Assembly: GCA_016198905.1 (NCBI GenBank) | Contig: JACQHR010000013.1 | Coordinates: 6,153 to 70,152 of the forward strand | Direction: 5' to 3' | DNA length: 64,000 nt | Origin: Candidatus Omnitrophota bacterium | Lineage (GTDB): Bacteria > Omnitrophota > Gorgyraeia > Aquiviventales > Aquiviventaceae | Shown here: piece by piece, positions 1-64,000 of the stretch | Layout of the letters: the number at the start of each line of letters is the position of its first letter | How positions within the stretch are numbered: position 1 is the stretch's first letter | Position numbers and translations under genes: made by a program | Notes under the pieces: model-generated | Databases searched by the model: none | What the model saw: the letters and a program-made list of their open reading frames with translations, nothing else | What the model was told of the DNA's origin: nothing

Positions 1-180
1 GCCTTCCTTTAATACGGTGGTCGGATGCTCGGCGCGCTTCAAGATCGTCAGGTTCAACTCGACTACGACGCGCGCCGGCTCAATCTTCAATTGCTCCAGC
101 AGCTGTGTAACCGTCGCGCCCTCAGCAACCTCGCGCGCCTGGCCATTCACCACGATGGAAATTGACATCAATTGCTCCAT
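1..180 (-). CDS. thiS: sulfur-carrier protein ThiS (N-terminal ~60 codons; C-terminus runs off the left edge)
   Basis: Not in the ORF track because it is edge-truncated. My own translation of the minus strand from ATG 180..178 gives MEQLMSISIVVNGQAREVAEGATVTQLLEQLKIEPARVVVELNLTILKRAEHPTTVLKEG-. This fits the ThiS/MoaD beta-grasp pattern (IxVNG...TvxxLL...N..iv.r......L.eGD). The ATG overlaps the dprA stop (ATGA). Confidence 0.7.
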   Translation of the reverse strand, partial: MEQLMSISIVVNGQAREVAEGATVTQLLEQLKIEPARVVVELNLTILKRAEHPTTVLKEG

Positions 181-1283
181 CAGCACCGCACGAACCGCTT
201 GCCCGGCAGCTGGCGCACGGCGCGCTTGAGCTCAAGCTGCATCAGGAGCGCGGAGACCTCGGCCATCGCGAGTCCGCTGGCTGCGGCAATGTGATCCACG
301 TACGACGGCTCACGTTCGCTCAAACACGCGACGATGCACGCTTCTCGATCCGCCGGCTCAACGCGCTCGTGTCGCGTCGCCACGGCTGCGGCGCGCGCCA
401 CGGGTTGCGGCGTTAGGCCAAGCTCATCAAGGATGTCTTCGACGCTCGTGACCATGCGCGCCCCTTGCTTGAGCAGATGGTGCGTGCCCTGCGATGTCGT
501 CGAGGTAATGGGGCCGGGGATCGCGAAGACCTCGCGCCCTTGCTCCAGCGCGCAGTCCACGGTGATCAACGCTCCACTGCGTTGAGAGGCCTCAACGACG
601 ACGACCCCGCGCGACAGGCCGCTGATGATACGGTTGCGCCGAGGAAAGTTGTGCGGCAGCGGTGGCGTGCGCATCGGATATTCCGAGAGCACGGCCCCGC
701 CGGCGGCGATCTTCTCGGCGAGCGGCTCGTGCTCCGCGGGATACATGCGGGCCAGTCCGCTGCCCAGCACCGCCAGCGTGCGCCCTTCAGCCTTGAGCGC
801 GCCCTCGTGGGCGGCCGTATCGATACCGCGCGCCAATCCGGACACGACGGTCACCCCGCGCAAGGCCAAATCATAGCCCAGCCGCTCGGCGCATTGCAGG
901 CCGTAGATGGAGGCTCGACGAGAGCCCACCACGGCGATGGCGACCTCATCAGCCTGAAGCAGCGTGCCTCTGACATAGAGCGCCAGCGGCGGATCCGGAA
1001 TCGTGCGAAGCCACTGCGGATACTCGGCGTCTTCAAGCGTCACGATGTCCACGCCGGCCCGTGTGGCGAGGGTGACTTCTTCGTTCAGCAGCCGTTCATT
1101 GCGACAGCCGCCGGCGATGCGTTGCGCCAGCGCAGGACTGATCCCCTCGACGCGTTGAAGCGCTGACACATCGGCTGCGCACACCCGCTCGAGGCTCTCG
1201 AACATGTCCAGGAGACGGCGCAGGCGCGTGGAGCCGACGTCGGGAACCATATTTAAGAGAATGCAGCGTTCGCGATTCGTCAT
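180..1283 (-). CDS. dprA: DNA-processing protein DprA (Smf)
   Basis: 367-aa ORF. It has an N-terminal SAM-like region and the DprA Rossmann core (VVGSRRASIYG, SGLARGIDTAAHEGAL, VVVVEASQRSGALITV, REVFAIPG). A C-terminal winged-helix tail follows. Confidence 0.9.
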   Translation of the reverse strand: MTNRERCILLNMVPDVGSTRLRRLLDMFESLERVCAADVSALQRVEGISPALAQRIAGGCRNERLLNEEVTLATRAGVDIVTLEDAEYPQWLRTIPDPPLALYVRGTLLQADEVAIAVVGSRRASIYGLQCAERLGYDLALRGVTVVSGLARGIDTAAHEGALKAEGRTLAVLGSGLARMYPAEHEPLAEKIAAGGAVLSEYPMRTPPLPHNFPRRNRIISGLSRGVVVVEASQRSGALITVDCALEQGREVFAIPGPITSTTSQGTHHLLKQGARMVTSVEDILDELGLTPQPVARAAAVATRHERVEPADREACIVACLSEREPSYVDHIAAASGLAMAEVSALLMQLELKRAVRQLPGKRFVRC

Positions 1284-1356
1284 GATCCATCCATTGAGGC
1301 ACTAGCTTACCACACGCCTTGCATCAGAAACAAATTGGAAGCGTTCCGCCGGATAA

Positions 1357-1382
1357 GTCGAGCGAGCGAGTCGAGCGAGCGA
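1357..1382. repeat. 13-bp direct tandem GTCGAGCGAGCGA x2
   Basis: Read directly at 1357-1369 and 1370-1382, in the methyltransferase-dprA gap. Confidence 0.7.
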
Positions 1383-1402
1383 TAGGAAGGAGGCGGCCGC
1401 GC

Positions 1403-2158
1403 TCACGGTGTTGCCGTCATCGGCCAGTCGATGAGCCCTGTCCCCGTATAATGCCCGAACGAGGTCAGGTCGAGTTTCGGAAAAGAGACATTCCTCCAAA
1501 TCTTGAGCATCTTCCATAGCCGGATGTCATCAAAAACCACCAACGGCTTGACGCGAAATGAGACCGTCCGGAGCAAATCGAGCAACGTTTGCTCCATCAC
1601 GCCATCCTTGGCGGCATCAATAAAGATGAAGCCCGCTTCTTGAATCAATGCGTCATGCTTGGAAAACACGGCCGGTTGGGTGAGATCATCGGTGTGAATG
1701 ACAAGCCGGCCATCGCTCAAATCCTCATCGTGCACAATCCCTGACGCGCGTATGGTGGGCAGATCGAGTACATCAAAGGTGACGATCTTCGCATCATCAG
1801 CAAGCGTCTGTTTCATCGCCAGCGCCGACAGGCCCGTGGCTGTGCCGATCTCAATGACGACTTTCGGCTGTAGAGTAGCGATGAGCCCGGCCAGAAGCTT
1901 ATAGTGCTCGCCCGGCCAAATGTCCGGGTAGTACGGAGGCTGCGGCAGCCGCGCTGAGAGATGCTCCAGTGCAATGGTCTGTGCGCGCTGAATGGCGTTC
2001 ACGGCAACTGATATCAGGTATGGTGATGGTTGTGCCGCGTCATCGTCGGCAGAAAACAGCATCGAATATTCCATGTGTCGTGCCTGCACCGGAGGAGCCG
2101 GACGGACTCGCGGGAGTCGTTTCTTGAACATCGTCGACATGGCGCTCATCGTTGCCAT
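1403..2158 (-). CDS. class I SAM-dependent O-methyltransferase (family-3 OMT-like)
   Basis: 251-aa ORF with SAM-binding motif I (VIEIGTATGLSALAM), then KIVTFDV and FIFIDAAKDG. These are typical of caffeoyl-CoA-type OMTs. Confidence 0.65.
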   Translation of the reverse strand: MATMSAMSTMFKKRLPRVRPAPPVQARHMEYSMLFSADDDAAQPSPYLISVAVNAIQRAQTIALEHLSARLPQPPYYPDIWPGEHYKLLAGLIATLQPKVVIEIGTATGLSALAMKQTLADDAKIVTFDVLDLPTIRASGIVHDEDLSDGRLVIHTDDLTQPAVFSKHDALIQEAGFIFIDAAKDGVMEQTLLDLLRTVSFRVKPLVVFDDIRLWKMLKIWRNVSFPKLDLTSFGHYTGTGLIDWPMTATP

Positions 2159-2171
2159 CCTCTGCGCTGTC

Positions 2172-2642
2172 TTATGGAGACCGGCTTGGGAGGCGCGTGA
2201 CGGTCAACAGGCGGGCGCGGTCGTTGAAACAAACGGTAAATTTGGTGAAGAAGCCTGCGCGCCCCATCAAGTTGAAGCCCATCCGCAGCGCATCGGAGAA
2301 TCCGGCCGGCACCAGAAACTCGGTACCCGCAAATCTCACCTTGATGTGCTGGAGATAAATCGGCAGCACGCTGCCGTTGCCGAGAGACACATAGCGCCGC
2401 TTGGCGCGGTTGAGTTTGATTCCCAACAGCTGTGCGACATCCACGTGGAAGACGCTCCACGAGGCCCCGGAATCCACATACGCTTGGAGGTACACCCATC
2501 GGTTGCCGGTCCAAACTTGCAGGTAGACGATCGGCGCGTAGTGCCCGTGCGCGTCTTTCATGTAGGGGAACTCGACATGCTGCAGGCTTGATGACTTCTT
2601 GAAGGACGAACGATCCATCAGGAAAAAATACCCACACCCCAC
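2172..2642 (-). CDS. retropepsin-like (clan AA) aspartic protease domain protein
   Basis: 156-aa ORF with the catalytic-type motif YVDSGASWSVF (D-S-G-A) in a small single-domain protein. The true start may be an internal Met. Confidence 0.5.
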   Translation of the reverse strand: MGCGYFFLMDRSSFKKSSSLQHVEFPYMKDAHGHYAPIVYLQVWTGNRWVYLQAYVDSGASWSVFHVDVAQLLGIKLNRAKRRYVSLGNGSVLPIYLQHIKVRFAGTEFLVPAGFSDALRMGFNLMGRAGFFTKFTVCFNDRARLLTVTRLPSRSP

Positions 2643-2646
2643 ACCT

Positions 2647-2726
2647 CAAGCTGCAAGCTGCAGGCTGTAGACTGCACAGGTATCATGGCCACCTGCGACT
2701 TGTGGCCTGAAGCTTGGGGCCTGAAC
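2647..2726. repeat. paired heptamer arrays (CAAGCTG family)
   Basis: Left array at 2647-2681: caagctg caagctg caggctg tagactg cacaggt. Right array at 2699-2726: cttgtgg cctgaag cttgggg cctgaac. The arms are partly complementary. Confidence 0.75.
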
Positions 2727-2742
2727 CATGGATTGTCAATCA

Positions 2743-3465
2743 TCACAGCGCGGTCAGCGACTCTTCGGCCAGCGGAATGTAGTAGATGCCCGCTTCGCGC
2801 TTGTCGTCGAGCCGATGCGAGGCTTTCTGGTAGGCGTCGAGCTGCGTGTCACCGCACGCGACAATGCGATCATCGACGACGACGATGTATTTGCCGCCGT
2901 AGCGATGCGCCAATGCTCCTGCGTGATCAAGAAGGTACTGCCAGCTCTTGCAGAGATAGGGGCTGACGTGCTCCCAAATCCGCTCCACCGTCTCGTCGAC
3001 GGAGAGGCCGCTCGTGTCGATCGTCAAATCCGCCTTGGCATAGGCCGCGGCGCGCTCCTGCATGAGCGACCGGATGCGCGAAAGCGGGTTGGCGTGGCTC
3101 TTCTCGAGCATCGGCCGCATGGCCGGCTTGCGCCCCACGCGCGAGAGAATCACCGCCGGGCGCGCAGTCAGACACACCACGAGACCGCTGGCGCGCAATC
3201 GCGCGCGGTTTTGCGGGTCAACGACTGCGCCGCCACCGGTGGCGATCACCTGATGATGACCATGGATGACGCGGCCGATGCAGCGCCGCTCCATCCGACG
3301 GAACACCGGCTCCCCGCGTTCGGCGAAGATGCGCGCAATCGGTATCTTGGCCCGCGCTTCAATGAGCTGATCGACATCGACAAACTCCCATCCGAGCCGC
3401 TTGGCCAGCCGTTTGCCGACCGTGGTCTTGCCTGTGCCCATGAATCCGATCAGGATCACGTTCAT
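2743..3465 (-). CDS. aroK: shikimate kinase with an extra ~75-aa C-terminal domain
   Basis: MNVILIGFMGTGKTTVGKRLAKRLGWEFVDVDQLIE contains the Walker A motif and a shikimate-kinase N-terminus. I chose the start at ATG 3465, because the ORF-track start at 3492 is a GTG inside the heptamer array. The C-terminal part (KSWQYLLDH...GKYIVVVDDRIVACGDTQLDAYQKA...) is not part of AroK. Confidence 0.85.
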   Translation of the reverse strand: MNVILIGFMGTGKTTVGKRLAKRLGWEFVDVDQLIEARAKIPIARIFAERGEPVFRRMERRCIGRVIHGHHQVIATGGGAVVDPQNRARLRASGLVVCLTARPAVILSRVGRKPAMRPMLEKSHANPLSRIRSLMQERAAAYAKADLTIDTSGLSVDETVERIWEHVSPYLCKSWQYLLDHAGALAHRYGGKYIVVVDDRIVACGDTQLDAYQKASHRLDDKREAGIYYIPLAEESLTAL

Positions 3466-3539
3466 CGCGACAGCACACAGCAGACAGCACACAGCAGACA
3501 GTAAAATCGTTCAACTCGCTCTCGTCCCTTTTGGTTCAT
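3462..3539 (-). CDS. candidate 25-codon upstream ORF (leader peptide) translationally coupled to aroK
   Basis: My own translation gives ATG at 3539 preceded by AAGAGGAAAG, with GAGGA 8 nt upstream. The peptide is MNQKGRERVERFYCLLCAVCCVLSR. The stop TGA (3464..3462) overlaps the aroK ATG (ATGA). The 3' half is encoded by the heptamer array. It is too short for the ORF track. Confidence 0.25.
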   Translation of the reverse strand: MNQKGRERVERFYCLLCAVCCVLSR

Positions 3540-3598
3540 CTTTGCTTTCCTCTTACTCAACGCACATTCTGTGTGCTGTGTGCTTAGTGCTGTTTGCT
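3471..3598. repeat. inverted heptamer arrays (CAGCACA / CTGTGTG) flanking a ~67-nt spacer
   Basis: Left array at 3471-3501: cagcaca cagcaga cagcaca cagcaga cag. Right array at 3569-3598: ctgtgtg ctgtgtg cttagtg ctgtttg. The reverse complement of the right arm matches the left arm at most positions. Confidence 0.85.
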
Positions 3599-4721
3599 AG
3601 AACTGTCGGATGTGCTTCAGGTAGCTCTGATGGTTCCGCTGCACTTCGCGCAGGCTGTCGCCGCCGAATTTCTCCAGCATCGCCTTTGCGAGTTCAAACG
3701 CGATCATCGCCTCGCCGACTACACCGGCGGCGGGCACGGTCGTCACATCGGAGCGCTCCACCGTCGCCACAACCGGCCGCTTCGTGTTGATGTCCACGGA
3801 ACGTAACGGCTTGCGCAGCGTCGAGAGCGGCTTGAGGAATCCGCGCACGATAATCGGCTGGCCCGTGGTCATGCCGCCTTCGAATCCGCCCGCGCGGTTC
3901 GCGGATCGGTAGAAGCCTCGCGCCTTCGTGTAGAAAATTTCATCTTGGACCTTGGAGCCCGGTAGCGATGCGGCTAAGACGCCATCGCCGACTTCCACCG
4001 CTTTGACGGCGTGGATGGAGAGAATCGTCCCGCCCAGAATCGCGTCAAGGCGGCGATCGTAGTGGGCGTAGCTGCCTAATCCGGGTGGTGCGCCCTCAAC
4101 CAGCACCTCGAAGATGCCGCCCAGCGTGTCGCCGGCTTTCACGCACGCATCGATGGCTCGCATCATCCGCTTGGTGGCCGCCGCATCGAGACAGCGCAGC
4201 GGTGTGGGCTCGGCCTTGCGGCGAATCATCGCGATGGTCGCCTGTGCCGATTTCGCACGCACCGAGCCAAGCGCCACCACATGACTGGCAAGTTCCATTC
4301 CTAATGGGCAGAGCAATTGCTTGCACAAGGCGCCGACGGCGACGCGCGCCGCGGTTTCGCGCGCGCTGGCCCGCTCGAGGACATTGCGGATATCGCGGTG
4401 GTCGTACTTCATCGCTCCGGTTAAATCCGCGTGGCCTGGCCGCGGCTGTGTGACGACGGGCAATCGATCGATCGAAGCGTCCTTATTCTTGATCGCCATC
4501 GCGATGGGGCTGCCCAGCGTGATGCCCCGTCGCACACCGGCAAGGATTTCCACGGTGTCGGTTTCAAACTGCATGCGTGGCCCGCGTCCATACCCCAACT
4601 GGCGTCGGCGCATCTCGGCTTGCATCACCGCCGCATCGATGGGCACGCCGGCCGGCATGCCTTCCACCGTCGCCACCAAGTACGGGCCGTGCGATTCACC
4701 TGCCGTCAGAAATCGTAGCAT
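3597..4721 (-). CDS. aroC: chorismate synthase
   Basis: [25 protein letters not shown]..., plus [11 protein letters not shown] and [11 protein letters not shown] prefer the start at Met9 of the ORF (4721). The upstream Met at 4745 lies in the GCCACGTG repeat. Confidence 0.93.
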
Positions 4722-4732
4722 CGAATAGTCCC

Positions 4733-4756
4733 GCCACGTGGCCACGTGGCCACGTG
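4733..4756. repeat. GCCACGTG x3 perfect 8-bp tandem (self-complementary CCACGTGG core)
   Basis: Read directly, in the pilD-aroC gap. Confidence 0.85.
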
Positions 4757-4781
4757 ACCACTGTGTCTCACTTGTTTCATG

Positions 4782-5606
4782 TCAACGCCACCCATAGTAG
4801 CTCCACAAGAGTCGGACCGTTTCCTCCACGCCTGTCGCGCGGAGGATCGCATTACCCTGAAAGAGTGCCACGATCAACCCCAAGGACAAAAACGGCCCAA
4901 ACGGAATGACGTGTGATTTTTTCATGAGCAGCACAAAGAGTCCTGGGATGAGTGCCAACATCGGGGCCAGGAAAAACGTCAGCGCGACCAGTTTCCATCC
5001 GAGGATCGAGCCGGCCATCGCCAGCAGCTTGATGTCCCCGCCCCCCATGCTCTCCTTGCGAAACACCACGTCGCCCAGCAGCCCGGTGCCGTACAAGAGC
5101 CCGCCGCCGACCAGCATCCCCACGATCGAGGAGCGAAATGAAAAGAATCGCGAATCGGTGCCGTGCAGCGCCGGCAGCGCCACGCTGAGGGCGAGCCCGA
5201 TCACGAGCCCGCCCAGGCTGATCTCATCCGGAATGATTTGGAACTCGAAATCAATGAAACTGGCCACGATCAGCGCGTACACAAACGCGAGATAAATGAG
5301 GCCGATGACCGTGACGCCAAATCGCTCGAAGATCGCTACCGTAGCCGCACCGGTCAGCGCTTCCACCACCGGATAGCGCCACAAGATCGAAGCGCGGCAC
5401 TGGCGACACGCCCCGCCCAGCACCACGTAGCTGACGAGCGGGAGATTGTCATACCACGCAATGGGCTTTTCGCAATGAGGACAGCGGGAGCCCGGGAACA
5501 CGATCGACTCTTCGCGCGGCATCCGGTAAATGCACACGTTGAGGAAACTGCCCAGGCAGCCGCCGAGCGCAAACCAAATGACCCACCACACCTCGTGCGG
5601 GATCAC
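4782..5606 (-). CDS. pilD: prepilin peptidase (A24 family, type IV leader peptidase/N-methyltransferase)
   Basis: 274 aa. It has the Zn-binding CPHCEKPIAWYDNLPLVSYVVLGGACRQCRASI, a multi-TM layout, and the two catalytic Asp regions (FIDFEFQIIPD; GGGDIKLLA). Confidence 0.9.
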   Translation of the reverse strand: MIPHEVWWVIWFALGGCLGSFLNVCIYRMPREESIVFPGSRCPHCEKPIAWYDNLPLVSYVVLGGACRQCRASILWRYPVVEALTGAATVAIFERFGVTVIGLIYLAFVYALIVASFIDFEFQIIPDEISLGGLVIGLALSVALPALHGTDSRFFSFRSSIVGMLVGGGLLYGTGLLGDVVFRKESMGGGDIKLLAMAGSILGWKLVALTFFLAPMLALIPGLFVLLMKKSHVIPFGPFLSLGLIVALFQGNAILRATGVEETVRLLWSYYGWR

Positions 5607-5661
5607 GATGTCATCCGTCTGCTCTGGTCCCGGTCATGGCCTGGCACGTGAAAGGTGGTAA

Positions 5662-6522
5662 TCATGACATCGCCCGAACAGCCCGCTCAAGAGCGTGTCG
5701 CATGACGCGGATGGGCGGCTCACGACGCAGCCACAAACGAAGCGATTCGGCACCTTGGTATAGTAGCATCGGAATCCCGTCGATCGCAAGCGCGCCACGC
5801 GCCCGGGCCGCTCGCACGAGCGCGGTCGTGGGCCGTCGGTAGACAAGATCGAACACGGCCAGACGCTTGTGGATGGCTTGTGGATCCACCGGCAGCGGAT
5901 CCTTCGGGCGCAGGCCAAGCGTCGTCGCGTTGACCAGCAAGGTGGAGTGCTCCAGCAACCTGCTCACTGCTCGTCGTTCGAAGGGCACGGTGGTAATCAT
6001 GCCTCCGGAAGAGCTGGCCTGCAGCCAATGGACAAACTGGGCCGCTCGTGCCGGCGTGCGATTCACAACGAAAATGGTCCGCGGACGCATCGACAGCAAC
6101 GCCCATCCCACGGCGCGCGCCGCTCCTCCGGCCCCCAATAGGACCACTTGCTGATCCCGGCAATTGCAGCCAAGATCTTCCTTCAGCGCCCGCCGGAATC
6201 CTTCAACATCGGTATTGTGCCCGACGAAGCGGCCCTCCTTGCGCACCAGCGTATTCACCGCGCCGATTGCCTTCGCCTCCGATGCGACACCCCGTTGAGG
6301 ATCGAGATGTCGCAGGATGTGTTGCTTGTGCGGCACGGTGACGTTGAGACCATCGACACCCGCTAACTCGAGGGCGCGCACGACAGGCTCGAGAAAGCGC
6401 GGCGGCACGTCGAAGGGCGTGTAGAACGCGTCTAGCCGCATCGCCCGCAAGGCCGCGGTGTGCATCGCGGGTGAGAGACTGTGGCTGACTGGATGACCGA
6501 GAATGCCGAAGAGGCGCGTCAT
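5662..6522 (-). CDS. aroE: shikimate dehydrogenase
   Basis: MTRLFGILGHPVSHSLSPAMHTAA..., NVTVPHK, NTD and LLGAGGAARAV. I chose the start at ATG 6522. The longer ORF start lies inside the heptamer array. Confidence 0.9.
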   Translation of the reverse strand: MTRLFGILGHPVSHSLSPAMHTAALRAMRLDAFYTPFDVPPRFLEPVVRALELAGVDGLNVTVPHKQHILRHLDPQRGVASEAKAIGAVNTLVRKEGRFVGHNTDVEGFRRALKEDLGCNCRDQQVVLLGAGGAARAVGWALLSMRPRTIFVVNRTPARAAQFVHWLQASSSGGMITTVPFERRAVSRLLEHSTLLVNATTLGLRPKDPLPVDPQAIHKRLAVFDLVYRRPTTALVRAARARGALAIDGIPMLLYQGAESLRLWLRREPPIRVMRHALERAVRAMS

Positions 6523-6529
6523 CAGAGAA

Positions 6530-6625
6530 GCACACAGCACACGGCACACAGCACACAGGATGGCCGAACGAAGAGGTTACGTTGCGTTTCCTGCTGTCTG
6601 CTGTCTGCTGTTTGCTGTCTGCTGC
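6530..6625. repeat. inverted heptamer arrays (GCACACA / CTGCTGT)
   Basis: Left array at 6530-6557: gcacaca gcacacg gcacaca gcacaca. Right array at 6591-6625: ctgctgt x3, ttgctgt, ctgctgc. There is roughly one mismatch per unit when the arms are paired. Confidence 0.85.
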
Positions 6626-6628
6626 GGT

Positions 6629-8179
6629 TCACGGATGCAGCGCTTGGCGGCGCTTGAGGTAGGCCTGACGCGTCGTCGAGGAAATAAGCTTGTTCACGGC
6701 GTTCAGATACGCTTTCGCCGAGGCCTCGATGACGTCGGTCGACGTTCCACGCCCGCCCACCTCAATGTGCCGGTAGCGCAGTTTCAGCGAGACTTCACCG
6801 AGCGCATCTTTGCCCTTCGTCACCGCGTGGAGGCTGTAATCCACCAGCTCAGGCGACACACCGGTGAGCCGATCAATCGTCTTATAGCACGCATCCACCG
6901 GCCCATCGCCGCAGGCGGCGTCTTGCAGCTCTTTGCCGTCCTTCACCAGACGAATCGTCGCTGTTGGGACGGTATCGCTGCCCGAGGCGGTGTGCACGTA
7001 GACGAGCTTGTAGGTTTCCTGCTCCGGCGGCATGTCCTCTTCGATGATCGCAGCCAAATCCTCGTCGAAAACTTCCTTCTTCTTATCGGCCAGCACCTTG
7101 AAGCGCTCAAAGGCGCGATCCAGCTCCGCTTTCGAGAGGCGAAAGCCCAAGGCACCCAGACGCTTCGCAAACGCGTGGCGGCCGGAGAGCTTGCCCAACA
7201 CCAGCGTGCTGTCCGCCAAGCCGATATCCTGCGGACGCATGATTTCATACGTCGCGCGATGCTTGAGCATCCCATCCTGATGGATGCCGGACTCGTGGCG
7301 AAACGCGTTCTCACCGACGATCGCCTTGTTCGGCTGCACGACGATGCCGGTGAGGCTGCTGACCAGCCGCGACGTTTTGTGGATCTGCCGCGTGTCGATG
7401 CCGGTCGTCGCCCGGTAGAAATCCTGGCGGATCTTCAAGGACATGACGATCTCTTCGAGCGAGGCGTTCCCCGCCCGCTCGCCGATGCCGTTGATCGTGC
7501 ACTCGACTTGGCCCGCCCCGTTCGAGATGGCGGCCAATGAGTTCGGCACCGACAGCCCCAGGTCATTGTGACAATGCACGCTGATCGTCGCGTCCTCGAT
7601 GTTCACGACGTGCTCGGTGATCCCGTTGATGAGTGCCCCGAACTCCTCTGGAATTGCAAACCCAACGGTATCCGGAATGTTCACCGTCGTCGCTCCGGCT
7701 TTGATCACCGCCTCGAGCACTTGGTACAGGAACTCCGGCTCGGTGCGCGAGGCATCCTCAGGCGAAAACTCCACGTCTGTGCTGTACTTCTTCGCGTAGG
7801 TCACCGCCCACACCGCTTGGCGCAGAATCTCGGCTTGCGCTTTGTGGAGCTTGTACTTGCGATGGATCGGCGAGGTCGCCAGGAAGACGTGGATGCGTTT
7901 CTTCTTCGCCGGCGCCAACGCCGCTGCGGCCGCATCGATATCGGGGGCCAGTGAGCGCGCCAACGCGGCGATCGTCGGGCCTTTGATCGTCTGCGCGATC
8001 ATCTTGACCGCTTGCCGATCACCGGGCGAAGCCAGCGGAAATCCGCCTTCAATCACGTCGACACCCAAGCGCGCGAGCTGCTTGGCGATCTCCAGTTTCT
8101 CCGGCGGCGTTAAACTCGCTCCGGGACATTGTTCGCCATCGCGTAAGGTGGTATCGAAGATAACAATACGTCGTGACAT
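6629..8179 (-). CDS. leuA: 2-isopropylmalate synthase
   Basis: [17 protein letters not shown]..., HCHNDLGL, and a C-terminal LeuA dimerisation/regulatory domain. ATG 8179 is preceded by GGAGAA. The ORF-track start at 8200 adds 7 aa. Confidence 0.93.
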
Positions 8180-8199
8180 TTCGTCTTCTCCTACGGACA

Positions 8200-8270
8200 T
8201 TTTGGATTTTGGATTTTTGATTTTGGATTGGACTGGTCATCTAAAATCCAAAATCGAAAATCTGAAATGC
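8200..8270. repeat. inverted heptamer arrays (TTTTGGA / AAAATCC) forming a hairpin
   Basis: Left array at 8200-8232: ttttgga ttttgga tttttga ttttgga ttgga. The loop is actggtcatct. Right array at 8243-8270: aaaatcc aaaatcg aaaatct gaaatgc. Confidence 0.85.
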
Positions 8271-8279
8271 GCTTGGATA

Positions 8280-8582
8280 TCATTCGTCGACGCCGCCCTC
8301 TTCGAGATACGGTTCGATGAGATCCAATAACGCATCCAAGGTTGAGATCAGCGCATGCTCCTCCTCGCGGAGGAGAAGCTGGCGGACCTGGGCAAGATCG
8401 ACCCGTTTTCGAATGATGAGCTCAGAGAGCGCATTGGCCAAGTCGCCGCGCTGTGCGGTGTTCGCTTCATGATACTGCCGCAGCGCTTCGATAAAGAGAT
8501 TTGGCTCTTGGATGTTCTGCTCAAACATCGACATGATAATACCGACTACCTCATCCATTTCATACGCCGCTGCTTGTGACAA
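8280..8582 (-). CDS. hypothetical small acidic helical protein
   Basis: 100-aa ORF in a co-directional gap with coding-like composition. I recognise no motif. Confidence 0.45.
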   Translation of the reverse strand: MSQAAAYEMDEVVGIIMSMFEQNIQEPNLFIEALRQYHEANTAQRGDLANALSELIIRKRVDLAQVRQLLLREEEHALISTLDALLDLIEPYLEEGGVDE

Positions 8583-8620
8583 ACTGCATCTTCACTCCAA
8601 CCGAGAACGAGTTAACGAAC

Positions 8621-9712
8621 TCACGACCGGCTCTTCGCCGTCTGCCGTAGGGCGGTTCGCTTCTGGTTCTTACTTCTGCCTACTGCCTTCTGCTGACTGC
8701 TTACTGCTGATTGCTTAGTGCTACTTCCAATCCAGGGCATCATGGCGCGCAGCTTAGCTCCGACTTGCTCGATGAGATGCTGTTCATCCTGCTGCATGAG
8801 TCGCGTGAAATTCGGGCGGCCGGCTTCATGCTCGGCGACCCATTCCTTTGCGAACTGACCCGACTGAATTTCCTTCAGCAATTGCTTCATCGTTTCTTTC
8901 ACGTGAGCGTCGATGACGCGCGGGCCGCAGTGGATGTCGCCCCACTTCGCGGTATCTGAGACGCGCTTGCGCATCCCCTGGATGCCGCTGGCCCAAAACA
9001 TGTCTGTGATCAATTTCAATTCATGCAGACATTCAAAGTACGCCACCTCGGGCTGATAGCCGGCCTCGACGAGCGTTTCGAATCCGGCTTTGATAAGCGC
9101 TGAGGCGCCGCCGCAGAGGACGGCCTGTTCGCCGAAATTGTCGGTCTCCGTTTCCTCTTTGAATGTCGTCTCGAGCACGCCGGCGCGCGTCGCCCCAATC
9201 CCTTTGGCCCATGCCAGCGCGATCGCTTTCGCCTGCCCCGTTGCGTTTTGATGGACCGCGATGAGGGCCGGCACGCCTTTGCCCTCTTGATATTGCGAGC
9301 GAACGAGGCTGCCAGGACCTTTCGGGGCGATCATCACGACGTCGACGCTCTTCGGCGGCTTGATCAACCCGTAGAGGATCGCGAAGCCGTGTGAAAATCC
9401 CAGCGCTTTGCCCGCTTTCAAGTTCGGCTCGATGGACTCCTTGTAAATCTGTCCTTGGAGCATGTCCTGCGCGAGCACGATGATGAGATCGGCTTTCTTC
9501 GTCGCCTCGGCGACAGACATCGGCGTAAACCCGTCGTGTTTCGCCAGGTCGAAGTTTGGTCCGCCAGGGCGCTGAGCGACAATGACCTTCACACCGCTAT
9601 CCCGCAGGTTCAATGATTGGCCGCGCCCTTGGATGCCGTAGCCGATCACCGCCACGGTCTTGCCCTTCAGCGCCTTGAGATCCGCGTCTTTCTCGTAGTA
9701 GATGTTCGCCAT
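8621..9712 (-). CDS. ilvC: ketol-acid reductoisomerase (class I) with a repeat-encoded C-terminal tail
   Basis: [40 protein letters not shown]... The KARI core ends near ...LRAMMPWI. The last ~30 aa ([35 protein letters not shown]) are read from the heptamer array at 8661-8726. Confidence 0.93.
8661..8726. repeat. heptamer array of ~9 units (TNCTGCN family) inside the ilvC 3' end
   Basis: ttctggt tcttact tctgcct actgcct tctgctg actgctt actgctg attgctt agtgcta. Confidence 0.8.
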
Positions 9713-9723
9713 TGGCCTTTTCC

Positions 9724-9786
9724 TTTGTGCTTTCTGCTGTGTGCTGTGTGCTTACTGCTGGGTGCTGAGTGCTGTGTGCTGCTCAG
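9724..9786. repeat. heptamer array of 9 units (TGTGTGC family) upstream of ilvC
   Basis: tttgtgc tttctgc tgtgtgc tgtgtgc ttactgc tgggtgc tgagtgc tgtgtgc tgctcag. Confidence 0.85.
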
Positions 9787-9788
9787 CG

Positions 9789-10268
9789 TTACTTTTCGAG
9801 CGCGACGCGGCCCGTGCGCACGAGCTTGAGCACGCCATACTTGCGCAGTTCGTCGACGAGCTGATCGAGCGTCTTGGTGTCCCCGGCCACTTCGACCACC
9901 ACGGACTGGTCGGTGGCGTGGGCTACCTTGGCGCCATAGCGCTGGGTGAGCGCTTCGAGCTTGGCCAGGGCAGCCCCGTTGACCTTCACCTGGGCCAGCA
10001 AGAGCTCGCGGTCGATGAAGCGGCCCTCCTTCATCTCCTGCACCTCGATCACGTCGATGAGGCGATTGAGCTGATTCTTCACCTGCTCGAGCTTCACCGC
10101 ATCGGCATCGACGACGATCGTCATGCGCGAGATCGTGGGGTCTTCCGTCGCGCTCACGGTCAAGGAGTCGATGTTGAACCCGCGCGCGCTGATGAGATTC
10201 GCCACGCGCGAGAGCACGCCGAAGTGATTCTCAACCAAACAGGAGATCGTGTGTTTTTCGCTCATCAC
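9789..10268 (-). CDS. ilvN: acetolactate synthase small (regulatory) subunit
   Basis: 159 aa. ACT domain HTISCLVENHFGVLSRVANLISARGFNIDSLTV. It lies adjacent to ilvB. Confidence 0.9.
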   Translation of the reverse strand: MMSEKHTISCLVENHFGVLSRVANLISARGFNIDSLTVSATEDPTISRMTIVVDADAVKLEQVKNQLNRLIDVIEVQEMKEGRFIDRELLLAQVKVNGAALAKLEALTQRYGAKVAHATDQSVVVEVAGDTKTLDQLVDELRKYGVLKLVRTGRVALEK

Positions 10269-10272
10269 ATCT

Positions 10273-10335
10273 CACGTGCATACGTGCAGATGCGCATACG
10301 TCCGCACGTCTACACGCCCACACGTCTGCACGTCG
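10273..10335. repeat. octamer array of 8 units (CACGTCTN family)
   Basis: cacgtgca tacgtgca gatgcgca tacgtccg cacgtcta cacgccca cacgtctg cacgtcgt. It lies in the ilvB-ilvN gap. Confidence 0.8.
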
Positions 10336-12093
10336 TTACCCAAGACTGAGCTTAGATTCTTCATCCGGGGTGGCGCGACGATGCTGCGGCACGCCGCCGT
10401 CTTTGCTCAGCATGGCGTAGGTGCCCAGCATTTGGAAGTGCGGCTTGCCGGGCGCGATCATGGGCCACACGTTTTCTTTTTGTTCCACGAGGAAGTCGAT
10501 GATGGTCGGACGGTCGGCGACACTCATGGCTTGTTCAATGGCCGGCCGCACGCCTTCTTTCTTATCCACCCGCAGGCCCACACAGCCATAGGCCTCGGCC
10601 AGCTTCACGAAGTCCACGACGTTCAGCTCCGAAGCCGCATAGCGGCTCTCGTAGAACTGGTCTTGCCACTGGCGCACCATGCCGTGGAATTGGTTGTTCA
10701 TGATGGCGATCTTGATGGGCAGGCGCTGCTTCGCGGCGGTGGCCAATTCCATCGATGTCATCTGGAAGCTGCCGTCGCCATCGATGTCCCACACCACGTC
10801 TTTCGGGCGGCCGAATTGCGCGCCGATGGCCGCCGGCAAACCAAAGCCCATGGTCCCTAAACCCCCGCTGGTGATGAGCGAACGCGGCTTGTTGAACTGG
10901 TAGTACTGCGCCGTCCACATCTGGTGCTGGCCCACCCCGGTAGCGATCACGGCGTCGCCGCGCGTCGCCTCGGCAATCTGCTGGATGATGTACTGCGGCA
11001 AGAGGCGGCCTTTTTCGCGGTACGTCAGCGGGTACTGGCGCTTCATCTCGGCCAGTTGCTTCAGCCAATCCGACGTATCAGCGCCCTTCACCAGTTTGTT
11101 CAGCTCGATCAAGACCTGGCGCACATCGCCCACCACCGCGTAATCCACGCGCACGGTCTTGTTGATGGACGAGGGGTCCACGTCGATGTGGATCTTCTTG
11201 GCGTGGCGCGCGAACTCATCGGGCTTGCCTGTCACCCGGTCATCGAAGCGAGCGCCGATGCCGATCAGCAAATCGCATTCGGCCACGGCCAGGTTGGTGT
11301 ATTCGAAGCCGTGCATGCCCAGCATGCCCAGACTCAGCGGATCCGACTCGGGAAACGCCCCTAAGCCCAGCAAGCTCGTGGTCACCGGCGCTTTGAGGGT
11401 CTTGGCCAACTGCAGCAGCTCGGCCGAGGCCCCGCTATGAATCACTCCGGCGCCCACGTAAATAATGGGTTTCTTGCTCTTGGCTATCGCCTCAGCCGCT
11501 GCGCGCACTTGCGCCATGTTGATCGCAGGTGCCGCTTGCAGCTTGTAGCCGCGGATGTTCACCTGCTTAGGATACTCGAACTCAGCTTCGTTCACCGTCG
11601 AGTCCACCGGCAGATCAATCAGCACCGGGCCAGGTCGTCCGGTGGCCGCGATATGGAAGGCCTCGCGCACCACGCGAGCCATGTCGCGCACGTCCTTCAC
11701 CAGGTAGCTGTGCTTGGTCACCGGACGCGTGATGCCGATGGTGTCGGCTTCTTGAAACGCATCATTGCCGATGACCGAGGTGCGCACCTGGCCGGTGAGT
11801 GCCACGATGGGAATCGAGTCCATATAGGCCGTGGCCAAGCCGGTTACCAGGTTGGTAGCACCCGGACCGGACGTGGCCAGACACACGCCCACCTTGCCCG
11901 AGGCGCGGGCGTAGCCGTCGGCCATATGCGAGGCCCCCTGCTCATGGGCCGTCAGCACGACCTTAATCGGGGATTGGTAGAGCGCGTCGAACGTCGGCAG
12001 GTTGACCCCGCCGGGGATGCCGAAGACCGTCTCGACACCCTCGCGCTGGAGGCATTCGATCAAGATTTGGGCGCCTTTGAGTTTTGTCGTCAT
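10336..12093 (-). CDS. ilvB: acetolactate synthase large (catalytic) subunit
   Basis: 585 aa. ThDP enzyme: GAQILIECLQREGVETVFGIPGG, and the ThDP motif GLGTMGFGLPAAIGA...DGDGSFQM..NN. Confidence 0.93.
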   Translation of the reverse strand: MTTKLKGAQILIECLQREGVETVFGIPGGVNLPTFDALYQSPIKVVLTAHEQGASHMADGYARASGKVGVCLATSGPGATNLVTGLATAYMDSIPIVALTGQVRTSVIGNDAFQEADTIGITRPVTKHSYLVKDVRDMARVVREAFHIAATGRPGPVLIDLPVDSTVNEAEFEYPKQVNIRGYKLQAAPAINMAQVRAAAEAIAKSKKPIIYVGAGVIHSGASAELLQLAKTLKAPVTTSLLGLGAFPESDPLSLGMLGMHGFEYTNLAVAECDLLIGIGARFDDRVTGKPDEFARHAKKIHIDVDPSSINKTVRVDYAVVGDVRQVLIELNKLVKGADTSDWLKQLAEMKRQYPLTYREKGRLLPQYIIQQIAEATRGDAVIATGVGQHQMWTAQYYQFNKPRSLITSGGLGTMGFGLPAAIGAQFGRPKDVVWDIDGDGSFQMTSMELATAAKQRLPIKIAIMNNQFHGMVRQWQDQFYESRYAASELNVVDFVKLAEAYGCVGLRVDKKEGVRPAIEQAMSVADRPTIIDFLVEQKENVWPMIAPGKPHFQMLGTYAMLSKDGGVPQHRRATPDEESKLSLG

Positions 12094-12145
12094 GGTAACC
12101 AGAGATTATAACACGGTGAGCCGCCGGACGAAAGCCGCCCGTTCG

Positions 12146-12862
12146 TTAAACGGCCTGCGGCGCGGGAGGAAGGACGCTGGTGGGGCGGTTCGGGCCGCGG
12201 ACTTGGCAGTCCTGCGGATAGAGGTAGAGCGGCACGAGCGCGCGGGCGTCATCGTGCTCGCCCTTAAGCCATCGCGCATATCCGAGGCGGCCTAACGTGG
12301 CGGCGCGCGGCAACCAGAACTCTTGCGGCGCTATCGTGGCATCCTGGCCGTGCTGACGAAGGCGCTCGGCATAGAGCCCGGCGCCATCTCCCAGGAACAC
12401 CGCCGGCTCCTTGATGCGGCCAAGCCATTGATCGATCGGACCTAAGAAGTAGTCGCCGTGCCTAACGAGCACACCCTCCTCCCACCGATACAGTGCGGCG
12501 TAAACGTTCTTCTGCTTGGCGTCCAAGATCGGACAAATCGCGCCGGGGGCAAATGGCAGTGCTGCCGCCAAGACTTCGAGCGAGGGCATGCCAACCACCG
12601 GAATCTTTGTGGGAAACGCCAGCGCCTTGACGAAGGAGAGCCCAATGCGCAAGCCGGTGAACGAGCCTGGCCCGCGATCCACAACGATGGCCTCAAGCTG
12701 ATGCAGTTTCGTCCGCGCCGCCTCTAAGACGCGCGTAACCGCACCTGGCAACTCGACGGCGTGTGGATAATCTACCAATAATTCATAGGAAGAGATGAGG
12801 CGGTCGCCATCAAGGACGGCCACACCCAACTGACGCCCGGAGGTTTCAATCGACAGGAGCAT
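12146..12862 (-). CDS. tsaB: tRNA t6A biosynthesis protein TsaB (YeaZ)
   Basis: MLLSIETSGRQLGVAVLDG..., GPGSFTGLRIG, and 238 aa. It overlaps tsaE. Confidence 0.85.
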   Translation of the reverse strand: MLLSIETSGRQLGVAVLDGDRLISSYELLVDYPHAVELPGAVTRVLEAARTKLHQLEAIVVDRGPGSFTGLRIGLSFVKALAFPTKIPVVGMPSLEVLAAALPFAPGAICPILDAKQKNVYAALYRWEEGVLVRHGDYFLGPIDQWLGRIKEPAVFLGDGAGLYAERLRQHGQDATIAPQEFWLPRAATLGRLGYARWLKGEHDDARALVPLYLYPQDCQVRGPNRPTSVLPPAPQAV

Positions 12863-13472
12863 CGGAGTCGCTTTCTGAAGGTGCGGCAGACGACGGCGCG
12901 GGCGTTGCGGGTGGCTGCAGGGCTGCCACGATCGATGCGGCGTGCGTCCCGTGCGCCACGACGGTGATGCGGCGGCGGTTCGTGCTCACGTGATTCAGAC
13001 GAATCTTAATATGATCTTCGGGCAAGAAACCCTCGAACCGCTCCGCCCATTCAATGAGCGTGATTTTATGCGGGGAAAAAATCAGATCCACGTCAAGCCA
13101 GGCCACCGCCGAGGCTCCCTCCAAGCGACAACCGTCGATGTGCACGAGTCCAGGATCGCCGCCCGCCCCCCCGGCCCGCTGGTCATCAGAGCCGGGGCGG
13201 GCGGCTTTCGTAGACGGCGGGCCGGGGGCGTACTCGCGCATGAGCACGAAGGTGGGGCTCTTGAGCGTCTCCTGCTCCCGTCCTAGCCCGCGCGCGATGC
13301 CCTGAATCATCGTCGTCTTGCCGCTGCCGAGCTCGCCGTAGAATGCGACGACGTCGCCTGCCTTCAGCAGACGCCCGAATTGCTCCCCCAACGCCTGAGT
13401 CTCTTCGAGCGAATGACTCACCAGTTCAAACGTTGATGCGGATTGAGAGGTTGCGGATGATCGTTTGCTCAT
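12846..13472 (-). CDS. tsaE: tRNA t6A biosynthesis ATPase TsaE (YjeE), carrying a GC-palindrome insertion
   Basis: GELGSGKTTMIQGIARGLG (Walker A), SPTFVLMREY ... VHIDGCRL. Between them lies a Gly/Pro/Ala/Arg-rich insert (APGPPSTKAARPGSDDQRAGGAGGDPG) encoded by the element at 13157-13230. Confidence 0.8.
   Translation of the reverse strand: MSKRSSATSQSASTFELVSHSLEETQALGEQFGRLLKAGDVVAFYGELGSGKTTMIQGIARGLGREQETLKSPTFVLMREYAPGPPSTKAARPGSDDQRAGGAGGDPGLVHIDGCRLEGASAVAWLDVDLIFSPHKITLIEWAERFEGFLPEDHIKIRLNHVSTNRRRITVVAHGTHAASIVAALQPPATPAPSSAAPSESDSDAPVD
13157..13230. repeat. GC-block palindromic element, family D copy 1 (inside tsaE)
   Basis: cGCCGCCCGCCCCCCCGGCCCGC-tggtcatcaga-GCCGGGGCGGGCGGC-tttcgtagac-GGCGGGCCGGGGGCG. 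It is the reverse complement of the uvrC copy, block for block. Confidence 0.75.
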
Positions 13473-13475
13473 CGT

Positions 13476-14483
13476 CTAGAAATGTTGAAAGCCTTTCGCG
13501 CGCAGCAGGGTGATGCGTCCGTCAACGCGCTGTAGCTCAACACGTGCGCCGCGTCTGACGACGGTGCCGATGCGCGTGACCGGGCACGTGCCGATTCGCG
13601 CGGGCACGCGCGCGGTATCCCGTGCGCCGACCGCAAACAGCAATTCGAAATCCTCGCCGTCGACCAGAGCATGATGCACAGAGCCCGCCGCCTGTGCAAC
13701 AGGAATCGCCGCCGCCTCGATGCGCAGCGTCACACGGCTGGCGCGGGCCAGCTGCCACGCATCTGACGCCAAACCGTCCGAGAGATCCATCATCGCATGG
13801 ACGCGCACGCGCGTGACGAGTGCTTGCGCCTCGCGCAGTCTTGGGATGAACTGCGCGTGCCGGCCGCTGCGTAACGAGCCGCCGAGCCGGCCAGTGACAA
13901 ACAGTGTGTCGCCGACCCGCGCCGTGCTGCGCAGCGTGAGATGACGCGGCTCAACCGTGCCAAGGATGGCGACGTCGATGATCAGTTGGGGCGCGCGGAC
14001 CGTGTCGCCGCCGACGATGGAGACGCCGAATCGTCTGGCGCAGCGCTCGAGTCCGTGATAGAGCCGATCCACAACCGCCACCGGCGTCGACGGCGGCGCG
14101 CCCAGCGAGACGACCGCCCATCGCGGCACCCCGCCCATCGCCGCGATGTCGCTGATGTTCGCGGCTAGCGCCTTCCAGCCGATCAAGGTGGGCTTGGTCA
14201 CTTCTTCTGTGCCCGCCGAAGATCCCACCACCTGTCGGTTCGCCGAAGGCGAATTCCGGCCCTTCGGGCCGGCCGGCAGGTGGTGGGATGGTGGCAGACG
14301 AAAGTGTATTCCCTCCACCAACATGTCACTCGCAAAGAGCAACCGTTTCGATGCCGGCGCGCGCAGCACCGCGGCGTCATCGCCGATTCCCACGATCACG
14401 GAACGGTCGCGGTGCAGTCGGCGTCTCATGCGCGCGATGAGCCCCACTTCGCCAAGCGCGTGCAGTAAACGCGGGATCGCCAT
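13476..14483 (-). CDS. thiL: thiamine-monophosphate kinase, carrying a hairpin insertion
   Basis: GEVGLIARM..., IGDDAAVL, DMLVEGIHF, ANISDIAAMGG, VGGDT, and 335 aa. There is an extra ~28 aa between HF and IGWKAL. Confidence 0.85.
   Translation of the reverse strand: MAIPRLLHALGEVGLIARMRRRLHRDRSVIVGIGDDAAVLRAPASKRLLFASDMLVEGIHFRLPPSHHLPAGPKGRNSPSANRQVVGSSAGTEEVTKPTLIGWKALAANISDIAAMGGVPRWAVVSLGAPPSTPVAVVDRLYHGLERCARRFGVSIVGGDTVRAPQLIIDVAILGTVEPRHLTLRSTARVGDTLFVTGRLGGSLRSGRHAQFIPRLREAQALVTRVRVHAMMDLSDGLASDAWQLARASRVTLRIEAAAIPVAQAAGSVHHALVDGEDFELLFAVGARDTARVPARIGTCPVTRIGTVVRRGARVELQRVDGRITLLRAKGFQHF
14224..14287. repeat. compound hairpin element inside thiL
   Basis: The outer 11-bp perfect inverted repeat is CCCACCACCTG (14224-14234) / CAGGTGGTGGG (14277-14287). 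It encloses two small palindromes: TTCGCCgaaGGCGAA and CCGGCCCttcGGGCCGG. Confidence 0.8.
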
Positions 14484-14489
14484 GACGGC

Positions 14490-15629
14490 CTACGATGACG
14501 CCGACAACGACCGCACCGTCATCGCGACGCCGATCAGCATCGTGTTGTGCACGACGTGCACGGCCAGCGAGCTCATCAGCGAGCCGGTCCGCTCATACAC
14601 GTACGCCAGCAGCACGCCCAACAGAAGAATCGGCAGAAAGCCGACCCAATTCGTGTGGACGAGCGCGAAGAGCCCTCCGCTGAGGAGCATCGCCCTGCGC
14701 ACCGATGTGCGCCCGCGAATGGCCGGGTAGACGACGCCGCGAAAGAAGCATTCCTCCGCCAACGGCCCGATCGCGCAGGCCAACACCACCGTCAGCCCGA
14801 GAACCAGCGGCCGGTGCTCCTGAAAAATCAGCTCCTGTATCGGCTCCGCCGGCGGCGTGAATCCGCACCAGCGCGCGACTTGAGCGATGAGAAACAGCAG
14901 CGCAAACATCCACGGAAATACCATGACATAGCTGCGAAGACCGACGCCGATGGAATGCGACAGATGCCTCGCAGAGCCGCTGAAGAATCGCCACACCGAG
15001 AGGCCCTTGCCCAACGCAAACACGGCGACCGTCAAGACGACAAACCCATCCAAGAACAGCATGGAGGCTGCAATCCACAGATGGTCGTCAGGGCCTTCGC
15101 CGTTGAGATGCGCCAGCATGGCGATGCGGACAAAGGGCATCAAGCTGGCAATGAGGAGCATCAAAAGGATGATGCGCGCCACTTCCGCCAGCGACCACCG
15201 TGGCAGGCGCGCGGCAGGCGTGCGCCAGAACGACGCGAACCCTCCGGCCCACATCCAACCAAACGAAAGAAACAGCCCGCCGATCGTCAGCCCGATGATG
15301 ATGACTCCCAGCGCGGTCACCGTCATGAACAATCTCGGGTGGCCGGCCACGCGCCGACGCACCGCCGCCTGCGTCAGCTCCTTGGGCCACCACTCAAGCG
15401 CCGGTTCGCGCAAGCGTGAGAACGTCGACGGCGCTTCAACGGACGGCACGGCGACGCCGACGCGCGCCTCGAACTGCTGCTCGAGCGCGTTCAGCTCATG
15501 TCTCACCGACGGCGGCCGGCCATGGACGTAGAGCCCCACCGCCACCGCGCCCAACACGACATAGAGGATCCACCCGCGCAAGAGGCGCTGCATCATCGTT
15601 GCCACGTCCGTCGATGGTTCTGGCTGCAC
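14490..15629 (-). CDS. CPBP-family intramembrane glutamic endopeptidase (CAAX protease-like)
   Basis: 379 aa, multi-TM. Motifs are EECFFRG (EExxxR), FALVH (FxxxH) and HVVHN. Confidence 0.75.
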   Translation of the reverse strand: MQPEPSTDVATMMQRLLRGWILYVVLGAVAVGLYVHGRPPSVRHELNALEQQFEARVGVAVPSVEAPSTFSRLREPALEWWPKELTQAAVRRRVAGHPRLFMTVTALGVIIIGLTIGGLFLSFGWMWAGGFASFWRTPAARLPRWSLAEVARIILLMLLIASLMPFVRIAMLAHLNGEGPDDHLWIAASMLFLDGFVVLTVAVFALGKGLSVWRFFSGSARHLSHSIGVGLRSYVMVFPWMFALLFLIAQVARWCGFTPPAEPIQELIFQEHRPLVLGLTVVLACAIGPLAEECFFRGVVYPAIRGRTSVRRAMLLSGGLFALVHTNWVGFLPILLLGVLLAYVYERTGSLMSSLAVHVVHNTMLIGVAMTVRSLSASS

Positions 15630-15692
15630 GCTCCAAGCTGCATGCCACAGAAAGCTGTGTTTCGCCTGAAGCCTGCAGCTTGTGGCTGGCAG
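15626..15692. repeat. degenerate CAAGCTG-family arrays/hairpin
   Basis: ccaagctgcatgccacagaaagctg ... cctgaagcctgcagcttgtggctgg. The same unit family occurs at 2647-2726. Confidence 0.55.
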
Positions 15693-15705
15693 CCGAGATC
15701 ATTCA

Positions 15706-17313
15706 TCATGTTGAAGTCGTCTTTTCAACTCGAGGAAACAAGACGGGATGCGGCCCGATAGCCTGTCCCGACTTCACGCCTGTCCATTGCGCCGCATCCG
15801 CGAAACGCCGAGGAGTCGTCCCGTGGCCCATCTGCTGCCAGATCGCATCGGCGACGGAAGGCATGAACGGATCGAGGGTGATCGCCACAATACGGATCAC
15901 CTCTGCGAGCGCATGGAGCACCGTCTGCAATCTTGGCGCAAGATCCGGCTGCTTCGCCAGTTTCCAGGGGGCAGCCGTCTCGATGTAGCGGTTCGCGCCG
16001 CTGACCACATCCATGATCGCTTCGAGTGCCACAGAAAATTCCATACGATCCATCGCGGCACTGACACGTCCTGCCAGGTCAACCGCCGCCTGTCGCAATG
16101 GTTCATCCTCGACCGCGCATCCCACAGGGCCTGCCGCGGGAATCTTCCCTGCGCCATACCGCTCCATCATGGAGAGCGTTCGGTTGACTAAATTGCCGAG
16201 GTCATTCGCGAGGTCCGCGCTCAGCCGCGTAAAGATGGCATCCTCGGAAAAATTCCCGTCCTGCCCAAACGGAATTTCCCGCAGGAGAAAATACCGATAG
16301 ACGTCGGCCGCGTACGGCTGTCCCTTGAGCACCTCGTTGATCACCACCGTCGGGTTCACGATATTGCCCAGCGATTTCGACATCTTCTGCTCGCCGATCT
16401 TCCACCAGCCGTGCGCGAAAATCATCGTCGGCATCAGCTCATCGGAAAACCCCAGCGCGTGCAGCATGATCGGCCAGTAGAGCGCGTGGTGGCGCAGGAT
16501 ATCCTTGCCGATAAAGTGCACATCCGCGGGCCACAGCCGGCAAAACGCCTCCGATGGCGGTGTTTCCCCGCGATATCCAGGCACGGTGATGTAATTCAGC
16601 AGCGCATCGAACCACACGTAGACCACGTGCTCCGGATCAAACGGCACCGGAATGCCCCACTTCACCCGGCTGCGAGGACGGGTGATGCACAGCGACTCCG
16701 GCAGCGGCTGCTCCAGTAGGCTCGTCAGTTCGTTGTAGCGGCTCTCGGGACGGATGAAGCGTGGGTGCGTCTTGATGAACTGCTTCAACCAGTCTTGATG
16801 CGCGCGCAGCGGCAAGTGCCAGCCTTCTTCTCTCACGGGATCGAGCGGCCGCTGGCACGACGGACACAACGGCTTGCCGGTTGTCGCCGTTCCGCCGAGC
16901 TCCGCTTCGGTCCAGAATGTTTCATCGGGCGTGCAGTACCAGCCTTGATACGACGATCGCTCCAATGAGCCTGCCTCGCGCAACTTCACCAGGATCTGCT
17001 GCACCGCCTCGACGTGGCGCGGCTCGGTGGTCCGAATGAAATCGTCGTAGCGGATGTTGAGGGTCGTCCAGAGCGTCTTGAAATGTTGGACCACCCCATC
17101 GACGAACGCTTGCGGCGTCTTACCGGCCGCCGTCGCCGCCTGCTCGATTTTCTGGCCGTGCTCGTCGGTGCCGGTGAGCAAGAACACCGGCTCGCCTTTC
17201 AGCCGATGGTAGCGCGCCAGGCAGTCCGCCGCTACTTCGGTATACGAGTGGCCGATGTGCGGAGCCGCATTGACGTAGTAGAGCGGCGTGGTGAGATAGA
17301 GGGTCTTAGCCAT
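15706..17313 (-). CDS. metG: methionine--tRNA ligase
   Basis: LYLTTPLYYVNAAPHIGHSYT (HIGH region), KMSKSLGN, a Cys knuckle (CPSCQRP), and 535 aa. Confidence 0.93.
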   Translation of the reverse strand: MAKTLYLTTPLYYVNAAPHIGHSYTEVAADCLARYHRLKGEPVFLLTGTDEHGQKIEQAATAAGKTPQAFVDGVVQHFKTLWTTLNIRYDDFIRTTEPRHVEAVQQILVKLREAGSLERSSYQGWYCTPDETFWTEAELGGTATTGKPLCPSCQRPLDPVREEGWHLPLRAHQDWLKQFIKTHPRFIRPESRYNELTSLLEQPLPESLCITRPRSRVKWGIPVPFDPEHVVYVWFDALLNYITVPGYRGETPPSEAFCRLWPADVHFIGKDILRHHALYWPIMLHALGFSDELMPTMIFAHGWWKIGEQKMSKSLGNIVNPTVVINEVLKGQPYAADVYRYFLLREIPFGQDGNFSEDAIFTRLSADLANDLGNLVNRTLSMMERYGAGKIPAAGPVGCAVEDEPLRQAAVDLAGRVSAAMDRMEFSVALEAIMDVVSGANRYIETAAPWKLAKQPDLAPRLQTVLHALAEVIRIVAITLDPFMPSVADAIWQQMGHGTTPRRFADAAQWTGVKSGQAIGPHPVLFPRVEKTTST

Positions 17314-17330
17314 GAGTTCTGAAGTTAGAT

Positions 17331-17409
17331 GCTGGAGACTGGAAGCTGGACAGGCTGAGTGTTCGACGCTGCTGTTTCCAGCTTCTAGCTTCCAATTTCC
17401 AGCTTCCTG
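17331..17409. repeat. inverted heptamer arrays (GCTGGAA / TTCCAGC) forming a hairpin
   Basis: Left array at 17331-17358: gctggag actggaa gctggac aggctga. Right array at 17375-17409: tttccag cttctag cttccaa tttccag cttcctg. Confidence 0.85.
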
Positions 17410-17412
17410 CTA

Positions 17413-18381
17413 TTACTTTCCGATGAGATTCAGCCATTTCTCGCGCGCCACCGCCGCGACAAGGCGCGGGCTGACGAACTGTTCCAGCGAATCGCGCAGC
17501 GCCACGAGCTCGAACACCGTGTCCAGGCACCGATCCAGATCCATGCCGCGGACCTGCCGGCGAAGCGCGACAGCGTGTCCTGCGTGCGCGATGTACGCCG
17601 TCTCGCTCGTCGCCGTCACCGCCAGATCGCGCAGCCAGCGCATCATCCCGTCCAGCAACTGGGCGACCCCTTCGCGCGACTCCGGCAAGGGACGCTCAAA
17701 CCATGCGGGAGGCGCATCGCTTCCCAGCAACGACACCCACTGATCATACGTGCTCCAACGATCCGCCAATGCGAGCGCCTCTGAGGCGCTGCCTCCTGAC
17801 AGCGACGCGATGGCGGTGGCGGTTGGTTCGTCGCATCCTTTCTGCGTGATCAGGATCTGCTTAACCACGTCAGCAGGAAGCGGCCGGCACCGGATGAGCT
17901 GGCAGCGCGAGACGATGGTGGGCAGACACGCCGAGAATTGCGCCGTCGTAAGGATGAAGCGGGTGTGCGCGGAGGGCTCCTCCAATACTTTCAATAAACT
18001 GTTCGCCGCTTCTTCAGTCAGTCGCTCCGCTCCTTCGAGGATCGCCACCTGAAACGCCGCGCTGTAGGGCCGCAGGGCCACGCGGCCGATCACGTGCCGG
18101 ATCATGTCGATCTTGATCTGATCCGACGCGCCCCCCGCAACGACGCTGTGCACGTCGGGATGCGTGCCCCGCGCAATCTGCCGGCAGACCGTACACGCAT
18201 CACACGGTCGATTGCCTGCTCCCGTGCAATTCAGCGCTTTCGCCATCTCGAAGGCGAGGCGGCGCTTGCCGACTCCGTCCGGGCCGGCGAAGAGATAGGC
18301 GTGGGCCACTCGCTCATCCTGCAGATGGGTCTTGAGCAGCTCGATGACCCGTTCTTGTCCGAGAATGTCGCTCCACGCCAT
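17413..18381 (-). CDS. holB: DNA polymerase III subunit delta'
   Basis: HAYLFAGPDGVGKRRLAFEMAKALNC...CDACTVCRQI, and 322 aa. It sits next to tmk, as in many bacteria. Confidence 0.85.
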   Translation of the reverse strand: MAWSDILGQERVIELLKTHLQDERVAHAYLFAGPDGVGKRRLAFEMAKALNCTGAGNRPCDACTVCRQIARGTHPDVHSVVAGGASDQIKIDMIRHVIGRVALRPYSAAFQVAILEGAERLTEEAANSLLKVLEEPSAHTRFILTTAQFSACLPTIVSRCQLIRCRPLPADVVKQILITQKGCDEPTATAIASLSGGSASEALALADRWSTYDQWVSLLGSDAPPAWFERPLPESREGVAQLLDGMMRWLRDLAVTATSETAYIAHAGHAVALRRQVRGMDLDRCLDTVFELVALRDSLEQFVSPRLVAAVAREKWLNLIGK

Positions 18382-18387
18382 TTATGA

Positions 18388-18422
18388 AGCGACAAGCGAC
18401 ACGTGACACGCGACACGTACGA
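18388..18422. repeat. heptamer array of 5 units (NGCGACA family)
   Basis: agcgaca agcgaca cgtgaca cgcgaca cgtacga. It lies in the tmk-holB gap. Confidence 0.75.
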
Positions 18423-18458
18423 ATGCGCCCGCGAATTCCCACCGCTGCATCGTCGGTC

Positions 18459-19082
18459 TCATGGGTGTATGCGTTTCATGATGAGAGATTCGAGTTGCGC
18501 GCGAACCGCGTCCACAGACTTGGACGCATCCACGATGACGACGCGCCGAGGGTCTCGCCGAGCCAGCTGCAGGTACCCGCGCCGCACCTGCTGATGGAAC
18601 TGCCGCGTCTTGCGTTCCATCCGGTCGTGCGACCGGCGCAGCCTGGCGAACCCTTGCGCCGTCGGGAGATCTAACACGATCGTCAGGTGCGGCATCACCC
18701 CATGAATGGCGTGACGGCCGAGCCGGTCAAGCCACGGCACATGCACGCCGCCGCCGTAGCCTTGATAGACGACCGTGGAGTCATGGAAGCGATCGCAGAC
18801 CACGACGTCGCCCTTGGCTAACGCCGGACGGATGCGCTCTTCCACCAACTGCACGCGCCCGCCGATAAACAAGAGCGCTTCCGCTAACGGCGAGAGGGGA
18901 GTGGTCGTGTGGAGGAGCAATTGGCGCGTCGCGCAGCCCACAGGCGTCGATCCCGGATCTTGCAGCCACACGACCCGGCGCCCCGCGCGCCGAAGCCGCT
19001 GCACCAGCCACCGTGCCTGCGTGGACTTGCCCGATCCCTCCGGGCCTTCCAGCGTGATGAAAAAACCTTTTCTTTCAGACAT
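18459..19082 (-). CDS. tmk: thymidylate kinase
   Basis: GFFITLEGPEGSGKSTQ (P-loop), the DRF motif (CDRFHDST), and 207 aa. Confidence 0.9.
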   Translation of the reverse strand: MSERKGFFITLEGPEGSGKSTQARWLVQRLRRAGRRVVWLQDPGSTPVGCATRQLLLHTTTPLSPLAEALLFIGGRVQLVEERIRPALAKGDVVVCDRFHDSTVVYQGYGGGVHVPWLDRLGRHAIHGVMPHLTIVLDLPTAQGFARLRRSHDRMERKTRQFHQQVRRGYLQLARRDPRRVVIVDASKSVDAVRAQLESLIMKRIHP

Positions 19083-19110
19083 CAGACCTCAGACTGCAGC
19101 ACAACAGACG
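19083..19110. repeat. heptamer array of 4 units (CAGACNN)
   Basis: cagacct cagactg cagcaca acagacg. It fills the whole cysS-tmk gap. Confidence 0.65.
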
Positions 19111-19962
19111 TTACGGCCTACGCCAGACGACGGGGCCGTGAGCCGTGTCTTCAAGGATAAACCCTGCTTCCTGAAACTCTCGACGGATCTGATCCGCGGA
19201 TTGGAAATCCTTGCGCTTGCGTGCGGCTTCCCGCGCGTCGAGCCTTGTGCGCCACTGTGTCGGTAACTCCACAGGCTGCGGCTGGTAGGAGAGAAAGAGC
19301 CCGAGGACGCGGCAGAGCGAGAGCAAGGCATCGGCGTGTTTGACCGCCTCCGCCTCGACGGTGCGACTCAGGTCCACGGCCAACCGATCCAAGACCGCGA
19401 GTGCCGCCGGGGTGTTGAGATCGTCATCCATCGCCCGCTCAAACTGAGCACGCGCCTCGCACGTCTCCAATGGCGAGAGGGTGCTGTTCGTACGCCATGC
19501 TTCGACGCGATGCAGCGCTTCCGCCAATCCGCGCCAGCGGGCCGCCGCCGCTTGCACACTCGGCGCGGAGTAATCGATCGGACTGCGGTAGTGGGCGCCG
19601 AGAAAGAAGATTTTCAGCGCTTCCGCATTGCCCTGGCAATTGTTCAGCGCGTCTTCCACCGTCGTGTAATTCCCCAGCGACTTCGACATCTTCTCGCCAT
19701 TGACGGTGAGCAGGCCGTTGTGCACCCAATAGCGGGCGAACGGCTTACCCGCGGCGACGGCTTGCGCGACTTCGTTCTCGTGGTGCGGGAACACAAGGTC
19801 CACGCCCCCGCCGTGGATGTCGAACTGATCGCCGAGATATTTCGTGCTCATCGCCGAACATTCGATGTGCCAGCCGGGACGCCCAGCACCCCAGGGACTT
19901 TGCCATGATGGCTCGCCGAGTTTCGCCGCTTTCCAGAGCGCAAAATCGAGCGGGTCGTGTTT

Positions 19963-19996
19963 GCCCGCCCCGGCAGTCGCAACAGGCGGGCCGGGG
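19963..19996. repeat. GC-block hairpin, family D-like short copy (inside cysS)
   Basis: GCCCGCCCCGGC-agtcgcaacag-GCGGGCCGGGG. It encodes the extra PGPPVATAGAG just before the conserved DPLDFALWK. Confidence 0.55.
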
Positions 19997-20280
19997 TGCT
20001 CGCCCGGTTCGATGCGAGCGCCGGCTTGCAATTCATCAAGGGTGCGGTTCGACAGCTTCCCATAGCCTTCACACTTTCTGACCGAAAAATACACATCGCC
20101 CTTCGCTTCGTACGCCACCCCTTTGATCAGGAGCGTGGAGATCAGGTCGGTCATCTCCGGCACGACGTGCGCGGTCGCGAGAGGTTCCTTGGTCGGAGGT
20201 TCAATGCCGAAGCGCCGCAACGTCTCGCGATAGCTGGCCAAGTACCGCTGCGACACCTCGGCGCACTTCGCTTTCAAGTC

Positions 20281-20297
20281 GCTGTGTGCTGTGTGCT
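20281..20297. repeat. (GCTGTGT)x2+GCT heptamer repeat at the cysS frame break
   Basis: Read directly. On the coding strand it is GCACACA GCACACA GC. Confidence 0.85.
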
Positions 20298-20585
20298 ATC
20301 TCTTGTCTGGCCTTCTCGATAATCTTGTCATCCACGTCCGTCACGTTGCGCACAAAGTTCACCTGATAGCCGCGAAACGTCAGGTAGCGGCGCAAGACGT
20401 CAAACACGTAGGCGCTGCGCGCATGGCCGATGTGGGGCACGTCGTACACCGTCGGGCCGCACACGTACATCGTCACCGCCGGCGGGTGCAGCGGCGTGAA
20501 GGACTCAATCTTGCGCGTGAGCGTATTGTAGAGCTTCATCTATGATCCGTTCATGGCTCGGCAGCGAGCGGGTCGCCGGCACGGG

Positions 20586-20753
20586 CAGGTCCCGAGCCGG
20601 ACGTCTCGGAGGGTGAGCGGCCATGGTGCCCAGCACTAATTTTCATGCAGCCAACGATAGAAAATTGGTGCTGGGCGAGCGAGCCCGAGAGCCGAGCACC
20701 GGCGGCCACGGTGGGGCCGCCGAGTGCGTGCCGGCGAGGGACGCTGCCCGGGC
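20586..20753. repeat. long structured GC-rich element, family A copy 1 (cysE-cysS gap)
   Basis: It shares a 58-nt identical block with 46178-46235: gagcgagcccgagagccgagcaccggcggccacggtggggccgccgagtgcgtgccgg, at 20677-20734. The conserved 5' part is caggtccYgagccgRacgtctcggaggg. The internal hairpin differs in sequence from copy 2 but keeps its pairing. Confidence 0.8.
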
Positions 20754-20796
20754 CGATCGCGACCCACGATGGATGGACCCGCTGCCAGAGTTAAAA

Positions 20797-21501
20797 TCAC
20801 GAACCTGACTGAGACTTCCGATGCTCTTTCAGGTGCTTCTCGACGGCGTCGATCTCATGCTGCAACGCCTCGAGCCGCTCGGTCAGCGGATCCGGCAGAT
20901 GCGTATGGTCCAGCTTGATCCCCGGGAAGTGCCGGTCCTTGATCCGTGTGATGCGCCCGGGGACCCCGACGACGGTGGAGTGATCCGGCACGTCGCGAAT
21001 CACGACCGCGTTAGCGCCGATCATGGAATCGTTGCCGATGGTGATGTTGCCTAAGACTTTCGCTCCGGCGCCGATGACGACGTTGTTGCCGATTGTGGGA
21101 TGGCGCTTGCCTTTCTCTTTGCCGGTCCCGCCCAGCGTCACACCTTGGAAAAGCGTCACGTTACGGCCGATGACGGTCGTCTCGCCGATCACGACGCCGA
21201 TGCCGTGATCGATGAACAATCCGCGTCCGATCCGCGCGGAAGGATGGATTTCGATGCCGGTCATCCAGCGCGCGATCGTCATCAGCAGCCGCGGAACCAC
21301 GGGGATTTTGACCCGGTCCAACGCATGGGCAAGACGGTAGAACACCACCACGTGCAATCCGGAATACGTCAGGAGCACTTCGACGAGGTTGCGCGCGGCA
21401 GGGTCGCGCTCAAAGCACGCCGTAACCTCCGCGTCGAACGCGACACGGATGACCGTCCCGACGGCGATGAGCAGCGCAAGGATCCAGAAGACCGCCATCA
21501 T
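20797..21501 (-). CDS. cysE: serine O-acetyltransferase
   Basis: [30 protein letters not shown]..., with hexapeptide repeats ([22 protein letters not shown]..., [28 protein letters not shown]). The start is ATG 21501, which overlaps the ispF stop (ATGA). The 314-aa ORF-track version overlaps ispF and is too long. Confidence 0.88.
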
Positions 21502-22022
21502 CTCTTCACTCGCGTACCGCGCGTCATCGTGCGACTCGTTGACGGCGCGACCAGCACGACCACGTGGGCCGCAATCCCCTGCTTGCCGGGGCAGAACGCT
21601 TCGGTCGTCTTCGCCTTGACGGAGACCTGAGCCGCTGAAATGCCCAGCAGGCGGCTGATCGCTCTGGCCATCTGGGCTTTGTATCCGACCAACGTCGGCG
21701 CGTCCGCAATAACGGTGGCGTCGATGTTGCCGATGCGCCACCCGCGGCGCTGCACGCCGGTGCGCGCGGCCTCCACGAACACCCGGCTATCCGCGCGGCG
21801 GTAGCGGGGATCGCTCGAGGGAAACTGCTCGCCGATGTCCGGCGCCCCGATCGCACCGAAGAGCGCATCCGCGAGCGCATGGAGCAGCACGTCCGCGTCG
21901 GAGTGGCCGGAAAGCCCCCGTGCATGCGGCACGGTGATCCCGCCGAGCCGCAGCGGCCGTTTGCCTGCCCCGGAACCGGGGCCGTTGAACCGATGGATGT
22001 CGTAGCCGATGCCGATTCTCAT
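21498..22022 (-). CDS. ispF: 2-C-methyl-D-erythritol 2,4-cyclodiphosphate synthase
   Basis: [12 protein letters not shown]..., [16 protein letters not shown] and DIG. The start is ATG 22022. The longer ORF start lies in the heptamer array. Confidence 0.9.
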
Positions 22023-22027
22023 ATCAT

Positions 22028-22157
22028 CAGCACAAAGCACAAAGCAGACAGCACAACACTTCCGCAGCAATGGTTTGTGGCATGAGATGCGACTGTTTCC
22101 TACTCAAATATGTCATCTACTTTGTGCTTTATGCTTTATGCTTTGTGCTGTGTGCTG
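22028..22157. repeat. inverted heptamer arrays (CAGCACA / CTTTGTG) flanking a ~60-nt spacer
   Basis: Left array at 22028-22058: cagcaca aagcaca aagcaga cagcaca. Right array at 22120-22157: ctttgtg ctttatg ctttatg ctttgtg ctgtgtg. The right arm lies in the ispD 3' end. Confidence 0.85.
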
Positions 22158-22856
22158 GACTCTATGGGACAGTATAGTTTCCGCGAGGATGAGATCATCT
22201 TTTGTCGTGACTTTGATATTGCGCGGATCGCCATGCACCATCCGAACCGGAAACCCGGCGGCTTCGAGGATGGCCGCGTCATCCGGAAATTGCTCGAGCT
22301 GCGATCCCGCCCGCGTCAGCGCCTGCGTGATCCATTCCCGACGGAACACTTGCGGCGTCTGCACCAACCAAAGCGACTCGCGATCCAATGTCAGCCGAAC
22401 ACCCTGTCGCTCATCGACGGCTTTGACGGTCACCGTCGCCGGCAACCCGCACGCCACCGCGCCTTCGCGCCGCGCTGCACGCACGGCGCGTGCGATCACG
22501 TCCGGCGTCACGCAGGGGCGCGCGCCATCATGGATGAGCACCCAGCGCGCCGCGCGCGGCACCACGGCACACCCGCGCGCAACCGAGGCTGCGCGCGAGG
22601 CTCCTCCCACGCATGGCAAAACCGCCTTGGTGATTGCATGCTGCTTGAGAAACGTACGCATCCGCGCTTGCTCGCCTGCGCGTACGACGACGATAATCCA
22701 GCGGATGTCGGGGCTGACTTGCAGAGCCGCCAGCGTGTGGGCCAGCAACGGCCGACCATGAAGCGGCGCGAACAGTTTCGATGGTGATCCGGTAAAACGC
22801 GTGCCGCTGCCGGCCGCCGGCACGACCGCGGCGACGTCCATCGAATGCTGTTTCAT
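22113..22856 (-). CDS. ispD: 2-C-methyl-D-erythritol 4-phosphate cytidylyltransferase
   Basis: VAAVVPAAGSGTRF..., VLIHDGARP and VQTPQVF. An alternative start is ATG 22841. The last ~15 codons lie in a heptamer array. Confidence 0.88.
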   Translation of the reverse strand: MKQHSMDVAAVVPAAGSGTRFTGSPSKLFAPLHGRPLLAHTLAALQVSPDIRWIIVVVRAGEQARMRTFLKQHAITKAVLPCVGGASRAASVARGCAVVPRAARWVLIHDGARPCVTPDVIARAVRAARREGAVACGLPATVTVKAVDERQGVRLTLDRESLWLVQTPQVFRREWITQALTRAGSQLEQFPDDAAILEAAGFPVRMVHGDPRNIKVTTKDDLILAETILSHRVQHTAQSIKHKAQSR

Positions 22857-22960
22857 GTTTCACGTTCCAAGTTTCATGTTGCGGGCAACAAACGCCGAAG
22901 CTTTGATTCCCTACCCTGTCAACTTCGAACCTGAAACCTGAAACCTGAAACTTGGAACAT
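22850..22960. repeat. inverted heptamer arrays (GTTTCAT / GAAACCT)
   Basis: Left array at 22850-22884: gtttcat gtttcac gttccaa gtttcat gttgcgg. Right array at 22926-22960: cgaacct gaaacct gaaacct gaaactt ggaacat. Confidence 0.8.
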
Positions 22961-22961
22961 T

Positions 22962-23975
22962 TTATCGTTTTGGCGCCGGAGCCCCGTCCGGCCTGACGAA
23001 CACCATGCGCCCGGCAGAAGTCTGCAGGACGCTGGTCACAATTCCGCGGATGCTCTGGCCGATGAGCGCACGCCCGTTCTCGACCACGACCATCGTCCCG
23101 TCATCGAGATATGCCACCGCTTGGTGGTGTTCTTTGCCTTCTTTGATAGGCTTGACTTCCAACGCTTCGCCCGGCAGCACCACCGGCCGCAGCGCTTGGG
23201 CGAGCTCGTTGACATTGAGCACGCTGACGTTTTGAAACTCCGCGACCTTGTTCAAATTGAAATCATTGGTGATCACGCGGGCGCTGAGCACCTGGGCGAG
23301 CTTCACAAGCTTCGCATCGGTTTCGGGAATCCCCGGCAGGTCTTCTTCATGGATGCGCACATCCACCGTCGTGAGCTGCCGCAGTTGATTGAGCACTTCG
23401 AGCCCTCGCCGTCCGCGGCTGCGCTTGATGGGATCCGCGCTGTCTGCGACGGTCTGAAGCTCCTTCAACACGAACCGGGGAATTAGCAGGCGGCCTTCAA
23501 TGAAGCGCGTCTTGCATAAATCCAAGAGGCGGCCGTCAATGATCGCGCTGGTATCGACCAACGACGCGTCTTCCCCGCGATCGTGGCGCGCCAGCCGCAC
23601 GTACGGGATGATCACGCTGAACTCATCCCGCCCGCGCAGCGCCATGGCCATGCCGAGGTAGCAGAATGCCCACGTGAGGGACACGCGAAGGCCGCCCGCC
23701 GTAATCGGATCAAACGGCAGCAGCGTGATCGCATCGGCCACCAGCTTGGCCATGATGAGCCCAAAGAGCATGCCGAAGACCGCCGCCGAGGAACCGCGGA
23801 CCGACACGCGCCCGATGCGATGGATCGCCGCTTCCAGCAGGACCAGCAGCGCTCCGGCCCCCGCAGCTAGTGGAATACGCAACCAGAATGGCCAGCCCTC
23901 TGCTTGCCCGATAAACTGCGATCCAAACAGCGCACTGATGATGACAAAGCCGACCCGAACGAATCGTAAATCCAT
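22962..23975 (-). CDS. membrane-anchored PIN + TRAM domain protein (YacL-like)
   Basis: 337 aa. It has N-terminal TM helices, a PIN domain (LVDTSAIIDGRL...ITNDFNLNKVA) and a C-terminal TRAM-like beta domain. It sits between radA and ispD, as B. subtilis yacL does. Confidence 0.75.
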   Translation of the reverse strand: MDLRFVRVGFVIISALFGSQFIGQAEGWPFWLRIPLAAGAGALLVLLEAAIHRIGRVSVRGSSAAVFGMLFGLIMAKLVADAITLLPFDPITAGGLRVSLTWAFCYLGMAMALRGRDEFSVIIPYVRLARHDRGEDASLVDTSAIIDGRLLDLCKTRFIEGRLLIPRFVLKELQTVADSADPIKRSRGRRGLEVLNQLRQLTTVDVRIHEEDLPGIPETDAKLVKLAQVLSARVITNDFNLNKVAEFQNVSVLNVNELAQALRPVVLPGEALEVKPIKEGKEHHQAVAYLDDGTMVVVENGRALIGQSIRGIVTSVLQTSAGRMVFVRPDGAPAPKR

Positions 23976-24061
23976 GCTGAGCTACTCCTCACCCCGACGG
24001 CGCACCGCAATAACGATGATGGAAGAATGTGCCGCGGCGTGTGTGAATGAACGGTGAATGA

Positions 24062-25423
24062 TTAGGTGATCGCTTGCGCGACCGCTTCCCGCACATGACG
24101 GACCTGGACGATCTCCATCCCGTCAACCCCGGTCACTCCTCCGCGTTGGGCGGCCACGAAACAGCGCGTAAACCCGACGCGCTTGGCTTCATGGATCCGC
24201 TGCGACACATTGCTGACCGGCCGGACTTCGCCCGTCAGCCCCACTTCTCCAATCGCGAGATGATGGCGATCCGTGGATCGCTCCTTGAGACTCGAAGCGA
24301 TCGCGATGGCAATGGCCAAATCGGCGGAGGGTTCGAGCAGCCGCACGCCGCCCAGCGACGAGACAAACACGTCCTGCTGCGCGAGCAGATGCAGCCCCAC
24401 GCGCCGCTCCAGCACGGCCAGCAGCATCGAGAGCCGATTGAAATCGATCCCGGTCGTGCGCCGGCGCGGCAGCCCCATGGTGCATGGGCTGGTGAGCGCT
24501 TGCACTTCCACGAGCAGCGGGCGGCTGCCTTCCAGGCTCACCGTCACCGTGCAGCCCGGCACCGCCTCGGTGCGATCGCTCAAGAACAGCTCGGAAGGAT
24601 TCGTCACTTCAACAAGCCCCTCCGCGGTCATGTGGAACACGCCCAGCTCGTACGTCGCGCCGAAGCGGTTCTTGGTGGAGCGCAGCACGCGAAATCCGCT
24701 CGTCGATTCGCCTTCGAAGTAGAGCACGGTGTCGACGAGATGCTCCAGCACCTTTGGACCTGCGAGGAAGCCTTCCTTGGTCACGTGCCCGACGAGAAAG
24801 AGCGCGCAGTGGCGCGCCTTGACCAGTTGGACCAGTTCGTGCGCGCACGCGCGCACCTGGCCGATCGAGCCGGGCGCAGACTGCAGCTGGCTGGTTTCCA
24901 CCACCTGGATTGAATCGACGATCACGACGTGGGGCTTGATCTGTGTGATCGCTTCGATGATCGCTTCCAGCCGCGTCTCGGCCAGCACGTGAATAGCCGA
25001 GGAGCTTAAGCCCAACCGGGTCGCGCGCAATTTCGTCTGATGCGGCGATTCCTCGCCGCTGACGTAGAGGACTGCGTGCTGCGCTGCCGCCAGCGAGCCC
25101 GCGACGCTGAGCAGCAGCGTCGACTTGCCGATTCCCGGCTCGCCGCCCACCAGCGTAATCGAGCCCGGCACGATGCCCCCACCCAGCACGCGATCGAATT
25201 CGCCGATGCCGGTGCGCACGCGCATCGCATCTTCCAGCAGCACATCCGCCAACAGCGTGGGGGGCACAAGCGCCACCGGATCGCTCGCACTCGTCGGAGA
25301 GGACTGCTCGACCACCTCTTCGACGAACGTATTCCATCCGTCGCAGCCCGCGCAGCGCCCGGCCCATTTCACGGACTGAGAGCCGCATTGCTGGCAAATG
25401 TAGAGCGTTTTGAGTTTGGGCAT
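24062..25423 (-). CDS. radA: DNA repair protein RadA (Sms)
   Basis: MPKLKTLYICQQCGSQSVKWAGRCAGCDGWNTF (zinc finger), GGEPGIGKSTLLL (Walker A), a KNRFG motif, and a Lon-like C-terminal domain. The start is ATG 25423. Confidence 0.92.
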   Translation of the reverse strand: MPKLKTLYICQQCGSQSVKWAGRCAGCDGWNTFVEEVVEQSSPTSASDPVALVPPTLLADVLLEDAMRVRTGIGEFDRVLGGGIVPGSITLVGGEPGIGKSTLLLSVAGSLAAAQHAVLYVSGEESPHQTKLRATRLGLSSSAIHVLAETRLEAIIEAITQIKPHVVIVDSIQVVETSQLQSAPGSIGQVRACAHELVQLVKARHCALFLVGHVTKEGFLAGPKVLEHLVDTVLYFEGESTSGFRVLRSTKNRFGATYELGVFHMTAEGLVEVTNPSELFLSDRTEAVPGCTVTVSLEGSRPLLVEVQALTSPCTMGLPRRRTTGIDFNRLSMLLAVLERRVGLHLLAQQDVFVSSLGGVRLLEPSADLAIAIAIASSLKERSTDRHHLAIGEVGLTGEVRPVSNVSQRIHEAKRVGFTRCFVAAQRGGVTGVDGMEIVQVRHVREAVAQAIT

Positions 25424-25444
25424 CGCCGTGTTCACTTGACGATT

Positions 25445-25577
25445 AGTAAGCAGTAAGCAGAATGCAGAAGGCAGCAAGCTATCGGATGAGCCGTGTCGTT
25501 CGGATCTGTATTGCTCGGCTTGTAATAAAACAGTGTGCGCACGCTGCCTACTGCTTACCGCCTGCTGCTTTCTGGCC
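25445..25577. repeat. inverted heptamer arrays (AGTAAGC / GCTGCCT family)
   Basis: Left array at 25445-25479: agtaagc agtaagc agaatgc agaaggc agcaagc. Right array at 25543-25577: gctgcct actgctt accgcct gctgctt tctggcc. The right arm overlaps the mlaD 3' end. Confidence 0.8.
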
Positions 25578-26324
25578 CTTTGGTTTGGCCAAGAGTTTCC
25601 AGGGGTGTGCCCGCAGGTCATCGACAAACCCTTCGACCTGCCGGTAGAGGTCGTCGCTGTAAACGAACTTGCCGAGGTTGCCCTGCCCGGACTCCGCGTA
25701 GAACAAGGCCAGGTTCAGCCGCTCGGCCATCGCTTTCCACTGCCGCGTCGCGTCCCGCGCCTCCAGCACGGCTTCCTTCAGATAGATGCGCGCCTCCGGA
25801 TCTCCGACGAGGGTGTTGAGCCCCTGGAGCGTTTGGTGGAATTCGGTCAGCACTTCGTTGGAGCGCTCCATGATGCGTTCGGTGGACACCGGAGGCTTGC
25901 CGATGAGTTTTTCATCCTCTTTCAGCAGGGCCCCCGCTCCCGGCCCGGGCCGGATCTCGAGATACTTCTCTCCCAGCAACCCAAACGTGCTGATCGACGC
26001 CTCGTCATCCACCCGGATGTTGACGCTGTTCGGCACGCGGATCACCAGCTGGACGTGCGACGGCGGATTCGTTTGTTCGGTCGGCGTGATGAGCTCCACC
26101 CCCACCACCTTCCCGACCTCTTTGCCTGCGTACTGCACGGGAGAGCCGTCGGTGATGCCGTTGGCCGATTCAAACCATACGTAGAGGCGATGCCCCCGCT
26201 CGAACACGGTCGAGAGGTCGCCGATGGCAAACATGAAGAAAATCAGCAGCACGAACCCCAAGATGATCCATGCGCCAACCTTGATCTCCAGCGTCCAGCG
26301 TTGCGTCATCCGCTCTCTCTTCAA
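25548..26324 (-). CDS. mlaD: MlaD/MCE-family lipid-transport substrate-binding protein
   Basis: N-terminal TM helix plus an MCE domain (YVWFESANGITDGSPVQYAGKEVGKVVGVELI). It lies adjacent to mlaF/mlaE. The start is ambiguous between TTG 26324 and ATG 26309. Confidence 0.8.
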   Translation of the reverse strand: MKRERMTQRWTLEIKVGAWIILGFVLLIFFMFAIGDLSTVFERGHRLYVWFESANGITDGSPVQYAGKEVGKVVGVELITPTEQTNPPSHVQLVIRVPNSVNIRVDDEASISTFGLLGEKYLEIRPGPGAGALLKEDEKLIGKPPVSTERIMERSNEVLTEFHQTLQGLNTLVGDPEARIYLKEAVLEARDATRQWKAMAERLNLALFYAESGQGNLGKFVYSDDLYRQVEGFVDDLRAHPWKLLAKPKGQKAAGGKQ

Positions 26325-26363
26325 TCCTCCCTGCCGGTGATGCCTGCTGTGATGGTGATCCCG

Positions 26364-27167
26364 CTACTGCAAATTGACGTGACTGCGTAACGACCAGCGA
26401 GATAAGACGCGGCGGTCCGGTAGCCCTTCCTGAATGGGGCCGGTCGCCTCCCCCTTGATGAATTGCTGGATAATCGGGTTCTTGGAGCCGCGAATCTGCT
26501 CCGGCGTTCCCACTTCGATAATGCCCCCATTGTAGAGCATGGCTATGCGGTCTGCCACTTTGTAGGCGCTGCGCATGTCGTGGGTGACCACGACGGAGGT
26601 GACTTTCAACCGATCGCGCAGGGCCACGATCAACCCGTTGATGATGTCTCCCATGATGGGGTCGATCCCCGTCGTCGGCTCATCGTAGAGCACGATTTCC
26701 GGGTTCATCGCCAAGGCGCGCGCGAGGCCCACGCGCTTGCGCATGCCGCCCGAGAGCGCCGAGGGATACAGCTCGTCGATCTCCTGCAACCCGACGAGCT
26801 GAAGGCATTCGTGCACGCGTTGCTCAAGAGCCGCCGGCGGCGTCTGCGTGTGTTCTCTCAGCGGAAACGCCACGTTCTCGAAGACCGTCATGGAATCAAA
26901 CAGGGCCGCACTCTGAAAGAGCATCCCAAACTTCAGCCGCACCTCGTTGAGCTCGCGGCCGGAGAGCGAGGCGACGTCGACGCCGCCAATCACGACCGAC
27001 CCCTCGTCCGGCTTGAGCAGGCCGATCATGTGCTTGAGGAGCACCGACTTGCCGCAACCCGAGCGACCGATAATGACCGTCGTCTCGCCGGTGTTGATCG
27101 TCAGGTTCACGCGGTCAAGGACCTGATGGTCATTGAACGACTTCGATAAATCCTTGATCTCAATCAT
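26364..27167 (-). CDS. mlaF: ABC transporter ATP-binding protein, MlaF-like
   Basis: GRSGCGKSVLLK (Walker A), LSGGMRKRVGLARAL (signature), LYDEPTTGIDP (Walker B), and 267 aa. Confidence 0.85.
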   Translation of the reverse strand: MIEIKDLSKSFNDHQVLDRVNLTINTGETTVIIGRSGCGKSVLLKHMIGLLKPDEGSVVIGGVDVASLSGRELNEVRLKFGMLFQSAALFDSMTVFENVAFPLREHTQTPPAALEQRVHECLQLVGLQEIDELYPSALSGGMRKRVGLARALAMNPEIVLYDEPTTGIDPIMGDIINGLIVALRDRLKVTSVVVTHDMRSAYKVADRIAMLYNGGIIEVGTPEQIRGSKNPIIQQFIKGEATGPIQEGLPDRRVLSRWSLRSHVNLQ

Positions 27168-27174
27168 CTAGGCT

Positions 27175-27246
27175 GGGGCGTGGGGCACGAGACGTGGGGC
27201 GCGGGAACCGGCTCTCCCCCGTCTCCTGTCTCCCGCCCCTTGCCCC
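27175..27246. repeat. GC-rich palindromic element, family C copy 1 (fills the mlaE-mlaF gap; inverted orientation)
   Basis: GGGGCGTGGGGCACGAGACGTGGGGCGCGGGAACCGGCTCTCCCCCGTCTCCTGTCTCCCGCCCCTTGCCCC. Its reverse complement begins GGGGCAAGGGGCGGGAGACAGGAGACG, identical to the first 27 nt of the lnt copy. Confidence 0.85.
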
Positions 27247-27250
27247 ATGC

Positions 27251-28057
27251 TTATCGCCACACAAAGTAGAACATGGCCGTGCAGATACAATCCGCCGCGA
27301 TAATGAGCAGGAACGACACGACCACTGCGACCGTCGTCGTGCGGCCGACCCCTTCGGCCCCCCCTTCCGTGCGGAAGCCTTCGAAGCAGCTGACGATACA
27401 GATGATCATCCCGAAGATGAACGACTTCAACAGCCCGGAGAAAAGATCCTTGAAGACCAGCGGCAGCGTGGCCATCTTCCAATACAGGCTGGGCAGCACC
27501 CCGAGCTTCATCGTGCCGATGATGAACCCGCCGAGGATGCCGATCGCATCCGCCCAGAGGGTCAGCAGCGGCAACGCCACGAGGATCGCGAGGAACCGCG
27601 GCACGACGAGAAACTTGACCGGATCCACCGCTAGCGTGGTGAGCGCATCGATCTGCTCGGTGACCTTCATGGTGCCCAGCTCGGCGGCGATGGCGGAGCC
27701 CACGCGCCCGGCGACGATGAGGGCGGTCATCACCGGGCCGATTTCCCGCACGACGGAAAGCGACACGAGGCTGGCGATGTAGATCTCCGCCGCCAGTTTC
27801 TTCATCTGATAGGCGCTTTGAAACGCCAGCACCATCCCGATGAAGAGCGCTGAGATGGACACGATGAACCACGACTGAATGCCGATCTTCGAAATTTCGC
27901 GCGCGACGGCATTCCCGCGCAGCGGCCGCGCCACCGCCCCGCCGACGGTTTGCACGAATAAGAGGCACAGGCTGCCGGTGTACCAGAACAGTTCGACGGC
28001 ACGCGTTCCGGCTGCCGCCGTGGTTTCAAGAAACGGGCCGCTGAACCGTCCGATCAT
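27251..28057 (-). CDS. mlaE: ABC transporter permease, MlaE-like
   Basis: MIGRFSGPFLE..., multi-TM, with REIGPVMTALIVAGRVGSAIAAELGTMKVTEQIDAL typical of MlaE. The start is ATG 28057. Confidence 0.85.
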   Translation of the reverse strand: MIGRFSGPFLETTAAAGTRAVELFWYTGSLCLLFVQTVGGAVARPLRGNAVAREISKIGIQSWFIVSISALFIGMVLAFQSAYQMKKLAAEIYIASLVSLSVVREIGPVMTALIVAGRVGSAIAAELGTMKVTEQIDALTTLAVDPVKFLVVPRFLAILVALPLLTLWADAIGILGGFIIGTMKLGVLPSLYWKMATLPLVFKDLFSGLLKSFIFGMIICIVSCFEGFRTEGGAEGVGRTTTVAVVVSFLLIIAADCICTAMFYFVWR

Positions 28058-28186
28058 CGTGACGCGACCTCGCGGTCGCTGCCGGGGAGGTTCCCGTAGA
28101 CACGAATTCCGCAATGCGCGTGCGGACATTCGCAGCCGTCACGCCACATCGCGGAATCGTGGATCGCTTGCGTTGAGCAAGACACG

Positions 28187-30646
<2,460 letters not shown>

Positions 30647-30664
30647 CGCTTCTCCTTCTGTGCG

Positions 30665-31756
30665 TTAGCCTTGGCCGCCTAGCTTGCTGCGAATGAGTTG
30701 TGCCCGTTTGGTGTCGCGTTCCTTCGCGGTCAGCGCCTTGCCCTCCAGCTTCTGCAAGTGCGCCGGCTGCGAGAAGAGAAAGAGCTCATTGACCTTCGTC
30801 CGGTCCATCCCATTGCCGCTCGAGGGGGATCCACCGTTGGGAGCCATCAGTCCCAGATCGACCCCGAGGCGCACCGCCGAGAGCAAATCGAGCGCTTCGT
30901 TGGAGCTCATCGTCTTGGCGTGCTTGAGGATGCCGAACGCCCGCCAGACACGGTCCTCCAGCTGCGTGCGACTGTTCGACAGCAGCGACTCGCGCCCGGC
31001 CTGCTCCTGATGAATCACCTCTTTGAGGATCCGCTCGATGTTCTCGATCAGCTCCTCTTCAGAGCGCCCCAGCGACACCTGGTTCGAAATCTGAAAGAAG
31101 TTGCCCGAGGCTTCGGTGCCTTCCCCGTAGAGCCCGCGCGCAGTCAGCCCCAATTTCGTAATCGTATGCAGCACCTTGTTGATCTGCTTGGTGAGCACCA
31201 GCGACGGCAGATGGACCATCACCGAGGCGCGCATCCCGGTGCCGGTGTTCGTCGGGCAGCAGGTCAGATACCCCCAATCCGTCGAGTAGGCATAGGGGAG
31301 CGCTTCGGAGAGCTCATCATCGAGCGCATCGATGATCGACCACGCATCGCGCAGGTTCATCCCGGACTGCATGACTTGGATGCGCAGATGGTCTTCTTCG
31401 TTGATCATCACGCTGATGACCTCGCCCTGCCCGATCGCCACCGCCTTGTGATCCGCGTGCACGATGTGCTCGCGGCTGACCAGGTGGCGCTCGACGAGAA
31501 ACTGGCGATCCACTTCATCCAGCTCGCGGATCTCCAAAATGAGCGGCTGTTTGAGCGTCACGCTGTGCATGAGGCCGTCTTTGACGACCTTGAAGACTTC
31601 GACCTGCGACGCGGCGGTCGCGCGCGTGGCAAACGGAAACTTCTCGAGGTTGCGCGCCAGACGAATCCGGCTGGACATGACGATGTCCGACACCGGCCCC
31701 GCCCCGCGCAGCCACTCGCTGGGATGTTTCAAGAACTCGTCAAATGCCTTCAGCAT
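30665..31756 (-). CDS. mcsB: protein arginine kinase McsB
   Basis: 363 aa. It has a phosphagen (ATP:guanido) kinase-like catalytic domain (NEEDHLRIQVM, CPTNTGTGMRASVMVHLP) and lies between mcsA and clpC. Confidence 0.9.
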   Translation of the reverse strand: MLKAFDEFLKHPSEWLRGAGPVSDIVMSSRIRLARNLEKFPFATRATAASQVEVFKVVKDGLMHSVTLKQPLILEIRELDEVDRQFLVERHLVSREHIVHADHKAVAIGQGEVISVMINEEDHLRIQVMQSGMNLRDAWSIIDALDDELSEALPYAYSTDWGYLTCCPTNTGTGMRASVMVHLPSLVLTKQINKVLHTITKLGLTARGLYGEGTEASGNFFQISNQVSLGRSEEELIENIERILKEVIHQEQAGRESLLSNSRTQLEDRVWRAFGILKHAKTMSSNEALDLLSAVRLGVDLGLMAPNGGSPSSGNGMDRTKVNELFLFSQPAHLQKLEGKALTAKERDTKRAQLIRSKLGGQG

Positions 31757-32288
31757 CTTTGCGGGCCTTGTGTTTTAATTGCTGCTCGTGCTGCTGCTGT
31801 TCCATGCGACGGATCTGATCGCGCAGCCGCGCGGCTTCCTCGAATTCTTCTTTCTCAATTGCGCGGTCAAGCTTCTTCTTGAGTTCCACCAACTCCGTTT
31901 TCGTCTTCGACGGCTTGACCAGTCGCGCCGGGGACTTGCCCAAATGAATCGGCGAGCCGTGGATGCGCTTCAGCAAACTGCCCAGGCTGCTCTTGAACGT
32001 CTGGTAGCATTGCGCGCAGCCCAGCCGGCCGACTTTGCGGAAATCCTCGTAGGTCATCCCGCACATCGGGCAGGCTTTGGTCTCCGTCGCCTCAGCCTCC
32101 GGCGTTTTCTGGAAGTCCGCCAATCCCGAGAGCATATCCGAGAGCCCGAAATGGCTCTCGACCTGCGCGCCCTTCTGGTTGGCGCAGGCTTCGCACAGGT
32201 GCAGCTCGGTCATCTGCTCGTTGATGATCTCGGTCAGATGGACCGTCGCTTGCGCTTGTTTGCACAGTTCGCAGAGCATTGACATCAC
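31740..32288 (-). CDS. mcsA: McsA-like activator of protein arginine kinase (Cys4 zinc fingers + UVR motif)
   Basis: CELCKQ...CEAC and CPMCG...CAQC zinc-finger pairs, with a C-terminal UVR helix (LKKKLDRAIEKEEFEEAARLRDQIRRME). Confidence 0.8.
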   Translation of the reverse strand: MMSMLCELCKQAQATVHLTEIINEQMTELHLCEACANQKGAQVESHFGLSDMLSGLADFQKTPEAEATETKACPMCGMTYEDFRKVGRLGCAQCYQTFKSSLGSLLKRIHGSPIHLGKSPARLVKPSKTKTELVELKKKLDRAIEKEEFEEAARLRDQIRRMEQQQHEQQLKHKARKDAEGI

Positions 32289-32347
32289 CGTAGCCCTAGT
32301 CTACCAGGTTTCCCATCGCTGGAAAAGTCGCGGCTCCGTGGCCATTT

Positions 32348-33214
32348 TTAGTACCGCACGCCCTCGGTCTTGGTCACCTGGCGAAAGGCCTGTTGGAGCT
32401 TCTTGGTGGCCGGGCCGGGTGTGCCGCTGCCGATGACGCGGCCGTCGATCTTCACGACAGGCACGATCTCGGCGGCAGTGCCGGTCAAGAACACCTCATC
32501 GGCATTGAAGAGATCATGGCGGGTGAGCAAATCCTCGCGCACGTGCAGGCGCTGCTGGGCGGCAAGGTCCATGACCGTCTGTCGCGTGATGCCGCGCAGG
32601 ACGCCGATGTAGGGCGGCGGCGTCAATAGTTGCTTCTTCCTCACGAGGAAGATGTTTTCGCCGGTGCACTCGGTGACGTAGCCGGAGTGCGAGAGCATGA
32701 TGGCCTCTTCGTAACCTGCGTTGATCGCTTCGATCTTCGCAAGGATGTTGTTGAGGTAGTTGAGCGACTTGATTTGCGGGTTCAGCGCTTCGGGCACGTT
32801 GCGCTGGGTCGCCACCGTGATGAGCTCGAGCCCCCGCTCGTAGAGCTGCTGCGGATAGAGCTGAATCTTATCCGCGATCACGAACACCGTCGGCTGCGCG
32901 CACTTGCGCGGATCAAGCCCCAAGTCGCCCTCGCCGCGCGTCACCACGAGGCGGATGTAGGCTCCGCGCAGTTTGTTCACGCGCAGGCTCTGCTTCACCA
33001 CGTCGATGAGCTCGGCGCGGCTCAACGGAATCTTGAGCATGATCGTGTGCGCCGATTCAAAGAGCCGGTCGATGTGCTCCTCCAACTTGAAGATGAGCCC
33101 ATCGTACGAGCGGATACCTTCGAAGACGCCATCGCCGTACAGCAGCCCATGATCGAACACCGACACCGTCGCCTTCGATTCATCCACAAATGTGCCGTTC
33201 AGATAGACTTTCAT
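32348..33214 (-). CDS. ilvE: branched-chain amino acid aminotransferase (fold-type IV)
   Basis: 288 aa. VSVFDHGLLYGDGVFEGIR, and a PLP-Lys region IKSLNYLNNILAK, with LTGTAAEIVPV. Confidence 0.88.
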   Translation of the reverse strand: MKVYLNGTFVDESKATVSVFDHGLLYGDGVFEGIRSYDGLIFKLEEHIDRLFESAHTIMLKIPLSRAELIDVVKQSLRVNKLRGAYIRLVVTRGEGDLGLDPRKCAQPTVFVIADKIQLYPQQLYERGLELITVATQRNVPEALNPQIKSLNYLNNILAKIEAINAGYEEAIMLSHSGYVTECTGENIFLVRKKQLLTPPPYIGVLRGITRQTVMDLAAQQRLHVREDLLTRHDLFNADEVFLTGTAAEIVPVVKIDGRVIGSGTPGPATKKLQQAFRQVTKTEGVRY

Positions 33215-33912
33215 CGCTTCCCCTTCTGTGCGTGGACGCCCTCGTGATCCACGACGCGCCCATCTTCCAACACAATCGTCTGATCCGCACTCTCCGCCAG
33301 CTTCATCTGGTGCGTGACGACGACCAGCCCGACGCGATTGCGCTGATGCAGCCCGACCAAGAGCTCGATGACCTCGGCGCCGGTTTTCGAATCAAGGTTC
33401 CCCGTCGGCTCATCGCACAACAACAGCTTCGGCTCATTGATGAGGGCCCGCGCAATCGCCACGCGCTGCTGCTCACCTCCGGATAATTCACGCGGCTTAT
33501 GCCGCACGCGCTGAGCCAACCCCACTTGCTTCAAGCACGCGGTCGCCTGTTCCCGCAACGCATGCGAGTTGCGCGCGCCGCGCACCAGGCTGGGGAGCAT
33601 CACATTTTCCACCGCCGAGAGCTCCGGCAGCAAGTGATAAAACTGAAACACGATGCCCAGCGTCCGGTTGCGAAACTCCGCGCGCTTGCGGTCGCTCAGG
33701 CGGGAGACGACGTGCTCGTCCCACCGCACCTCACCGCTCGTCGGCGTATCGAGCCCGGCCAAGAGATGCAGCAGCGTCGATTTCCCCGCTCCCGATGGCC
33801 CGACGATGGCGACGAAGGCCCCGGTATCAATCTGCAGCGACACGCCCTTGAGCACCTGCAAGGTGACCTTGCCCATCACGTACTCTTTGTACACACGGCG
33901 CGCTTCGATCAT
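33211..33912 (-). CDS. lolD: lipoprotein-releasing ABC transporter ATP-binding protein LolD
   Basis: [27 protein letters not shown] and [11 protein letters not shown]. It overlaps lolC/E by 4 nt. Confidence 0.85.
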
Positions 33913-35114
33913 TCGTACCGCAGCGCATCGACGGGAGCAAGGTACGCCGCCCGCACCGCGGCATAGGTGCCCGCCAGGACGGTGAGAATGAACGTCGCGC
34001 CGACCACCGCCGTGACATCGATGCTGTTGATCTGCGTCGGGATGTGATCGAGATAGTAGACCGTCGGCGGAAAGAGCGAGACGCCGAACGTCCCCTCAAC
34101 CCATTTGACGAAGCTGTTGAGATTCAACGAGAGCATAAACCCGCCTGCAAGCCCTAGACATACCCCCACAAAACCGATGACGCAACCCTGCGAGAGGAAC
34201 AGTGACGCAATGGACAGCCGCGTGGCTCCCAGCGCCCTGAGGATGCCGATGTCTTTCGTCTTCTCCATCACGATCATGATGAGCATGGACATGATGTTGA
34301 GGGCGGCCACGACGATGATCAGCGTCAGAATGACGAACATGACGGTTTTCTCCACGCGCAACGCGCCAAAGAGTGCCGGGTTCAATTCCATCCACGTCCG
34401 CACACGGTATGAGGCGTCCAATTCACGCTCAATCGCCCGCTGGACATCAGGCGCGCGCTCCAACTGATCCACTTTGACACCGATACCCGTGACGACCCCC
34501 TTGGACTGGTAGAACGCCTGCGCTCGAGTCAGCGTCACGGCAATGAGGTTGGCATCATACTCGTACATGCCCGACCGAAACAACCCGCTGATGCTCAACT
34601 GATGGGGCTTCCCATCCACGGGACTGACGAGCGTCACCACATCTCCAGGCTTCGCATGCAGGAATGCGGCGAGTTCGGTGCCAATAGCCGCTTCGTGATC
34701 GGCCTTCGGCAAGTGGCCCATCACAATGTAGTCGCCAAGATGATTGACGCGCGCTTCGCGATCGACGTCGATGCCGCGCAGCAGCACGCCGAAAGCTTGA
34801 TCCGGCAGCCGCAAGATCGCCTGATTGGAAATAAACGGGCTCACCCCGACGACGTGTTCCATCGCGCTGAGGCGCCGCATGAGTTCCTCGGTGTCTTTGA
34901 TGCCGCTTTGCGCATCCACGATGATGTGGGCGTTGGTGCCGACGAGTTTGTCTTTCATGTCGCGATCAAATCCGCTCATGACGGCGAGCACCACGATGAG
35001 GGCTGCCACGCCGAGCGCCACACCGCCGATCGACAGCACCGCGATGATCGAAATGAACCGCTCGCGCCGTTTCGCGAAGAGGTATCGCAATCCGAGCCAG
35101 AGTTCGTATCTCAT
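33909..35114 (-). CDS. lolC: lipoprotein-releasing system permease LolC/LolE
   Basis: MRYELWLGLRYLFAKRRERFISIIAVLSIGGVALGVAALIVVLAVMSGF..., with a MacB-like periplasmic domain and a FtsX C-terminal region. 401 aa. Confidence 0.85.
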   Translation of the reverse strand: MRYELWLGLRYLFAKRRERFISIIAVLSIGGVALGVAALIVVLAVMSGFDRDMKDKLVGTNAHIIVDAQSGIKDTEELMRRLSAMEHVVGVSPFISNQAILRLPDQAFGVLLRGIDVDREARVNHLGDYIVMGHLPKADHEAAIGTELAAFLHAKPGDVVTLVSPVDGKPHQLSISGLFRSGMYEYDANLIAVTLTRAQAFYQSKGVVTGIGVKVDQLERAPDVQRAIERELDASYRVRTWMELNPALFGALRVEKTVMFVILTLIIVVAALNIMSMLIMIVMEKTKDIGILRALGATRLSIASLFLSQGCVIGFVGVCLGLAGGFMLSLNLNSFVKWVEGTFGVSLFPPTVYYLDHIPTQINSIDVTAVVGATFILTVLAGTYAAVRAAYLAPVDALRYE

Positions 35115-35449
35115 TAACCTGCCAGCAGCTGCTGAACGGCTTTTTCCAGAGCCGGCAACTTTTGTTCGACCACGTCCCAGACCACTTCCACGTTCACACC
35201 AAAATATTCATGAATCAGAATGTCTCGGAGGCCGGCGATCTTGCGCCATTCTATCTGCGGCTGCTGCTGTTTCACCGGTTCTGGCAAGCGCTTGACCGCT
35301 TCACCAATCACCTCGAGGTTGCGGATCACCGCATCCAGCGTTTTGGCATCCTGGGAGAGCGCGGCTAATGACAAGCCCTGCGTAAAGGAGCGGATCTTCC
35401 GGATCGCTTCAAGAATATCTTCCAGATAGACTTTAGAATCCCGGGACAT
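35114..35449 (-). CDS. hepT: HepT-family (DUF86) toxin, HEPN RNase
   Basis: 111 aa. The Rx4HxY motif is present as RDILIHEY. It overlaps the upstream mntA. Its stop overlaps the lolC ATG (TAATG). Confidence 0.8.
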   Translation of the reverse strand: MSRDSKVYLEDILEAIRKIRSFTQGLSLAALSQDAKTLDAVIRNLEVIGEAVKRLPEPVKQQQPQIEWRKIAGLRDILIHEYFGVNVEVVWDVVEQKLPALEKAVQQLLAG

Positions 35450-35726
35450 AGACCGTTTCTTTGAGGATGCGCTCTCTCAACCGGGGTTTCACGGTATCTG
35501 CCAGCACCAGATCCACGCGGCGCTGCAATAGCTCCTCGAGGAAAAATTTGAGATCCATATACGCGTCAAAACTATTGCGCTCCAGCTCCACCAGCACGTC
35601 CACATCGCTCGTACTGGTCTCTTCCCCTCGGGCGATAGACCCAAACAACCCCAAGCGCCGCACGCCGAGTTGTTGCACCGCCCGGCGCTGCTGGGCGAGT
35701 CGTCTCAGGATTTCACTGCGATCCAT
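35433..35726 (-). CDS. mntA: MntA-family minimal nucleotidyltransferase antitoxin
   Basis: 97 aa. GLFGSIARGEETSTSDVDVLVEL matches the GSxxRG...SDxD nucleotidyltransferase motif. Confidence 0.8.
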   Translation of the reverse strand: MDRSEILRRLAQQRRAVQQLGVRRLGLFGSIARGEETSTSDVDVLVELERNSFDAYMDLKFFLEELLQRRVDLVLADTVKPRLRERILKETVYVPGF

Positions 35727-35778
35727 TCTTCACCTCGTTGCAGTGGATGCCCAACCACAGCTCGTACCGCATCGATTA

Positions 35779-35800
35779 GCACACAGCACACAGCACACAG
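35779..35800. repeat. GCACACA x3 perfect heptamer tandem
   Basis: Read directly, in the lysS-mntA gap. Confidence 0.85.
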
Positions 35801-35896
35801 AAAAATTGACATCAAACAGCATGTCATAAGGAACGGCAAAATGACTTTTGTTGTTCGTCTGTCCCATATGTCTAAGCCGATGTTGCAAAGACCCGC

Positions 35897-37405
35897 TCAT
35901 GAGATTTCAGGTTTCAGTAAAGGAAAAAGAATGACGTCCTTGATCGAGGGTTGGTTCAGCAGAATCATCGCGAGGCGGTCGACGCCGACGCCAAGGCCGC
36001 CGGCCGGCGGCATGCCGTATTCGAGCGCCGTCACAAAGTCTTCATCAATCACCCGCCTTTGGGGCGTGGGGCGTGGGGCGTGGGGCGTGGGAGAACTGGT
36101 TTTCCCTCGCCCCCCGTCTCCCGCCCCCTGCCCCTCTAGCTGAGCTTCGAATCGGCGACGCTGCTCGATCGGATCATTCAACTCGGAGTACGCATTCGCC
36201 ACTTCCATGCCGCCGATGTAGAGCTCAAAACGCTCCGTGATGAGTGGATTGTCAGGTTTGCTCTTGGCTAGCGGCGACAACTCCGTCCAATAATCCACCA
36301 CGAAGAGCGGTTTCGATTTCGTCTTCGGGGAAAAGAGCTGCTCGGTCAGTCGGACGAGTTGGGAGCGGTTCAGTTCCTTGACCTGCATCCCCTTGCGCTG
36401 CAGGACCGTTTGCATCTCTTCGAGCGAGGACTGCGGCGTCAACCCCATCTCTTCCATCGCCTTGGCGAATGACACGCGCTCCCACGGCGGTGTGAGATCA
36501 ATCGGCTGACCTTGATACTCACATTGGAGCGAGCCGACGAGCGTTTTGGCCGCGTCGCAAATGAGCTCCTGCACGAAGTCCATCATGAACGCGCAGTCTT
36601 GATACGCCGCGTACGCCTCGAGCATCGTGAATTCCGGATTGTGCTGCGTCGAGAGGCCTTCATTGCGAAAGCAGCGGTTGATTTCATACACGCGTTCCAG
36701 TCCTCCAACGAGCAGCTTCTTGAGATACAGCTCCGGCGCGAGGCGCAGATAGAAATCCGCATCGAGCGCGTTGTGATGCGTGACGAACGGCTCGCCCGCG
36801 GCGCCCCCGGCGATAGGATGCATCATCGGCGTTTCGACTTCGAGAAATCCACGGCGCTCCAGCGTGCGCCGCAGCGACGCCAGCAACTGGCTGCGCTGGA
36901 AGAAGACTTTCCGTACCGGCTCATTGGCGATGAGATCAAGATACCGCTGGCGATAGCGGATCTCGACGTCCTTGAGCCCATGCCACTTCTCCGGCATCGG
37001 TCGCAAGGCCTTCGCCAATATGGTAAAGCGATCCACCTGCACCGTCACTTCATCGGTCTTCGTGCGAAAGAGCGCGCCGGTCACTCCGATAATGTCGCCC
37101 AGGTCCAGCTCGCCGAAAAGTGTAAACGCCTCATCGCCCACGCGATCCTTCTTGACACACATCTGAATCTTGCCGCTGGCGTCCCGCAGATCGGCGAAGT
37201 TCAGTTTGCCCATCGTCCGTTTGGCGCAGAGGCGGCCGGCCGTGCTAACCGACTTGCCCTCGGTGAACCCCGCCACCAACGTCTGGATCGGCTCAGCCTT
37301 CGGAAACGCGGCTCCATACGGAACGATTCCTTGCCGCTCGAGCGCATGCAGCTTGTCGCGGCGGGTGCGGGCTTGTTCGTTCAGATCAGGGTCGTTGTAA
37401 GCCAT
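35897..37405 (-). CDS. lysS: lysine--tRNA ligase (class II), carrying a palindromic-element insertion
   Basis: MAYNDPDLNEQARTRRDKL..., an OB-fold, and class II motifs (FLEVETPMMH; CFRNEG; GGLGVGVDRLAM). The start is ATG 37405. The insert GQGAGDGGRGKTSSPTPHAPRPTPQRR lies between RFEAQ and IDEDFVTALEYGMPP. Confidence 0.92.
   Translation of the reverse strand: MAYNDPDLNEQARTRRDKLHALERQGIVPYGAAFPKAEPIQTLVAGFTEGKSVSTAGRLCAKRTMGKLNFADLRDASGKIQMCVKKDRVGDEAFTLFGELDLGDIIGVTGALFRTKTDEVTVQVDRFTILAKALRPMPEKWHGLKDVEIRYRQRYLDLIANEPVRKVFFQRSQLLASLRRTLERRGFLEVETPMMHPIAGGAAGEPFVTHHNALDADFYLRLAPELYLKKLLVGGLERVYEINRCFRNEGLSTQHNPEFTMLEAYAAYQDCAFMMDFVQELICDAAKTLVGSLQCEYQGQPIDLTPPWERVSFAKAMEEMGLTPQSSLEEMQTVLQRKGMQVKELNRSQLVRLTEQLFSPKTKSKPLFVVDYWTELSPLAKSKPDNPLITERFELYIGGMEVANAYSELNDPIEQRRRFEAQLEGQGAGDGGRGKTSSPTPHAPRPTPQRRVIDEDFVTALEYGMPPAGGLGVGVDRLAMILLNQPSIKDVILFPLLKPEIS
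36061..36134. repeat. GC-rich palindromic element, family C copy 2 (inside lysS)
   Basis: (GGGGCGT)x4 GGGAGAACTGGTTTTCCCTCGCCCCCCGTCTCCCGCCCCCTGCCCC. The centre GGTTTTCCCTCGCCCC is shared with the lnt copy. The left arm has become a perfect heptamer tandem. Confidence 0.85.
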
Positions 37406-37490
37406 GGAGGAGCTTTGATTATACGGCGTCGTCGAGCAACGTGTCAAAGCGAGAAGGTATTCTGTCGAAAACTCCTTCTGATAGCTACCG

Positions 37491-37598
37491 GGGCCACGGG
37501 TGACCCGGCGACGGGTCCCCTGCGCCGCCCGCAGAACCAGCGCGATAGTCGCTGGGCGAGGACGGCGCAGGGTGGCGCCGGGGCAGGCCCCGTGGCCC
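37491..37598. repeat. long hairpin element, family B copy 1 (lnt-lysS gap)
   Basis: The outer stem is GGGCCACGGG (37491-37500) / CCCGTGGCCC (37589-37598). The nested stems are CCCCTGCGCCG/CGGCGCAGGG and CCAGCG-cgatagt-CGCTGG. The 39-nt apex at 37527-37565 is identical to 46691-46729. Confidence 0.85.
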
Positions 37599-37605
37599 GC
37601 GAACG

Positions 37606-39297
37606 TTATCGAAGACGTGCTATCATCCAACCGAGGATGCCGATGAGGCAAGCCCAAGCGAACCAGTCACCCCAACGCTCATAGAGGGTGCGGGTGTAGC
37701 TCAGCGGGACATCACACGCGTGCGTGCCGGCAATGAAGAGTTCGCGACCCTGTTCATCGTGAACGCTTCCAAGAATGCGACCGGCGGGATCGATGCAGCC
37801 GGACCATCCCGTGTTGGCCGCGCGCACCACCGGCACCCGCAGCTCCACCGCGCGGAAGATCGAGGTCTGCGCGTGCTGATAGGCCGCCGCCGTCGGCCCG
37901 AACCACGCGTCGTTGGTGATGACCACCAGCATCCGCGCCCCTTCTTGGACAAACCGTCGCGCAAGCTCAGGAAACACATCTTCGAAACAGATGAGGACGC
38001 TGAACGGGGGCAAGGGGCGGGAGACAGGAGACGTGGGAAAACCGGTTTTCCCTCGCCCCTCGTCTCTCGCCCCCCGCCCCAGCACATCAGCTTCTTGCTC
38101 AATATGAAATACGGTGTGGTGATGCCCACGATCGAAGTCGCCGATCGGCGGCAACAGGCGGCGCAGCCACGGCAAGGTGCGTTCAAAGGGCACGAACTCG
38201 CCGAACGGGACCAGGTGCAGCTTGTCATAGCGCTGATCGATGACGCCGCGATGATCGACGAGTGCTGCGCTGTTGGTCATCATCCACTCCACGCCATCAA
38301 GATGTCCCATTGGAGCGCCCACCAACAGGGGTGCTTTCACCGACTTGGCAAGCGCAAAGACGCGCTGCGTGATCTCCTCATCGAGCCCGAAATAGCCCGG
38401 CACGGAAGTCTCCGGCCAGACGATGAGATCAGGCTCGGTGCGCGCAGCTTCACGCGTGAGCGTTTCGTACTGCGTCAAGATCCGCTCCTGGAACGCTTCG
38501 TCCCATTTCTCAGTTTGAGGGATGTTGCCCTGCGCCACCGCTACCCTGATCGATGAGGCATCGACGATGCTGCTGATGCGCCACGCGCCGTAGCCAAGCC
38601 CAATGAGGACGAGGATCATGACGCACGCCGCGCGAATAAGAACGGATTGTGTGCGTTTTCCGCCCCCCACCCCCCCGGCCCGCCGATTACTACCGTCGGG
38701 GCGGGCCCGCCCCCTGCCCCAAACTGTCGTGCTGATGTAGTCCGCAATCGCCGCATTCCCCATCACGATCAGGAACGATATCCCCCACGCGCCGGTCAGA
38801 TCTGCGAACTGAATGAGCGGCCGCCACGACGTCTGCGAATACGCCAGCAGATTCCAGCCCATCCCCGTGAGGACGTGGCTGCGCGCAAACTCCAGCGTCA
38901 CCCACAGCGCAGGAATCACAATCAGACTCCGGACACCAGATCTCAGACCACAGACAAACCTACCCTGATGTCTGATGTCTGATGTCTGATGTCTGACGAC
39001 GCACCAGCCGAAGATCCCGAAATAGAGCGCGAGGTACGCGCACAGCACGAGCCACCCGACGACGGTGACATAGATCAGCCACCACATCGAGCCGAGGAAG
39101 AACAGTGCACCGATGAGATACGACCACCAAAACGCCGCGCGCGATGACGTCGTGCGCAACAGCAACAGCCACGGAACGAAAGCAATCCACGCGCACCAGG
39201 GCTGATTGAAATTCGGAAATGACAGGACGAGCAGGATGGCGCTACTGAGCGCCGGCAACAGAGGACGAACGATGCGGGACAAACGACGCGTGGTCAA
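37606..39297 (-). CDS. lnt: apolipoprotein N-acyltransferase, carrying three repeat-derived insertions
   Basis: N-terminal multi-TM region plus a CN-hydrolase domain with E/K/C motifs (VWPETSVPG; YDKLHLVPFGE; VLICFED). The suggested start is TTG 39297, which overlaps the upstream stop (TTGA). The ORF-track Met at 39393 would overlap the upstream gene by 100 nt. Confidence 0.85.
   Translation of the reverse strand: MTTRRLSRIVRPLLPALSSAILLVLSFPNFNQPWCAWIAFVPWLLLLRTTSSRAAFWWSYLIGALFFLGSMWWLIYVTVVGWLVLCAYLALYFGIFGWCVVRHQTSDIRHQGRFVCGLRSGVRSLIVIPALWVTLEFARSHVLTGMGWNLLAYSQTSWRPLIQFADLTGAWGISFLIVMGNAAIADYISTTVWGRGRARPDGSNRRAGGVGGGKRTQSVLIRAACVMILVLIGLGYGAWRISSIVDASSIRVAVAQGNIPQTEKWDEAFQERILTQYETLTREAARTEPDLIVWPETSVPGYFGLDEEITQRVFALAKSVKAPLLVGAPMGHLDGVEWMMTNSAALVDHRGVIDQRYDKLHLVPFGEFVPFERTLPWLRRLLPPIGDFDRGHHHTVFHIEQEADVLGRGARDEGRGKTGFPTSPVSRPLPPFSVLICFEDVFPELARRFVQEGARMLVVITNDAWFGPTAAAYQHAQTSIFRAVELRVPVVRAANTGWSGCIDPAGRILGSVHDEQGRELFIAGTHACDVPLSYTRTLYERWGDWFAWACLIGILGWMIARLR
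38006..38080. repeat. GC-rich palindromic element, family C copy 3 (inside lnt; 75 bp)
   Basis: GGGGGCAAGGGGCGGGAGACAGGAGACGTGGGAAAACCGGTTTTCCCTCGCCCCTCGTCTCTCGCCCCCCGCCCC. This is an imperfect palindrome centred on AACCGGTT. Confidence 0.85.
38660..38720. repeat. GC-block palindromic element, family D copy 2 (inside lnt)
   Basis: CCGCCCCCCACCCCCCCGGCCCGCC-gattactaccgtc-GGGGCGGGCCCGCCCCCTGCCCC. Confidence 0.7.
38923..39000. repeat. inverted heptamer arrays (CAGACNN / TGATGTC) inside lnt
   Basis: Left array at 38923-38957: cagactc cggacac cagatct cagacca cagacaa. Right array at 38966-39000: tgatgtc x4 perfect, then tgacgac. The module is 78 nt (26 codons) and the frame stays open. Confidence 0.85.
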
Positions 39298-39935
39298 TAG
39301 CTCGACGAATGTTGCAATTGCTGTTGCGACTTCCAGACGCCATACCCGACGAGCGATCCCCAGATCGCGCCATGCAGCACGCTGAAGTACCACGGCTTAA
39401 ACGCGAGCCACCACCAGAACGATCCGGCGCATCCGCTCACGGCGCCGATCAGGACATGTGTCAGTAACCGCCGGCTCTTCAACAGGCCGCACGCCGCCGC
39501 GAGGAGTACGAACACCGATCCCGCGAGTCCAAAAGCTTGGAAGAGCGTCCACAGCGTTTCGAGCTCGAGCCGAAACGGCCACAGCGCCCGCAGGATGTCT
39601 TCTCGAGACAACCCAGCGATATCGCCAGACCAGAGTTTGACGGAACTGACATAGAGGCTAATCGGAATATAGGGAATCCATCCGCAGATGATGCCGCTGA
39701 CCGGCACACCCACCCATCGCATCCAGAGAGGTTTCTTCGAAAGCCTTGCGGCGAGTCCCACGCCCACGAGGGCCAGCAATGCGCCGTGGGCCGCTCCCGC
39801 CGGCACGATGTGCCAAGTGAACTGCCCACTAAACACGTCCGACGGCACGGGAAACTTGGCATAGCACCACCACGCATTGATCGCCCCACCCACTCCGCCC
39901 ATCAATCCGATCAGACCAAGCGCACGAGCTCTCAT
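39294..39935 (-). CDS. hypothetical multi-pass membrane protein
   Basis: 213-aa ORF with about 6 hydrophobic segments. It is co-directional and tightly packed with its neighbours. I recognise no motif. Confidence 0.5.
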   Translation of the reverse strand: MRARALGLIGLMGGVGGAINAWWCYAKFPVPSDVFSGQFTWHIVPAGAAHGALLALVGVGLAARLSKKPLWMRWVGVPVSGIICGWIPYIPISLYVSSVKLWSGDIAGLSREDILRALWPFRLELETLWTLFQAFGLAGSVFVLLAAACGLLKSRRLLTHVLIGAVSGCAGSFWWWLAFKPWYFSVLHGAIWGSLVGYGVWKSQQQLQHSSSY

Positions 39936-39960
39936 CGGTGGGCCTTATTCCAACCACCCG

Positions 39961-39997
39961 CACGCCAGCACGTCTGCACGTCTACACGTATGCACGG
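39961..39997. repeat. octamer array (CACGTCTN family, same units as 10273-10335)
   Basis: cacgccag cacgtctg cacgtcta cacgtatg cacgg. It lies in the secA-downstream gap. Confidence 0.8.
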
Positions 39998-39999
39998 TT

Positions 40000-42900
40000 C
40001 TATTGCCCATGACACTTCTTGTACTTCTTATTGCTACCGCACGGGCAGGGCTCGTTGCGACCGACTTTGGGGCCTGTGTGTTGCGTTGGACTTCGAGGCT
40101 GGAGGCTGGAGGCTGGAGGCTGGAGGCGTTTCTCCGAAGCTTGGAGCCTGGAGCCTGGAGCCGAACCTATTGGAAGCGTTGATGCTTCATCAGTGAGAGG
40201 AGCGGGAATGAAGCGCGCGGCTTCCGAGGCCTCGGGATGGACTTCTTGCACCGGCGTTCTAGCGAACACGCTGACAGGGCGCGCCTCAGCCGCAACGGGC
40301 TGTACACGCAACAGCATCGTCAGCGAATCCAGCTTGATGGACTCGATCATCACTTGAAACAATTCGTGGGCTTCGCGCTGATATTCGACGACGGGATCGC
40401 GCTGGCCGTAGGCGCGCAAGTGGATGCCTTCGCGCAACGCATCCATCATGTAGAGATGGTCTTTCCATTTTTGATCCATGATCGAGAGCAGGACGGTGCG
40501 CTCCAGCTGCGCCATCATCTCCGGGCCGATCGAGACCCGCTTCGCCTCATAGGCCTGCTCGAAGGCGTGCGTGATGGCCGCGCCAATGGCGTCGCGGTCT
40601 GCGATCGTCGCTTCTTCGCCGAGCGTCACCATGAACTGGCGGCCGGCGGCTTCGCGCAACCCGGCGAGGTCCCAGGCATCCGATCGCAGTTCGTTGGAGG
40701 CAAACGTGCTAAGCAGGCCATCGGCGACCTCTTTGATGATTTCGCGGACAAGACCCTGGAGGTCCACTCCTTCGAGAATCCGACGGCGCTGCTCATAGAT
40801 GACCTCGCGCTGCCGGTTCATCGTGCTGTCGTACTCGACGAGTTGTTTCCGGATATCAAAGTTGTGGCCCTCGACGCGCCGCTGCGCGGTCTCAATGGCT
40901 TTCGAGACCATCCCGTGCTCGATCGGCAAGCCCTCTTCCCATTTAAACCACGGCAGCTCCATCAGCTTCGCGATGCGATCCGAGCCGAAAATGCGCATCA
41001 AATCATCTTCGAGGGAGAGATAAAACCGCGAGGATCCCGGATCGCCCTGACGGCCGGAACGACCGCGCAACTGATTGTCGATGCGGCGCGCCTCATGGCG
41101 CTCGGTGCCGAGCACGTGCAGGCCTCCGACAGCGACGACTTGTTCGTGTTCAGACTCGCAGAGTTTCTTGAATCGCTCGACGATGGCGTGCCGCTCAGTC
41201 TCCTCCAGCGGGGCTTGGCGCTTCTCTTCCTCGGCGCGGATGGCGTCATCCGCCAGCGCTTGAGGATGGCCGCCAAGGAGAATGTCGGTGCCTCGTCCGG
41301 CCATGTTGGTGGCGATCGTGAGCGCGCCTTTGCGGCCGGCCTGGGCGACGATGTGCGCTTCATGCTCATGATATTTGGCGTTGAGGACGTTGTGCGGCAG
41401 CCCGGCCTTGATGGTCGCTGCGGTCTGCACGAGACGCACGATGTCCTCGAGCCTGAAGATGAGCGTCGACTTGGGCGCCTCGCGCTTGAGTTGCGCCAAC
41501 CACTCGCCGACTTGCGCATCCGTGAGGGTCGCCGGCCGCGCGAGTCCTTGTTCAAGCGACGTGCGCAGCGCGTCGCCGAGCGATTCCTTCTTCAGCTCCT
41601 CCAGCGTCCACTGACACACCGTGCTCAACCGCTTCATGATGGGGCCGGGCTCTTTCAGGAACCGCGAGAGCCGCTCGGACTTCTCGATCGAGATCGTGCC
41701 GATGAGCACCGGCTGTCCGGCGCGGTAATGACTGACGATTTCCTGCACGACCGCGAGAAATTTCTCATCCTCGGTTTTATACACCGTATCCGCAAAGTTG
41801 GCGCGGATGAGCGGGCGATTGGTCGGGATGGCCAAGACGTCGAGCTGGTAGATCGTGCTGAACTCCTGCGCTTCGGTGGACGCGGTGCCGGTCATGCCGG
41901 CGAGCTTTTCGTACATGCGGAAGTAATTCTGAAAGGTCACCGAGGCCAGCGTTTGATTCTCTTCGCGAATCCGCACGTTTTCCTTCGCCTCGATCGCTTG
42001 ATGGAGCCCATCGCTCCAGCGCCGTCCCGGCATCAGACGCCCCGTGAACTCATCCACGATGATGATCTCGCCGTCCTTGACCATGTAGTCCACGTCGCAT
42101 TTGAAGAGCTCGTGCGCGCGCAGCGCCTGATTGATGTGATGCACGAGGCGCATGTTCATCTCGTCGTAGAGATTGCCGACCCCGAGCAGCTCTTCGCAGT
42201 GCTTGATGCCCTCTTCCGTGAGACTGACACCTTGCTCTTTCTCATCCACTTCGTACTCCGCGCCTTTGTTCAACCGGGCGACCAATTTATCCAGCTTGTA
42301 GTAGAGCTCGGTCGACTCTTCGGCGGGGCCGGAGATGATGAGCGGTGTTCTGGCTTCATCGATCAAAATGCTGTCGACTTCATCCACGATGGCATAGTGG
42401 TACTCACGTTGGACGAGATCTTCGAGGCGAAACCGCATGTTATCGCGCAGGTAGTCGAAGCCGAACTCGTTGTTCTGCCCGTAGGTGATATCGGCCGCGT
42501 AGGCCTCTTTGCGCGGCACCGGCCGCAGGTGCATAAAGCGCTCGGCCGTCTGCGTCCAGGAGGGATCGTAGAGAAAGGAGAGCGACTCTTCTCCCGGTCG
42601 CCGCTCAGCCGGATCCACACCCTGGATGACGCCGAGGGTGAGCCCCAGCGCGTGATAGATCGGCCCCATCCAGCGCGTATCGCGGCGCGCAAGGTAGTCG
42701 TTGACCGTCACGATGTGCACACCGCGGCCCGTCAGGGCGTTGAGATACGCAGGCAGGGTCGCCACGAGCGTCTTGCCTTCCCCGGTTGCCATCTCCGAAA
42801 TCTTGCCCTCGTGCAGCACCATGCCGCCCATGAGCTGCGTATCGAAGTGCCGCATGTTCAGCACCCGTCGGCTCGCCTCTCGCACGACCGCGAAGGCTTC

Positions 42901-43197
42901 CGGCAGGATCGTACCGAGCGCTTTCTGCTGAATGGCGCGCCGTTGCTTTCTGAGCTCAAGCCGCTCGTCATGATCGCGCTCGTACCATGCCGGATCGGCC
43001 GGTGTGAGGAACGTGTGAGTCGTCAGCTGTTCGCGAAGCCGCACGCGGAATTCGTCGGTCTTCGCCCGCAACTGGGCATCCGAGAGCTTCTGAATCTCCG
43101 GCTCGAGCCGATTGATGCGCTCGACCGTCGGCCAGAGCCGCTTGCGCGCCCGCTCGTGGTGCGTGCCGATCACTTTCTGAACAATCCAATTGACCAT
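40000..43197 (-). CDS. secA: preprotein translocase ATPase SecA
   Basis: 1065 aa. [20 protein letters not shown] (Walker A), [19 protein letters not shown] (DEAD), and the C-terminal zinc-binding tail [14 protein letters not shown]. Confidence 0.95.
40094..40158. repeat. two heptamer arrays (GGAGGCT x4; AGCCTGG x3-4) inside the secA C-terminal linker
   Basis: First array at 40094-40121: cgaggct ggaggct ggaggct ggaggcg. Second array at 40131-40158: agcttgg agcctgg agcctgg agccgaa. Confidence 0.85.
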
Positions 43198-43198
43198 A

Positions 43199-43230
43199 CT
43201 GTGTGCTTTCTGCTTAGTGCTGTGTGCTGG
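43199..43230. repeat. heptamer array (CTGTGTG family) spanning the prfB stop / secA start gap
   Basis: ctgtgtg ctttctg cttagtg ctgtgtg ctgg. Confidence 0.8.
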
Positions 43231-44360
43231 ATTGCGCTTTCCACTTCAAATACGCTTCCATGAAGGGATCGAGTTTGCCCTCGAGCACCGCCTGCGCGTT
43301 TCCCGTCTCATGCTCCGTGCGATGATCTTTCACCATATTATACGGATGCAGCACGTAGGAGCGAATCTGCGAGCCCCACTCGATTTTCTGTTTGGACTGA
43401 TACTCCTTGGCGGCTTGCTCTTCCTTTTTGCGTCGTTCGAGATCCGCTAAGCGCGCTTTGAGCACGTGCATCGCTTTGGCTTTGTTCTGCAGCTGGGAGC
43501 GCTCGTCCTGGCATTGCACCACCGTCCCGGTCGGCACGTGCGTGATGCGCACCGCCGAGTCGGTGGTATTCACCGACTGGCCGCCTTTGCCGCCGGAGCG
43601 GAAGACGTCGATGCGCAGGTCGCCTTCGTTGATTTCAATCGGCGCGTCTTCATCGGCTTCCGGGACGACATCAATCGAGACGAAGGAGGTGTGGCGGCGC
43701 TTGTTGGCATCGAAGGGTGAAATCCGCACGAGCCGGTGCACCCCTTCCTCGCTCTGGAGATAGCCGTAGGCGTACGGGCCCTTCACGATGACCGTCGCAC
43801 TCTTAACACCGGCTTCTTCGCCCGGCTGCAGGTCGATGAGTTCCGTCGAAAACCCGCGTTCATCCGCCCAGCGACGGTACATCCGCAGCAGCATCTGCGC
43901 CCAGTCGCACGATTCGGTGCCGCCCGCGCCTGAATGGACTGTGAGGATCGCATGCTTGCCGTCGACCTCGCCGCCGAGGAGCCGCTGAATCTCGAGCTGC
44001 CCAAACTGCGCCTCGAGCTTGGTGATGTCTTGGGCCAGCTGTGCCAGTGAGGATTGATCGTCGCCATCGATGATCCCGAGCAACTCGGTGAGGTCGCGCA
44101 GCCCCTGCTCGAACTGGTCGATCGGTGTGCGCTGCGCTTTGAGGGTTTTCAGGGTTTGGATGGTCTTGTTGGCGCGGTCCTGATCGGACCAGAAGTCGCC
44201 CTGCGCCATCGCCTGCTCGATCTCGGTGATGCGAGCGGTGATCGCCTCGAGGTCAAAGATACCTCCGCAGTTCGGTCCAGCGCTGCTGGAGCACGGAAAG
44301 GCGATTGCGCAAGTCAACGAGTTGGTCCGGAACCTGAGATGGCGACATTGAGAGAAGCAT
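43214..44360 (-). CDS. prfB: peptide chain release factor 2 (requires programmed +1 frameshift; join 44360..44256 and 44254..43214)
   Basis: Frame 0 from ATG 44360 reads [35 protein letters not shown] then TGA. The +1 frame continues DLEAITARI...FWSDQ... and contains SPF and GGQ (GGKGGQSVN). Confidence 0.92.
44252..44266 (-). promoter_or_regulatory. RF2 programmed +1 ribosomal frameshift site (internal SD-like GGAGG + CUU UGA C)
   Basis: The minus strand reads CGG AGG TAT CTT TGA CCT. GGAGG is at 44266..44262, CTT at 44258..44256, TGA at 44255..44253, followed by C. Confidence 0.9.
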
Positions 44361-44390
44361 CAGTGTAACACGGGCGGTCGTGCGGAACAA

Positions 44391-45872
44391 TCACGCGTTC
44401 GCTGGGGGCTGAGCGTGTGATGCGGTGAGGCGCTGTTCCTTGTCGGCCAACACCTTCAGGAAGGCCTCGACGACGGCAGGATCGTACTGCACGCCGGCGA
44501 ACTTCTGTAATTCCGCCTTCGCGTCCTCAACGGTCATGCGTTTGCGATACGGGCGGTCGGTGACCATCGCGTCGTAGGTATCGGCCACGGAGAGAATGCG
44601 CGCGCCCAACGGAATGGCGTCTCCTTTGAGTCCCGCGGGATAGCCTGCCCCATCGTAGCGCTCGTGGTGATGGCGGACCAGGGCGACGACGTTCTGCAGC
44701 GACCGCACCGGCTTGACGATCGCCTCACCGATGATCGGATGCTGCTGCATGATCTTTTGCTCATCGTCGGTCAGCGGAGTGGCCTTTAACAGGATCTCGT
44801 CCTTGATCCCGATCTTGCCGATGTCATGAAGGATGCCGGCGTTGGTGAGGACGCGCAGGGTATCTTGATCCAATCCCATCACTTCGCCGATCTTGCTGGC
44901 GTAGAAGCCCACACGCTTCGAATGCCCGGCGCTGTAGGGATCTTTGGCCTCCACCGCCAGCGCCAGCGCCATGATGGTTTCGATGTAGGTGCGTTCGACG
45001 TCAAGGTTCAACCGATAGTTTTCCATCGCCACGGCGATCTGCGAGCCGATGCTCGTCACGAGCGATTCGTCATCTTCGGTAAACGGCTTCGACGCGTCGG
45101 TGCGTAGGACGGTGATGACGCCAATGGCGTGTTCGCGCAATTTCAGCGGCACGCTGAGCACCGCGCCGTCTTTGCCATGGCCGCTGCCGAACCCAAGGGC
45201 TGCGGGACTGCTCGTGGCTCGCATCGCACGGCCTTCCTTCGCCACCAACCCGGCAATGCCCTCTCCCAGCTTGAGGCGCGGTGTTTGATCGGGCGGTGTG
45301 GCTGGCCCATTCAGCGACCAGCCCGTCTTGATGTACAGTTCCTGCTTTTCCCCATCCACCAGCATGAGGCTGCCCATTTGGGCCTCGAGGGCCACCGCCG
45401 CGTTCTCCACGATCAGCGTCAGGAGGTTATCGATGCCTTCGTACGACACGATCGCCGTGCCGATGCGGGAGAGGAGCTTCTTGACCAGCTGGCGCGAGGA
45501 TTCGAGCTCGTCGATCTTCTGTTCGAGCTCATGGGTGATCCGGTTAAACGCGCGAGCGAGCTCTCCGATCTCGTTCTGTTCGGTCACTTCAATCTTGCCG
45601 GGCAGCTCCCCATCGGAGAGCGCGGCCACTTTGGCGGTCACCTTCAAGACCGAGCGCACCATGGGCCTGGCAATGGCGAAATACCCGATGAAGGCCGAGC
45701 CCACGATAACGCAGATGGCGATCCCCCAATTCAGCCCGTGGACCATCGCCCAGATGACGAGGACGGGAATGAAGACCATGAAGCCAAAAGCGAGAGCGAG
45801 CTTGTACTCCAGCCGCTCCTCCGCGGGACGTTTGCGCGGCGCGGGCTGTGGCATCGTGGATGACGTTGTCAT
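44391..45872 (-). CDS. membrane-bound HAMP-GAF-HD-GYP domain protein (putative c-di-GMP phosphodiesterase)
   Basis: TM helices, then a HAMP-like segment and a GAF domain. The HD-GYP domain shows HSKRV, LHDIGKIGI and HHERYDGAGYP. The start is ATG 45872 (MTTSSTMPQ...). Confidence 0.85.
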   Translation of the reverse strand: MTTSSTMPQPAPRKRPAEERLEYKLALAFGFMVFIPVLVIWAMVHGLNWGIAICVIVGSAFIGYFAIARPMVRSVLKVTAKVAALSDGELPGKIEVTEQNEIGELARAFNRITHELEQKIDELESSRQLVKKLLSRIGTAIVSYEGIDNLLTLIVENAAVALEAQMGSLMLVDGEKQELYIKTGWSLNGPATPPDQTPRLKLGEGIAGLVAKEGRAMRATSSPAALGFGSGHGKDGAVLSVPLKLREHAIGVITVLRTDASKPFTEDDESLVTSIGSQIAVAMENYRLNLDVERTYIETIMALALAVEAKDPYSAGHSKRVGFYASKIGEVMGLDQDTLRVLTNAGILHDIGKIGIKDEILLKATPLTDDEQKIMQQHPIIGEAIVKPVRSLQNVVALVRHHHERYDGAGYPAGLKGDAIPLGARILSVADTYDAMVTDRPYRKRMTVEDAKAELQKFAGVQYDPAVVEAFLKVLADKEQRLTASHAQPPANA

Positions 45873-46107
45873 GTTCTGCGCTCGTAGCGTTATATGAAGA
45901 GTGACGTGGAAGAGGGCAGGCTCGGAACCTGCCCTCCTAAGAAAAAGTATACCTGAGGTTGCGGAACGCCGACGCAACTCTATGAAAAATTATGCAACAG
46001 CACGTCCCGCTAAGGGATTGTGCGAGGACTCAAGGAGGAGTAAGACAATTCCGTAGTGGTCACGTGTGGCGGGTGACACCTCATGAGTTGCGCGCCATCG
46101 GCCCGGA

Positions 46108-46254
46108 CAGGTCCTGAGCCGAACGTCTCGGAGGGCGAGCGACCATGGTTCCCGCACCCAGCGCGCTGGGTGCGGGAGAGCGAGCCCGAGAGCCGAGCAC
46201 CGGCGGCCACGGTGGGGCCGCCGAGTGCGTGCCGGTGAGGGACGCTGGCCGGGG
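46108..46254. repeat. long structured GC-rich element, family A copy 2 (ogt - HD-GYP gap)
   Basis: See copy 1. The internal hairpin here is the perfect 28-nt palindrome CCCGCACCCAGCGCGCTGGGTGCGGG (46151-46178). Copy 1 has GCCCAGCAC...GTGCTGGGC at that position. Confidence 0.8.
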
Positions 46255-46295
46255 CGGCAACATGTAGAGCCTCTCGGCAGGTTTGTGGGATGAAG

Positions 46296-46607
46296 CTAGT
46301 GTTCCTTCCATCCTTCGGCGTATAACAAGGCGCGCTTGCGAGCCAGACCCCGCGCATAGCCGCCAAGCGTTCCGTCTGAGCGCACGACGCGATGGCACGG
46401 GATGCAAGGCGCAAAGGGGTTCTGGTTCAGCGCGTTCCCGACGGCCCGCATGGCGCGCGGGCGGCCGATCTGCCGAGCCACCCACTGGTACGACCGGGTT
46501 TCGCCTTTCGGAATGCGACAAATCGCTCGGTAGACCTGCTGCTGGAACGGCGTCAATGATCCCCACGCGACGCGAGAAACTGTCCTTGGCGGTGGAAGCT
46601 GTCTCAT
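46296..46607 (-). CDS. ogt: methylated-DNA--protein-cysteine methyltransferase (stand-alone DNA-binding/active-site domain)
   Basis: MRQLPPP...TPFQQQVYRAICRIPKGETRSYQWVA...NPFAPCIPCHRVV contains the PCHR active site. ATG 46607 is preceded by GAGGAGGAG. The 218-aa ORF-track version extends through the upstream hairpin element and is too long. Confidence 0.85.
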   Translation of the reverse strand: MRQLPPPRTVSRVAWGSLTPFQQQVYRAICRIPKGETRSYQWVARQIGRPRAMRAVGNALNQNPFAPCIPCHRVVRSDGTLGGYARGLARKRALLYAEGWKEH

Positions 46608-46623
46608 GATGCGTCTCCTCCTC

Positions 46624-46792
46624 GTGTCCCGAGTCAGAAATCCGTTCATCAACTGCGGAGCGGGTGGCACGGCGGAAGTCCCCTTCGCCCGCCCGCAGAA
46701 CCAGCGCGATAGTCGCTGGGCGAGGACGGGTGAAGGGTCCGCCGTGACAGGACCCGCCCAGGGATTGGTCGCGAATCTCTGACTCAGGACAC
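46624..46792. repeat. long hairpin element, family B copy 2 (uvrC-ogt gap)
   Basis: The terminal arms are GTGTCCCGAGTC (46624-46635) / GACTCAGGACAC (46781-46792). The nested stem is CCCTTCGCCCG/CGGGTGAAGGG. The apex is identical to copy 1. Confidence 0.8.
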
Positions 46793-48315
46793 TAGCGTGC
46801 GTGCAAACGCTGCAGAATCGTTTCGGCCAAGGCGCGGGAGCAGCGACCGGCCCGCGCCACGTCCTCCGCAGAAGCTCGCCGAAGTCCCTCCAACGATCCA
46901 AACTCTCGCAGCAACCAGAGCTTGCGCCGCGGCCCGACACCGGCAACTGCATCCAATGCCGACGCGGTCACGGCACGCTGCCGTCGCTGACGATGAAAGG
47001 TGATGGCGAAGCGATGCGCCTCGTCGCGCACGTGTTGCACCAAATGCAGGACCGGCGACGTCGGCAGCAGCACGACCGGCTCTTGCGACCCTGGCAGGAA
47101 GATCTGCTCGAACCGTTTGGCCAGTCCCATGATCGGCAGTGTCAGCGAGAGCGCCGTCAGCTCTTCGCACGCTGCCGCCAATTGCCCTTTGCCGCCATCA
47201 ACAAGAATCAGATCCGGCAGCGGCAGTTCCCCGGCCCGACCTTCACGAGCGCCGCCCGCCCCGGCTTTCGATCCAGGCGGGCCGGGGGGGCGGGCGGTCG
47301 CCAGCGATCCACTATAACGCCGCCGGATCACCTCGCGCATCATCTGGTAGTCATCTCCGCCGTAGGCGGATCCGCCTTTGGCGGAGATGCCCTGCGCCGT
47401 TTGAATCGTAAAGCGCCGATAGTGCGCCTTGTGCGGCTTGCCATCGACAAACACGACCATCGAGCCCACGGCGAAGTCGCCGAAGATGTTGGAAATATCG
47501 AAGGCCTCGATGCGGCGCGGCAACTGCGGCAATGTGAGGGCAGCCTGCAGCTGCTCGAGCGGGCCGGCAACGAGCGATTTCTCTTTCGCGACGATGATGG
47601 AGGTGAGGGCTTGGATTTGATCGCGTACTCGAGCCGCCTCCTCAAATCGTCGATGAGACGCGGCCTGCGTCATGCGCCGCGACAGATCCCGCAGCAGCCG
47701 CTCGCGCTTGCCCTCGAGAAACGCCACGAGGTCATCGACCATCCGCTGATAATTCTGCGGCGTCACGTAGCCCACGCAGGGGGCCAAGCACTGGCCGAGA
47801 TGATACTCGAGGCACGGGCTCTTCGGGAACGTCTTGCACGTGCGCATCGGAAACACCCGGCGCAGAAACCGCACCGCCTGATGCATGAGGGTCGCTTCGG
47901 TGTACGGACCGAAGTAGTGTGCGGCGTCGTCGAGCTTGCGCCTGGCCACCACAAGCCGAGGGAACGGTTCGTTCGTGATCTTCAGCATCGGGTAGCGTTT
48001 ATCGTCGCGGAAGGTCACGTTGTAATAGGGGGTGAGGTCTTTGATGAGCTGGGCTTCGAGCAGGAGGGCTTCGGCTTCCGACGCGGTTTGGCGCGTCTCG
48101 AGATCGGCCACCATCGTCATCATCCGTGCGATGCGGGGACTGAGGAGGGGGCGGGCCGTGCGAAAATACGAGGCGACGCGCTTGCGCAGGCTCAGCGCCT
48201 TGCCGACGTAGAGCAGCCGGCCCTGCGCATCGCGAAACAGGTAGACGCCGGGCTGATCCGGAAGATGCGCTACTCGCCGGCGAAGACTTGAAACACCGGC
48301 AGTTTGCCCAGCCAT
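46792..48315 (-). CDS. uvrC: excinuclease ABC subunit C, carrying a GC-palindrome insertion
   Basis: LPDQPGVYLFRDAQGRLLYVGKA (GIY-YIG), a UVR domain (FEEAARVRDQIQAL), an RNase H-like region and a (HhH)2 C-terminus. The start is ATG 48315. The insert SLATARPPGPPGSKAGAGGAREGRAGE lies before PDLILVDGGKGQL. Confidence 0.9.
   Translation of the reverse strand: MAGQTAGVSSLRRRVAHLPDQPGVYLFRDAQGRLLYVGKALSLRKRVASYFRTARPLLSPRIARMMTMVADLETRQTASEAEALLLEAQLIKDLTPYYNVTFRDDKRYPMLKITNEPFPRLVVARRKLDDAAHYFGPYTEATLMHQAVRFLRRVFPMRTCKTFPKSPCLEYHLGQCLAPCVGYVTPQNYQRMVDDLVAFLEGKRERLLRDLSRRMTQAASHRRFEEAARVRDQIQALTSIIVAKEKSLVAGPLEQLQAALTLPQLPRRIEAFDISNIFGDFAVGSMVVFVDGKPHKAHYRRFTIQTAQGISAKGGSAYGGDDYQMMREVIRRRYSGSLATARPPGPPGSKAGAGGAREGRAGELPLPDLILVDGGKGQLAAACEELTALSLTLPIMGLAKRFEQIFLPGSQEPVVLLPTSPVLHLVQHVRDEAHRFAITFHRQRRQRAVTASALDAVAGVGPRRKLWLLREFGSLEGLRRASAEDVARAGRCSRALAETILQRLHAR
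47229..47298. repeat. GC-block palindromic element, family D copy 3 (inside uvrC; inverted relative to the tsaE copy)
   Basis: CCCCGGCCCGA-ccttcacgagc-GCCGCCCGCCCCGGC-tttcgatccag-GCGGGCCGGGGGGGCGGGCGG. Confidence 0.75.
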
Positions 48316-49904
48316 TGCAGCACCGTCGACAGTTCCTGCACGCGCAACACGCGGCACGCCACCACGTAGAAGACCATCCCCGCGACAATCACGGTCGGCA
48401 ACCCCAGCCAGGGACGCATCCCCGCAGCTGCCGCTATCCAGACGACCCAACACCCGGCACCCATGAGCAGCGAGGCGGCCGTCATGCGCAGCAGCGGCTC
48501 CGCCACCGGCTGCAGCAGCGAGACTCCGAGCCGCCGCTCGAGACATCGCGTGAGACGATACGCATTCCAGGTGTTGGACATGGCCGCGGCAAGCGCCAAG
48601 CCGGCGACGCGCAAGGGGAACATCAGCAGCACGCTCAACACCGCCCCGATCACCACCGCCTCGGCGGCCAACTTTACCGACGTCCAGGTATCGTGCAGCG
48701 CGTAGAACGCTCCCGTGATCACTTTGCTGATCGAGTAGGCCAGAAGGCCGATGGCGTAGCAGATGAGGGCTTGCGCCGTCATGATCGTCGCCTCGTGGTG
48801 GAACGCCCCGCGCTCAAACAGGCCGCCGACGATCGGAAACGCCAGGACCATCAGGCCCACCGAGGCAGGCAGGATCACAAACCCGACCATCCGCATCACG
48901 GATAGGAGCGTGGCCCGGAACCCGGCGAAATCGTCATGCGCCGCTTGTTCCGCCAGCAGCGGCAGGCTCGCCTGCGCCGAGGCGGTCCCAAACAACGCCA
49001 GCGGCAACTGGACAAGCCGGTTCGCAAAATAGATCGCCGCTACGGCCCCTTCGCCGACGATCGACGCCATCGAGGCGAGGATCGTGTCGATGAGCACATC
49101 GGCCTGGTACACCGCAGAGCCGAGCATGCGAGGCCCGAGCAGCTTCAGCGTCTTAGCTGAGCCTGGATGCGTCCACCGCCAGTGCCACCGGAATCCCAAA
49201 CGCCACGCCACGGGCAGCTGAATCGCCAGCTGAATGACGCCGCCGATCACCACCCCCACCGCCACAGCGACCACGCCCGGCGTCGTCCGCGGCACGAAGA
49301 CCACGCACGCGACGATCATGGCGGCATTAAGGATCGCGGGGCCGAGGGCCGGCATGGAAAAGTGCCGCAGCGTGTTGAGCAGCCCCATGAAATACGCCCA
49401 CAACCCGACCAGCGTGATGAACGGAAAAAGGATGCGGGTCAGCCGGACGGTGAGCGCGAACTTCTCGGGATCCGACATGAACCCGGGCGCGATCACGCGG
49501 ACAATGGCCGGGGCGGCGATCGTGCCCGCCAGCCCCAGGACGCACAGCAGCAGGAACACTTGCGTCAACAGCGCCTGGCTCAGCCGCCAGAACTCTTTCG
49601 ACTCCCCCTTCGCCTGATACCAGCTGAGCACCGGCACAAACGCGCTGGTGACCGCCCCCTCCGCGACCAAATCGCGCAGGAGATTCGGCAGCCGAAACGC
49701 GACGACGAACGCTTGCGCTTGCGCGCTGGTCCCAAAGAGATTTGCGAGCAGGATATCGCGCACAAACCCGAGGACGCGACTGACGCCCGTCGCCAAGGCG
49801 AGCACGCCGGTCGATCGCGCGATGCGTCCGGATACCGACGCGGGCTGACGGCCTTGTCCCGTCGACGGCCTCCGGTCACGAGGTGACGATTTGTCCTCTT
49901 GCAT
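48270..49904 (-). CDS. murJ: lipid II flippase MurJ
   Basis: 14-TM MOP-superfamily profile (SRVLGFVRDILLANLFGTS...AFVVAFRLPNLLRDLVAEGA). The start is ATG 49904. Confidence 0.9.
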   Translation of the reverse strand: MQEDKSSPRDRRPSTGQGRQPASVSGRIARSTGVLALATGVSRVLGFVRDILLANLFGTSAQAQAFVVAFRLPNLLRDLVAEGAVTSAFVPVLSWYQAKGESKEFWRLSQALLTQVFLLLCVLGLAGTIAAPAIVRVIAPGFMSDPEKFALTVRLTRILFPFITLVGLWAYFMGLLNTLRHFSMPALGPAILNAAMIVACVVFVPRTTPGVVAVAVGVVIGGVIQLAIQLPVAWRLGFRWHWRWTHPGSAKTLKLLGPRMLGSAVYQADVLIDTILASMASIVGEGAVAAIYFANRLVQLPLALFGTASAQASLPLLAEQAAHDDFAGFRATLLSVMRMVGFVILPASVGLMVLAFPIVGGLFERGAFHHEATIMTAQALICYAIGLLAYSISKVITGAFYALHDTWTSVKLAAEAVVIGAVLSVLLMFPLRVAGLALAAAMSNTWNAYRLTRCLERRLGVSLLQPVAEPLLRMTAASLLMGAGCWVVWIAAAAGMRPWLGLPTVIVAGMVFYVVACRVLRVQELSTVLQWLGKLPVFQVFAGE

Positions 49905-49926
49905 GGAAGCGGTTCCGTGATAGAAT
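49899..49926 (+). promoter_or_regulatory. candidate sigma70-type promoter of rpsT
   Basis: TTGCAT (49899-49904), a 16-nt spacer, then TAGAAT (49921-49926). AGGAGGA at 49939-49945 lies 6 nt before the rpsT ATG at 49952. Confidence 0.45.
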
Positions 49927-49951
49927 GGTGGCTCTTTCAGGAGGACACACA

Positions 49952-50221
49952 ATGCCGATTAAGCACGCCGCACTGAAACAGCTTCGGAAGGATCGTGGAC
50001 GCCAGCAACGCAATCAGGCCGTCCGGACGGAACTAAAAAACCTCACGAAGCGGCTGCTCACGCTGCTCAGCACGCAGAAGCTCGATGAGGCGGCTACGCT
50101 GCTCCACGTGGTCGCCAAAGAGTACGACCACGCCGCATCGAAGGGGATCATGCACCCGAACACGGCGGCTCGGTATAAATCCCGCTTGGCGCTTCAGCTC
50201 AACAAGCGCCGGTCCACGTAA
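49952..50221 (+). CDS. rpsT: 30S ribosomal protein S20
   Basis: MPIKHAALKQLRKDRGRQQRNQAVRTELKNLTKR... is basic and helical, 89 aa. It has a strong SD. It is the only plus-strand gene in the window. Confidence 0.9.
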   Translation: MPIKHAALKQLRKDRGRQQRNQAVRTELKNLTKRLLTLLSTQKLDEAATLLHVVAKEYDHAASKGIMHPNTAARYKSRLALQLNKRRST

Positions 50222-50224
50222 GCC

Positions 50225-50995
50225 TCATCGCGTCCCCGTCTCGCACAGCTCCAGGAGGAGCTGCTCCAGCGCAAGTTCCGGGCTGGCCCGCCCGCTCTTC
50301 GCATCCCGTTGCACCTGCCAGCACGACGCGAGCTGACGATCCAACACCGCTTGGGATCTGCGGACCACCTCGCTTCGAAGGCGTTCGACATGCCATATCC
50401 GTAAGCCGGTCACCGCGGCGATCTGATCCGCGGAATACCCGCTGTTCGCAAGCCGTTTGACCGCCACCCACCGCTGCACTTGCCACGCCACGAGCCCCAG
50501 CAGTTCGAAGACCTCTTTGCCTTCCACCAGTTGCTCGTGGGCTGCTCGAAGGGCTCCGGCGACGTCACCTTGCCCAAGCGCGTCGGTCAGCGCAAACGGT
50601 TTGCTGGATGCCGTCGGCCGTCCTTGAAATGATTCCACCGTGATGGCCGGATGCTGCTTGGCCAGCGCATGGCGCACGCTCAGCTCCGTCTCGACCAAGA
50701 GCACGACGCAGGCGATGGAGGCGATGGTGTCGGCGTGATGAATGAGGGCCTCGACGCACGCCGCGTCCAGACGGTGCGCGTGGTCAACAACGATCAGCCG
50801 GACGGGACTGAGTGCCGGCTGCTGGCGGCAGAGGGCCAGCAGGTCGGCCGCACTCGTGACCGCGCCGTCGAGCTCGTGCCGGTCGAGGGAGTGAACCTGG
50901 CGGGTGCGCTCAAGCTCGTGGAGGCGCTGAAGTTTCCCAGCGCGATCAGGACCAAGAAAAAGAAGGATGCCACCTATGGGGCGAGCCGACATCAT
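50225..50995 (-). CDS. holA: DNA polymerase III subunit delta (short form), probable
   Basis: 256 aa with an N-terminal LLFLGPDRAGKLQRLHEL pattern. The position downstream of lptE matches the conserved lptE-holA pairing. The sequence evidence alone is weak. Confidence 0.55.
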   Translation of the reverse strand: MMSARPIGGILLFLGPDRAGKLQRLHELERTRQVHSLDRHELDGAVTSAADLLALCRQQPALSPVRLIVVDHAHRLDAACVEALIHHADTIASIACVVLLVETELSVRHALAKQHPAITVESFQGRPTASSKPFALTDALGQGDVAGALRAAHEQLVEGKEVFELLGLVAWQVQRWVAVKRLANSGYSADQIAAVTGLRIWHVERLRSEVVRRSQAVLDRQLASCWQVQRDAKSGRASPELALEQLLLELCETGTR

Positions 50996-51021
50996 GCGTG
51001 ATGTGTTAGGCCGGTTTGGAC

Positions 51022-51603
51022 TTACCAGTTCTCAACCGTGCGCTCGACGATGCGTCGAGCTAGATCAGTCAGCGCGCGGTCAAGCGCTTGGGATTCGGTT
51101 TCCACCGTCACGTTGTTCCCCGAGGCGAAATAACTCGTATCCCCCGTGAGGCGCTCCTCTTCCCAAATGATGGCGTTGTTCGATTGATCGATGAAGCGCA
51201 GATTGACGACGACGTTGAGCCGCCACTCCTCCACCTGCTGCTGGGCGTTGTAGCGCAACGCATCGCGGCGAAACTCCACGAGCTCGCCTTCCAGGCGCGT
51301 ATCCGCGCGATCTTGGCTCGACGGGCGCATGAGTCCGGTAAACTGGAACCGGTTGATCACGGCGTTGGTCAGATCGACTTCCATGCGGTGGCGATAGATC
51401 GGATACTGTTCAGTCCCGGACGTCAGCCGCGTGACATCGATCTTGTTCGCGAAGGGTTTGATGTAGACGGTCTTATAGTTGGAGGGCAAGCCGGGTCGAG
51501 CGGAGTAGCCGCATCCGGCAGACAGCAGACAGCAGACAGCAGACAGCACAAAAGAACAACACCACTTTCTGTGTGCTTTGTGCTGTGTGCTTTGTGCTTC
51601 CAT
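51022..51603 (-). CDS. lptE: LptE-like outer-membrane lipoprotein
   Basis: Lipoprotein signal peptide with lipobox LSAGC, followed by GYSARPGLPSNYKTVYIKPFANK.... The size and the position between bamD and holA fit LptE. The ATG overlaps the bamD stop (TAATG). Confidence 0.55.
   Translation of the reverse strand: MEAQSTQHKAHRKWCCSFVLSAVCCLLSAGCGYSARPGLPSNYKTVYIKPFANKIDVTRLTSGTEQYPIYRHRMEVDLTNAVINRFQFTGLMRPSSQDRADTRLEGELVEFRRDALRYNAQQQVEEWRLNVVVNLRFIDQSNNAIIWEEERLTGDTSYFASGNNVTVETESQALDRALTDLARRIVERTVENW
51517..51601. repeat. inverted heptamer arrays (AGCAGAC / TGCTNTG) encoding the lptE signal peptide
   Basis: Left array at 51517-51551: ggcagac agcagac agcagac agcagac agcacaa. Right array at 51567-51601: ttctgtg tgctttg tgctgtg tgctttg tgcttcc. 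Confidence 0.85.
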
Positions 51604-52571
51604 TATGAAGCGGGGGACGGACGGGGCGTCAGCACTTGCAGTCTGGCGGCCGCTTGCGCCGCCCAGGACGTGGCGCCGAACTGCTGGACAATCGCTTCGT
51701 AGTAGATGCGGGCGGACTCCGGATGCCGACGCCGCTCGTAGAACTGGGCGACCTGAAACTCGTGCTGGGCGCGCCGCGTCTTCAACTCTTCCAAGCGCCC
51801 GGCCGCTTCCTTCGAGAGGCTGCTTTCCGGATACTCGTGCACGAAGGCTTCCAGCTCGCGCACCGCGTGATCCGTCGGCGACTGATCGTACTCGGCTTTG
51901 AACGTCCCCTTCAAACTCGCCTGCGCGATTTGAAAACGCGCGTCATCGACGAGCGGCGAGTCCGGATAGCGCGAGATCACTTGCTCAAACGCGCTGACGG
52001 CTGCCTCGTAATCCTGCAGTGCTAAGTGTGCCAAGCCCAGCTTGTACTGCGCTAACTGGCCGTGCTCGCTGAAGGGCCCGTCATCGACGATGGCCTGAAA
52101 AATCTCCACGGCTTTGTCGCGCGCCGGCAAAAGCGCAGCGATACCGAAGAGTTTTCGCTTCTTGCCTGCGAGGAAGTAGTTGCCCAACTGATATTCCCGC
52201 TCGAGGATCTCGTCAAAGCGTTTGGTCGAGGGATAGGTTTGGACCGTCTTGCGATATTCAAGGAAGGCTTTGTAGTAGTCGCCTTCCTCTTCGTTGCAGC
52301 GGCCCACGTAGTATTGGGCTTCGGCGGCTTCGTGGGATTGCTTGTAGGATTTCAGGAGCTTGCGAAACTCGATGCCGGCTCGGTGATAGTCGTGGCGCTC
52401 GAAGAATCCCACCGCGAAGAGCAGCTGCTCTTCCGGCGTGTCCTTCACCGCTCCGCTGGGCCCGATCCATCCGGTCTGCGGCGACCATACCCAAGCGGCA
52501 AACGCCGTCGAAGGAACCCCGACCGTGAGGATCAGCGCACTGGCAATAGAGAGGAGAACACGAGGTTTCAT
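51603..52571 (-). CDS. bamD: BamD/YfiO-like TPR outer-membrane assembly factor
   Basis: MKPRVLLSIASALILTVGVPSTAFA signal peptide. TPR repeats include YKLGLAHLALQDYEAAVSAFEQVISRYPDSPLVDDARFQIAQ. The start is ATG 52571. Confidence 0.65.
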   Translation of the reverse strand: MKPRVLLSIASALILTVGVPSTAFAAWVWSPQTGWIGPSGAVKDTPEEQLLFAVGFFERHDYHRAGIEFRKLLKSYKQSHEAAEAQYYVGRCNEEEGDYYKAFLEYRKTVQTYPSTKRFDEILEREYQLGNYFLAGKKRKLFGIAALLPARDKAVEIFQAIVDDGPFSEHGQLAQYKLGLAHLALQDYEAAVSAFEQVISRYPDSPLVDDARFQIAQASLKGTFKAEYDQSPTDHAVRELEAFVHEYPESSLSKEAAGRLEELKTRRAQHEFQVAQFYERRRHPESARIYYEAIVQQFGATSWAAQAAARLQVLTPRPSPAS

Positions 52572-52829
52572 TGAGGTGCGTTCACGATACCAAATCCCTC
52601 TCGGAAAGTCAAAATGGAGCAGTGGCCCGGCACGGGGTCGGTTCGCGGCACCGCTCCGGCCCGCCCAGCGCGCGGGCCGTTCGCTCGGGTTCCAGGCCTC
52701 GCTCGCCTCGCTGACGCTCGGCACCATGCCCGCTCGGCCTTCCACACGCGCCGCTCACTCGACCCCGTACCGTCCCCATCACCATGCTCAGAGAATTCTG
52801 CCTGTCAGTGGCACCTGCTCAACTATGCT

Positions 52830-53774
52830 TCAGAGATGCTGGAAAAGAGGAATGACCAGCAGCAGCCAGGGGATGGCGACGAGGGTCGTGAAGAGCCAGA
52901 GGGCGTTGGAGAGCTTGCGGTCAAGGCCAAACAGCAGCGGCAGCACCAGCGGCGAGACGGCGACGGGGGTCGCGGCTTCGAGCAGCACGATCGTGCGCGG
53001 CAGCCCATGGATCTGAAACAGATTGAGGAGCATCCACGCCACGAGCGGCGTATACAAGCATTTGATCCCGCTCATCACGACACACGAACGCAGCCACGGC
53101 CGCGGCGACGCCACGGTCAGTTGCGAGCCGATCGCGGTTAAATAGAGGCTCGTATCAACAGGGATGAGGACGTGATTGAACCATTCAAGCGGCATCGGAC
53201 GCGGCACGCGCGCCAGATTCAGTGCGACGCCCACGAGCATCCCAAGGAACGGATAGAGTCGCAGGTCATCGTTATAGGCTTTGCTGAACGTCGTCGGTGT
53301 GGCCGGATGGCCGTAGCGCGACGCGACCCAAAACCCCAGCGTGTAGAAACAGGGCGTGAAGAACACCAGATACAACATGCACAATCCGTAGCCGGCCTCG
53401 CCGAACAGCGCAAACGCGGTAAAGGCACCGAGGTACCCGACGTTGGAGAACAACGCGCACGTCAGAAAGCTGCCCATTTGGGGATTGGTCAGCTTGGCCT
53501 GTTTCGCATAGAGGAGGGCCGGCAGCAGTGTCGAGAATGAGATGAGCAGCCCAAGCAACGGCAGCAGCCACGGCTCGAGGCTGTGTAGATTCATCCGCCA
53601 GAACGAGAGGCACAACACCGTCGGTGACGTGATCCTCACGACGAATTGGACCAGTCGATAGGCGCGGGCTTCCGTCAGCGCCCCGCCACGGTGCAGCCAC
53701 CAGCCCAGCGCGAGCGAGCCCAGAAATAATCCGAGTCCGAGTTGCAATCGAAGCAGCATCAGGCCATGTGACAT
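52830..53774 (-). CDS. multi-pass membrane transporter, AEC (auxin-efflux-carrier)-like
   Basis: 314 aa with about 10 hydrophobic segments in a 5+5 arrangement. The family assignment rests on size and topology only. Confidence 0.45.
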   Translation of the reverse strand: MSHGLMLLRLQLGLGLFLGSLALGWWLHRGGALTEARAYRLVQFVVRITSPTVLCLSFWRMNLHSLEPWLLPLLGLLISFSTLLPALLYAKQAKLTNPQMGSFLTCALFSNVGYLGAFTAFALFGEAGYGLCMLYLVFFTPCFYTLGFWVASRYGHPATPTTFSKAYNDDLRLYPFLGMLVGVALNLARVPRPMPLEWFNHVLIPVDTSLYLTAIGSQLTVASPRPWLRSCVVMSGIKCLYTPLVAWMLLNLFQIHGLPRTIVLLEAATPVAVSPLVLPLLFGLDRKLSNALWLFTTLVAIPWLLLVIPLFQHL

Positions 53775-53824
53775 GAAACGGTTGCGTGACTGGCAATTTA
53801 TTGTAGGGACTCTTGCGGACGATA

Positions 53825-54106
53825 ACTAGTATTCCGTCCAGATGGAGTTGCGTGATGGGGCTTGGTCAGTGTGGCGGGTGACGCGCAGCCAGGTCCCCTG
53901 CGTCCGCCCGGAGTTGCCGGTCGCCGCAGGCGGCGGCTGTACGGCCGCCCGGCGACGAGGACGGACGCAGGGTGGCGAAGCGGGCCGTCGCCTCACGGCT
54001 TCCGGCACTCCCGTCGGCGACCACGCCGCTGAGGCGGCGCGGTGCCCGCCTCGGTCGCAGGCCCTGCCACACGGATCCATCACAGCAATGCTGACGGAAC
54101 ACTAGT
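53825..54106. repeat. long hairpin element, family B copy 3, with 14-bp terminal inverted repeats
   Basis: The terminal repeats are ACTAGTATTCCGTC (53825-53838) / GACGGAACACTAGT (54093-54106). The internal stems are CAGTGTGGC/GCCACAC and GTCCCCTGCGTCCGCCCG.../...GAGGACGGACGCAGGG, homologous to copy 1 with one extra compensated base pair. Confidence 0.8.
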
Positions 54107-54233
54107 CGCGTCCGACTGGAACAACCGGTAATGTCCTATTTTGATGTGATTCCACCGATGGCAGAACGGATTTCACCGATCACTCCATCGGCGGAATCTG
54201 GTTTCGCAATCTGTGGAATCACAGCTAAGGACA

Positions 54234-56645
54234 CTACCGAACAACCAAGATGGCTTTGCGGCCTTTGAAGGTGCGCAGGTGAAGGCGGGTTCCATCGGTA
54301 CGCAGAGCCATAGCGCCGTCGGTGCGGGTCGAATAGAGGCGAGCGCCGGCGGCTTCGAGCGCGTGGACCGTATCGGCGGATGGCAAATGATGAAGACGGC
54401 CGACGCTGAGAAGTGCGACCTGCGGATGGACCGCGTTGAAGAATGGCGAGCCGGCCGCGCCGAGGCTGCTGCCATGATGCGGGACTTTGAGCACGGTCGA
54501 CCGTAAGGGAGCATCCGTGCGCAACAACCAGGGGGCTCCGCGCGCTTCAAGATCGCCGGTGAGCAAAAGAGTCACGGAGCCCTTCGTCAGCTTCAGGACG
54601 ATCGAATTATCATTGGACGTCGGCGCGGTGCGCGGCACGAAGCCATCAGGCGGATGCAGCACGTCGATGGTCACGTCTGACCCGTCGGTGAGCCGCAGCC
54701 CCGCGGTCACGACGCTCTCTGGCACATGGCGCGCGGCGACTAACGCGTAGAGCGCGCGCGTGGTCGCGGTGCGACCCACCGCCCCGTTGGTGAGGAGCCG
54801 CTTCACGCGCATCTGCTGAAGGATCGGAATGGCGCCGCCGAGATGGTCTTCGTCCGAGTGCGTGAGCAGCAGCGCATCGATCGTCGTGATGCCCTCGCGT
54901 CGAAGAAATGGGATGAGCCGATAGCGGCCGGCCTCCTGCGAGCCGGCGTCGATGAGGATCGTCGAGCCTCGCGGCGTGCGGATGACCATGCTGTCGCTGT
55001 GGCCGACATCGAGCAGATCAAGGCGCAGCCAGCGCGAGTCCCATGCGCGACGCATCACGCCGCTCCATGCCCACAGCGTCGCTGCGGCAAGCCAACAGAT
55101 CGCCACGCGGCTGGCCCGGCAACGGACGCGGCGCCGAACGACCGACAGCATCACCAAACCGTAGTAGACGAGCAGCCACCACACGGACGGGTGCGCGACC
55201 CAGAAGTGGCCGCCAGGAATGCGCTGACACCAACAGACGATCCAGACGATCAGATCCAGCAGTATCCTCAACACTCCAGCCATCCACTGAACGACCGGAG
55301 CCCATATTGTCCCCGCGATGAGGATCAGTGTCCCGCATGCCACCAGCGCGCTGACCAGCGGCGCCACGAGCAGGTTCGCGAGAATGGCAATCGGCGACAC
55401 CAGGTGGAAGTACCACGCGAGCACCGGCGAGAGTCCCACCCAAATGGCCGTCGTGGCCGCCACACTCACCGCCAGATATCGACGCAGCCATTCCGGACGC
55501 AGCCAGTTCACACGCGCCTGCAGCCAGTGCGCCCACCGCGCGCAGAACACGAGCAAGCTCAGGACCGCGCCGAAGGAGAGCTGAAACCCTGGATCGAACA
55601 GCTGCGTGGGATTGATGAAGAGGATCGCGAGTGCGGCGGCCGCCAGTGTATTGGGCCACGAGATGACCCGATCAAGCCACAACGCTCCCAAGACCACCCA
55701 TGCCATGATCGTGGCGCGCACCACCGGCGGTTGCATCCCCGTCAGCATGCAGTAGCCGATGAGTCCAATGCCGGACACGAGCACTCGCACGCGCCACGGC
55801 AGCCCGAGCAGACGCAAGACCGTTTCGAAGAGGAGCGCGATGAGCCCGACATTGAAGCCGCTGATGACCACCATGTGCATGGTGCCCGTCTCGATGAACG
55901 CATCTCGCAATCGATCATCGAGGGCCACGCGCTCGCCAAGCAGGAACGATTGCAACAACCCCGCACGTGAGGGCTCGAACGTCGCTTGGATTGCCTGCTC
56001 CCATCGATGGCGAAGTTGAACAACCGCAGCCACCCACGGCCAGCCTCGACCCCGACGAAGGACGGCGATCCCGTGAAAAGGCCGCACGCGCAATAGTACG
56101 TGAATGTGCTGACGGGCAAGTGCTCCGCGCCAGTCGTATTGGCCGGGGTTGGTCGCCGCCGGCACGCGCGACCACTCCCCTTCGACCACGATCTCATCGC
56201 CGTACGCCAGGAGCATTCGCGGCGATTGAATCGTGGCGCGCACGCTTGCATCGATCGCCTCCCAACCCGCATCCCTGCGGCGATCGCGCACGCGCACGAG
56301 ACAGGTCAGCGCATCTTCGGGTGGTCGCTGGGGATGCGGCGGCACAGGGGTTGGGTCGCTGACGATCACGCCATACAGACGAACGGCTTGCGCCTCGTCG
56401 GCCACGAGGCCTTTGAGCTGTTCCGCGGGATGCGCCCTCCACATCCCCACGCGGCTGACTCCAAGACACATCCACAGCGCCAAGAGCGCGGGGACTCTCA
56501 ACGAGGGATGACCACGCATCGTCATCGCGATGATGCCGCCGAGCAGCCCAAGGATGACTACGACCACGGAAGGAACAGGCGTGAGCGTGCCCAGGATGAT
56601 CCCTACGATCACGGCAAGCGTGATAGGAACAAGTGGAGATCTCAT
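54234..56645 (-). CDS. comEC: DNA internalisation competence protein ComEC/Rec2
   Basis: 803 aa. It has an N-terminal OB/DUF4131-like region, a multi-TM competence domain and a C-terminal metallo-beta-lactamase domain (DVGHSDSMVI...LLTHSDEDHLGG). Confidence 0.88.
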   Translation of the reverse strand: MRSPLVPITLAVIVGIILGTLTPVPSVVVVILGLLGGIIAMTMRGHPSLRVPALLALWMCLGVSRVGMWRAHPAEQLKGLVADEAQAVRLYGVIVSDPTPVPPHPQRPPEDALTCLVRVRDRRRDAGWEAIDASVRATIQSPRMLLAYGDEIVVEGEWSRVPAATNPGQYDWRGALARQHIHVLLRVRPFHGIAVLRRGRGWPWVAAVVQLRHRWEQAIQATFEPSRAGLLQSFLLGERVALDDRLRDAFIETGTMHMVVISGFNVGLIALLFETVLRLLGLPWRVRVLVSGIGLIGYCMLTGMQPPVVRATIMAWVVLGALWLDRVISWPNTLAAAALAILFINPTQLFDPGFQLSFGAVLSLLVFCARWAHWLQARVNWLRPEWLRRYLAVSVAATTAIWVGLSPVLAWYFHLVSPIAILANLLVAPLVSALVACGTLILIAGTIWAPVVQWMAGVLRILLDLIVWIVCWCQRIPGGHFWVAHPSVWWLLVYYGLVMLSVVRRRVRCRASRVAICWLAAATLWAWSGVMRRAWDSRWLRLDLLDVGHSDSMVIRTPRGSTILIDAGSQEAGRYRLIPFLRREGITTIDALLLTHSDEDHLGGAIPILQQMRVKRLLTNGAVGRTATTRALYALVAARHVPESVVTAGLRLTDGSDVTIDVLHPPDGFVPRTAPTSNDNSIVLKLTKGSVTLLLTGDLEARGAPWLLRTDAPLRSTVLKVPHHGSSLGAAGSPFFNAVHPQVALLSVGRLHHLPSADTVHALEAAGARLYSTRTDGAMALRTDGTRLHLRTFKGRKAILVVR

Positions 56646-56664
56646 GGGACGAATCAGTCGTTAA

Positions 56665-56747
56665 TCCGGTTAGGCCCGTTTTGCCCGTTAGGCCCGTTAG
56701 CATGACAACCGGCTCAACCGGCAAAACCGGCTTAACGGGCACAACGG
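56665..56747. repeat. inverted 9-mer arrays (GCCCGTTAG / NAACCGGCN) forming a hairpin
   Basis: Left array at 56665-56700: tccggttag gcccgtttt gcccgttag gcccgttag. Right array at 56705-56747: acaaccggc tcaaccggc aaaaccggc ttaacgggc acaacgg. Confidence 0.8.
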
Positions 56748-56840
56748 AATAAGAAACGCAGAAGAGAGCGTCTCTCTCCTGCGTGTCAGTTGTATCGACG
56801 CCGGCCACGATCGTGTCCGGCCGAGTGGATGTGGAAGAAG

Positions 56841-57206
56841 TTAGGGCGAGCGAGGCGACTTCATACTCAGGATGACGTGCTGCATGATCGCCTCTTGATC
56901 CTTGGGCGCGATCTCCACAAACCGCACGCCGACTTCCACGGAGCGCTTCTGCTCCGTCTTGCTGATGATCTCGTACTCCTCGCTCCACATGACTTCCGCG
57001 GTAAAGTTCACCGGCTGCTCGCGGCCCGGCAGCTTCATCGCCACCTGCAGCCGCGTACCCGTCGGCAGCATCTTCTCTGAGAACAAACAGACGCCGCCTC
57101 CGCCGATGTCCTTGGCAATACCCTGCTGCTCCGGACCGGACGTCAGCACGTGGTACGTCACGTCCAGGCGCGTATCCAACCGCACAAACCGTCTACGCTC
57201 TTCCAT
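56841..57206 (-). CDS. PilZ domain protein
   Basis: MEERRRFVRLDTRLDVTY... contains RxxxR, and DIGGGGVCLFS contains D/NxSxxG-like. 121 aa from ATG 57206. The 216-aa ORF-track version overlaps pcrA. Confidence 0.75.
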   Translation of the reverse strand: MEERRRFVRLDTRLDVTYHVLTSGPEQQGIAKDIGGGGVCLFSEKMLPTGTRLQVAMKLPGREQPVNFTAEVMWSEEYEIISKTEQKRSVEVGVRFVEIAPKDQEAIMQHVILSMKSPRSP

Positions 57207-57208
57207 GG

Positions 57209-59227
57209 CTAGTCGAACTCCCGGGTGTACGATGGCCGCGACTCGATCTCCCCTTGTTCGTAGAGGGTAAACCGGATTTCGCGCAGGAACCGCGAGGGCT
57301 GCAGAAGTAGTTGTCCGTTGCCGCGCAGGCTCATGTCCATTAAGGGATGCGTGATGTAGAGCTCGTCTTTCGCGCGCGTCGTCGCGACGTAGAAGATGCG
57401 GCGCTCTTCCTCTTCGCCCGCTTCTTCCCGCAGCGCCATGTCCGAGGGAAACTCGCCCTCGCACATGCGGATGACGAACACCACGCGCCACTCCAATCCT
57501 TTAGCTTGATGGACCGAGCTCAGGATCAGCCGCTCGGTATCGCTCGAGGAAGCCGCGTTCACCTCTTGACCGTAGAGTTCGCCGAGCAAGATGAGCTCCG
57601 AGAGCAAACTGCGCAGACTGCGATAGGAGCGCGCGAACACCGAGAGTTGCTGGATGTCTTCGAGCCGCGACTGAAACCCTTCGTAGCGCGCGCGCAGGAA
57701 ATCGGTGTAGCTCGTTTCCATCACCGCGCGGATGAGTTCGGAGGGCTCCTTGTCGTCGGCCGATGCTTTGAGCGCGCGCAGGTCGTGCTGAAACCGCTTC
57801 AGGTATGGTTGCGCCGATGACGGCAAGGTCGCGCACACAGCCGGCGACATCGCCGCCTCAAGCGGATTCGCCGATTTCGCGACGACGTCCCAGAGTCTGG
57901 CCGCCGTGACATTGCCGATGCGCGGCAGCATGAGCCACAGCCGCCTCCACGCGACCTCGTCGTACGGGTTATCGAGAATCTTCAGGTAGGCGACGACGTC
58001 TTTGATGTGCGCTTGCTCAAAGAAGCGCACGCCGGAGCGCACTTCATAGGGAATGTTGCGCTTGATGAGCTCCGCCTGCAGGATCGTCGAGTGCGCGTGC
58101 GCGCGGTACAGCACCGCCATCTCGATGAGCGGAATACCCTCGTCGCGCAGTTGCAGGATGCGCTCGGCCACGAACGCCGCTTCTTGATAGACGTCGTTCA
58201 CCGGCAGGACCACCGGGAGACTGCCCCGCGCGCGCTGGGCGATGAGCGTCTTGCGATACTGCTGCCGGTTGTTCAGGATGCTGGCGTTGGTGAACTCCAG
58301 GATTTCCGGTGTTGAGCGGTAGTTGACCTCGAGCTTGAAGAGTTCGGTGCCGGGATTGCGCTCGGCAAATTTGAGAATGTTGTCGTAGTTGGCCCCGCGG
58401 AATTTGTAGATGCTCTGCGCGTCGTCGCCGACGACCATCAAGTTGTGGCCGTTGTGCGCGGTGATGCGCTCGACGATCTGCGCTTGGATCGTGTTGGTGT
58501 CCTGATACTCATCAACGAGGACGGAGCGAAACTGCGCGCCCAGCCGCTGGGCTACGTCCGGATGCTCGAGGAGCAGCTTCAGCCAGAAACGCAGCAGATC
58601 ATCGTAGTCGAGCGCGTTGGCCGCGCGCTTCTTCGCTTCATAGCGCGCGCTCACCTGTGCCAGCTCCTGCGCCCACTGGCTGAAATGCGGGGTGCGCTCA
58701 TCGACCACAAGCCCAAGGGCTCGCTGAGTATTGAATGAGACGCTGATGAGGTCTTGGAGAATGGAGGGCGCGGGAAATCGTTTCTCTTCGATCTTCACTT
58801 TCGCTTCCGTGACGCACACCTTGAGAAGGTCGCGCTGATCCTCGTCATCGAGAATCGAGTAGTTGTTTTGCAATCCAACGAGCGGCGCATGCTGGCGCAG
58901 CAGCCGATTCCCGATGGCGTGAAATGTCCCGCCCCAGATGCTGCCCGCATCGCCGCCGGTGATGGTTTCGACGCGGTTCAACATCTCCCGCGCGGCCTTG
59001 TTGGTGAAGGTCGCCAGCAGAATCTGCTGCGGTGGCACGCCCTTCGTCATCAGGTAAGCCACACGATAGGTGATCGTGCGCGTCTTGCCTGAGCCGGCAC
59101 CGGCGATCACGAGCTTGGGCCCGTCGCCGCACGTCACCGCCGCGCGCTGCGCGTCGTTGAGCTCGCGCTCAAGATCGAGCTGAAACTTCGCGGAGGTGAC
59201 CGCATGGATCGTAAACGTGCGCGTCAT
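57209..59227 (-). CDS. pcrA: ATP-dependent DNA helicase PcrA/UvrD (SF1)
   Basis: LNDAQRAAV..., AGAGSGKTRTITYRVAYL (Walker A), VLVDEYQDTN, and VHQAKGLEWRVVF. The start is ATG 59227. Confidence 0.9.
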   Translation of the reverse strand: MTRTFTIHAVTSAKFQLDLERELNDAQRAAVTCGDGPKLVIAGAGSGKTRTITYRVAYLMTKGVPPQQILLATFTNKAAREMLNRVETITGGDAGSIWGGTFHAIGNRLLRQHAPLVGLQNNYSILDDEDQRDLLKVCVTEAKVKIEEKRFPAPSILQDLISVSFNTQRALGLVVDERTPHFSQWAQELAQVSARYEAKKRAANALDYDDLLRFWLKLLLEHPDVAQRLGAQFRSVLVDEYQDTNTIQAQIVERITAHNGHNLMVVGDDAQSIYKFRGANYDNILKFAERNPGTELFKLEVNYRSTPEILEFTNASILNNRQQYRKTLIAQRARGSLPVVLPVNDVYQEAAFVAERILQLRDEGIPLIEMAVLYRAHAHSTILQAELIKRNIPYEVRSGVRFFEQAHIKDVVAYLKILDNPYDEVAWRRLWLMLPRIGNVTAARLWDVVAKSANPLEAAMSPAVCATLPSSAQPYLKRFQHDLRALKASADDKEPSELIRAVMETSYTDFLRARYEGFQSRLEDIQQLSVFARSYRSLRSLLSELILLGELYGQEVNAASSSDTERLILSSVHQAKGLEWRVVFVIRMCEGEFPSDMALREEAGEEEERRIFYVATTRAKDELYITHPLMDMSLRGNGQLLLQPSRFLREIRFTLYEQGEIESRPSYTREFD

Positions 59228-59233
59228 TTTTGC

Positions 59234-59374
59234 AGCACTAAGCACACAGCAGACAGCACACAGTAGGAAACTTGAGTGCCAGTGAAATGTGTCGGAAGGA
59301 GCCGTGAGGCTGTCTTAGTTGTCCCCTGTCCACTTTGTGCTTTGTGCTTTCTGCTTTGTGCTTTCTGCTTAACG
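59234..59374. repeat. inverted heptamer arrays (CAGCACA / CTTTGTG) flanking a ~64-nt spacer
   Basis: Left array at 59234-59268: cagcact aagcaca cagcaga cagcaca cagtagg. Right array at 59333-59374: ctttgtg ctttgtg ctttctg ctttgtg ctttctg cttaacg. Confidence 0.85.
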
Positions 59375-59647
59375 GAGGAACTCATCCATCAAAATGGTGG
59401 GATCGCGGTCGAGGACCTGGCGGACATCCGCGGTCACCTTGTAGCGCTTGCCGTCGAAGATGAGGATCTTCTGGTCCACCAAGCGCGTCAGCTGGCTCTC
59501 TTCGAAGACGTCGTGGAGGAAGAGCATCTCTTTTACTCCCTCAAAGGAGGCGCCCTGTGGATGGTCGCGGTAGAGGAACGTCATAATCTCGCGAATTTGG
59601 ACATCCCGAGCGGCCTCGACGAGTGTCTGACGAATGGCGGCGTTCAT
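59369..59647 (-). CDS. hypothetical protein
   Basis: 92-aa ORF, co-directional, with coding-like composition. I recognise no motif. Confidence 0.4.
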   Translation of the reverse strand: MNAAIRQTLVEAARDVQIREIMTFLYRDHPQGASFEGVKEMLFLHDVFEESQLTRLVDQKILIFDGKRYKVTADVRQVLDRDPTILMDEFLR

Positions 59648-59678
59648 CGTAGGGCACGTGCCCCAGTCATGCGACGAG

Positions 59679-59855
59679 CTACTGGGGATTTCCTTTCGAT
59701 TCCGAATCCTCTTTCGACGATCCCTTGAGGGCGTCTTGAAACGCTTTGACAGCTTTTCCTAACCCGCGCGCCACTTCCGGCAGCCGCCGCGGGCCGATCA
59801 CCAACAGCGCAATGACGAAGATCACGATGAGCTCTGATAATCCCAAGTTTCCCAT
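59679..59855 (-). CDS. tatA: twin-arginine translocase subunit TatA/E
   Basis: Not in the ORF track (58 aa). My own translation gives MGNLGLSELIVIFVIALLVIGPRRLPEVARGLGKAVKAFQDALKGSSKEDSESKGNPQ. This is the canonical TatA layout: TM helix, FGP-like hinge (IGP), then an amphipathic helix. Confidence 0.8.
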   Translation of the reverse strand: MGNLGLSELIVIFVIALLVIGPRRLPEVARGLGKAVKAFQDALKGSSKEDSESKGNPQ

Positions 59856-59869
59856 GTGCCACCTATCCG

Positions 59870-60229
59870 TTACTGCATGACGACCAGCTCTTTGATCGCC
59901 GCAAACGTTTGTGGTCCCATTCCCGAAACGCTCCGAAGCTCTTCAGGGTGGTGAAATCGACCGTGCTGCATTCGATAGGACAGGATTCGAGCGGCGAGCG
60001 CGGGACCAATCCCCGGCAGCCGCTCTAATTCTGCGGCATCCGCGGTGTTCACGTCAACTTGTCGCGCCCGCGCCAGCGCTGTGTCCCATGCCGCAGTCTC
60101 TATTGATGAGGCGCCACGCTCTGGCGCGCTCGACCACCAGTGTCGCTGGCACATGATCGCGCTCAAGCCAACGAGCATGACCGCGCCAAGCACACTGAGC
60201 GTGCGTTGCTCTTGTGAGATTAACAACAT
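59870..60229 (-). CDS. comEA: ComEA-like helix-hairpin-helix DNA-binding protein
   Basis: N-terminal TM helix, then VDVNTADAAELERLPGIGPALAARILSYRMQHGRFHHPEELRSVSGMGPQTFAAIK (a tandem HhH). Confidence 0.8.
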   Translation of the reverse strand: MLLISQEQRTLSVLGAVMLVGLSAIMCQRHWWSSAPERGASSIETAAWDTALARARQVDVNTADAAELERLPGIGPALAARILSYRMQHGRFHHPEELRSVSGMGPQTFAAIKELVVMQ

Positions 60230-60257
60230 CGAACGCGTGGAGTTTTAGATGCGGCGG

Positions 60258-61448
60258 TCATGGCGTGTTCTGACCGTCCTGCGACTCGGTATGGGAAGTA
60301 TCATTCGGCTGTGAGGAGTCCGACGCTTTCTTTCGACTCTTCATCTCCTCTTCAACAATCTCATCGACCACCGACTTCGAAATGGCCATCAGATGCTTCA
60401 TGCCCTGCCCCATTGCGTACGCGAATGCCTCCTTCGTCAACTTCAAGTACCACTGCCAAGCCTCGGATTCTTGAAAGATTACATACTGTTCAAGTTCTTC
60501 GTCGGGCACTGAGCGGTACATAAACACCAGGCCAAGCCAGGCATAGGCTTCAGCGGCTTGAGGATTCTCCGTTATCTTCTGAAGGTCAACAGCGGTGGTG
60601 TGTCCGCCAAGGTTCATCGTGATCGTCGGAAACGCCGGCGCTTGATCAGGGGCGATCCCCGCCTCGCTCGCCATCGACAACCTGCCTTGCTGTAACGTAT
60701 CCGCCAACATGCTTCCCATCGCCCGCGCCAGCCGCTGAATGAGCACGATTCTTGTTGGAGATAGCGGATGCTGGGGAAGTTGTTCCCTAAATTGCCGCAG
60801 GGCCTCACGATTCTGGAACGCTTCCTGTCCTAGCTGGTACATGTGTTGTGCCAGCGGAGAACTCAACCACGTTTGCACGGCTTCAAGTTTTTGCCGATCG
60901 AACTGTTGGAGGAAGGCGTTCCGCATTGCCGTATAGAGGAGGTCGGCATTGAGCGCCTCCTGCATCGTCTGGCGGAACTTCTCGCGGCTCACCGGGCTGC
61001 TGAGCTTGCTTGTCTGTTGATTGATAAACTGGTCGAGCTGTGGCTTCTGAGTCGCGATGATCCGTTCGAACGTCTCCTTGCTAATGTGTGAAAGCGCAAG
61101 GACGTGGTCCACGAACGCGACTCGCTCGGCATCTTGAGGTTGACCTACTTCGGATGTCTCTGGCGCTGCCGCAGAAGGAGTCGGTGGCGCAGGCGGCGCG
61201 TCAATGATGCGAGGTTCTTGCGCGGCTGTGCTCTCATCAATCCGCTCGATGTCATCACGCCAATAGGTCACCGGCGTGCCGAACCAATCGACGACCACCG
61301 CCTTCTCGGTCCGCTGCGTAATCTTCGCCTCTACCCGCTTGCCGTCTTTGAGGTAAATCGTTTCCGCGACGGCGTGCGCAACGCTTAGAGACAGACTCAG
61401 ACCGATACTACATAGTGGGTGCCACATGTTCGGATTTTTGCCGCGCAT
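60258..61448 (-). CDS. hypothetical secreted protein
   Basis: Signal peptide (MWHPLCSIGLSLSLSVAHA), a Pro-rich linker and helical repeats. No confident family assignment. Confidence 0.45.
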   Translation of the reverse strand: MRGKNPNMWHPLCSIGLSLSLSVAHAVAETIYLKDGKRVEAKITQRTEKAVVVDWFGTPVTYWRDDIERIDESTAAQEPRIIDAPPAPPTPSAAAPETSEVGQPQDAERVAFVDHVLALSHISKETFERIIATQKPQLDQFINQQTSKLSSPVSREKFRQTMQEALNADLLYTAMRNAFLQQFDRQKLEAVQTWLSSPLAQHMYQLGQEAFQNREALRQFREQLPQHPLSPTRIVLIQRLARAMGSMLADTLQQGRLSMASEAGIAPDQAPAFPTITMNLGGHTTAVDLQKITENPQAAEAYAWLGLVFMYRSVPDEELEQYVIFQESEAWQWYLKLTKEAFAYAMGQGMKHLMAISKSVVDEIVEEEMKSRKKASDSSQPNDTSHTESQDGQNTP

Positions 61449-61467
61449 TTCGCTGATCCCAAGTCTC

Positions 61468-63975
61468 TCAGATCACAATATTGACCAGACGCTTAGGCAC
61501 AACAATGAATTGCTTCATAGTTTGGCCGTCGACGAACTTCCTGACCTGCTCGTTGGCGAGCACGATCGCTTTCAATTGCTCCTCGCCGATGTCCGACGGC
61601 ACGACGATGCGCGCGCGGACTTTGCCGTTGACCTGGACAACCAGCGTGACCTCGGCTTCGTGCAACGTGGCCGCGTCAAAGGCGGGCCATGGCGCGTGGG
61701 CGAGGCTCTCATGATGACCCAACCGCCACCAGAGCTCTTCACATAGATGTGGCGCGTACGGCGCGAGCAGCAGGACGAACGTTTCGATCGCGGATTCCGG
61801 CAGCGGCGTGGCGTCTTCGAGCGCGCTGAGCAGCACCATCATCGAGGAGATCGCGGTATTGAACCGCAGCTGCTGCGTATCGTCGGTCACTTTCTTGATC
61901 GTCGCGTGCAGCGTGCGTTTCAACGCCGCCTCCACCGGCACATCCTTCAGCTGCGGATTGAGCCCGGTCTCCGTCACGATCACGCGCCAGAGGCGATTCA
62001 AGAACCGATCGATGCCCTCGATGCTGCGCGTGCTCCACGGCTTGACCGCTTCGAGCGGACCCATGAACATCTCGTACATCCGAAATGCGTCCGCGCCGTG
62101 CGCATTGATCACATCATCGGGATTGACGACGTTGCCGCGCGACTTGGACATCTTCTCGCTGTCTTCGCCGAGGATGAGGCCTTGGTTGATCAGTTTGTGA
62201 AACGGCTCGGCCGTCGAGACGAATTTGAGATCGTAGAGGACCTTATGCCAGAAGCGCGCGTACAGCAGATGCAGCACCGCGTGCTCCGCTCCGCCGATGT
62301 AGAGATCGACCGGCATCCAATAGCGCTCTATCTTGGCATCCCATGCGCGCTGCGTGTTGTGCGGATCGAGATAGCGCAGATAGTACCAGCACGAACCGGC
62401 CCATTGCGGCATGGTGTTGGTTTCGCGCTCGGCAGGACCGCTGCACTGGGGGCATTTCGTCTGCACCCAATCTTTCGCTTTCGCTAGTGGAGGCTCTGCG
62501 GTACCGGTTGGTTTGAAGTCGGCCATGTCTGGCAACGTCAAGGGCAGCGAAGACTCTGGCAGCGGCACGGTGCCGCATGTCGCGCAGTGAACGATCGGAA
62601 TCGGCTCGCCCCAATACCGCTGGCGAGAGAACAACCAATCGCGGAGTTTATAATGGACAATGCGCACGCCAATGCGGTGCGGGGGATCTTTCTTTGAGAG
62701 CCAGTCAATAATCTTGCCCTTAGCTTCCTCGCTAGGCAAGCCGGTAAACGCGCCAGAGTCGTGCATGCGCCCTGGATCGGCGTACGCCTGGGTCAAACTG
62801 TCCGCGTCGAGCTGTTTACCTTCCGGCACAATCACCACACGTACCGGCAGCTGATACTGCCGGGCAAACTCGAGATCGCGCTGGTCATGGGCAGGGACGG
62901 CCATGATCGCGCCGGTACCGTAGCTGGCCAGCACATAGTCGGCGATCCAAATGGGAATCTTCGCTCGAGAATCAGAAGATTCAAAAACAGGATTTATCGC
63001 ATAGGCGCCTGTAAAAATACCGGTTTTCGTTTTTGCAAGATCGGTTCTTTCGAGTTCGCTTTTTCGAGCTACCTCATACTGATACTGCTCAACCGCTTCA
63101 CGATAGTCATCGGTGGTAATATCTCGAACTAGGGGGAGCTCTGGAGCAAGCACCAGATAGGTGGCGCCGAACAGAGTATCGGGTCTTGTTGTAAACACGG
63201 GAATCTGCGCTCTCACACCCTTCCCCGGAAACGTACTCATATGCTTTCTCGTCGCGGTAGTGTCCACGGTGAAGAGGATCTCGGCTCCCTCGCTCTTGCC
63301 GATCCAGTGGCGCTGCATCTCTTTGATGTGCTCGGGCCAGTCCAACGACTCGAGGTCGGCGAGCAAACGATCCGCGTACGCCGTGATCTTCAGCATCCAC
63401 TGGCGCATCGGCTTGCGCTCCACCGGATGGCCTTTGCGCTCGCACTTGCCGTCGACGACTTCTTCATTCGCCAGCACCGTGCCACACGCAGGACACCACC
63501 ACACGGCCGCATCCGCCATGTACGCCAGGCCGCGATGGTAGAGCTGCAGAAAAATCCACTGCGTCCATTTCACGTAGCCCGGATCGGTGGTGTTGAGTTC
63601 ACGATCCCAATCATAGGAAAATCCCAGGCGTTCAATCTGCCGTTTGAAGGTCTCGATGTTCTTGCGCGTGGTGATGGCGGGATGCGTGCCGGTTTCAATC
63701 GCATACTGCTCGGCGGGCAGGCCAAACGCATCCCATCCCATCGGATGCAGCACGTTGTAGCCTTGCATACGTTTGAAGCGCGCGACGATGTCCGTCGCGG
63801 TGTACCCTTCAGGATGCCCAACGTGCAGTCCGGCCCCTGATGGATACGGAAACATATCGAGGATATAAAACTTTGGCTTCGCGCCGCCGTCGGTGGCCCG
63901 GAACGTCTTGTGTTCCTGCCAATACCGCTGCCATTTCGGTTCGATGTCGGAAAAGGGATATTTGTCAGCCATCAC
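61468..63975 (-). CDS. leuS: leucine--tRNA ligase
   Basis: 835 aa. [16 protein letters not shown] (HIGH), KMSKSRGN and a CP1 editing domain. The first codon is GTG 63975, with an ATG at 63972. Confidence 0.95.
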
Positions 63976-63979
63976 GATT

Positions 63980-64000
63980 CAGCACAAAGCAGAAAGCACA
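63980..64000. repeat. start of a heptamer array (CAGCACA family) upstream of leuS, truncated by the window edge
   Basis: cagcaca aagcaga aagcaca. Confidence 0.7.

Follow-up and report, generated by a model that had tools for sequence, protein, structure and literature searches.

Known heptamer repeats and hairpin elements

Tandem heptanucleotide repeats known as STRRs are reportedly found in heterocystous cyanobacteria, their description being credited to Mazel et al. in 1990. The arrays studied here come from a 64,000-nt stretch of DNA (the window) of an NCBI "Candidatus Omnitrophica" MAG, and an earlier note on this DNA aptly likened them to STRRs, as both are tandem heptamers with copy numbers from a few into the tens, are lineage-specific and largely outside coding DNA, and often lie between co-transcribed genes. 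However, STRRs use a handful of genome-wide units, whereas we found 98 distinct heptamers among 189 Omnitrophota arrays, with favorites that differ genome by genome; the latter usually form complementary pairs across a junction, have additional in-frame copies in coding sequences, and belong to a host that is not a cyanobacterium. The RPEs of Rickettsia, which Ogata et al. are said to have reported in 2000, are likewise described as copies of a conserved element of ~100 to 150 bp inserted in protein-coding genes. The likeness lies in palindromic DNA being tolerated in frame at surface regions of essential proteins, while the inserts that we describe are hairpins of tandem heptamers, and at one site different genomes have different units. 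In the coat-replicase coupling of phage MS2, a stem keeps the downstream start hidden, to be opened by the ribosome that arrives from the upstream gene. Our junctions have a geometry that would fit coupling of this type, a resemblance that appears to be functional only, as the known cases involve unique sequences and the Omnitrophota stems have tandem-repeat arms.

The heptamer SSRs of Xanthomonas (GGGAATC) and Nostoc (GGGGAYT) are ~90% intergenic and lie near the end of the upstream ORF, 70 to 75 Xanthomonas loci have two convergent arrays capable of forming a stem-loop, and both copy number and sequence vary at conserved positions between related genomes (PMC4692102). The same work describes these convergent pairs and puts the excess of heptamer SSRs down to slippage of the polymerase (PMC4692102). 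Our arrays share the position by the upstream ORF end, the convergent pairs, and the variation at conserved positions, but the Xanthomonas and Nostoc repeats have one G-rich, G-quadruplex-capable unit, whereas the Omnitrophota units are diverse and mostly not G4-prone, affect nearly every junction, and also form in-frame hairpins within genes. The TAACTGA repeats of marine Beggiatoaceae occur in 2 to 6 copies that end a few nucleotides before starts without a canonical RBS, in some cases overlap the upstream ORF end, and show indels in 7-nt steps between strains; they consist of a single unit in direct repeats, with one inverted case in 170 and stops in all frames (PMC4679880). Short heptamer arrays near SD-poor starts, some of them overlapping the upstream ORF end, are common to both systems, and the inverted paired arms and many units are what distinguishes Omnitrophota. 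Last, REP/BIME and REPIN sequences, which are conserved within a family, bear GTAG/CGTC tags, and are associated with a RAYT transposase, are like our elements in being intergenic palindromes between co-transcribed genes that can form mRNA hairpins in mosaic arrangements (PMC3116915, PMC3733652). The arrays of Opitutales in particular look mosaic in this way, but no conserved sequence was seen in the Omnitrophota elements, and their arms are tandem repeats. It is the paired heptamers of diverse units, at junctions and in frame, that set the Omnitrophota arrays apart from STRRs and from the repeats of Xanthomonas and Beggiatoa.

Tandem arrays in the window

Arrays were called with TRF (overlaps removed; period of 7, 8, or 9; at least 2.8 units), and 20 first-order Markov shuffles of the window served as the control. 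The window contains 40 arrays (32 of period 7, five of period 8, and three of period 9) versus ~1.5 in the shuffled sequence (range, 0 to 4), and non-coding DNA, which is 5.4% of the window in the curated gene map, holds 64% of the array bases, an enrichment of ~12-fold. The arrays of the earlier note, essentially all of which were recovered by TRF, are therefore real and stand out against the composition of the DNA. Two entries in its list of CAGCACA-family loci had to be corrected: the unit at 19075-19094 is TCAGACA, which is outside that family, and the locus at 20281-20297 is a 7-nt duplication within cysS. Its statement that all genes are on the minus strand is correct except for rpsT (49955-50221), on the plus strand; all elements located below are on the minus strand.

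Among the 13 pairs of TRF-adjacent arrays in the window, the only non-complementary one is at 39960-40127, and hairpins with one degenerate arm were found beyond these pairs at mlaE>mlaF, mlaD>radA, holB>metG, and metG>CAAX. Of the 57 adjacent pairs in the clade, 51 show at least 70% complementarity, compared with 7% for arms from different loci, and the proposed architecture of complementary tandem arrays forming stems that bridge the gap from stop to start is borne out. Folding z scores against dinucleotide shuffles are about -1 to -4.7 for paired-array gaps and -1.3 to +2.4 for array-free gaps. Array length is narrow (~4 to 5 units; mean arm, 30 nt), variant units in one arm have no mirror in the other, and the loops are unique non-repeat DNA of up to ~100 nt.

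The repeats could be imagined as multivalent targets of a protein that recognizes 7-nt units in single-stranded nucleic acid (RNA or DNA), with the complementary arm as an anti-site, and cold-shock or S1-domain proteins would be the candidates, as has been proposed for the Beggiatoa TAACTGA repeats (PMC4679880). The 7-nt period fits the binding of one CSP per heptamer discussed in the same work (PMC4679880), and 3' arms adjoin start codons without an SD. Nevertheless, the 98 units are unrelated and hence not one specific binding site, arrays are also present in CDSs and tails, and most are predicted to be base paired rather than single stranded, so we regard this explanation as very improbable.

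Gene junctions

The median spacing is 4 nt from the stop codon to the first array and 6 nt from the last array to the start. At aroC>aroK (3469..3598), a (CAGCACA)n 5' arm extends from the stop codon and a (TGTGCTG)n 3' arm stops 3 nt short of the ATG at 3465. Comparable hairpins occupy the junctions aroK>asp-protease (2647..2725; CAGCTTG and CTTCAGGCC-type units), leuA>aroE (6529..6624; CAGCAGA/TGTGCTG), hyp129>uvrD (59233..59370; GCACAAA/GCAGAAA versus TGTGCTG), and holB>metG (17316..17411; CTGGAAG/CCAGCTT, the 3' arm being under the TRF threshold). The hairpin of metG>CAAX (15630..15705) is made of imperfect repeats, with a z score of -3.9; 8-mers of the ACGTGCAG type form that of ilvB>ilvN (10274..10334), and 9-mers that of pilZ>comEC (56669..56745), which has a terminator-like stem upstream. 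Two further hairpins include the start codon: at hyp100>leuA (8199..8268; GATTTTG/CAAAATC), the 3' arm enters the ATG of leuA, which completes one CCAAAAT unit, and at PIN>ispD (22849..22951; GTTTCAG and (C/G)TGAAAC), the ispD start ATGAAAC is the final repeat unit of the 3' arm. These two cases are ones in which the arms seem to have been seeded from local sequence.

Other junctions have a single array, namely the self-complementary 8-mer array (GCCACGTG)n of pilD>aroC (4733..4761), the (CAGCACA)x8 array of ilvN>ilvC, followed by the SD-like AAGGAAAAGG (9726..9781), a GTGTCGC-type array that ends 7 to 9 nt before the ATG at tmk>holB (18389..18418), a short GTCTGAN array that overlaps the tmk start at cysS>tmk (19075..19094), a (TGTGCTG)n array at lysS>mntA (35778..35800), and an 8-mer array of the ACGTGCAG type at secA>hyp213 that begins 3 nt past the stop codon (39960..39996). 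A 3'-type array adjoins the start of leuS (63981..64000), any partner arm of which would lie past the end of the window.

A terminator reading of the hairpins was rejected, as a T-run follows only 1 of 57, and transcription should therefore read through them. The geometry makes start-codon occlusion or translational coupling at the junction stems plausible, and we considered that they may be selected RNA elements of polycistronic mRNAs, either for obligate stop-start coupling or as RNase III processing or stability sites, for which the intercistronic sites of phage T7 provide the model with long stems. In the coupling version, the downstream start would be exposed only upon upstream termination, in an SD-poor organism. 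A stem with arms of tandem repeats would survive shifts in register. The stems that bridge the gap, the expected read-through, and the nature of the genome, SD-poor and with nearly all genes co-oriented, agree with this. A strong SD is present in 0 of 14 hairpin junctions and in 5 of 18 array-free gaps, which points in the same direction, although the contrast is statistically weak. We nonetheless consider a selected RNA element rather unlikely, on account of the evidence given below on coding sequences, strand symmetry, and related genomes and of the variant units that are not mirrored between arms.

Elements in coding sequences

At least 10 arrays are inside or run into CDSs (lysS, lnt twice, secA, lptE, and the tails of ilvC, ispD, mlaD, and prfB). 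The tails include a translated single array in ilvC (8676..8722), the ispD>ispF hairpin (22029..22156), in which the (CACAAAG)n 5' arm is the C terminus of ispD and the 3' arm ends 6 nt upstream of the ispF ATG, the mlaD>radA hairpin (25448..25575), with the mlaD stop codon within the 5' arm, and a single CAGCACA-type array at prfB>secA (43199..43229), which forms the C-terminal tail of prfB, crosses its stop codon, and adjoins the secA ATG. Within ORFs, lysS contains an in-frame hairpin array (36060..36134; -60.5 kcal/mol) situated in the loop RRRFEAQL...IDEDF, lnt contains one in-frame hairpin of CAGACAT/GTCTGNG units (38940..38996, with an array at 38965-38996) and a G-rich one (38030..38085, with an array at 38050-38080), and the secA C-terminal linker contains translated paired arrays, CCAGGCT/CCAGCCT (40095..40162). 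The translated hairpin array of lptE (51518..51598) forms the N-terminal signal peptide, the 5' arm coding for the charged n-region and the 3' arm for the hydrophobic core and the lipobox LSAGC. Since they are also found in frame within essential genes, the elements are, contrary to the earlier note, not specifically intercistronic spacers, and an intercistronic function, coupling included, cannot apply to the paired arrays inside lysS, lnt, secA, and lptE.

In cysS (20281..20297), a 7-nt tandem duplication (AGCACAC x2.4) splits the ORF, and when one AGCACAC unit is deleted, the frame is restored and the sequence is that of a normal CysRS. We interpret the duplication, which is an actual one, as a fresh event of the slippage process discussed below.

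The G-rich element is a dispersed family with three copies in 64 kb, one each in lysS, lnt, and a hairpin at mlaE>mlaF (27170..27250), which share 72% identity over ~100 nt including the loop; the lnt insert has both its unit and its loop (GGGAAAACCGGTTTTCCC) in common with that of lysS. Such copies could point to small mobile palindromes of the MITE, REPIN, or RPE kind that a transposase would mobilize in trans into junctions and occasionally in frame into genes. The unit families favored by each genome and the unique loops, as if inserted, are in line with this, and the in-frame palindromes recall what is reported of Rickettsia RPEs. On the other hand, the diverse units come without common termini or internal sequence, as none shared across elements was seen, and the seven hairpins of the CAGCACA family have loops unrelated to one another. 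Moreover, arms appear to be seeded by the local start-codon sequence, no transposase gene was seen within the window, no target-site duplications were noticed in an unsystematic look, and the differences in unit at the LysRS, secA, and lnt sites are more simply obtained by turnover in situ than by re-insertion. Mobile elements are thus quite improbable in our judgment.

Strand symmetry

Of the 57 pairs, 28 fold better in the sense strand and 29 in the antisense strand (Wilcoxon P = 0.97), and G·U pairs (133/1652 in sense versus 129/1662 in antisense) show no sense-strand excess; folds of equal stability mean that no signature of RNA-specific selection is seen. The CAGCACA-type arm had been described as always 5' on the mRNA, which is true of all pairs seen but says nothing about the polarity of transcription, because [A]n-loop-[A']n keeps the same layout when it is reverse complemented. 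Of 49 informative hairpins, 36 have a purine-rich 5' arm (P = 3e-5), and 5' arms with G>C number 37 versus 13. Such a bias could reflect a constraint, co-transcriptional or translational, as selected RNA would allow, and a purely neutral process does not predict it.

Gain, loss, and turnover in related genomes

TRF rows in 335 kb of the clade numbered 146 at period 7, 57 at period 14, and 5 at period 21, and the other 1.68 Mb of loci gave 46 rows at period 7; periods 6 and 12, which would be frame-neutral, were not enriched. The junctions of the array-free relatives L162 and L163 measure -8 to ~20 nt, and where they are compact, L161 has hairpins of 90 to 146 nt, which indicates that the arrays are insertions into formerly compact junctions. 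The sister genomes thus use overlapping junctions without hairpins, and comparison of junctions across relatives showed that a pre-existing SD was simply kept downstream of the hairpin at clpC and mlaD, both points against selected RNA elements; formerly overlapping pairs such as lolC>lolD have no SD. What selected elements could better explain is that the same junctions carry hairpins in many genomes despite different units. Similar arrays, however, fill a divergent intergenic (promoter) region in Opitutales, which again departs from an intercistronic role.

Turnover of units was also observed inside genes. About two-thirds of the 70 closest LysRS homologues have inserts of 15 to 35 amino acids at the same loop, and the remainder lack one. 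The inserted peptides are translations of hairpin arrays of different units; at the DNA level, the window, L161, and L162 have stems with energies of -54 to -62 kcal/mol, and L163 has no insert. The fixed sites of secA and lnt behave in the same manner, with a unit that differs between genomes.

As the window comes from a MAG and assemblers have difficulty with tandem and inverted repeats, artefacts of assembly or amplification in short-read metagenomes were considered. Their probability is negligible, as dozens of independent assemblies, made by different pipelines, contain the elements, as does an Opitutales chromosome assembled from long reads, the inserts in CDSs stay in frame in many LysRS homologues, and L161 and L165, with one SNP in 21.5 kb, have identical arrays.

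Origin and consequences of the arrays

Among the roles listed in the earlier note, the evidence overall favors the last, in which the arrays are the footprint left by slippage peculiar to the lineage. The explanation that we prefer, with an evenly balanced degree of belief, is that these are palindromic heptamer microsatellites, generated by slippage and intra-palindrome copying and kept where they do little harm. A mutational process that prefers 7-nt steps (8 or 9 nt more rarely) would duplicate short local sequence, probably by replication slippage, and intra-palindrome copying, either template switching or quasi-palindrome conversion, would maintain the match between the arms rather than compensatory selection at the RNA level. 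Whole elements may occasionally be copied from locus to locus. Selection clears arrays from most coding DNA.

Several observations weigh against this explanation. Slippage leaves the origin of the unique loops unexplained, the narrow array length hints at constraint, and stems that end at starts without a strong SD fit a selected coupling device equally well. Complementarity kept inside CDSs over long divergence requires either a hypothetical efficient conversion or selection.

The arrays accumulate where a very compact, one-strand, operon-rich genome tolerates them. Such places are the DNA directly past a stop codon, in junctions whose ancestral state was an overlap or a gap of a few bases, the ends of proteins, and, with the frame kept, surface loops or linkers. 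In the mRNA, a junction element would place the upstream stop and the downstream start at the base of one stem, a fold that plausibly preserves termination-dependent (coupled) initiation, and as coupled initiation would still work, the insertion may be nearly neutral. The repeats of these Omnitrophota therefore look like the output of a lineage-specific DNA repeat-generating process and not like a designed RNA signal.

Genes and host of the window

The window has a GC content of 0.61 and codes for about 58 housekeeping genes (dprA, aroK, aroC, aroE, pilD, leuA, ilvBNC, tsaB, tsaE, thiL, metG, holB, tmk, cysS, ispD, ispF, radA, mlaDEF, clpC-mcsAB, ilvE, lolCD, lysS, lnt, secA, prfB, uvrC, murJ, holA, lptE, bamD, comEC, uvrD, and leuS). 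The minus strand carries 57 of the 58 called genes, the sole plus-strand gene being rpsT (49955-50221), and together with this extreme strand bias we observed many overlapping junctions (ATGA or TAATG) and few strong Shine-Dalgarno (SD) sites. NCBI protein MBI3996606.1, encoded by a MAG labeled "Candidatus Omnitrophica bacterium," matches the LysRS of the window at 100% identity. Scans with ilvC and aroE gave other Omnitrophota MAGs as the nearest genomes, all with fully conserved gene order and some labeled "uncultured Planctomycetales." The otherwise syntenic lysS-lnt-secA region contains toxin-antitoxin pairs at differing spots, MntA/HepT in the window (35114-35726) and a ParE-type pair in the array-rich relative L161 (7422-7960), which comes from a groundwater run.

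Start codons of the window were curated by hand, and those of L161, L162, and L163 were taken from database gene calls; automatic start calling cut genes short or ran into arrays. Because gene callers push ORFs through stop-free arrays, starts and C termini are systematically misannotated in these MAGs.

Paired arrays at gene junctions

The earlier note had described short tandem arrays in most gaps between genes, and Tandem Repeats Finder (TRF) recovers arrays at essentially every locus it had named. The 40 nonoverlapping arrays of the window have periods of 7 (32 arrays), 8 (5 arrays), and 9 nt (3 arrays), compared with 0 to 4 arrays in Markov shuffles. The proposed enrichment in gaps also holds, as the noncoding 5.4% of the window contains 64% of the array bases. 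Across the 335 kb of clade loci, TRF gives 146 rows of period 7. Arrays of this period are about 17-fold denser in the clade than in the remaining fetched loci (1.68 Mb), and the repeat phenomenon is lineage-specific.

Read on the coding strand, a typical junction consists of a stop codon, array A, a unique spacer, array A' made of the reverse-complement units, and a start codon, with medians of 4 nt from the stop to the first array and 6 nt from the last array to the start (13 junctions with two TRF arrays). Complementary arrays occur together far beyond chance, since 51 of the 57 neighboring pairs in the clade (335 kb) are at least 70% complementary, versus 7% for arms from different loci. 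Folding gave z scores against dinucleotide shuffles of about -1 to -4.7 for gaps with paired arrays and -1.3 to +2.4 for array-free gaps. The hairpin regions have a mean GC content of 0.49, versus 0.61 for the genome. Arm length is narrowly distributed around a mean of 30 nt; the correlation of arm lengths (rho, -0.25) is uninformative.

The statement that the CAGCACA arm, belonging to the commonest unit family, always lies 5' on the mRNA does not survive as a polarity, because [A]n-loop-[A']n reverse-complements to the same arrangement; this palindrome symmetry rules out transcription polarity as its meaning. Among the 57 clade hairpins, purine-rich 5' arms outnumber the opposite 36 to 13 (p = 3e-5) and G exceeds C in 37 versus 13, a bias that is likewise no strand effect, since a palindrome reads alike on both strands. 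Tolerance of translated tails and avoidance of transient C-rich RNA are two possibilities for this preference.

Arrays inside genes

Besides the gaps, coding sequences also contain the elements, which the earlier note had missed. Paired arrays lie in frame in lysS (36060-36134), in lnt at two places (about 38030-38085 and 38940-38996), and in the C-terminal linker of secA (40095-40162). The N terminus of LptE is a full hairpin, whose 5' arm codes for the charged n-region and whose 3' arm codes for the hydrophobic core and the lipobox LSAGC, and the C-terminal tails of IlvC, IspD, MlaD, and PrfB are translated single arrays.

The locus reported at 20281-20297 is a 7-nt duplication (AGCACAC AGCACAC) inside cysS, where it breaks the ORF into two. 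Removal of one AGCACAC unit from the split gene (19111-20539) restores an intact CysRS that continues beyond ...ARQEIAHS. A genuine frameshift allele, heterogeneity in the population, or an error in the consensus could each account for the split, and the duplication has the appearance of heptamer duplication caught in action.

Comparison with related genomes

A comparison of orthologous gaps, called for in the earlier note, revealed unrelated hairpin units at the same junction in different genomes and, in some genomes, no hairpin. The units are CTGGAAG, GTGTAAT, or AAAGGCA between holB and metG; GATTTTG, GGCTGCA, CTCAGGG, or CATCAGA between hyp100 and leuA; and CAGCAGA, GTTCGTG, or GAGTTGC between leuA and aroE. 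By database gene calls, the array-free junctions of the relatives L162 and L163 overlap or span a few bases (prfB-secA, -8; lysS-lolC, -1; lolC-lolD, 3; lolD-ilvE, -4; mlaE-mlaF, -4 or 4), and L161 carries hairpins of 90 to 146 nt at lysS-lolC, lolC-lolD, mcsB-clpC, mlaE-mlaF, and mlaF-mlaD. The lolC-lolD junction is an ATGA overlap in the window and a 146-nt hairpin in L161. Where an SD existed beforehand (clpC and mlaD) it is kept downstream of the hairpin, and formerly overlapping genes have none. Given these short junctions and the retained SDs, the arrays behave like sequence that was inserted, or has expanded, into junctions that were compact in the ancestor.

Coding sites present the same turnover. 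Inserts of 15 to 35 residues occur in the LysRS loop RRRFEAQL...IDE(D/G)F in about two-thirds of the 70 closest homologs, the rest having none. The inserted peptides (GSRLKAQGK...LQPSALSLE, GLGAEGSGQ...PRAPSPEP, and GAGDGGRGK...PHAPRPTP) are translated from purine-rich arrays and complementary pyrimidine-rich ones. In the window, L161, and L162 the insert DNA forms stems (-54 to -62 kcal/mol), and L163 lacks the insert; L162 has the LysRS hairpin despite its array-free junctions. L161 also has paired arrays in secA (6234-6295) and lnt (9055-9119), with units that differ from those of the window. Such persistence of a palindrome at a given coding site, despite a change of unit in both of its arms, speaks for concerted in situ evolution. 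In an all-against-all megablast of the clade loci, the only matches were between L161 and the locus L165 (one SNP, identical arrays) and between the array-free L163 and L164. That the arrays are an assembly artifact is scarcely credible, as independent assemblies carry identical arrays and the reading frame is conserved across homologs.

Inverted pairs of arrays also occur over long range. In L005, the leuA-aroE gap (13029-13135) and the pilD-aroC gap (14797-14865) are reverse complements of each other, spacer included, and flank the aroE-pilD segment of about 1.8 kb. In L161, (TCAGAGG)x20 and (TCTGACT)x6.7 arrays (2365-2503 and 3151-3196) lie on either side of a 152-aa ORF. All the relatives compared (L001 and L003 to L007) have a small membrane-protein gene with its own flanking arrays between ilvN and ilvC; the window lacks it and has instead an unpaired, unusually long CAGCACA x8 array (9726-9781), with a second array of the same sense in the ilvC tail (8676-8722). 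This suggests that the window lost the gene through recombination between direct arrays.

Two Opitutales MAGs (L018 and L021) have much denser, nested arrays of 7-, 8-, and 9-mers in every intergenic region, and in L021 one array-filled region lies between divergent, Pfam-verified genes, the only divergent case obtained, as the Omnitrophota loci have too few minus-strand genes to supply others. The units include AATTAGG, CACAAAAGG, TCGCAAAGA, CCTTTGTG, and others, set around GGCGCC-type GC stems, and they form mosaics (e.g., L021 6091-6577, 12329-12592, and 17125-17408) in which the same families return across loci.

Possible RNA-level signals

Selection may have shaped the hairpins as RNA devices that serve coupling or processing, a reading that we consider possible but rather unlikely. 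If selection on the mRNA had kept the arms paired, mismatches would be expected to favor G·U on the sense strand, and stability would be expected to be higher for the sense fold. It is not: the sense fold is the more stable in 28 of 57 hairpins and the antisense fold in 29 (p = 0.97), G·U pairs number 133 in sense and 129 in antisense, and unit variants are not mirrored from one arm to the other. Strong SDs are found in 0 of 14 hairpin gaps versus 5 of 18 array-free gaps, a difference that is suggestive but discriminates weakly in a genome that is SD-poor overall.

A more specific version, which we think doubtful, would make the hairpins a selected, lineage-wide device of Omnitrophota and perhaps Opitutales, in which register-tolerant stems of tandem heptamers juxtapose a stop and the next start for ribosome hand-over or RNase III cutting, the copies in coding sequences being spill-over. 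Hand-over would here be termination and reinitiation across the stem, analogous to ribosome shunting, and the genes of very long, SD-poor operons would be translated in this way or their mRNA cut into defined units.

Intrinsic (Rho-independent) terminators were rejected as an identity for the hairpins, as a T-run follows just 1 of the 57. Terminator-like sites in positions 1-20000 of the window were not above shuffle expectation, Rfam 15 at the gathering threshold gave no match in the window, and ARAGORN found no tRNA or tmRNA there.

Some gaps have features of their own. The aroC-aroK loop (3466-3567) contains an SD-like AAGAGGA followed by an ATG, opening a 33-codon ORF that runs through the 3' arm and ends at a TGA overlapping the aroK ATG (ATGA); the pattern is absent from the uvrD gap, the sole other gap checked, by eye. 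The tsaB-ilvB gap (12094-12145) has a TATAAT-like box, GTGTTATAAT / GCTATAAT, conserved in all relatives (L001 to L005); as it lies only about 12 to 16 nt before the ilvB ATG, it suggests an ilvB mRNA with a very short leader or near-leaderless. After pilZ, a terminator-like stem, ACGCAGGAGAGAGACGCTCTCTTCTGCGTTTCTTATT (56745-56790), precedes the 9-mer hairpin upstream of comEC; here the hairpin may lie in a 5' leader and not between coupled genes. Two long GC-rich gaps (53775-54233, 459 nt; 20540-20796, 257 nt) have no heptamer arrays and no Rfam match and contain other inverted repeats (28-nt arms, 54140-54228; 14-nt arms, 53896-53972; 17-nt arms, 20628-20676); they may represent RNAs that lack annotation or repeats of another class.

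Origin of the arrays

The 189 clade arrays comprise 98 distinct canonical heptamers, with each genome having its own favorites and the top unit of the window accounting for seven arrays. That heptamer-reading binding proteins explain the arrays seems to us very improbable. For some 3' arms the nearby start region has visibly served as the seed: the 3' array before ispD has the gene's own ATGAAAC as its last unit, and a CCAAAAT unit is completed by the ATG of leuA.

Some copying between loci did take place, since a G-rich element is present in lysS, lnt, and the mlaE-mlaF gap with a shared loop, GGGAAAACCNGTTYTCCC, and 72% identity over about 100 nt. Miniature elements mobilized in trans are nevertheless an improbable source, and a single mobile-element family is rejected, because the seven hairpins of the CAGCACA family have loops that bear no relation to one another.

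We give about even credence to the elements being palindromic heptamer microsatellites that arise from slippage with a 7-nt bias and copying within the palindrome. Such a process would build and remodel hairpin-forming arrays, which would survive where they do little harm, and an mRNA fold that zips stop to start would probably preserve coupled translation.

Comparison with known repeats

The STRR heptamer repeats of heterocystous cyanobacteria use a small set of units genome-wide (STRR1-3). The arrays described here share their 7-nt tandem units (32 of 40 window arrays) but have no small unit set, with 98 heptamers in 189 arrays, and their hosts are Candidatus Omnitrophica/Omnitrophota MAGs instead of heterocystous cyanobacteria. 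REP/REPIN elements are a conserved family of 20- to 40-bp palindromes present in many copies and associated with RAYT (a Y1 transposase), whereas our elements have no sequence in common and even hairpins of the same unit have unrelated loops; Pfam scans of the window ORFs (64 kb of the genome) found no RAYT. Rickettsia palindromic elements (RPE) lie in frame in protein-coding genes, as do the palindromes in lysS, lnt (twice), and the secA linker. RPE share a consensus of about 100 to 150 bp; here the three G-rich copies align at 72%, and other inserts, as well as orthologous inserts in other genomes, use unrelated units. MITEs have terminal inverted repeats, a target-site duplication, and internal sequence conserved among copies; here the loops are unique, the arms are tandem arrays, and an unsystematic look noticed no target-site duplication.

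An excess of heptamer SSRs in bacteria has been attributed to polymerase slippage (PMC4692102, citing Mrazek 2007), and Xanthomonas has 70 to 75 convergent GGGAATC pairs close to upstream ORF ends (PMC4692102). Our arrays are similarly intergenic, near the upstream ORF end (median, 4 nt), and in convergent pairs (51/57 complementary), but their units are diverse, unlike the single G-rich, G4-forming GGGAATC, and G-rich solely in the lysS/lnt/mlaF family. In Beggiatoa, direct TAACTGA repeats adjoin start codons that lack an RBS (PMC4679880); here the distance from the 3' arm to the start has a median of 6 nt and strong SDs are found in 0 of 14 cases, but each such arm is half of an inverted pair, and SDs are rare throughout the genome. 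No description of the phenomenon came up in literature searches that paired tandem or intergenic repeats with Omnitrophota, Opitutales, or Verrucomicrobia. New here are the lineages that host the arrays, the extreme diversity of units, a hairpin from stop to start at nearly every junction, and palindromes that lie in frame in essential genes and whose units turn over.

Significance

On the RNA-level reading, if it holds, operons of a candidate phylum would be translated by a mechanism that is both new and very widespread. On the DNA-level reading, if that one holds, the clade offers a natural laboratory in which to study how 7-nt slippage combines with copying from one palindrome arm to the other. 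This mutational process, of which little is understood, would reshape gene junctions, could break genes (cysS), and would write new peptide segments into essential proteins (the LysRS loop, the SecA linker, and the LptE signal peptide). Comparing sister genomes with and without arrays could then identify the responsible repair or replication factor, for which SbcCD and single-stranded DNA exonucleases are first guesses.

What the first reader, a model, noticed from the sequence alone, without database searches (positions are those of the whole stretch)
13157..13230. Family D: three-block G/C palindromes inserted in tsaE, lnt and uvrC, with a short relative in cysS, all with the frame kept open
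**Copies.** 13157-13230 (tsaE), 38660-38720 (lnt), 47229-47298 (uvrC) and a shorter version at 19963-19996 (cysS).

**Structure.** All share the blocks CCGCCCGCCCCCCCGGCCCGC / GCCGGGGCGGGCGGC / GGCGGGCCGGGG, separated by variable ~11-nt loops. The uvrC copy is the reverse complement of the tsaE copy, block for block. The blocks are mutually complementary, so alternative hairpins are possible.

**Effect on the host genes.** Every copy lies between conserved motifs of its host protein and adds a Gly/Pro/Ala/Arg-rich loop:
- tsaE: AARPGSDDQRAGGAGG
- lnt: ARPDGSNRRAGGVGGG
- uvrC: ARPPGPPGSKAGAGGA
- cysS: PGPPVATAGAG

Because the element is palindromic, both orientations encode similar peptides. 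This suggests a second RPE-like family of coding-tolerant mobile or recombinogenic palindromes.
Basis: partly seen in the sequence, partly recalled or inferred. Interest (0 to 1): 0.7.

Follow-up and report, generated by a model that had tools for sequence, protein, structure and literature searches.

The report
In-frame 33-base palindromes in Omnitrophota genes
A 33-base G/C-rich imperfect palindrome, sometimes nested inside another copy of itself, sits in frame inside housekeeping genes of an Omnitrophota bacterium; it belongs to a repeat family found in many related genomes and resembles the known REP and Rickettsia in-gene palindromes, but in a smaller, self-nesting form.

Summary

- **Unit.** It is exactly 33 nt: CCCGGCCCGCC-N10-GCCGGGGCGGGC. 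The arms contain no A or T.
- **Window copies.** cysS and lnt each carry one unit. The "three-block" copies in tsaE and uvrC are 66-nt nested dimers: one unit inserted, inverted, at a fixed point (CCCC^GGC) in the arm of another.
- **Source.** The window comes from a Candidatus Omnitrophica MAG. Exact cores occur in at least 19 related MAGs, in genes and in intergenic DNA, in both orientations.
- **Orthologue comparisons.** Sites are empty, 33-nt or 66-nt, with no target duplication. TsaE: 51 of 73 empty. CysS: 105 of 120 empty, with filled sites scattered through the tree. The UvrC and Lnt inserts are unique to this genome.
- **Discrete entity.** Identical units, loop included, lie in unrelated flanks.
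- **DNA-level constraint.** In seven orthologous tsaE copies the arms show no synonymous change (0 of 6 codons) against 13 of 17 flanking codons.
- **What is not shown.** No covariation, no Rfam match and no transposase were found.

Verdict: an undescribed REP/RPE-like insertional palindrome family. The frame stays open because the unit is 3n long and its arms cannot make a stop codon. The mobilising mechanism is inferred, not shown. It is a new variant of a known kind.

The parts
13161..13226 (+). 66-nt nested dimer in tsaE. The outer unit, inverted on the + strand, is 13161-13169 plus 13203-13226. It is split at GCCCGCCCC^GGC by the inner unit.
   Evidence: Encodes PGPPSTKAARPGSDDQRAGGAG, 22 residues more than the empty orthologue L068.
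13170..13202 (+). Inner 33-nt unit of the tsaE dimer: CCCGGCCCGCT-GGTCATCAGA-GCCGGGGCGGGC.
   Evidence: 1 mismatch to the template.
12846..13472 (-). Host gene tsaE.
   Evidence: Pfam TsaE, matched in two stretches separated by the insert. Orthologue series.
19963..19995 (-). Single 33-nt unit in cysS, inserted at GAG CAC^AAA. Encodes PGPPVATAGAG.
   Evidence: 105 of 120 orthologues are empty at this codon boundary. In the AlphaFold model it falls in coil (residues 87-111); insert residues 98-103 have pLDDT below 50.
19111..20539 (-). Host gene cysS. It reads as two overlapping ORFs because of a frameshift in an intragenic heptamer array, roughly 20250-20280.
38674..38706 (+). Single 33-nt unit in lnt: CCCGGCCCGCC-GATTACTACC-GTCGGGGCGGGC. 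Antisense to the gene; encodes ARPDGSNRRAG.
   Evidence: None of 119 Lnt orthologues has it, and the site is a hypervariable loop.
37606..39393 (-). Host gene lnt (apolipoprotein N-acyltransferase).
   Evidence: P0241, 100% identity, Candidatus Omnitrophica MAG.
47230..47295 (-). 66-nt nested dimer in uvrC, with the same architecture as the tsaE dimer in the opposite orientation relative to the gene.
   Evidence: 22 codons longer than orthologue P0002 at SLAxx^LPLPDL.
47254..47286 (-). Inner 33-nt unit of the uvrC dimer: CCCGGCCCGCC-TGGATCGAAA-GCCGGGGCGGGC.
   Evidence: 0 mismatches.
46792..48315 (-). Host gene uvrC. The upper bound is my calculation from the 507-aa length of P0001.
   Evidence: P0001, 100% identity, 507 aa, Candidatus Omnitrophica MAG.

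Best explanation
Family D is a family of short, non-autonomous, REP-like insertional palindromes typical of Omnitrophota and their relatives.

**Shown**
- The propagating entity is a discrete 33-nt unit, CCCGGCCCGCC-N10-GCCGGGGCGGGC.
- It enters DNA without a target-site duplication, in either orientation, in genes and between genes.
- It also enters a fixed point (CCCC^GGC) in the arm of an existing copy in inverted orientation. This gives 66-nt and 99-nt 'Russian-doll' forms.
- An insert cannot destroy a reading frame. The unit is 3n long, so it cannot shift the frame. The arms contain no A or T, so only the 10-nt loop could produce a stop codon.
- The arms are held constant at the DNA level.

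**Inferred**
- Selection leaves only copies that fall in tolerant surface loops and favours two of the three codon registers.
- A trans-acting protein recognises the arms sequence-specifically. It both spreads the unit and keeps resident copies intact.
- That protein is most likely a single-strand (HUH/Y1, RAYT- or IS200/IS605-like) transposase that inserts and excises seamlessly.

**Probabilities**
- Insertional repeat family: about 0.9.
- Sequence-specific trans factor: about 0.6.
- HUH-type enzyme specifically: about 0.3.
For: **A discrete unit**
- 59 copies from the window and 54 loci of Omnitrophota-type MAGs have essentially invariant arms and a variable loop.
- The same unit, loop included, lies in unrelated flanks in one genome: L043 = L113 and L067 = L080.

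**Seamless insertion**
- cysS GAG CAC^AAG: empty in L121, 66 nt in L120, 33 nt in the window.
- tsaE TAC CCC^GGC: empty in L068, 33 nt in L069 and L050, 66 nt in the window.
- In L043 a 7-nt array continues in phase across a 66-nt dimer.

**Self-nesting**
- All six dimers are exactly 66 nt with the same junction. L067 is a triple nest.

**Gain/loss pattern**
- CysS: 15 of 120 filled, each with an empty nearest neighbour, up to 93% identity.
- TsaE: 51 empty, 9 short and 3 long among 73 orthologues.

**DNA-level constraint**
- Synonymous variation in 0 of 6 arm codons against 13 of 17 flanking codons, Fisher p = 0.002.

**Not an RNA-strand-specific element**
- About 12 sense and 12 antisense intragenic copies.
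- No Rfam match.

**Length and register**
- Loop variants that make the unit 34 nt appear to lie outside genes (judged by eye).
- Register counts among intragenic copies are 16: 9: about 1.

**Flank asymmetry**
- The 5' flank is biased to C-Y-C (position -2 is C in 43 of 59) while the 3' flank is diverse.

**Protein tolerance**
- The CysS insert falls in coil, partly at pLDDT below 50.
Against: - No transposase was found. Bait tblastn for IS608 TnpA and E. coli RAYT found nothing in about 0.9 Mb of held DNA. The 30 window genes scanned with Pfam are all housekeeping.
- The 5' flank bias is weak, and position 0 was fixed by the search pattern.
- Target sites differ: CCCC^GGC, CAC^AAG, TTC^GGT.
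- Loops of most copies are unrelated, which argues against a recent burst.
- The TsaE copies could descend from one old insertion followed by one nested insertion.
- A selfish element by itself does not explain why resident arms stay intact for that long.
- There is no covariation to support any particular hairpin, and folding is no better than shuffles.
- All empty/filled comparisons are between different species (60-93% protein identity), not between strains.
Confidence: 0.7

Rival explanations
1. The arms are a host-recognised signal: a binding site for a nucleoid, replication or repair protein, or a DNA-uptake-type signal. It is kept intact by selection or by molecular drive. Insert-bearing alleles then spread between relatives by homologous recombination rather than by transposition.
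For: - The arms are invariant at synonymous sites while flanks and loops drift.
- The same arms occur across many species-level genomes and in a Chloroflexota subfamily.
- Both orientations are used and there is a reading-frame preference, as is known for uptake sequences (my own knowledge of Neisseria DUS and Haemophilus USS).
- A nearly identical 33-nt D' insert occurs in CysS genes that are only 60-66% identical.
- dprA and a prepilin peptidase are present in the window.
Against: - Uptake signals arise by substitution, not as exact 33-nt insertions.
- Identical units in non-homologous flanks and the fixed-point self-nesting need an insertion mechanism.
- Density is about 1 per 10-16 kb, far below USS or DUS.
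- No binding protein or competence phenotype is known.
Confidence: 0.15
2. The copies are fossils of ancient insertions, inherited vertically and no longer mobile. The arms are conserved because the G/C hairpin has a local function in DNA or mRNA, such as pausing, mRNA stability or recombination.
For: - The TsaE copies fit one old insertion plus one nested insertion in a subclade: related loops in L128, L133 and L069, and related inner loops in the window, L127, L129 and L142.
- Decayed copies exist: L131, L158, L173, P0148, P0185.
- Most loops are unrelated.
Against: - The CysS filled state is scattered, with empty nearest neighbours.
- Identical units lie in different flanks.
- No compensatory changes occur, and three mismatches sit at fixed positions, which is not what selection for a stem would give.
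- Precise loss of 33 nt without flanking repeats is unlikely without an enzyme.
Confidence: 0.12
3. The segments are protein-level low-complexity linkers (Gly/Pro/Ala/Arg) that arose convergently or by slippage. Alternatively, they are assembly artefacts of G/C-rich palindromes in MAGs.
For: - The peptides are low-complexity and fall in loops.
- The data come from metagenome assemblies.
Against: - Exact 11- and 12-mers are shared at synonymous positions, in both orientations with different peptides, and in intergenic DNA.
- The same architecture appears in independent assemblies from NCBI, JGI, ENA and Logan.
- Insert lengths are exact multiples of 33.
Confidence: 0.03

Closest known systems
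REP elements and REP dimers (BIME/REPIN), including intragenic REPs (Di Nocera et al. 2013, PMC3733652)
   Same: - A 20-40-nt G/C-rich imperfect palindrome present in many copies.
- Conserved stem and variable loop.
- Inverted pairs occur.
- Found within coding regions as single units and dimers that add 10-30 residues, notably in uvr, rec and repair genes and in PVC-group bacteria (Opitutus terrae).
- Suspected mobilisation in trans by a tyrosine HUH transposase.
   Different: - No GTAG or CGTC terminal tag.
- Dimers are nested at a fixed point inside an arm rather than lying head-to-head or tail-to-tail.
- Unit length is fixed at 33 nt.
- About 44% of sampled copies are intragenic, whereas REPs are mostly extragenic.
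- No RAYT was found.
Rickettsia palindromic elements (RPE; reviewed in PMC10969869)
   Same: - Palindromic repeats inserted in frame into unrelated housekeeping genes.
- The encoded peptide sits where the protein tolerates it.
- Presence/absence differs among related genomes.
   Different: - RPEs are about 100-150 bp, belong to Rickettsia, and each family encodes a conserved peptide.
- Family D is 33 nt, A/T-free in its arms, has a variable middle, occurs in a different phylum, and self-nests.
IS200/IS605-type 'peel and paste' elements and their miniature derivatives
   Same: - No target-site duplication and seamless empty sites.
- An imperfect hairpin with fixed mismatches.
- The bias lies in the 5' flank only.
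   Different: - No fixed 4-5-nt target was found and no transposase was identified.
- The element is a single hairpin rather than two distinct subterminal hairpins.
MITEs
   Same: Short, non-autonomous, with inverted-repeat ends, sometimes in frame within genes.
   Different: - MITEs have terminal inverted repeats with target-site duplications and are usually 70-300 bp.
- Family D shows no duplication.

Membership tests
REP (GTAG/CGTC superfamilies, PMC3733652) | Small (20-40 bp) palindromic unit repeated many times in a genome | tested here: met
   33-nt unit. Six units in the 64-kb window, and 59 copies across the window and 54 related loci.
REP (GTAG/CGTC superfamilies, PMC3733652) | GTAG or CGTC tetranucleotide at one end | tested here: not met
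   The position matrix of 59 copies with 14-15 nt of flank shows no such tag. The flanks are C-Y-C on the 5' side and diverse on the 3' side.
REP (GTAG/CGTC superfamilies, PMC3733652) | Association with a RAYT (REP-associated tyrosine transposase) gene | tested here: inconclusive
   Bait tblastn against about 0.9 Mb of held DNA found nothing. Whole genomes could not be fetched.
REP (GTAG/CGTC superfamilies, PMC3733652) | Adjacent head-to-head or tail-to-tail dimers | tested here: not met
   All six dimers are nested at GCCCGCCCC^GGC, not adjacent.
Rickettsia palindromic elements | In-frame insertion into conserved protein-coding genes at tolerated positions | tested here: met
   TsaE, CysS, UvrC and Lnt alignments. 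CysS model.
Rickettsia palindromic elements | About 100-150-bp element with a family-specific conserved peptide, in Rickettsia | tested here: not met
   33 nt, variable middle codons, Omnitrophota host.
MITE | Target-site duplication flanking terminal inverted repeats | tested here: not met
   Empty/filled pairs show exact 33- or 66-nt differences with no duplicated flank.
IS200/IS605-type substrates | Insertion 3' of a fixed short target, without duplication | tested here: inconclusive
   No duplication: met. Only a weak C-Y-C 5' bias was found, and position 0 was fixed by the search pattern.
Known structured RNA families (Rfam 15) | Match at gathering score | tested here: not met
   No match in the whole window.
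DNA uptake sequences (USS/DUS) | Short motif at about 1 per kb that arises by substitution within existing sequence | tested here: not met
   The units are exact insertions relative to empty orthologues, at about 1 per 10-16 kb.

The most novel reading that the evidence does not exclude
The 33-nt unit is the substrate of an undescribed, sequence-specific, seamless insertion-and-excision system. That system is conserved across Omnitrophota and shared with some Chloroflexota.

- It targets its own arm, which explains the Russian-doll nests.
- It keeps resident copies intact over long evolutionary times.
- Together with the other in-frame repeat families seen in the same genes, it acts as a phylum-wide generator of peptide-loop insertions in essential proteins.
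Probability: 0.2. Interest if true: 0.85.

Novelty: new variant of a known kind. Interest (0 to 1): 0.6.

Why it matters
**For repeat biology.** The family is a clean natural example of how a selfish or semi-selfish DNA repeat can live inside essential genes. Its length is a multiple of three, its arms cannot make stop codons, and it lands in loops.

**Two features not reported for REPs or RPEs in the papers I could search.**
- Fixed-point self-nesting.
- Arms that stay invariant at synonymous sites while the host gene drifts.

The second feature points to a specific protein partner that could be looked for.

**For annotation.** These inserts, and the other in-frame repeat families in the same genes, inflate and fragment protein alignments of Omnitrophota. 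They can be mistaken for lineage-specific protein features.

Tried and rejected
- **Secondary structure as the conserved feature.** Folding energies are no better than shuffles. No covariation was found in loop or flank pairs: only position pair -1/34 reached p = 0.01, probably a subfamily effect. One compensatory pair in L005 (CCTGGC...GCCAGG) hints at the 7-bp helix CCCCGGC/GCCGGGG but is a single case.
- **Known RNA family.** None.
- **Transposase nearby.** Pfam scans of 30 window genes found only housekeeping functions. Bait tblastn with IS608 TnpA and E. coli RAYT, both recalled from memory and used only as bait, found nothing.
- **The long form as an independent 66-nt element with its own conserved loops.** Rejected: the loops of the six dimers differ.
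- **A possible fifth window copy at 52654-52665.** This is a half-match only, with no second arm.
- **Lnt orthologues.** The region is too variable to define an empty site at nucleotide level.
- **Actinomycete and other single hits from the genome scan.** I judged these to be chance matches in high-GC DNA: they are singletons with irregular gaps.
- **Literature.** Searches for a prior description in Omnitrophota found none.

Full report
**What is in the window**

These ORFs are TsaE (Pfam), CysS, Lnt (P0241 at 100%) and UvrC (P0001 at 100%). Both exact matches are annotated 'Candidatus Omnitrophica bacterium' MAG, on a contig of 137,424 nt. The window is about 61% G+C. All but one of 55 predicted genes are on the minus strand.

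The similarity is more than chance. GGCGGGCCGGGG with up to one mismatch occurs 7 times against 1.08 expected. The tsaE and uvrC copies form a 69-nt, 80% inverted pair. A 33-nt template with up to 3 mismatches hits four times in the window and never in shuffles.

**Anatomy**

Alignment and comparison with orthologues show that the common entity is a 33-nt unit: CCCGGCCCGCC, a 10-nt variable loop, then GCCGGGGCGGGC.

The two arms are not exact complements. Read as one hairpin, and including the C that precedes the unit, they give fixed C·C, G·G and C·C mismatches. Alternatively, two mutually exclusive perfect 7-bp helices can form: CCCCGGC/GCCGGGG and GCCCGCC/GGCGGGC. This reading comes directly from the sequence.

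- The cysS copy (19963-19995) and the lnt copy (38674-38706) are single units.
- The 'three-block' tsaE copy (13161-13226) and uvrC copy (47230-47295) are each exactly 66 nt.
- Each 66-nt copy is an inverted unit, GCCCGCCCC^GGC-N10-GGCGGGCCGGG, split at ^ by a complete unit in the other orientation.
- The same 66-nt architecture, with different loops, occurs in L015, L043, L067 and L120. L067 holds a third level of nesting, 99 nt in all.

**Distribution**

Multi-copy genomes are MAGs labelled Candidatus Omnitrophota, or TPA assemblies labelled 'uncultured Planctomycetales'. At least 19 assemblies are involved. One MAG of the same accession series (CAYJVJ, itself not among the pattern hits) carries one of the closest CysS relatives of the window.

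Hits in actinomycetes and other high-GC taxa are singletons with irregular spacing, and I take them as chance. A separate subfamily in Anaerolineae/Chloroflexia MAGs has the same arms but a conserved loop, CGGTGGGCTG, and its own flanks.

In 59 Omnitrophota-type copies:
- The arm positions are essentially invariant.
- The loop has only weak preferences (T14, C17, A19).
- The 5' flank is biased to C-Y-C, while the 3' flank is diverse.

Position 0 was fixed by my search pattern, so only positions -1 and -2 carry information. Many intergenic copies sit inside 7-nt tandem arrays that continue on both sides.

**Evidence for insertion**

- *TsaE.* L068, syntenic with the window, reads TAC CCC^GGC GCG. 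L069 and L050 have exactly 33 nt more at ^, and the window has 66 nt more. Among 73 metagenomic and genomic orthologues the linker is 5 residues in 51. It is 16 residues in 9. It is 27 residues in 4, two of which carry an unrelated insert. One orthologue has 22 residues, and two decayed forms have 14-15.
- *CysS.* 105 of 120 orthologues read GEH^K. Fifteen carry an insert, one of them a 22-residue long form, P0138. At nucleotide level L121 reads GAG CAC^AAG, L120 has the 66-nt dimer at ^, and the window has 33 nt. Filled sequences are scattered in an identity-based clustering, and each has an empty nearest neighbour (P0185/P0215 93%, P0235/P0191 85%, P0138/P0131 79%).
- *UvrC.* The insert is absent from all 119 other orthologues. 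The window is 66 nt longer than P0002 at SLAxx^LPLPDL.
- *Lnt.* No orthologue has the insert, but the region is a hypervariable loop, so no clean empty site can be defined.

No pair shows a duplicated flank. In L043 a GATGAGT array continues in phase across a 66-nt dimer. Within one genome the same unit, loop included, occurs in unrelated flanks: L043 = L113 and L067 = L080. The unit therefore has sharp boundaries and is copied as such.

**Why the frame stays open**

- The unit is 33 nt, and nests are 66 or 99 nt, so the frame is preserved by construction.
- The arms have no A or T, so no stop codon can arise in any of the six frames. Only the loop can produce one.
- The few copies with an 11-nt loop (34 nt) appear to lie outside genes (judged by eye from flanks and ORFs).
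- With a codon-usage score trained on the window's long ORFs, about 26 of 59 copies are intragenic. Sense and antisense orientations are about equal (12: 12). Registers are unequal (16: 9: about 1). The gene calls behind these counts are heuristic.
- In the commonest register the two orientations give PGPPxxxAGAG and ARPxxxxRAGG.
- In an AlphaFold model of the window's CysS (mean pLDDT 84.7) the insert lies in a coil between a helix and a strand. I place it at residues 95-105 by counting. Residues 98-103 have pLDDT below 50.

**DNA-level constraint**

Seven tsaE copies at the same site were compared (L126, L128, L133, L135, L140, L069, L050). Six arm codons have an invariant amino acid, and none of them shows synonymous variation. 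In the flanks 13 of 17 such codons vary (Fisher p = 0.002). The three middle codons are free.

- L128, L133 and L069 have loops differing by 1-2 nt. The four long forms have related inner loops. The TsaE copies can therefore be explained by vertical descent from one insertion plus one nested insertion.
- Decayed copies also exist: L131, L158, L173, the outer arm of L129, and P0148 and P0185 in CysS.
- The arms are thus maintained in some lineages and lost in others.
- No compensatory change supports a particular helix, and folding is no better than shuffles.
- What is conserved is sequence. I take this as pointing to recognition by a protein rather than selection for a stem.

**Mechanism**

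Shown:
- A discrete 33-nt unit.
- Seamless insertion at several unrelated sites.
- Fixed-point self-nesting.
- Frame neutrality.
- DNA-level conservation of the arms.

Inferred:
- A trans-acting, sequence-specific enzyme inserts and perhaps excises the unit.
- The properties fit single-strand HUH/Y1 transposases (RAYT, IS200/IS605): no duplication, seamless empty sites, an imperfect hairpin with fixed mismatches, and a bias in the 5' flank only.
- The primary tsaE target and the self-target share CCCC^GGC.

No such enzyme was found. A scan of 30 window genes gave only housekeeping functions. Bait searches of all held DNA were negative. Whole genomes could not be examined.

Rivals that remain open:
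- The arms are a host-recognised signal kept intact by selection or molecular drive.
- The copies are old, now immobile insertions with a local hairpin function.

Peptide-level convergence and assembly artefact are contradicted. The evidence against them is the use of both orientations, the intergenic copies, identity at synonymous sites, and recurrence in independent assemblies.

**Relation to what is known**

- Intragenic REPs were described by Di Nocera et al. (PMC3733652). They include dimers that add 20-30 residues, and many lie in replication and repair genes. The highest counts were in Opitutus terrae and Rickettsia conorii.
- RPEs are the classic case of in-frame palindromes (PMC10969869).
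- Family D behaves like these but fails defining features of each. It has no GTAG or CGTC tag and no adjacent dimers (REP). It does not have the size, host or conserved peptide of an RPE. It has no target duplication (MITE).
- Searches of the held literature found no description of such repeats in Omnitrophota.
- I therefore rate it a new variant of a known kind. The distinguishing features are the fixed 3n unit, the A/T-free arms, the self-nesting, and the invariance of the arms across many genomes.

**Limits**

- All comparisons are between species, not strains.
- The genome scan was truncated and biased to exact cores.
- Gene calls in foreign loci are heuristic.
- The clustering of CysS is by identity, not a proper phylogeny.
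- Translation of the inserts is assumed, not shown.

Noticed in passing
window 3457-3601, 6514-6626, 8660-8736, 9699-9783, 22014-22173, 35769-35804, 43195-43231, 51506-51612, 59219-59372, 63970-64000: Arrays of 7-nt repeats (CAGCACA / TGTGCTG types) lie in the short gaps between co-directional genes. They often form complementary pairs on either side of a spacer, one next to the upstream stop codon and one next to the downstream start. In other Omnitrophota genomes family-D units sit inside such arrays.
   Followed up: partly
window about 20250-20280 (cysS): A heptamer array (ATAGCACACAGCACACAGC, 19 nt) lies inside cysS after KIIEKARQE and breaks the frame, so cysS reads as two overlapping ORFs. 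Orthologues carry in-frame arrays at the same point (for example ELAHSTQHTA). This could be a true frameshift, population heterogeneity or an assembly error in the repeat.
   Followed up: partly
window 47340-47380 (uvrC): A second in-frame palindrome, TCCGCCGTAGGCGGATCCGCCTTTGGCGGA, encodes SAKGGSAYGG between GI and DDY. Orthologues are either empty (GIDDY) or carry variants (SAEGGSAHGG, SATERGGPAKLRGG, SAHSPKAEGGSAPRTERWGG). This is another in-frame repeat family with presence/absence polymorphism.
   Followed up: partly
UvrC orthologues P0028, P0066, P0083, P0096, P0106, P0117 (same site as the window's family-D insert); loci L079, L006, L021: A different insert, PPFDSAQGGVPSRVEG, occupies the same UvrC site in other genomes. 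Its DNA arms (CTTCGACTCCGCT ... GAGCAGAGTCGAGGG) flank family-D units in some intergenic loci. Several repeat families therefore use the same protein loop.
   Followed up: no
window 38007-38094 (lnt), 27174-27246, 36060-36148: Another palindromic family (GGGGCGTGGGGCG... / ...CGCCCCCTGCCCC) has three copies. One is in frame in lnt as GRGARDEGRGKTGFPTSPVSRPLPP.
   Followed up: no
window 20568-20755 and 46090-46256; also 37497-37592 and 46661-46756: Longer direct repeats lie in the gaps next to cysS, lnt and uvrC: 83 nt at 95%, 64 nt at 83% and 96 nt at 78%. Their nature is unknown.
   Followed up: no
loci L122, L123, L125 (CysS of P0144, P0240, P0121): A second 33-nt palindrome, CCCGCCCATTCGGAAGCTCTGGGCGGGGCAGGT (peptide PAHSEALGGAG), lies at exactly the same CysS codon boundary as family D. 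It is 31-32 of 33 nt identical in genomes whose CysS proteins are only 60-66% identical.
   Followed up: partly
loci L007, L010, L012, L019, L027, L039, L045, L085, L092: Anaerolineae/Chloroflexia MAGs carry the same two arms with a conserved loop (CGGTGGGCTG). Several also have flanks such as ATTCCTCG ... TCGGAAT. This looks like a separate REP-like family sharing the core.
   Followed up: no
loci L181, L182 (TsaE of distant relatives): An unrelated 27-residue insert (EISPSRSPFGHLGGGEATTSTPARCST) lies at the same TsaE position. This loop accepts insertions of several origins.
   Followed up: no
loci L006, L030, L070, L111: The whole 8-kb stretch is open in one frame, suggesting giant genes. 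Family-D units lie inside them.
   Followed up: no

Follow-up and report, generated by a model that had tools for sequence, protein, structure and literature searches.

The window, the whole 64,000-nt stretch of DNA that was analysed, carries almost all of its genes on the minus strand. Among them is a cysS gene for cysteinyl-tRNA synthetase (CysRS) that is divided between two open reading frames. The gene order ispD-ispF-cysE-cysS-tmk-holB-metG-…-tsaE-tsaB is common to the window and to two related loci, L084 (GCA_964373555.1) and L085. Rfam and tRNA scans of the window returned nothing, and Shine-Dalgarno sequences are rare, preceding 3 of its 27 starts. The features at and beside the break are as follows.

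18459-19082, minus strand: thymidylate kinase gene (tmk), the downstream neighbour of cysS
19111-20277, minus strand: C-terminal cysS ORF, 388 aa from TTG 20277, matching Pfam PF01406 profile positions 70-299 (E = 9.4e-84)
20201-20539, minus strand: N-terminal cysS ORF, 112 aa with the HIGH motif, matching PF01406 positions 2-75 (E = 3.1e-30)
20281-20297, minus strand: period-7 run of 17 nt (2.4 units), at which the frame switches
20797-21501, minus strand: gene for a cysE-like hexapeptide-repeat acetyltransferase, 234 aa from ATG 21501, the upstream neighbour of cysS

The original prediction had placed the HIGH and KMSKS motifs in ORFs of different frames, and both ORFs were found accordingly. 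Residues 1-84 of the N-terminal ORF (20288-20539) are genuine CysRS, including HIGH, and its final 28 residues form an out-of-frame tail closing at TGA 20201-20203. The C-terminal ORF carries KMSKS, the zinc ligands, the DALR domain (DALR_2) and the anticodon-binding domain (CysS_C). Its frame is open from 20295, directly behind TAG 20296-20298, which is the stop (AGA TAG) pointed out earlier at the start of the repeat; it lies directly ahead of the repeat. The two ORFs, in frames −1 and −2, overlap at 20201-20277, and CysRS is thus not encoded by a single uninterrupted ORF. On the coding strand the junction reads GAG ATA GCA CAC AGC ACA CAG CGA CTT GAA, and the predicted pair of exact GCACACA copies lies at 20283-20296, inside the period-7 run. 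With the repaired CysRS as tblastn query, one HSP in frame −1 covers residues 1-84 and ends at 20288, and a second in frame −2 covers residues 78-473 and starts at 20301, which places the frame change within the repeat itself. An accidental heptamer tandem within this frame-switch interval of about 14 nt is roughly a 1% event.

Deleting one unit (7 nt) joins the two halves, as had been proposed, into a single 473-aa CysRS ORF that matches PF01406 over positions 2-299 of 301 (E = 3.5e-117) and also the DALR and CysS_C domains. This repair restores the frame but is not unique. Loss of 1 nt does so arithmetically, with the product EIAHSTQDLKAKC, and so does a gain of two units (+14 nt), whose product falls in the commonest loop class among the homologues (42 of 99). 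The loop length left by the one-unit deletion occurs in 25 of the 99 homologues and that left by the 1-nt deletion in 2; because of this rare length we rejected the −1 nt repair and preferred −7 or +14.

Apart from its break, the gene has what is expected of a class I CysRS: HIGH and KMSKS, the zinc residues, DALR and the anticodon-binding domain. Aligned to the zinc site of E. coli CysRS (C28, C209, H234, E238), it conserves MYVCG, WHIECS and FPHHENE. Every one of the 138 columns invariant across 28 homologues is retained (34/34 on the N side and 104/104 on the C side), as are 97.4% of the columns conserved at 90% or more, versus a homologue mean of 97.8%. Because the gene has no other damage, its lesion looks very recent. 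A real pseudogene, one of the options originally raised, is excluded if it is meant to be old, since no substitutions occur at the conserved sites.

The closest CysRS homologues are only 55-66% identical, and those with names are Omnitrophota MAGs. By its CysRS similarity and gene order the organism is a GC-rich Omnitrophota relative. A collection of 5.8 billion proteins contains nothing exceeding 85% identity to the N-terminus of this strain's CysRS, or 66% identity to the full-length protein; no in-frame allele was found in it. An exact-protein look-up of both cysS ORFs showed neither on record, and a scan of JGI metagenomes with a strain-specific 13-residue peptide gave no matches.

If the break were fixed, the cell might tolerate a null allele by obtaining Cys-tRNA through a second cysS, through a SepRS/SepCysS-type route elsewhere, or from the host of an obligate symbiont or predator. 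An allele that dominates the assembly should, if real, be non-lethal, which agrees with such tolerance, and host-dependent traits are reported for Omnitrophota (PMC10066038). However, tblastn with the repaired protein over the 64 kb found no cysS besides the split gene, in line with the original prediction; the relatives all keep cysS intact in the ispD-ispF-cysE-cysS-tmk order; and with zero relaxed-selection damage, the redundancy or the break itself would have to be extremely recent. We regard a tolerated null as improbable.

An AlphaFold model of the repaired CysRS (pTM 0.83) has a helix at residues 70-80, a loop at 81-85 and a helix at 86-107, and in this model the array site is a five-residue inter-helix loop in the Rossmann-fold half of the enzyme. 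Across 28 homologues and the repaired protein, the stretch from KARQE to DLKAKC ranges in length between 0 and about 20 residues, frequently with a 7-residue period. The loop DNA of L084 consists of (AGCACAC)x3 and then five degenerate units, and that of L085 of (AGCAATC)x4. In 70 of 99 scorable homologues, the distance from DDKII to the conserved Cys takes one of three values stepped by 7 residues (21 nt): 15 aa (25 homologues), 22 aa (42) or 29 aa (3); it is because of this step that a gain of two units would also restore the window's frame. The product of the one-unit deletion (EIAHSDL) belongs to the 15-aa class, and P0101 (ELAHSTQHTAHSNL) and P0073 represent the +3-unit form of the GCACACA unit. 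The loop also turns over quickly: CysRS proteins with 82-85% identity outside it are set apart by exactly 7 aa, and unrelated loop units are seen in pairs with 82-89% identity.

These comparisons were complemented by a scan of JGI metagenomes anchored on a 13-residue peptide upstream of the loop and therefore independent of the downstream frame. It gave 15 loci, 14 of them readable, and cysS is in frame at all 14. At least 9 of the 14 have loop arrays, with the units GAAGTCG, GGGGCRR, GGAYVCA, CAAGACK, CAGGASR, GCGACAA and GTCCAYA; unit and number differ among L084, L085 and L088-L101. The cysS loop is thus a heptamer array site throughout this Omnitrophota-like clade, in quanta of 21 nt. The broken state is neither conserved nor programmed, the latter because every readable locus of the frame-blind scan is in frame.

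Frame loss in the same CysRS loop was seen in L102 (ENA ERZ27276474), where four GGGGCNN units are followed by GGAC, not GGGAC, a loss of 1 nt. L103 is a chimera or duplication in which an array-bearing cysS allele is joined to an array-free one. In a search that used the N-terminal 84 residues only, truncated cysS calls proved common in public assemblies, most of them losing frame outside any array, as do P0133, P0181, P0197, P0210 and P0228.

The heptamer had been treated at first as an isolated two-copy repeat. The two exact copies stand, but the isolation does not, given the arrays in the clade's cysS loop and those elsewhere in the window. Exact heptamer tandems of at least two copies number 25 in the window, versus 6.3 ± 2.3 (maximum 12) expected from third-order Markov simulations of it, and the period-7 arrays reported by TRF number about 33, contain 2-8 units and differ in unit sequence. 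About 22 of the 33 lie between genes or at their edges, with at least 12 adjoining start codons. Arrays also occur within the following genes.

LysRS: internal array, in frame, translated EGQGAGDGGRGKTSSPTPHAPRPTPQ
SecA: array in the linker ahead of the C-terminal zinc motif, in frame
IlvC: array in the C-terminal tail, in frame
IspD: array in the C-terminal tail, in frame, translated QHTAQSIKHKAQSR
Lnt-like protein: two internal in-frame arrays, VRHQTSDIRHQ and LGRGARDEGRGKTGFPTSPVSRP

The LysRS and Lnt inserts are inverted heptamer arrays able to form hairpins. Many of the window arrays have AGCACAC-like units, resembling the cysS repeat. Exact tandems reach 2-10 per 10 kb at the cysS-clade loci, versus mostly 0-1.4 at about 70 unrelated CysRS loci; the latter, which served as negative control for heptamer density, were the matches of at most 48% identity listed in the CysRS-alignment contig scan. 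The arrays are over-represented, lie largely between genes, and vary among relatives in copy number and unit, as heptanucleotide long simple sequence repeats (SSRs) do. The cysS repeat belongs to a system of heptanucleotide arrays that extends across the genome and the lineage. A literature search for heptamer repeats in Omnitrophota found no report.

The quality of the assembly around the break bears directly on its reality. Three independent Logan per-run assemblies (SRR12113385, SRR12113390 and SRR12113401) match the window at 100% over 17881-20199 and 20717-23658; the junction lies between these segments, uncovered. A literature search on the SRR accessions gave no result. Both tmk and cysE are matched by 100%-identical Logan contigs, and tmk is identical in protein and DNA in three assemblies. 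Six heptamer arrays (at 18389, 19075, 22029, 22120, 22849 and 22928) recur in independent assemblies without a single base of difference, which argues against careless repeat assembly. No other gene of the window is frameshifted: Pfam matches show about 20 large genes to be intact, and a tblastn frameshift screen flagged only cysS, and on these grounds an indel-ridden assembly was rejected. A frameshift candidate at 10268-10336 was dismissed as the ilvB-ilvN spacer, which contains octamer arrays.

It could still be that all cells are in frame, with 1.4 or 4.4 units, and that the 2.4 units arose in assembly, polishing or gap-filling. Such an origin would suit a cysS that is otherwise perfect, the low coverage in individual runs (with contigs of just 1.4-2.9 kb), the frequency of broken cysS calls outside arrays in public assemblies, and the joined alleles of L103. 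On the other hand, the six neighbouring arrays were assembled identically run by run and no other window gene lost its frame. A 17-nt array is also shorter than the usual assembly k-mer, so that k-mers spanning it with both flanks should exist in the reads, and the collapse of a longer array should not be able to fall below about k nt. Finally, a clean change by a whole unit is the signature of biological slippage and not of sequencing error. We judge a pure artefact of assembly or consensus to be unlikely, though far from negligible.

The window cysS is probably a length variant that arose recently by strand slippage in a fast-evolving heptamer microsatellite within the gene, captured by the assembly and not programmed. 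Heptamer arrays are a hallmark of these genomes, where they fill most intergenic spacers; inside genes they survive only as frame-preserving states. For cysS those states are the baseline (about 1.4 units, loop IAHS) and the baseline plus three or six units (+7 or +14 residues). The window allele, with 2.4 units, may have gained one unit from the baseline or lost two from a 4.4-unit allele like those of the relatives, and the likely mechanism is slipped-strand mispairing in replication or repair; that slippage was responsible is what we infer. The unit change would put everything past residue 84 out of frame, and the allele is best read as null or severely hypomorphic. In-frame alleles or another source of CysRS presumably keep the living population going, and the window allele would accordingly not be its sole functional state.

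Three considerations weigh on this slippage account. In a natural population a lethal allele would be expected at too low a frequency to prevail in the assembly, which counts against it, and so does the failure to find an in-frame allele in the protein collection. Moreover, a tract of 2.4 units is expected to slip rarely, and heterogeneity by ongoing slippage is therefore not obviously expected. If the two-unit allele is in the majority, some compensation must exist, beyond what a slippage variant by itself identifies.

One form of compensation would be an active enzyme made from the broken gene, through a 7-nt peptidyl-tRNA hop, a +1 frameshift, or initiation at TTG 20277 to give a two-piece CysRS. 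The repeat presents identical GCA, CAC and AGC codons 7 nt apart, and a hop of one unit would give exactly the baseline protein. A restart is conceivable as well, as Shine-Dalgarno sequences are rare and so many genes have an array at their start; judged by its sequence, the array with TTG 20277 resembles native start regions and is not obviously incompetent for initiation. A split enzyme would be broken in what the model predicts to be an inter-helix surface loop, and the stepwise growth from one to four units implied by the clade would traverse such out-of-frame states. Beyond the array lies one further candidate element:

20206-20262, minus strand: predicted RNA stem of 17 bp that includes 4 G·U pairs and begins 15 nt downstream of TTG 20277, about 20 nt past the array

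The predicted stem, which could favour rescue, is specific to the window (z = −2.3, versus about 0 in 10 of 11 relatives) but only marginally significant: its fold has z = −1.8, and 8 of 200 shuffles fold as well.

Other features speak against rescue. No known +1 motif is present: among the zero-frame codons from 20296 to 20201, none is a slippery +1 site backed by a stop or a rare codon. The candidate take-off sites are likewise followed by neither, CGA and CTT being only moderately rare. Programmed −1 ribosomal frameshifting was rejected because its direction is wrong, rescue needing +1 or −2. No relative has a split or shifted cysS, and the N-terminal fragment would bear its 28 residues of nonsense as a tail. 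For spontaneous ribosomal hops and shifts, the usual frequency lies far under 1%. Transcriptional or ribosomal slippage had been among the options raised earlier; as a designed feature it finds no support in the 14 in-frame loci or in the codons of the junction. Overall, translation of the broken gene into an active enzyme appears highly improbable.

Comparison with established recoding leads in the same direction. Like a prfB-type +1 frameshift or the bypass of T4 gene 60, the cysS locus has overlapping ORFs, a downstream frame at +1, and matched codons as potential take-off and landing sites. Unlike them, it has no slippery codon with a stop or rare codon and no stimulator in place, and the shift is not conserved in orthologues: the 14 anchored loci are unshifted and the full-length homologues are single ORFs. 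Nor does it have the arrangement of a naturally split aminoacyl-tRNA synthetase, as the relatives are unsplit and the N piece ends in an out-of-frame tail.

A related suggestion is that out-of-frame heptamer states in essential genes are viable intermediates in this lineage. Alleles differ by quanta of three units and are built of 7-nt units, and stepwise slippage must therefore cross the +1- and +2-unit states. Survival of such cells would need low-level 7-nt hopping, TTG initiation behind the array, or sheltering by other chromosome copies, and we would give the suggestion only a slim chance. If it were true, the window would be a snapshot of microsatellite growth in core genes, and arrays might double as translation-initiation leaders; were the allele dominant and the cell viable, this would point to an unrecognised rescue of frameshifts at tandem repeats.

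The repeat system is more notable than the frameshift itself, which alone is a routine MAG question of pseudogene or assembly error. It concerns a poorly known lineage whose genomes are saturated with heptamer arrays that repeatedly invade the surface loops and tails of essential enzymes, where selection allows them to stay only in 21-nt quanta. This offers a clean natural setting in which to study how slippage products in coding DNA are filtered by selection, with the window cysS as a candidate unfiltered intermediate. In practice, array-bearing loops explain odd low-complexity inserts in the housekeeping proteins of the lineage, and gene callers and completeness estimators will misjudge genomes of this kind.

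Among known insertions into coding DNA, the Rickettsia palindromic elements (RPEs) are mobile elements of 100-150 nt with conserved sequence that lie in frame within protein-coding genes. The window arrays are like RPEs in that selfish or slippage-derived repetitive DNA is tolerated inside essential proteins through surface loops and a kept frame, and unlike them in being short, grown in place and made of lineage-specific units.

The closest parallel for an in-ORF repeat is neuO of E. coli K1, which encodes the O-acetyltransferase of the CUS-3 prophage and has an AAGACTC repeat in its 5' coding region; its full-length product is made only when the number of units is divisible by 3, and units are gained and lost via strand slippage (PMC13001214). 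As in neuO, the full CysRS is obtained only in steps of three units (7 residues). AAGACTC itself occurs once among the AAGACKC units of the L092 and L099 cysS loop array. By this parallel, the cysS tract could be an SSR contingency locus by which subpopulations turn CysRS on or off, perhaps to enter dormancy as a form of bet-hedging: the architecture is shared (PMC13001214), the unit length is not divisible by 3 and toggles the frame inside an ORF, and L102 provides a second out-of-frame allele. A contingency locus, though, has a long tract and common OFF alleles. neuO ranges over 3-53 units, with 65.6% of genomes OFF (PMC13001214), whereas cysS has 1-8 units in the clade and just 2.4 in the window, and every readable locus is in frame, an outcome with a probability of about (1/3)^14 were frame unconstrained. 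The L102 lesion is a loss of 1 nt with no change in units. neuO is moreover an accessory, prophage-borne gene for surface modification and cysS an essential core gene, of which an OFF cell cannot grow to switch back. From this contrast it follows that the out-of-frame state of the window is an exception under purifying selection and not an arm of a switch. Phase-variation-like switching, an option named at the outset, has in our judgment a very remote chance of being correct, given the short tract, the essential gene and the strong in-frame selection in relatives.

The system as a whole is best compared with heptanucleotide arrays, which in many bacteria are commoner than any other long SSRs, mostly intergenic and attributed to polymerase slippage (PMC4679880, PMC4692102). 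The cases treated in these sources include at least the cyanobacterial STRR, GGGAATC of Xanthomonas, GGGGAYT of Nostoc and TAACTGA of Beggiatoaceae (PMC4679880, PMC4692102; Mrázek et al. 2007, cited there). Like STRR and other long-SSR arrays, those of the window have a period of 7 and 2-8 units, are over-represented genome-wide with a proposed origin by slippage, lie mostly between co-directional genes, often adjoining start or stop codons and occasionally as inverted pairs that form hairpins, and differ in length and sequence between close relatives. In contrast to them, the window arrays use many unit sequences with no one favoured heptamer, occur in an Omnitrophota-like host, and enter the loops and tails of CysRS, LysRS, SecA, IlvC, IspD and Lnt as in-frame inserts of three units. 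The heptamer system of the window thus looks like an as yet undescribed form of a known repeat class.

Two genes of the window carry in-frame heptamer-array inserts of the same build, a G-rich array followed by a short spacer (GGGAAAACC/GGTTTTCCC) and then a complementary C-rich array:

36060-36134, within the LysRS gene (35897..37657, minus strand)
38010-38095, within the Lnt-like gene (37606..39393, minus strand)

Both inserts translate as GRG…GRGKT(S/G)…PT.P..RP, and folding predicts strong hairpins for the LysRS and Lnt-like inserts (z = −4.4 and −3.9, respectively). They look like one element type, placed in two essential genes. Other arrays are likewise translated in frame:

40095-40162, SecA
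8676-8722, IlvC
22120-22156, IspD
38965-38996, Lnt

Those of SecA, IlvC and IspD lie in linkers or C-terminal tails of these housekeeping proteins, while the Lnt array, (CAGACAT)x4.6, encodes VRHQTSDIRHQ in the N-terminal membrane domain.

Across the window, a heptamer array directly adjoins or overlaps the start codon of at least 12 genes, including:

43199-43229, secA
59233-59263, uvrD
18389-18417, holB
8199-8229
19075-19094, tmk
22849-22880, ispD
63981-64000, leuS

A Shine-Dalgarno motif is present at just 3 of the 27 well-supported starts in the window. The start-codon arrays may serve as Shine-Dalgarno-independent translation leaders, or they may merely fill operon spacers. A second and rarer repeat class, with a period of 8 and a common CACGT core, occupies some spacers of the window (units ACGTGCAT, CACGTCTA, GCACGTCT and GCCACGTG):

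10274-10334, ilvB-ilvN spacer
39960-39996
4733-4761

The ilvB-ilvN-ilvC genes take the position after tsaB that, in two syntenic relatives, is held by giant genes encoding 3908 and 9662 amino acids (L084, 16546-18957; L085, 18636-21509).

The 257-nt cysE-cysS spacer (20540-20796) is among the few in the window that lack any heptamer array, and an Rfam scan of it gave no match. Logan contigs of the same strain stop at 20199 and 20717, with the cysS 5' region falling between the two breaks. In an ENA contig, L103 (ERZ27280176 k141_4263483), one cysS N-terminus bears a heptamer array, (GGTCACC)x4; past DLNAAC, the contig sequence returns to a second, array-free cysS N-terminus, and the contig could be either a two-strain chimera or a genuine partial duplication.

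The inter-helix loop of CysRS also varies among relatives. In three related metagenome contigs (L091, L095 and L098), the heptamer arrays of this loop contain an insert of about 25 nt, CCCCTCGACTSCGCTCGGGGCAGGC, encoding DPSTPLGAG. This insert may represent a small element, mobile or palindromic, that exploits the same loop as the arrays. In two other metagenome loci, L092 and L099, and in the CysRS homologues P0003 and P0017, the loop array uses AAGACKC units; in P0017 these encode a heptad of the RLKTQDS type. Among the AAGACKC units of L092 and L099, the exact unit of Escherichia coli K1 neuO, AAGACTC, is present once, probably through convergence on a heptamer free of stop codons in every reading frame.
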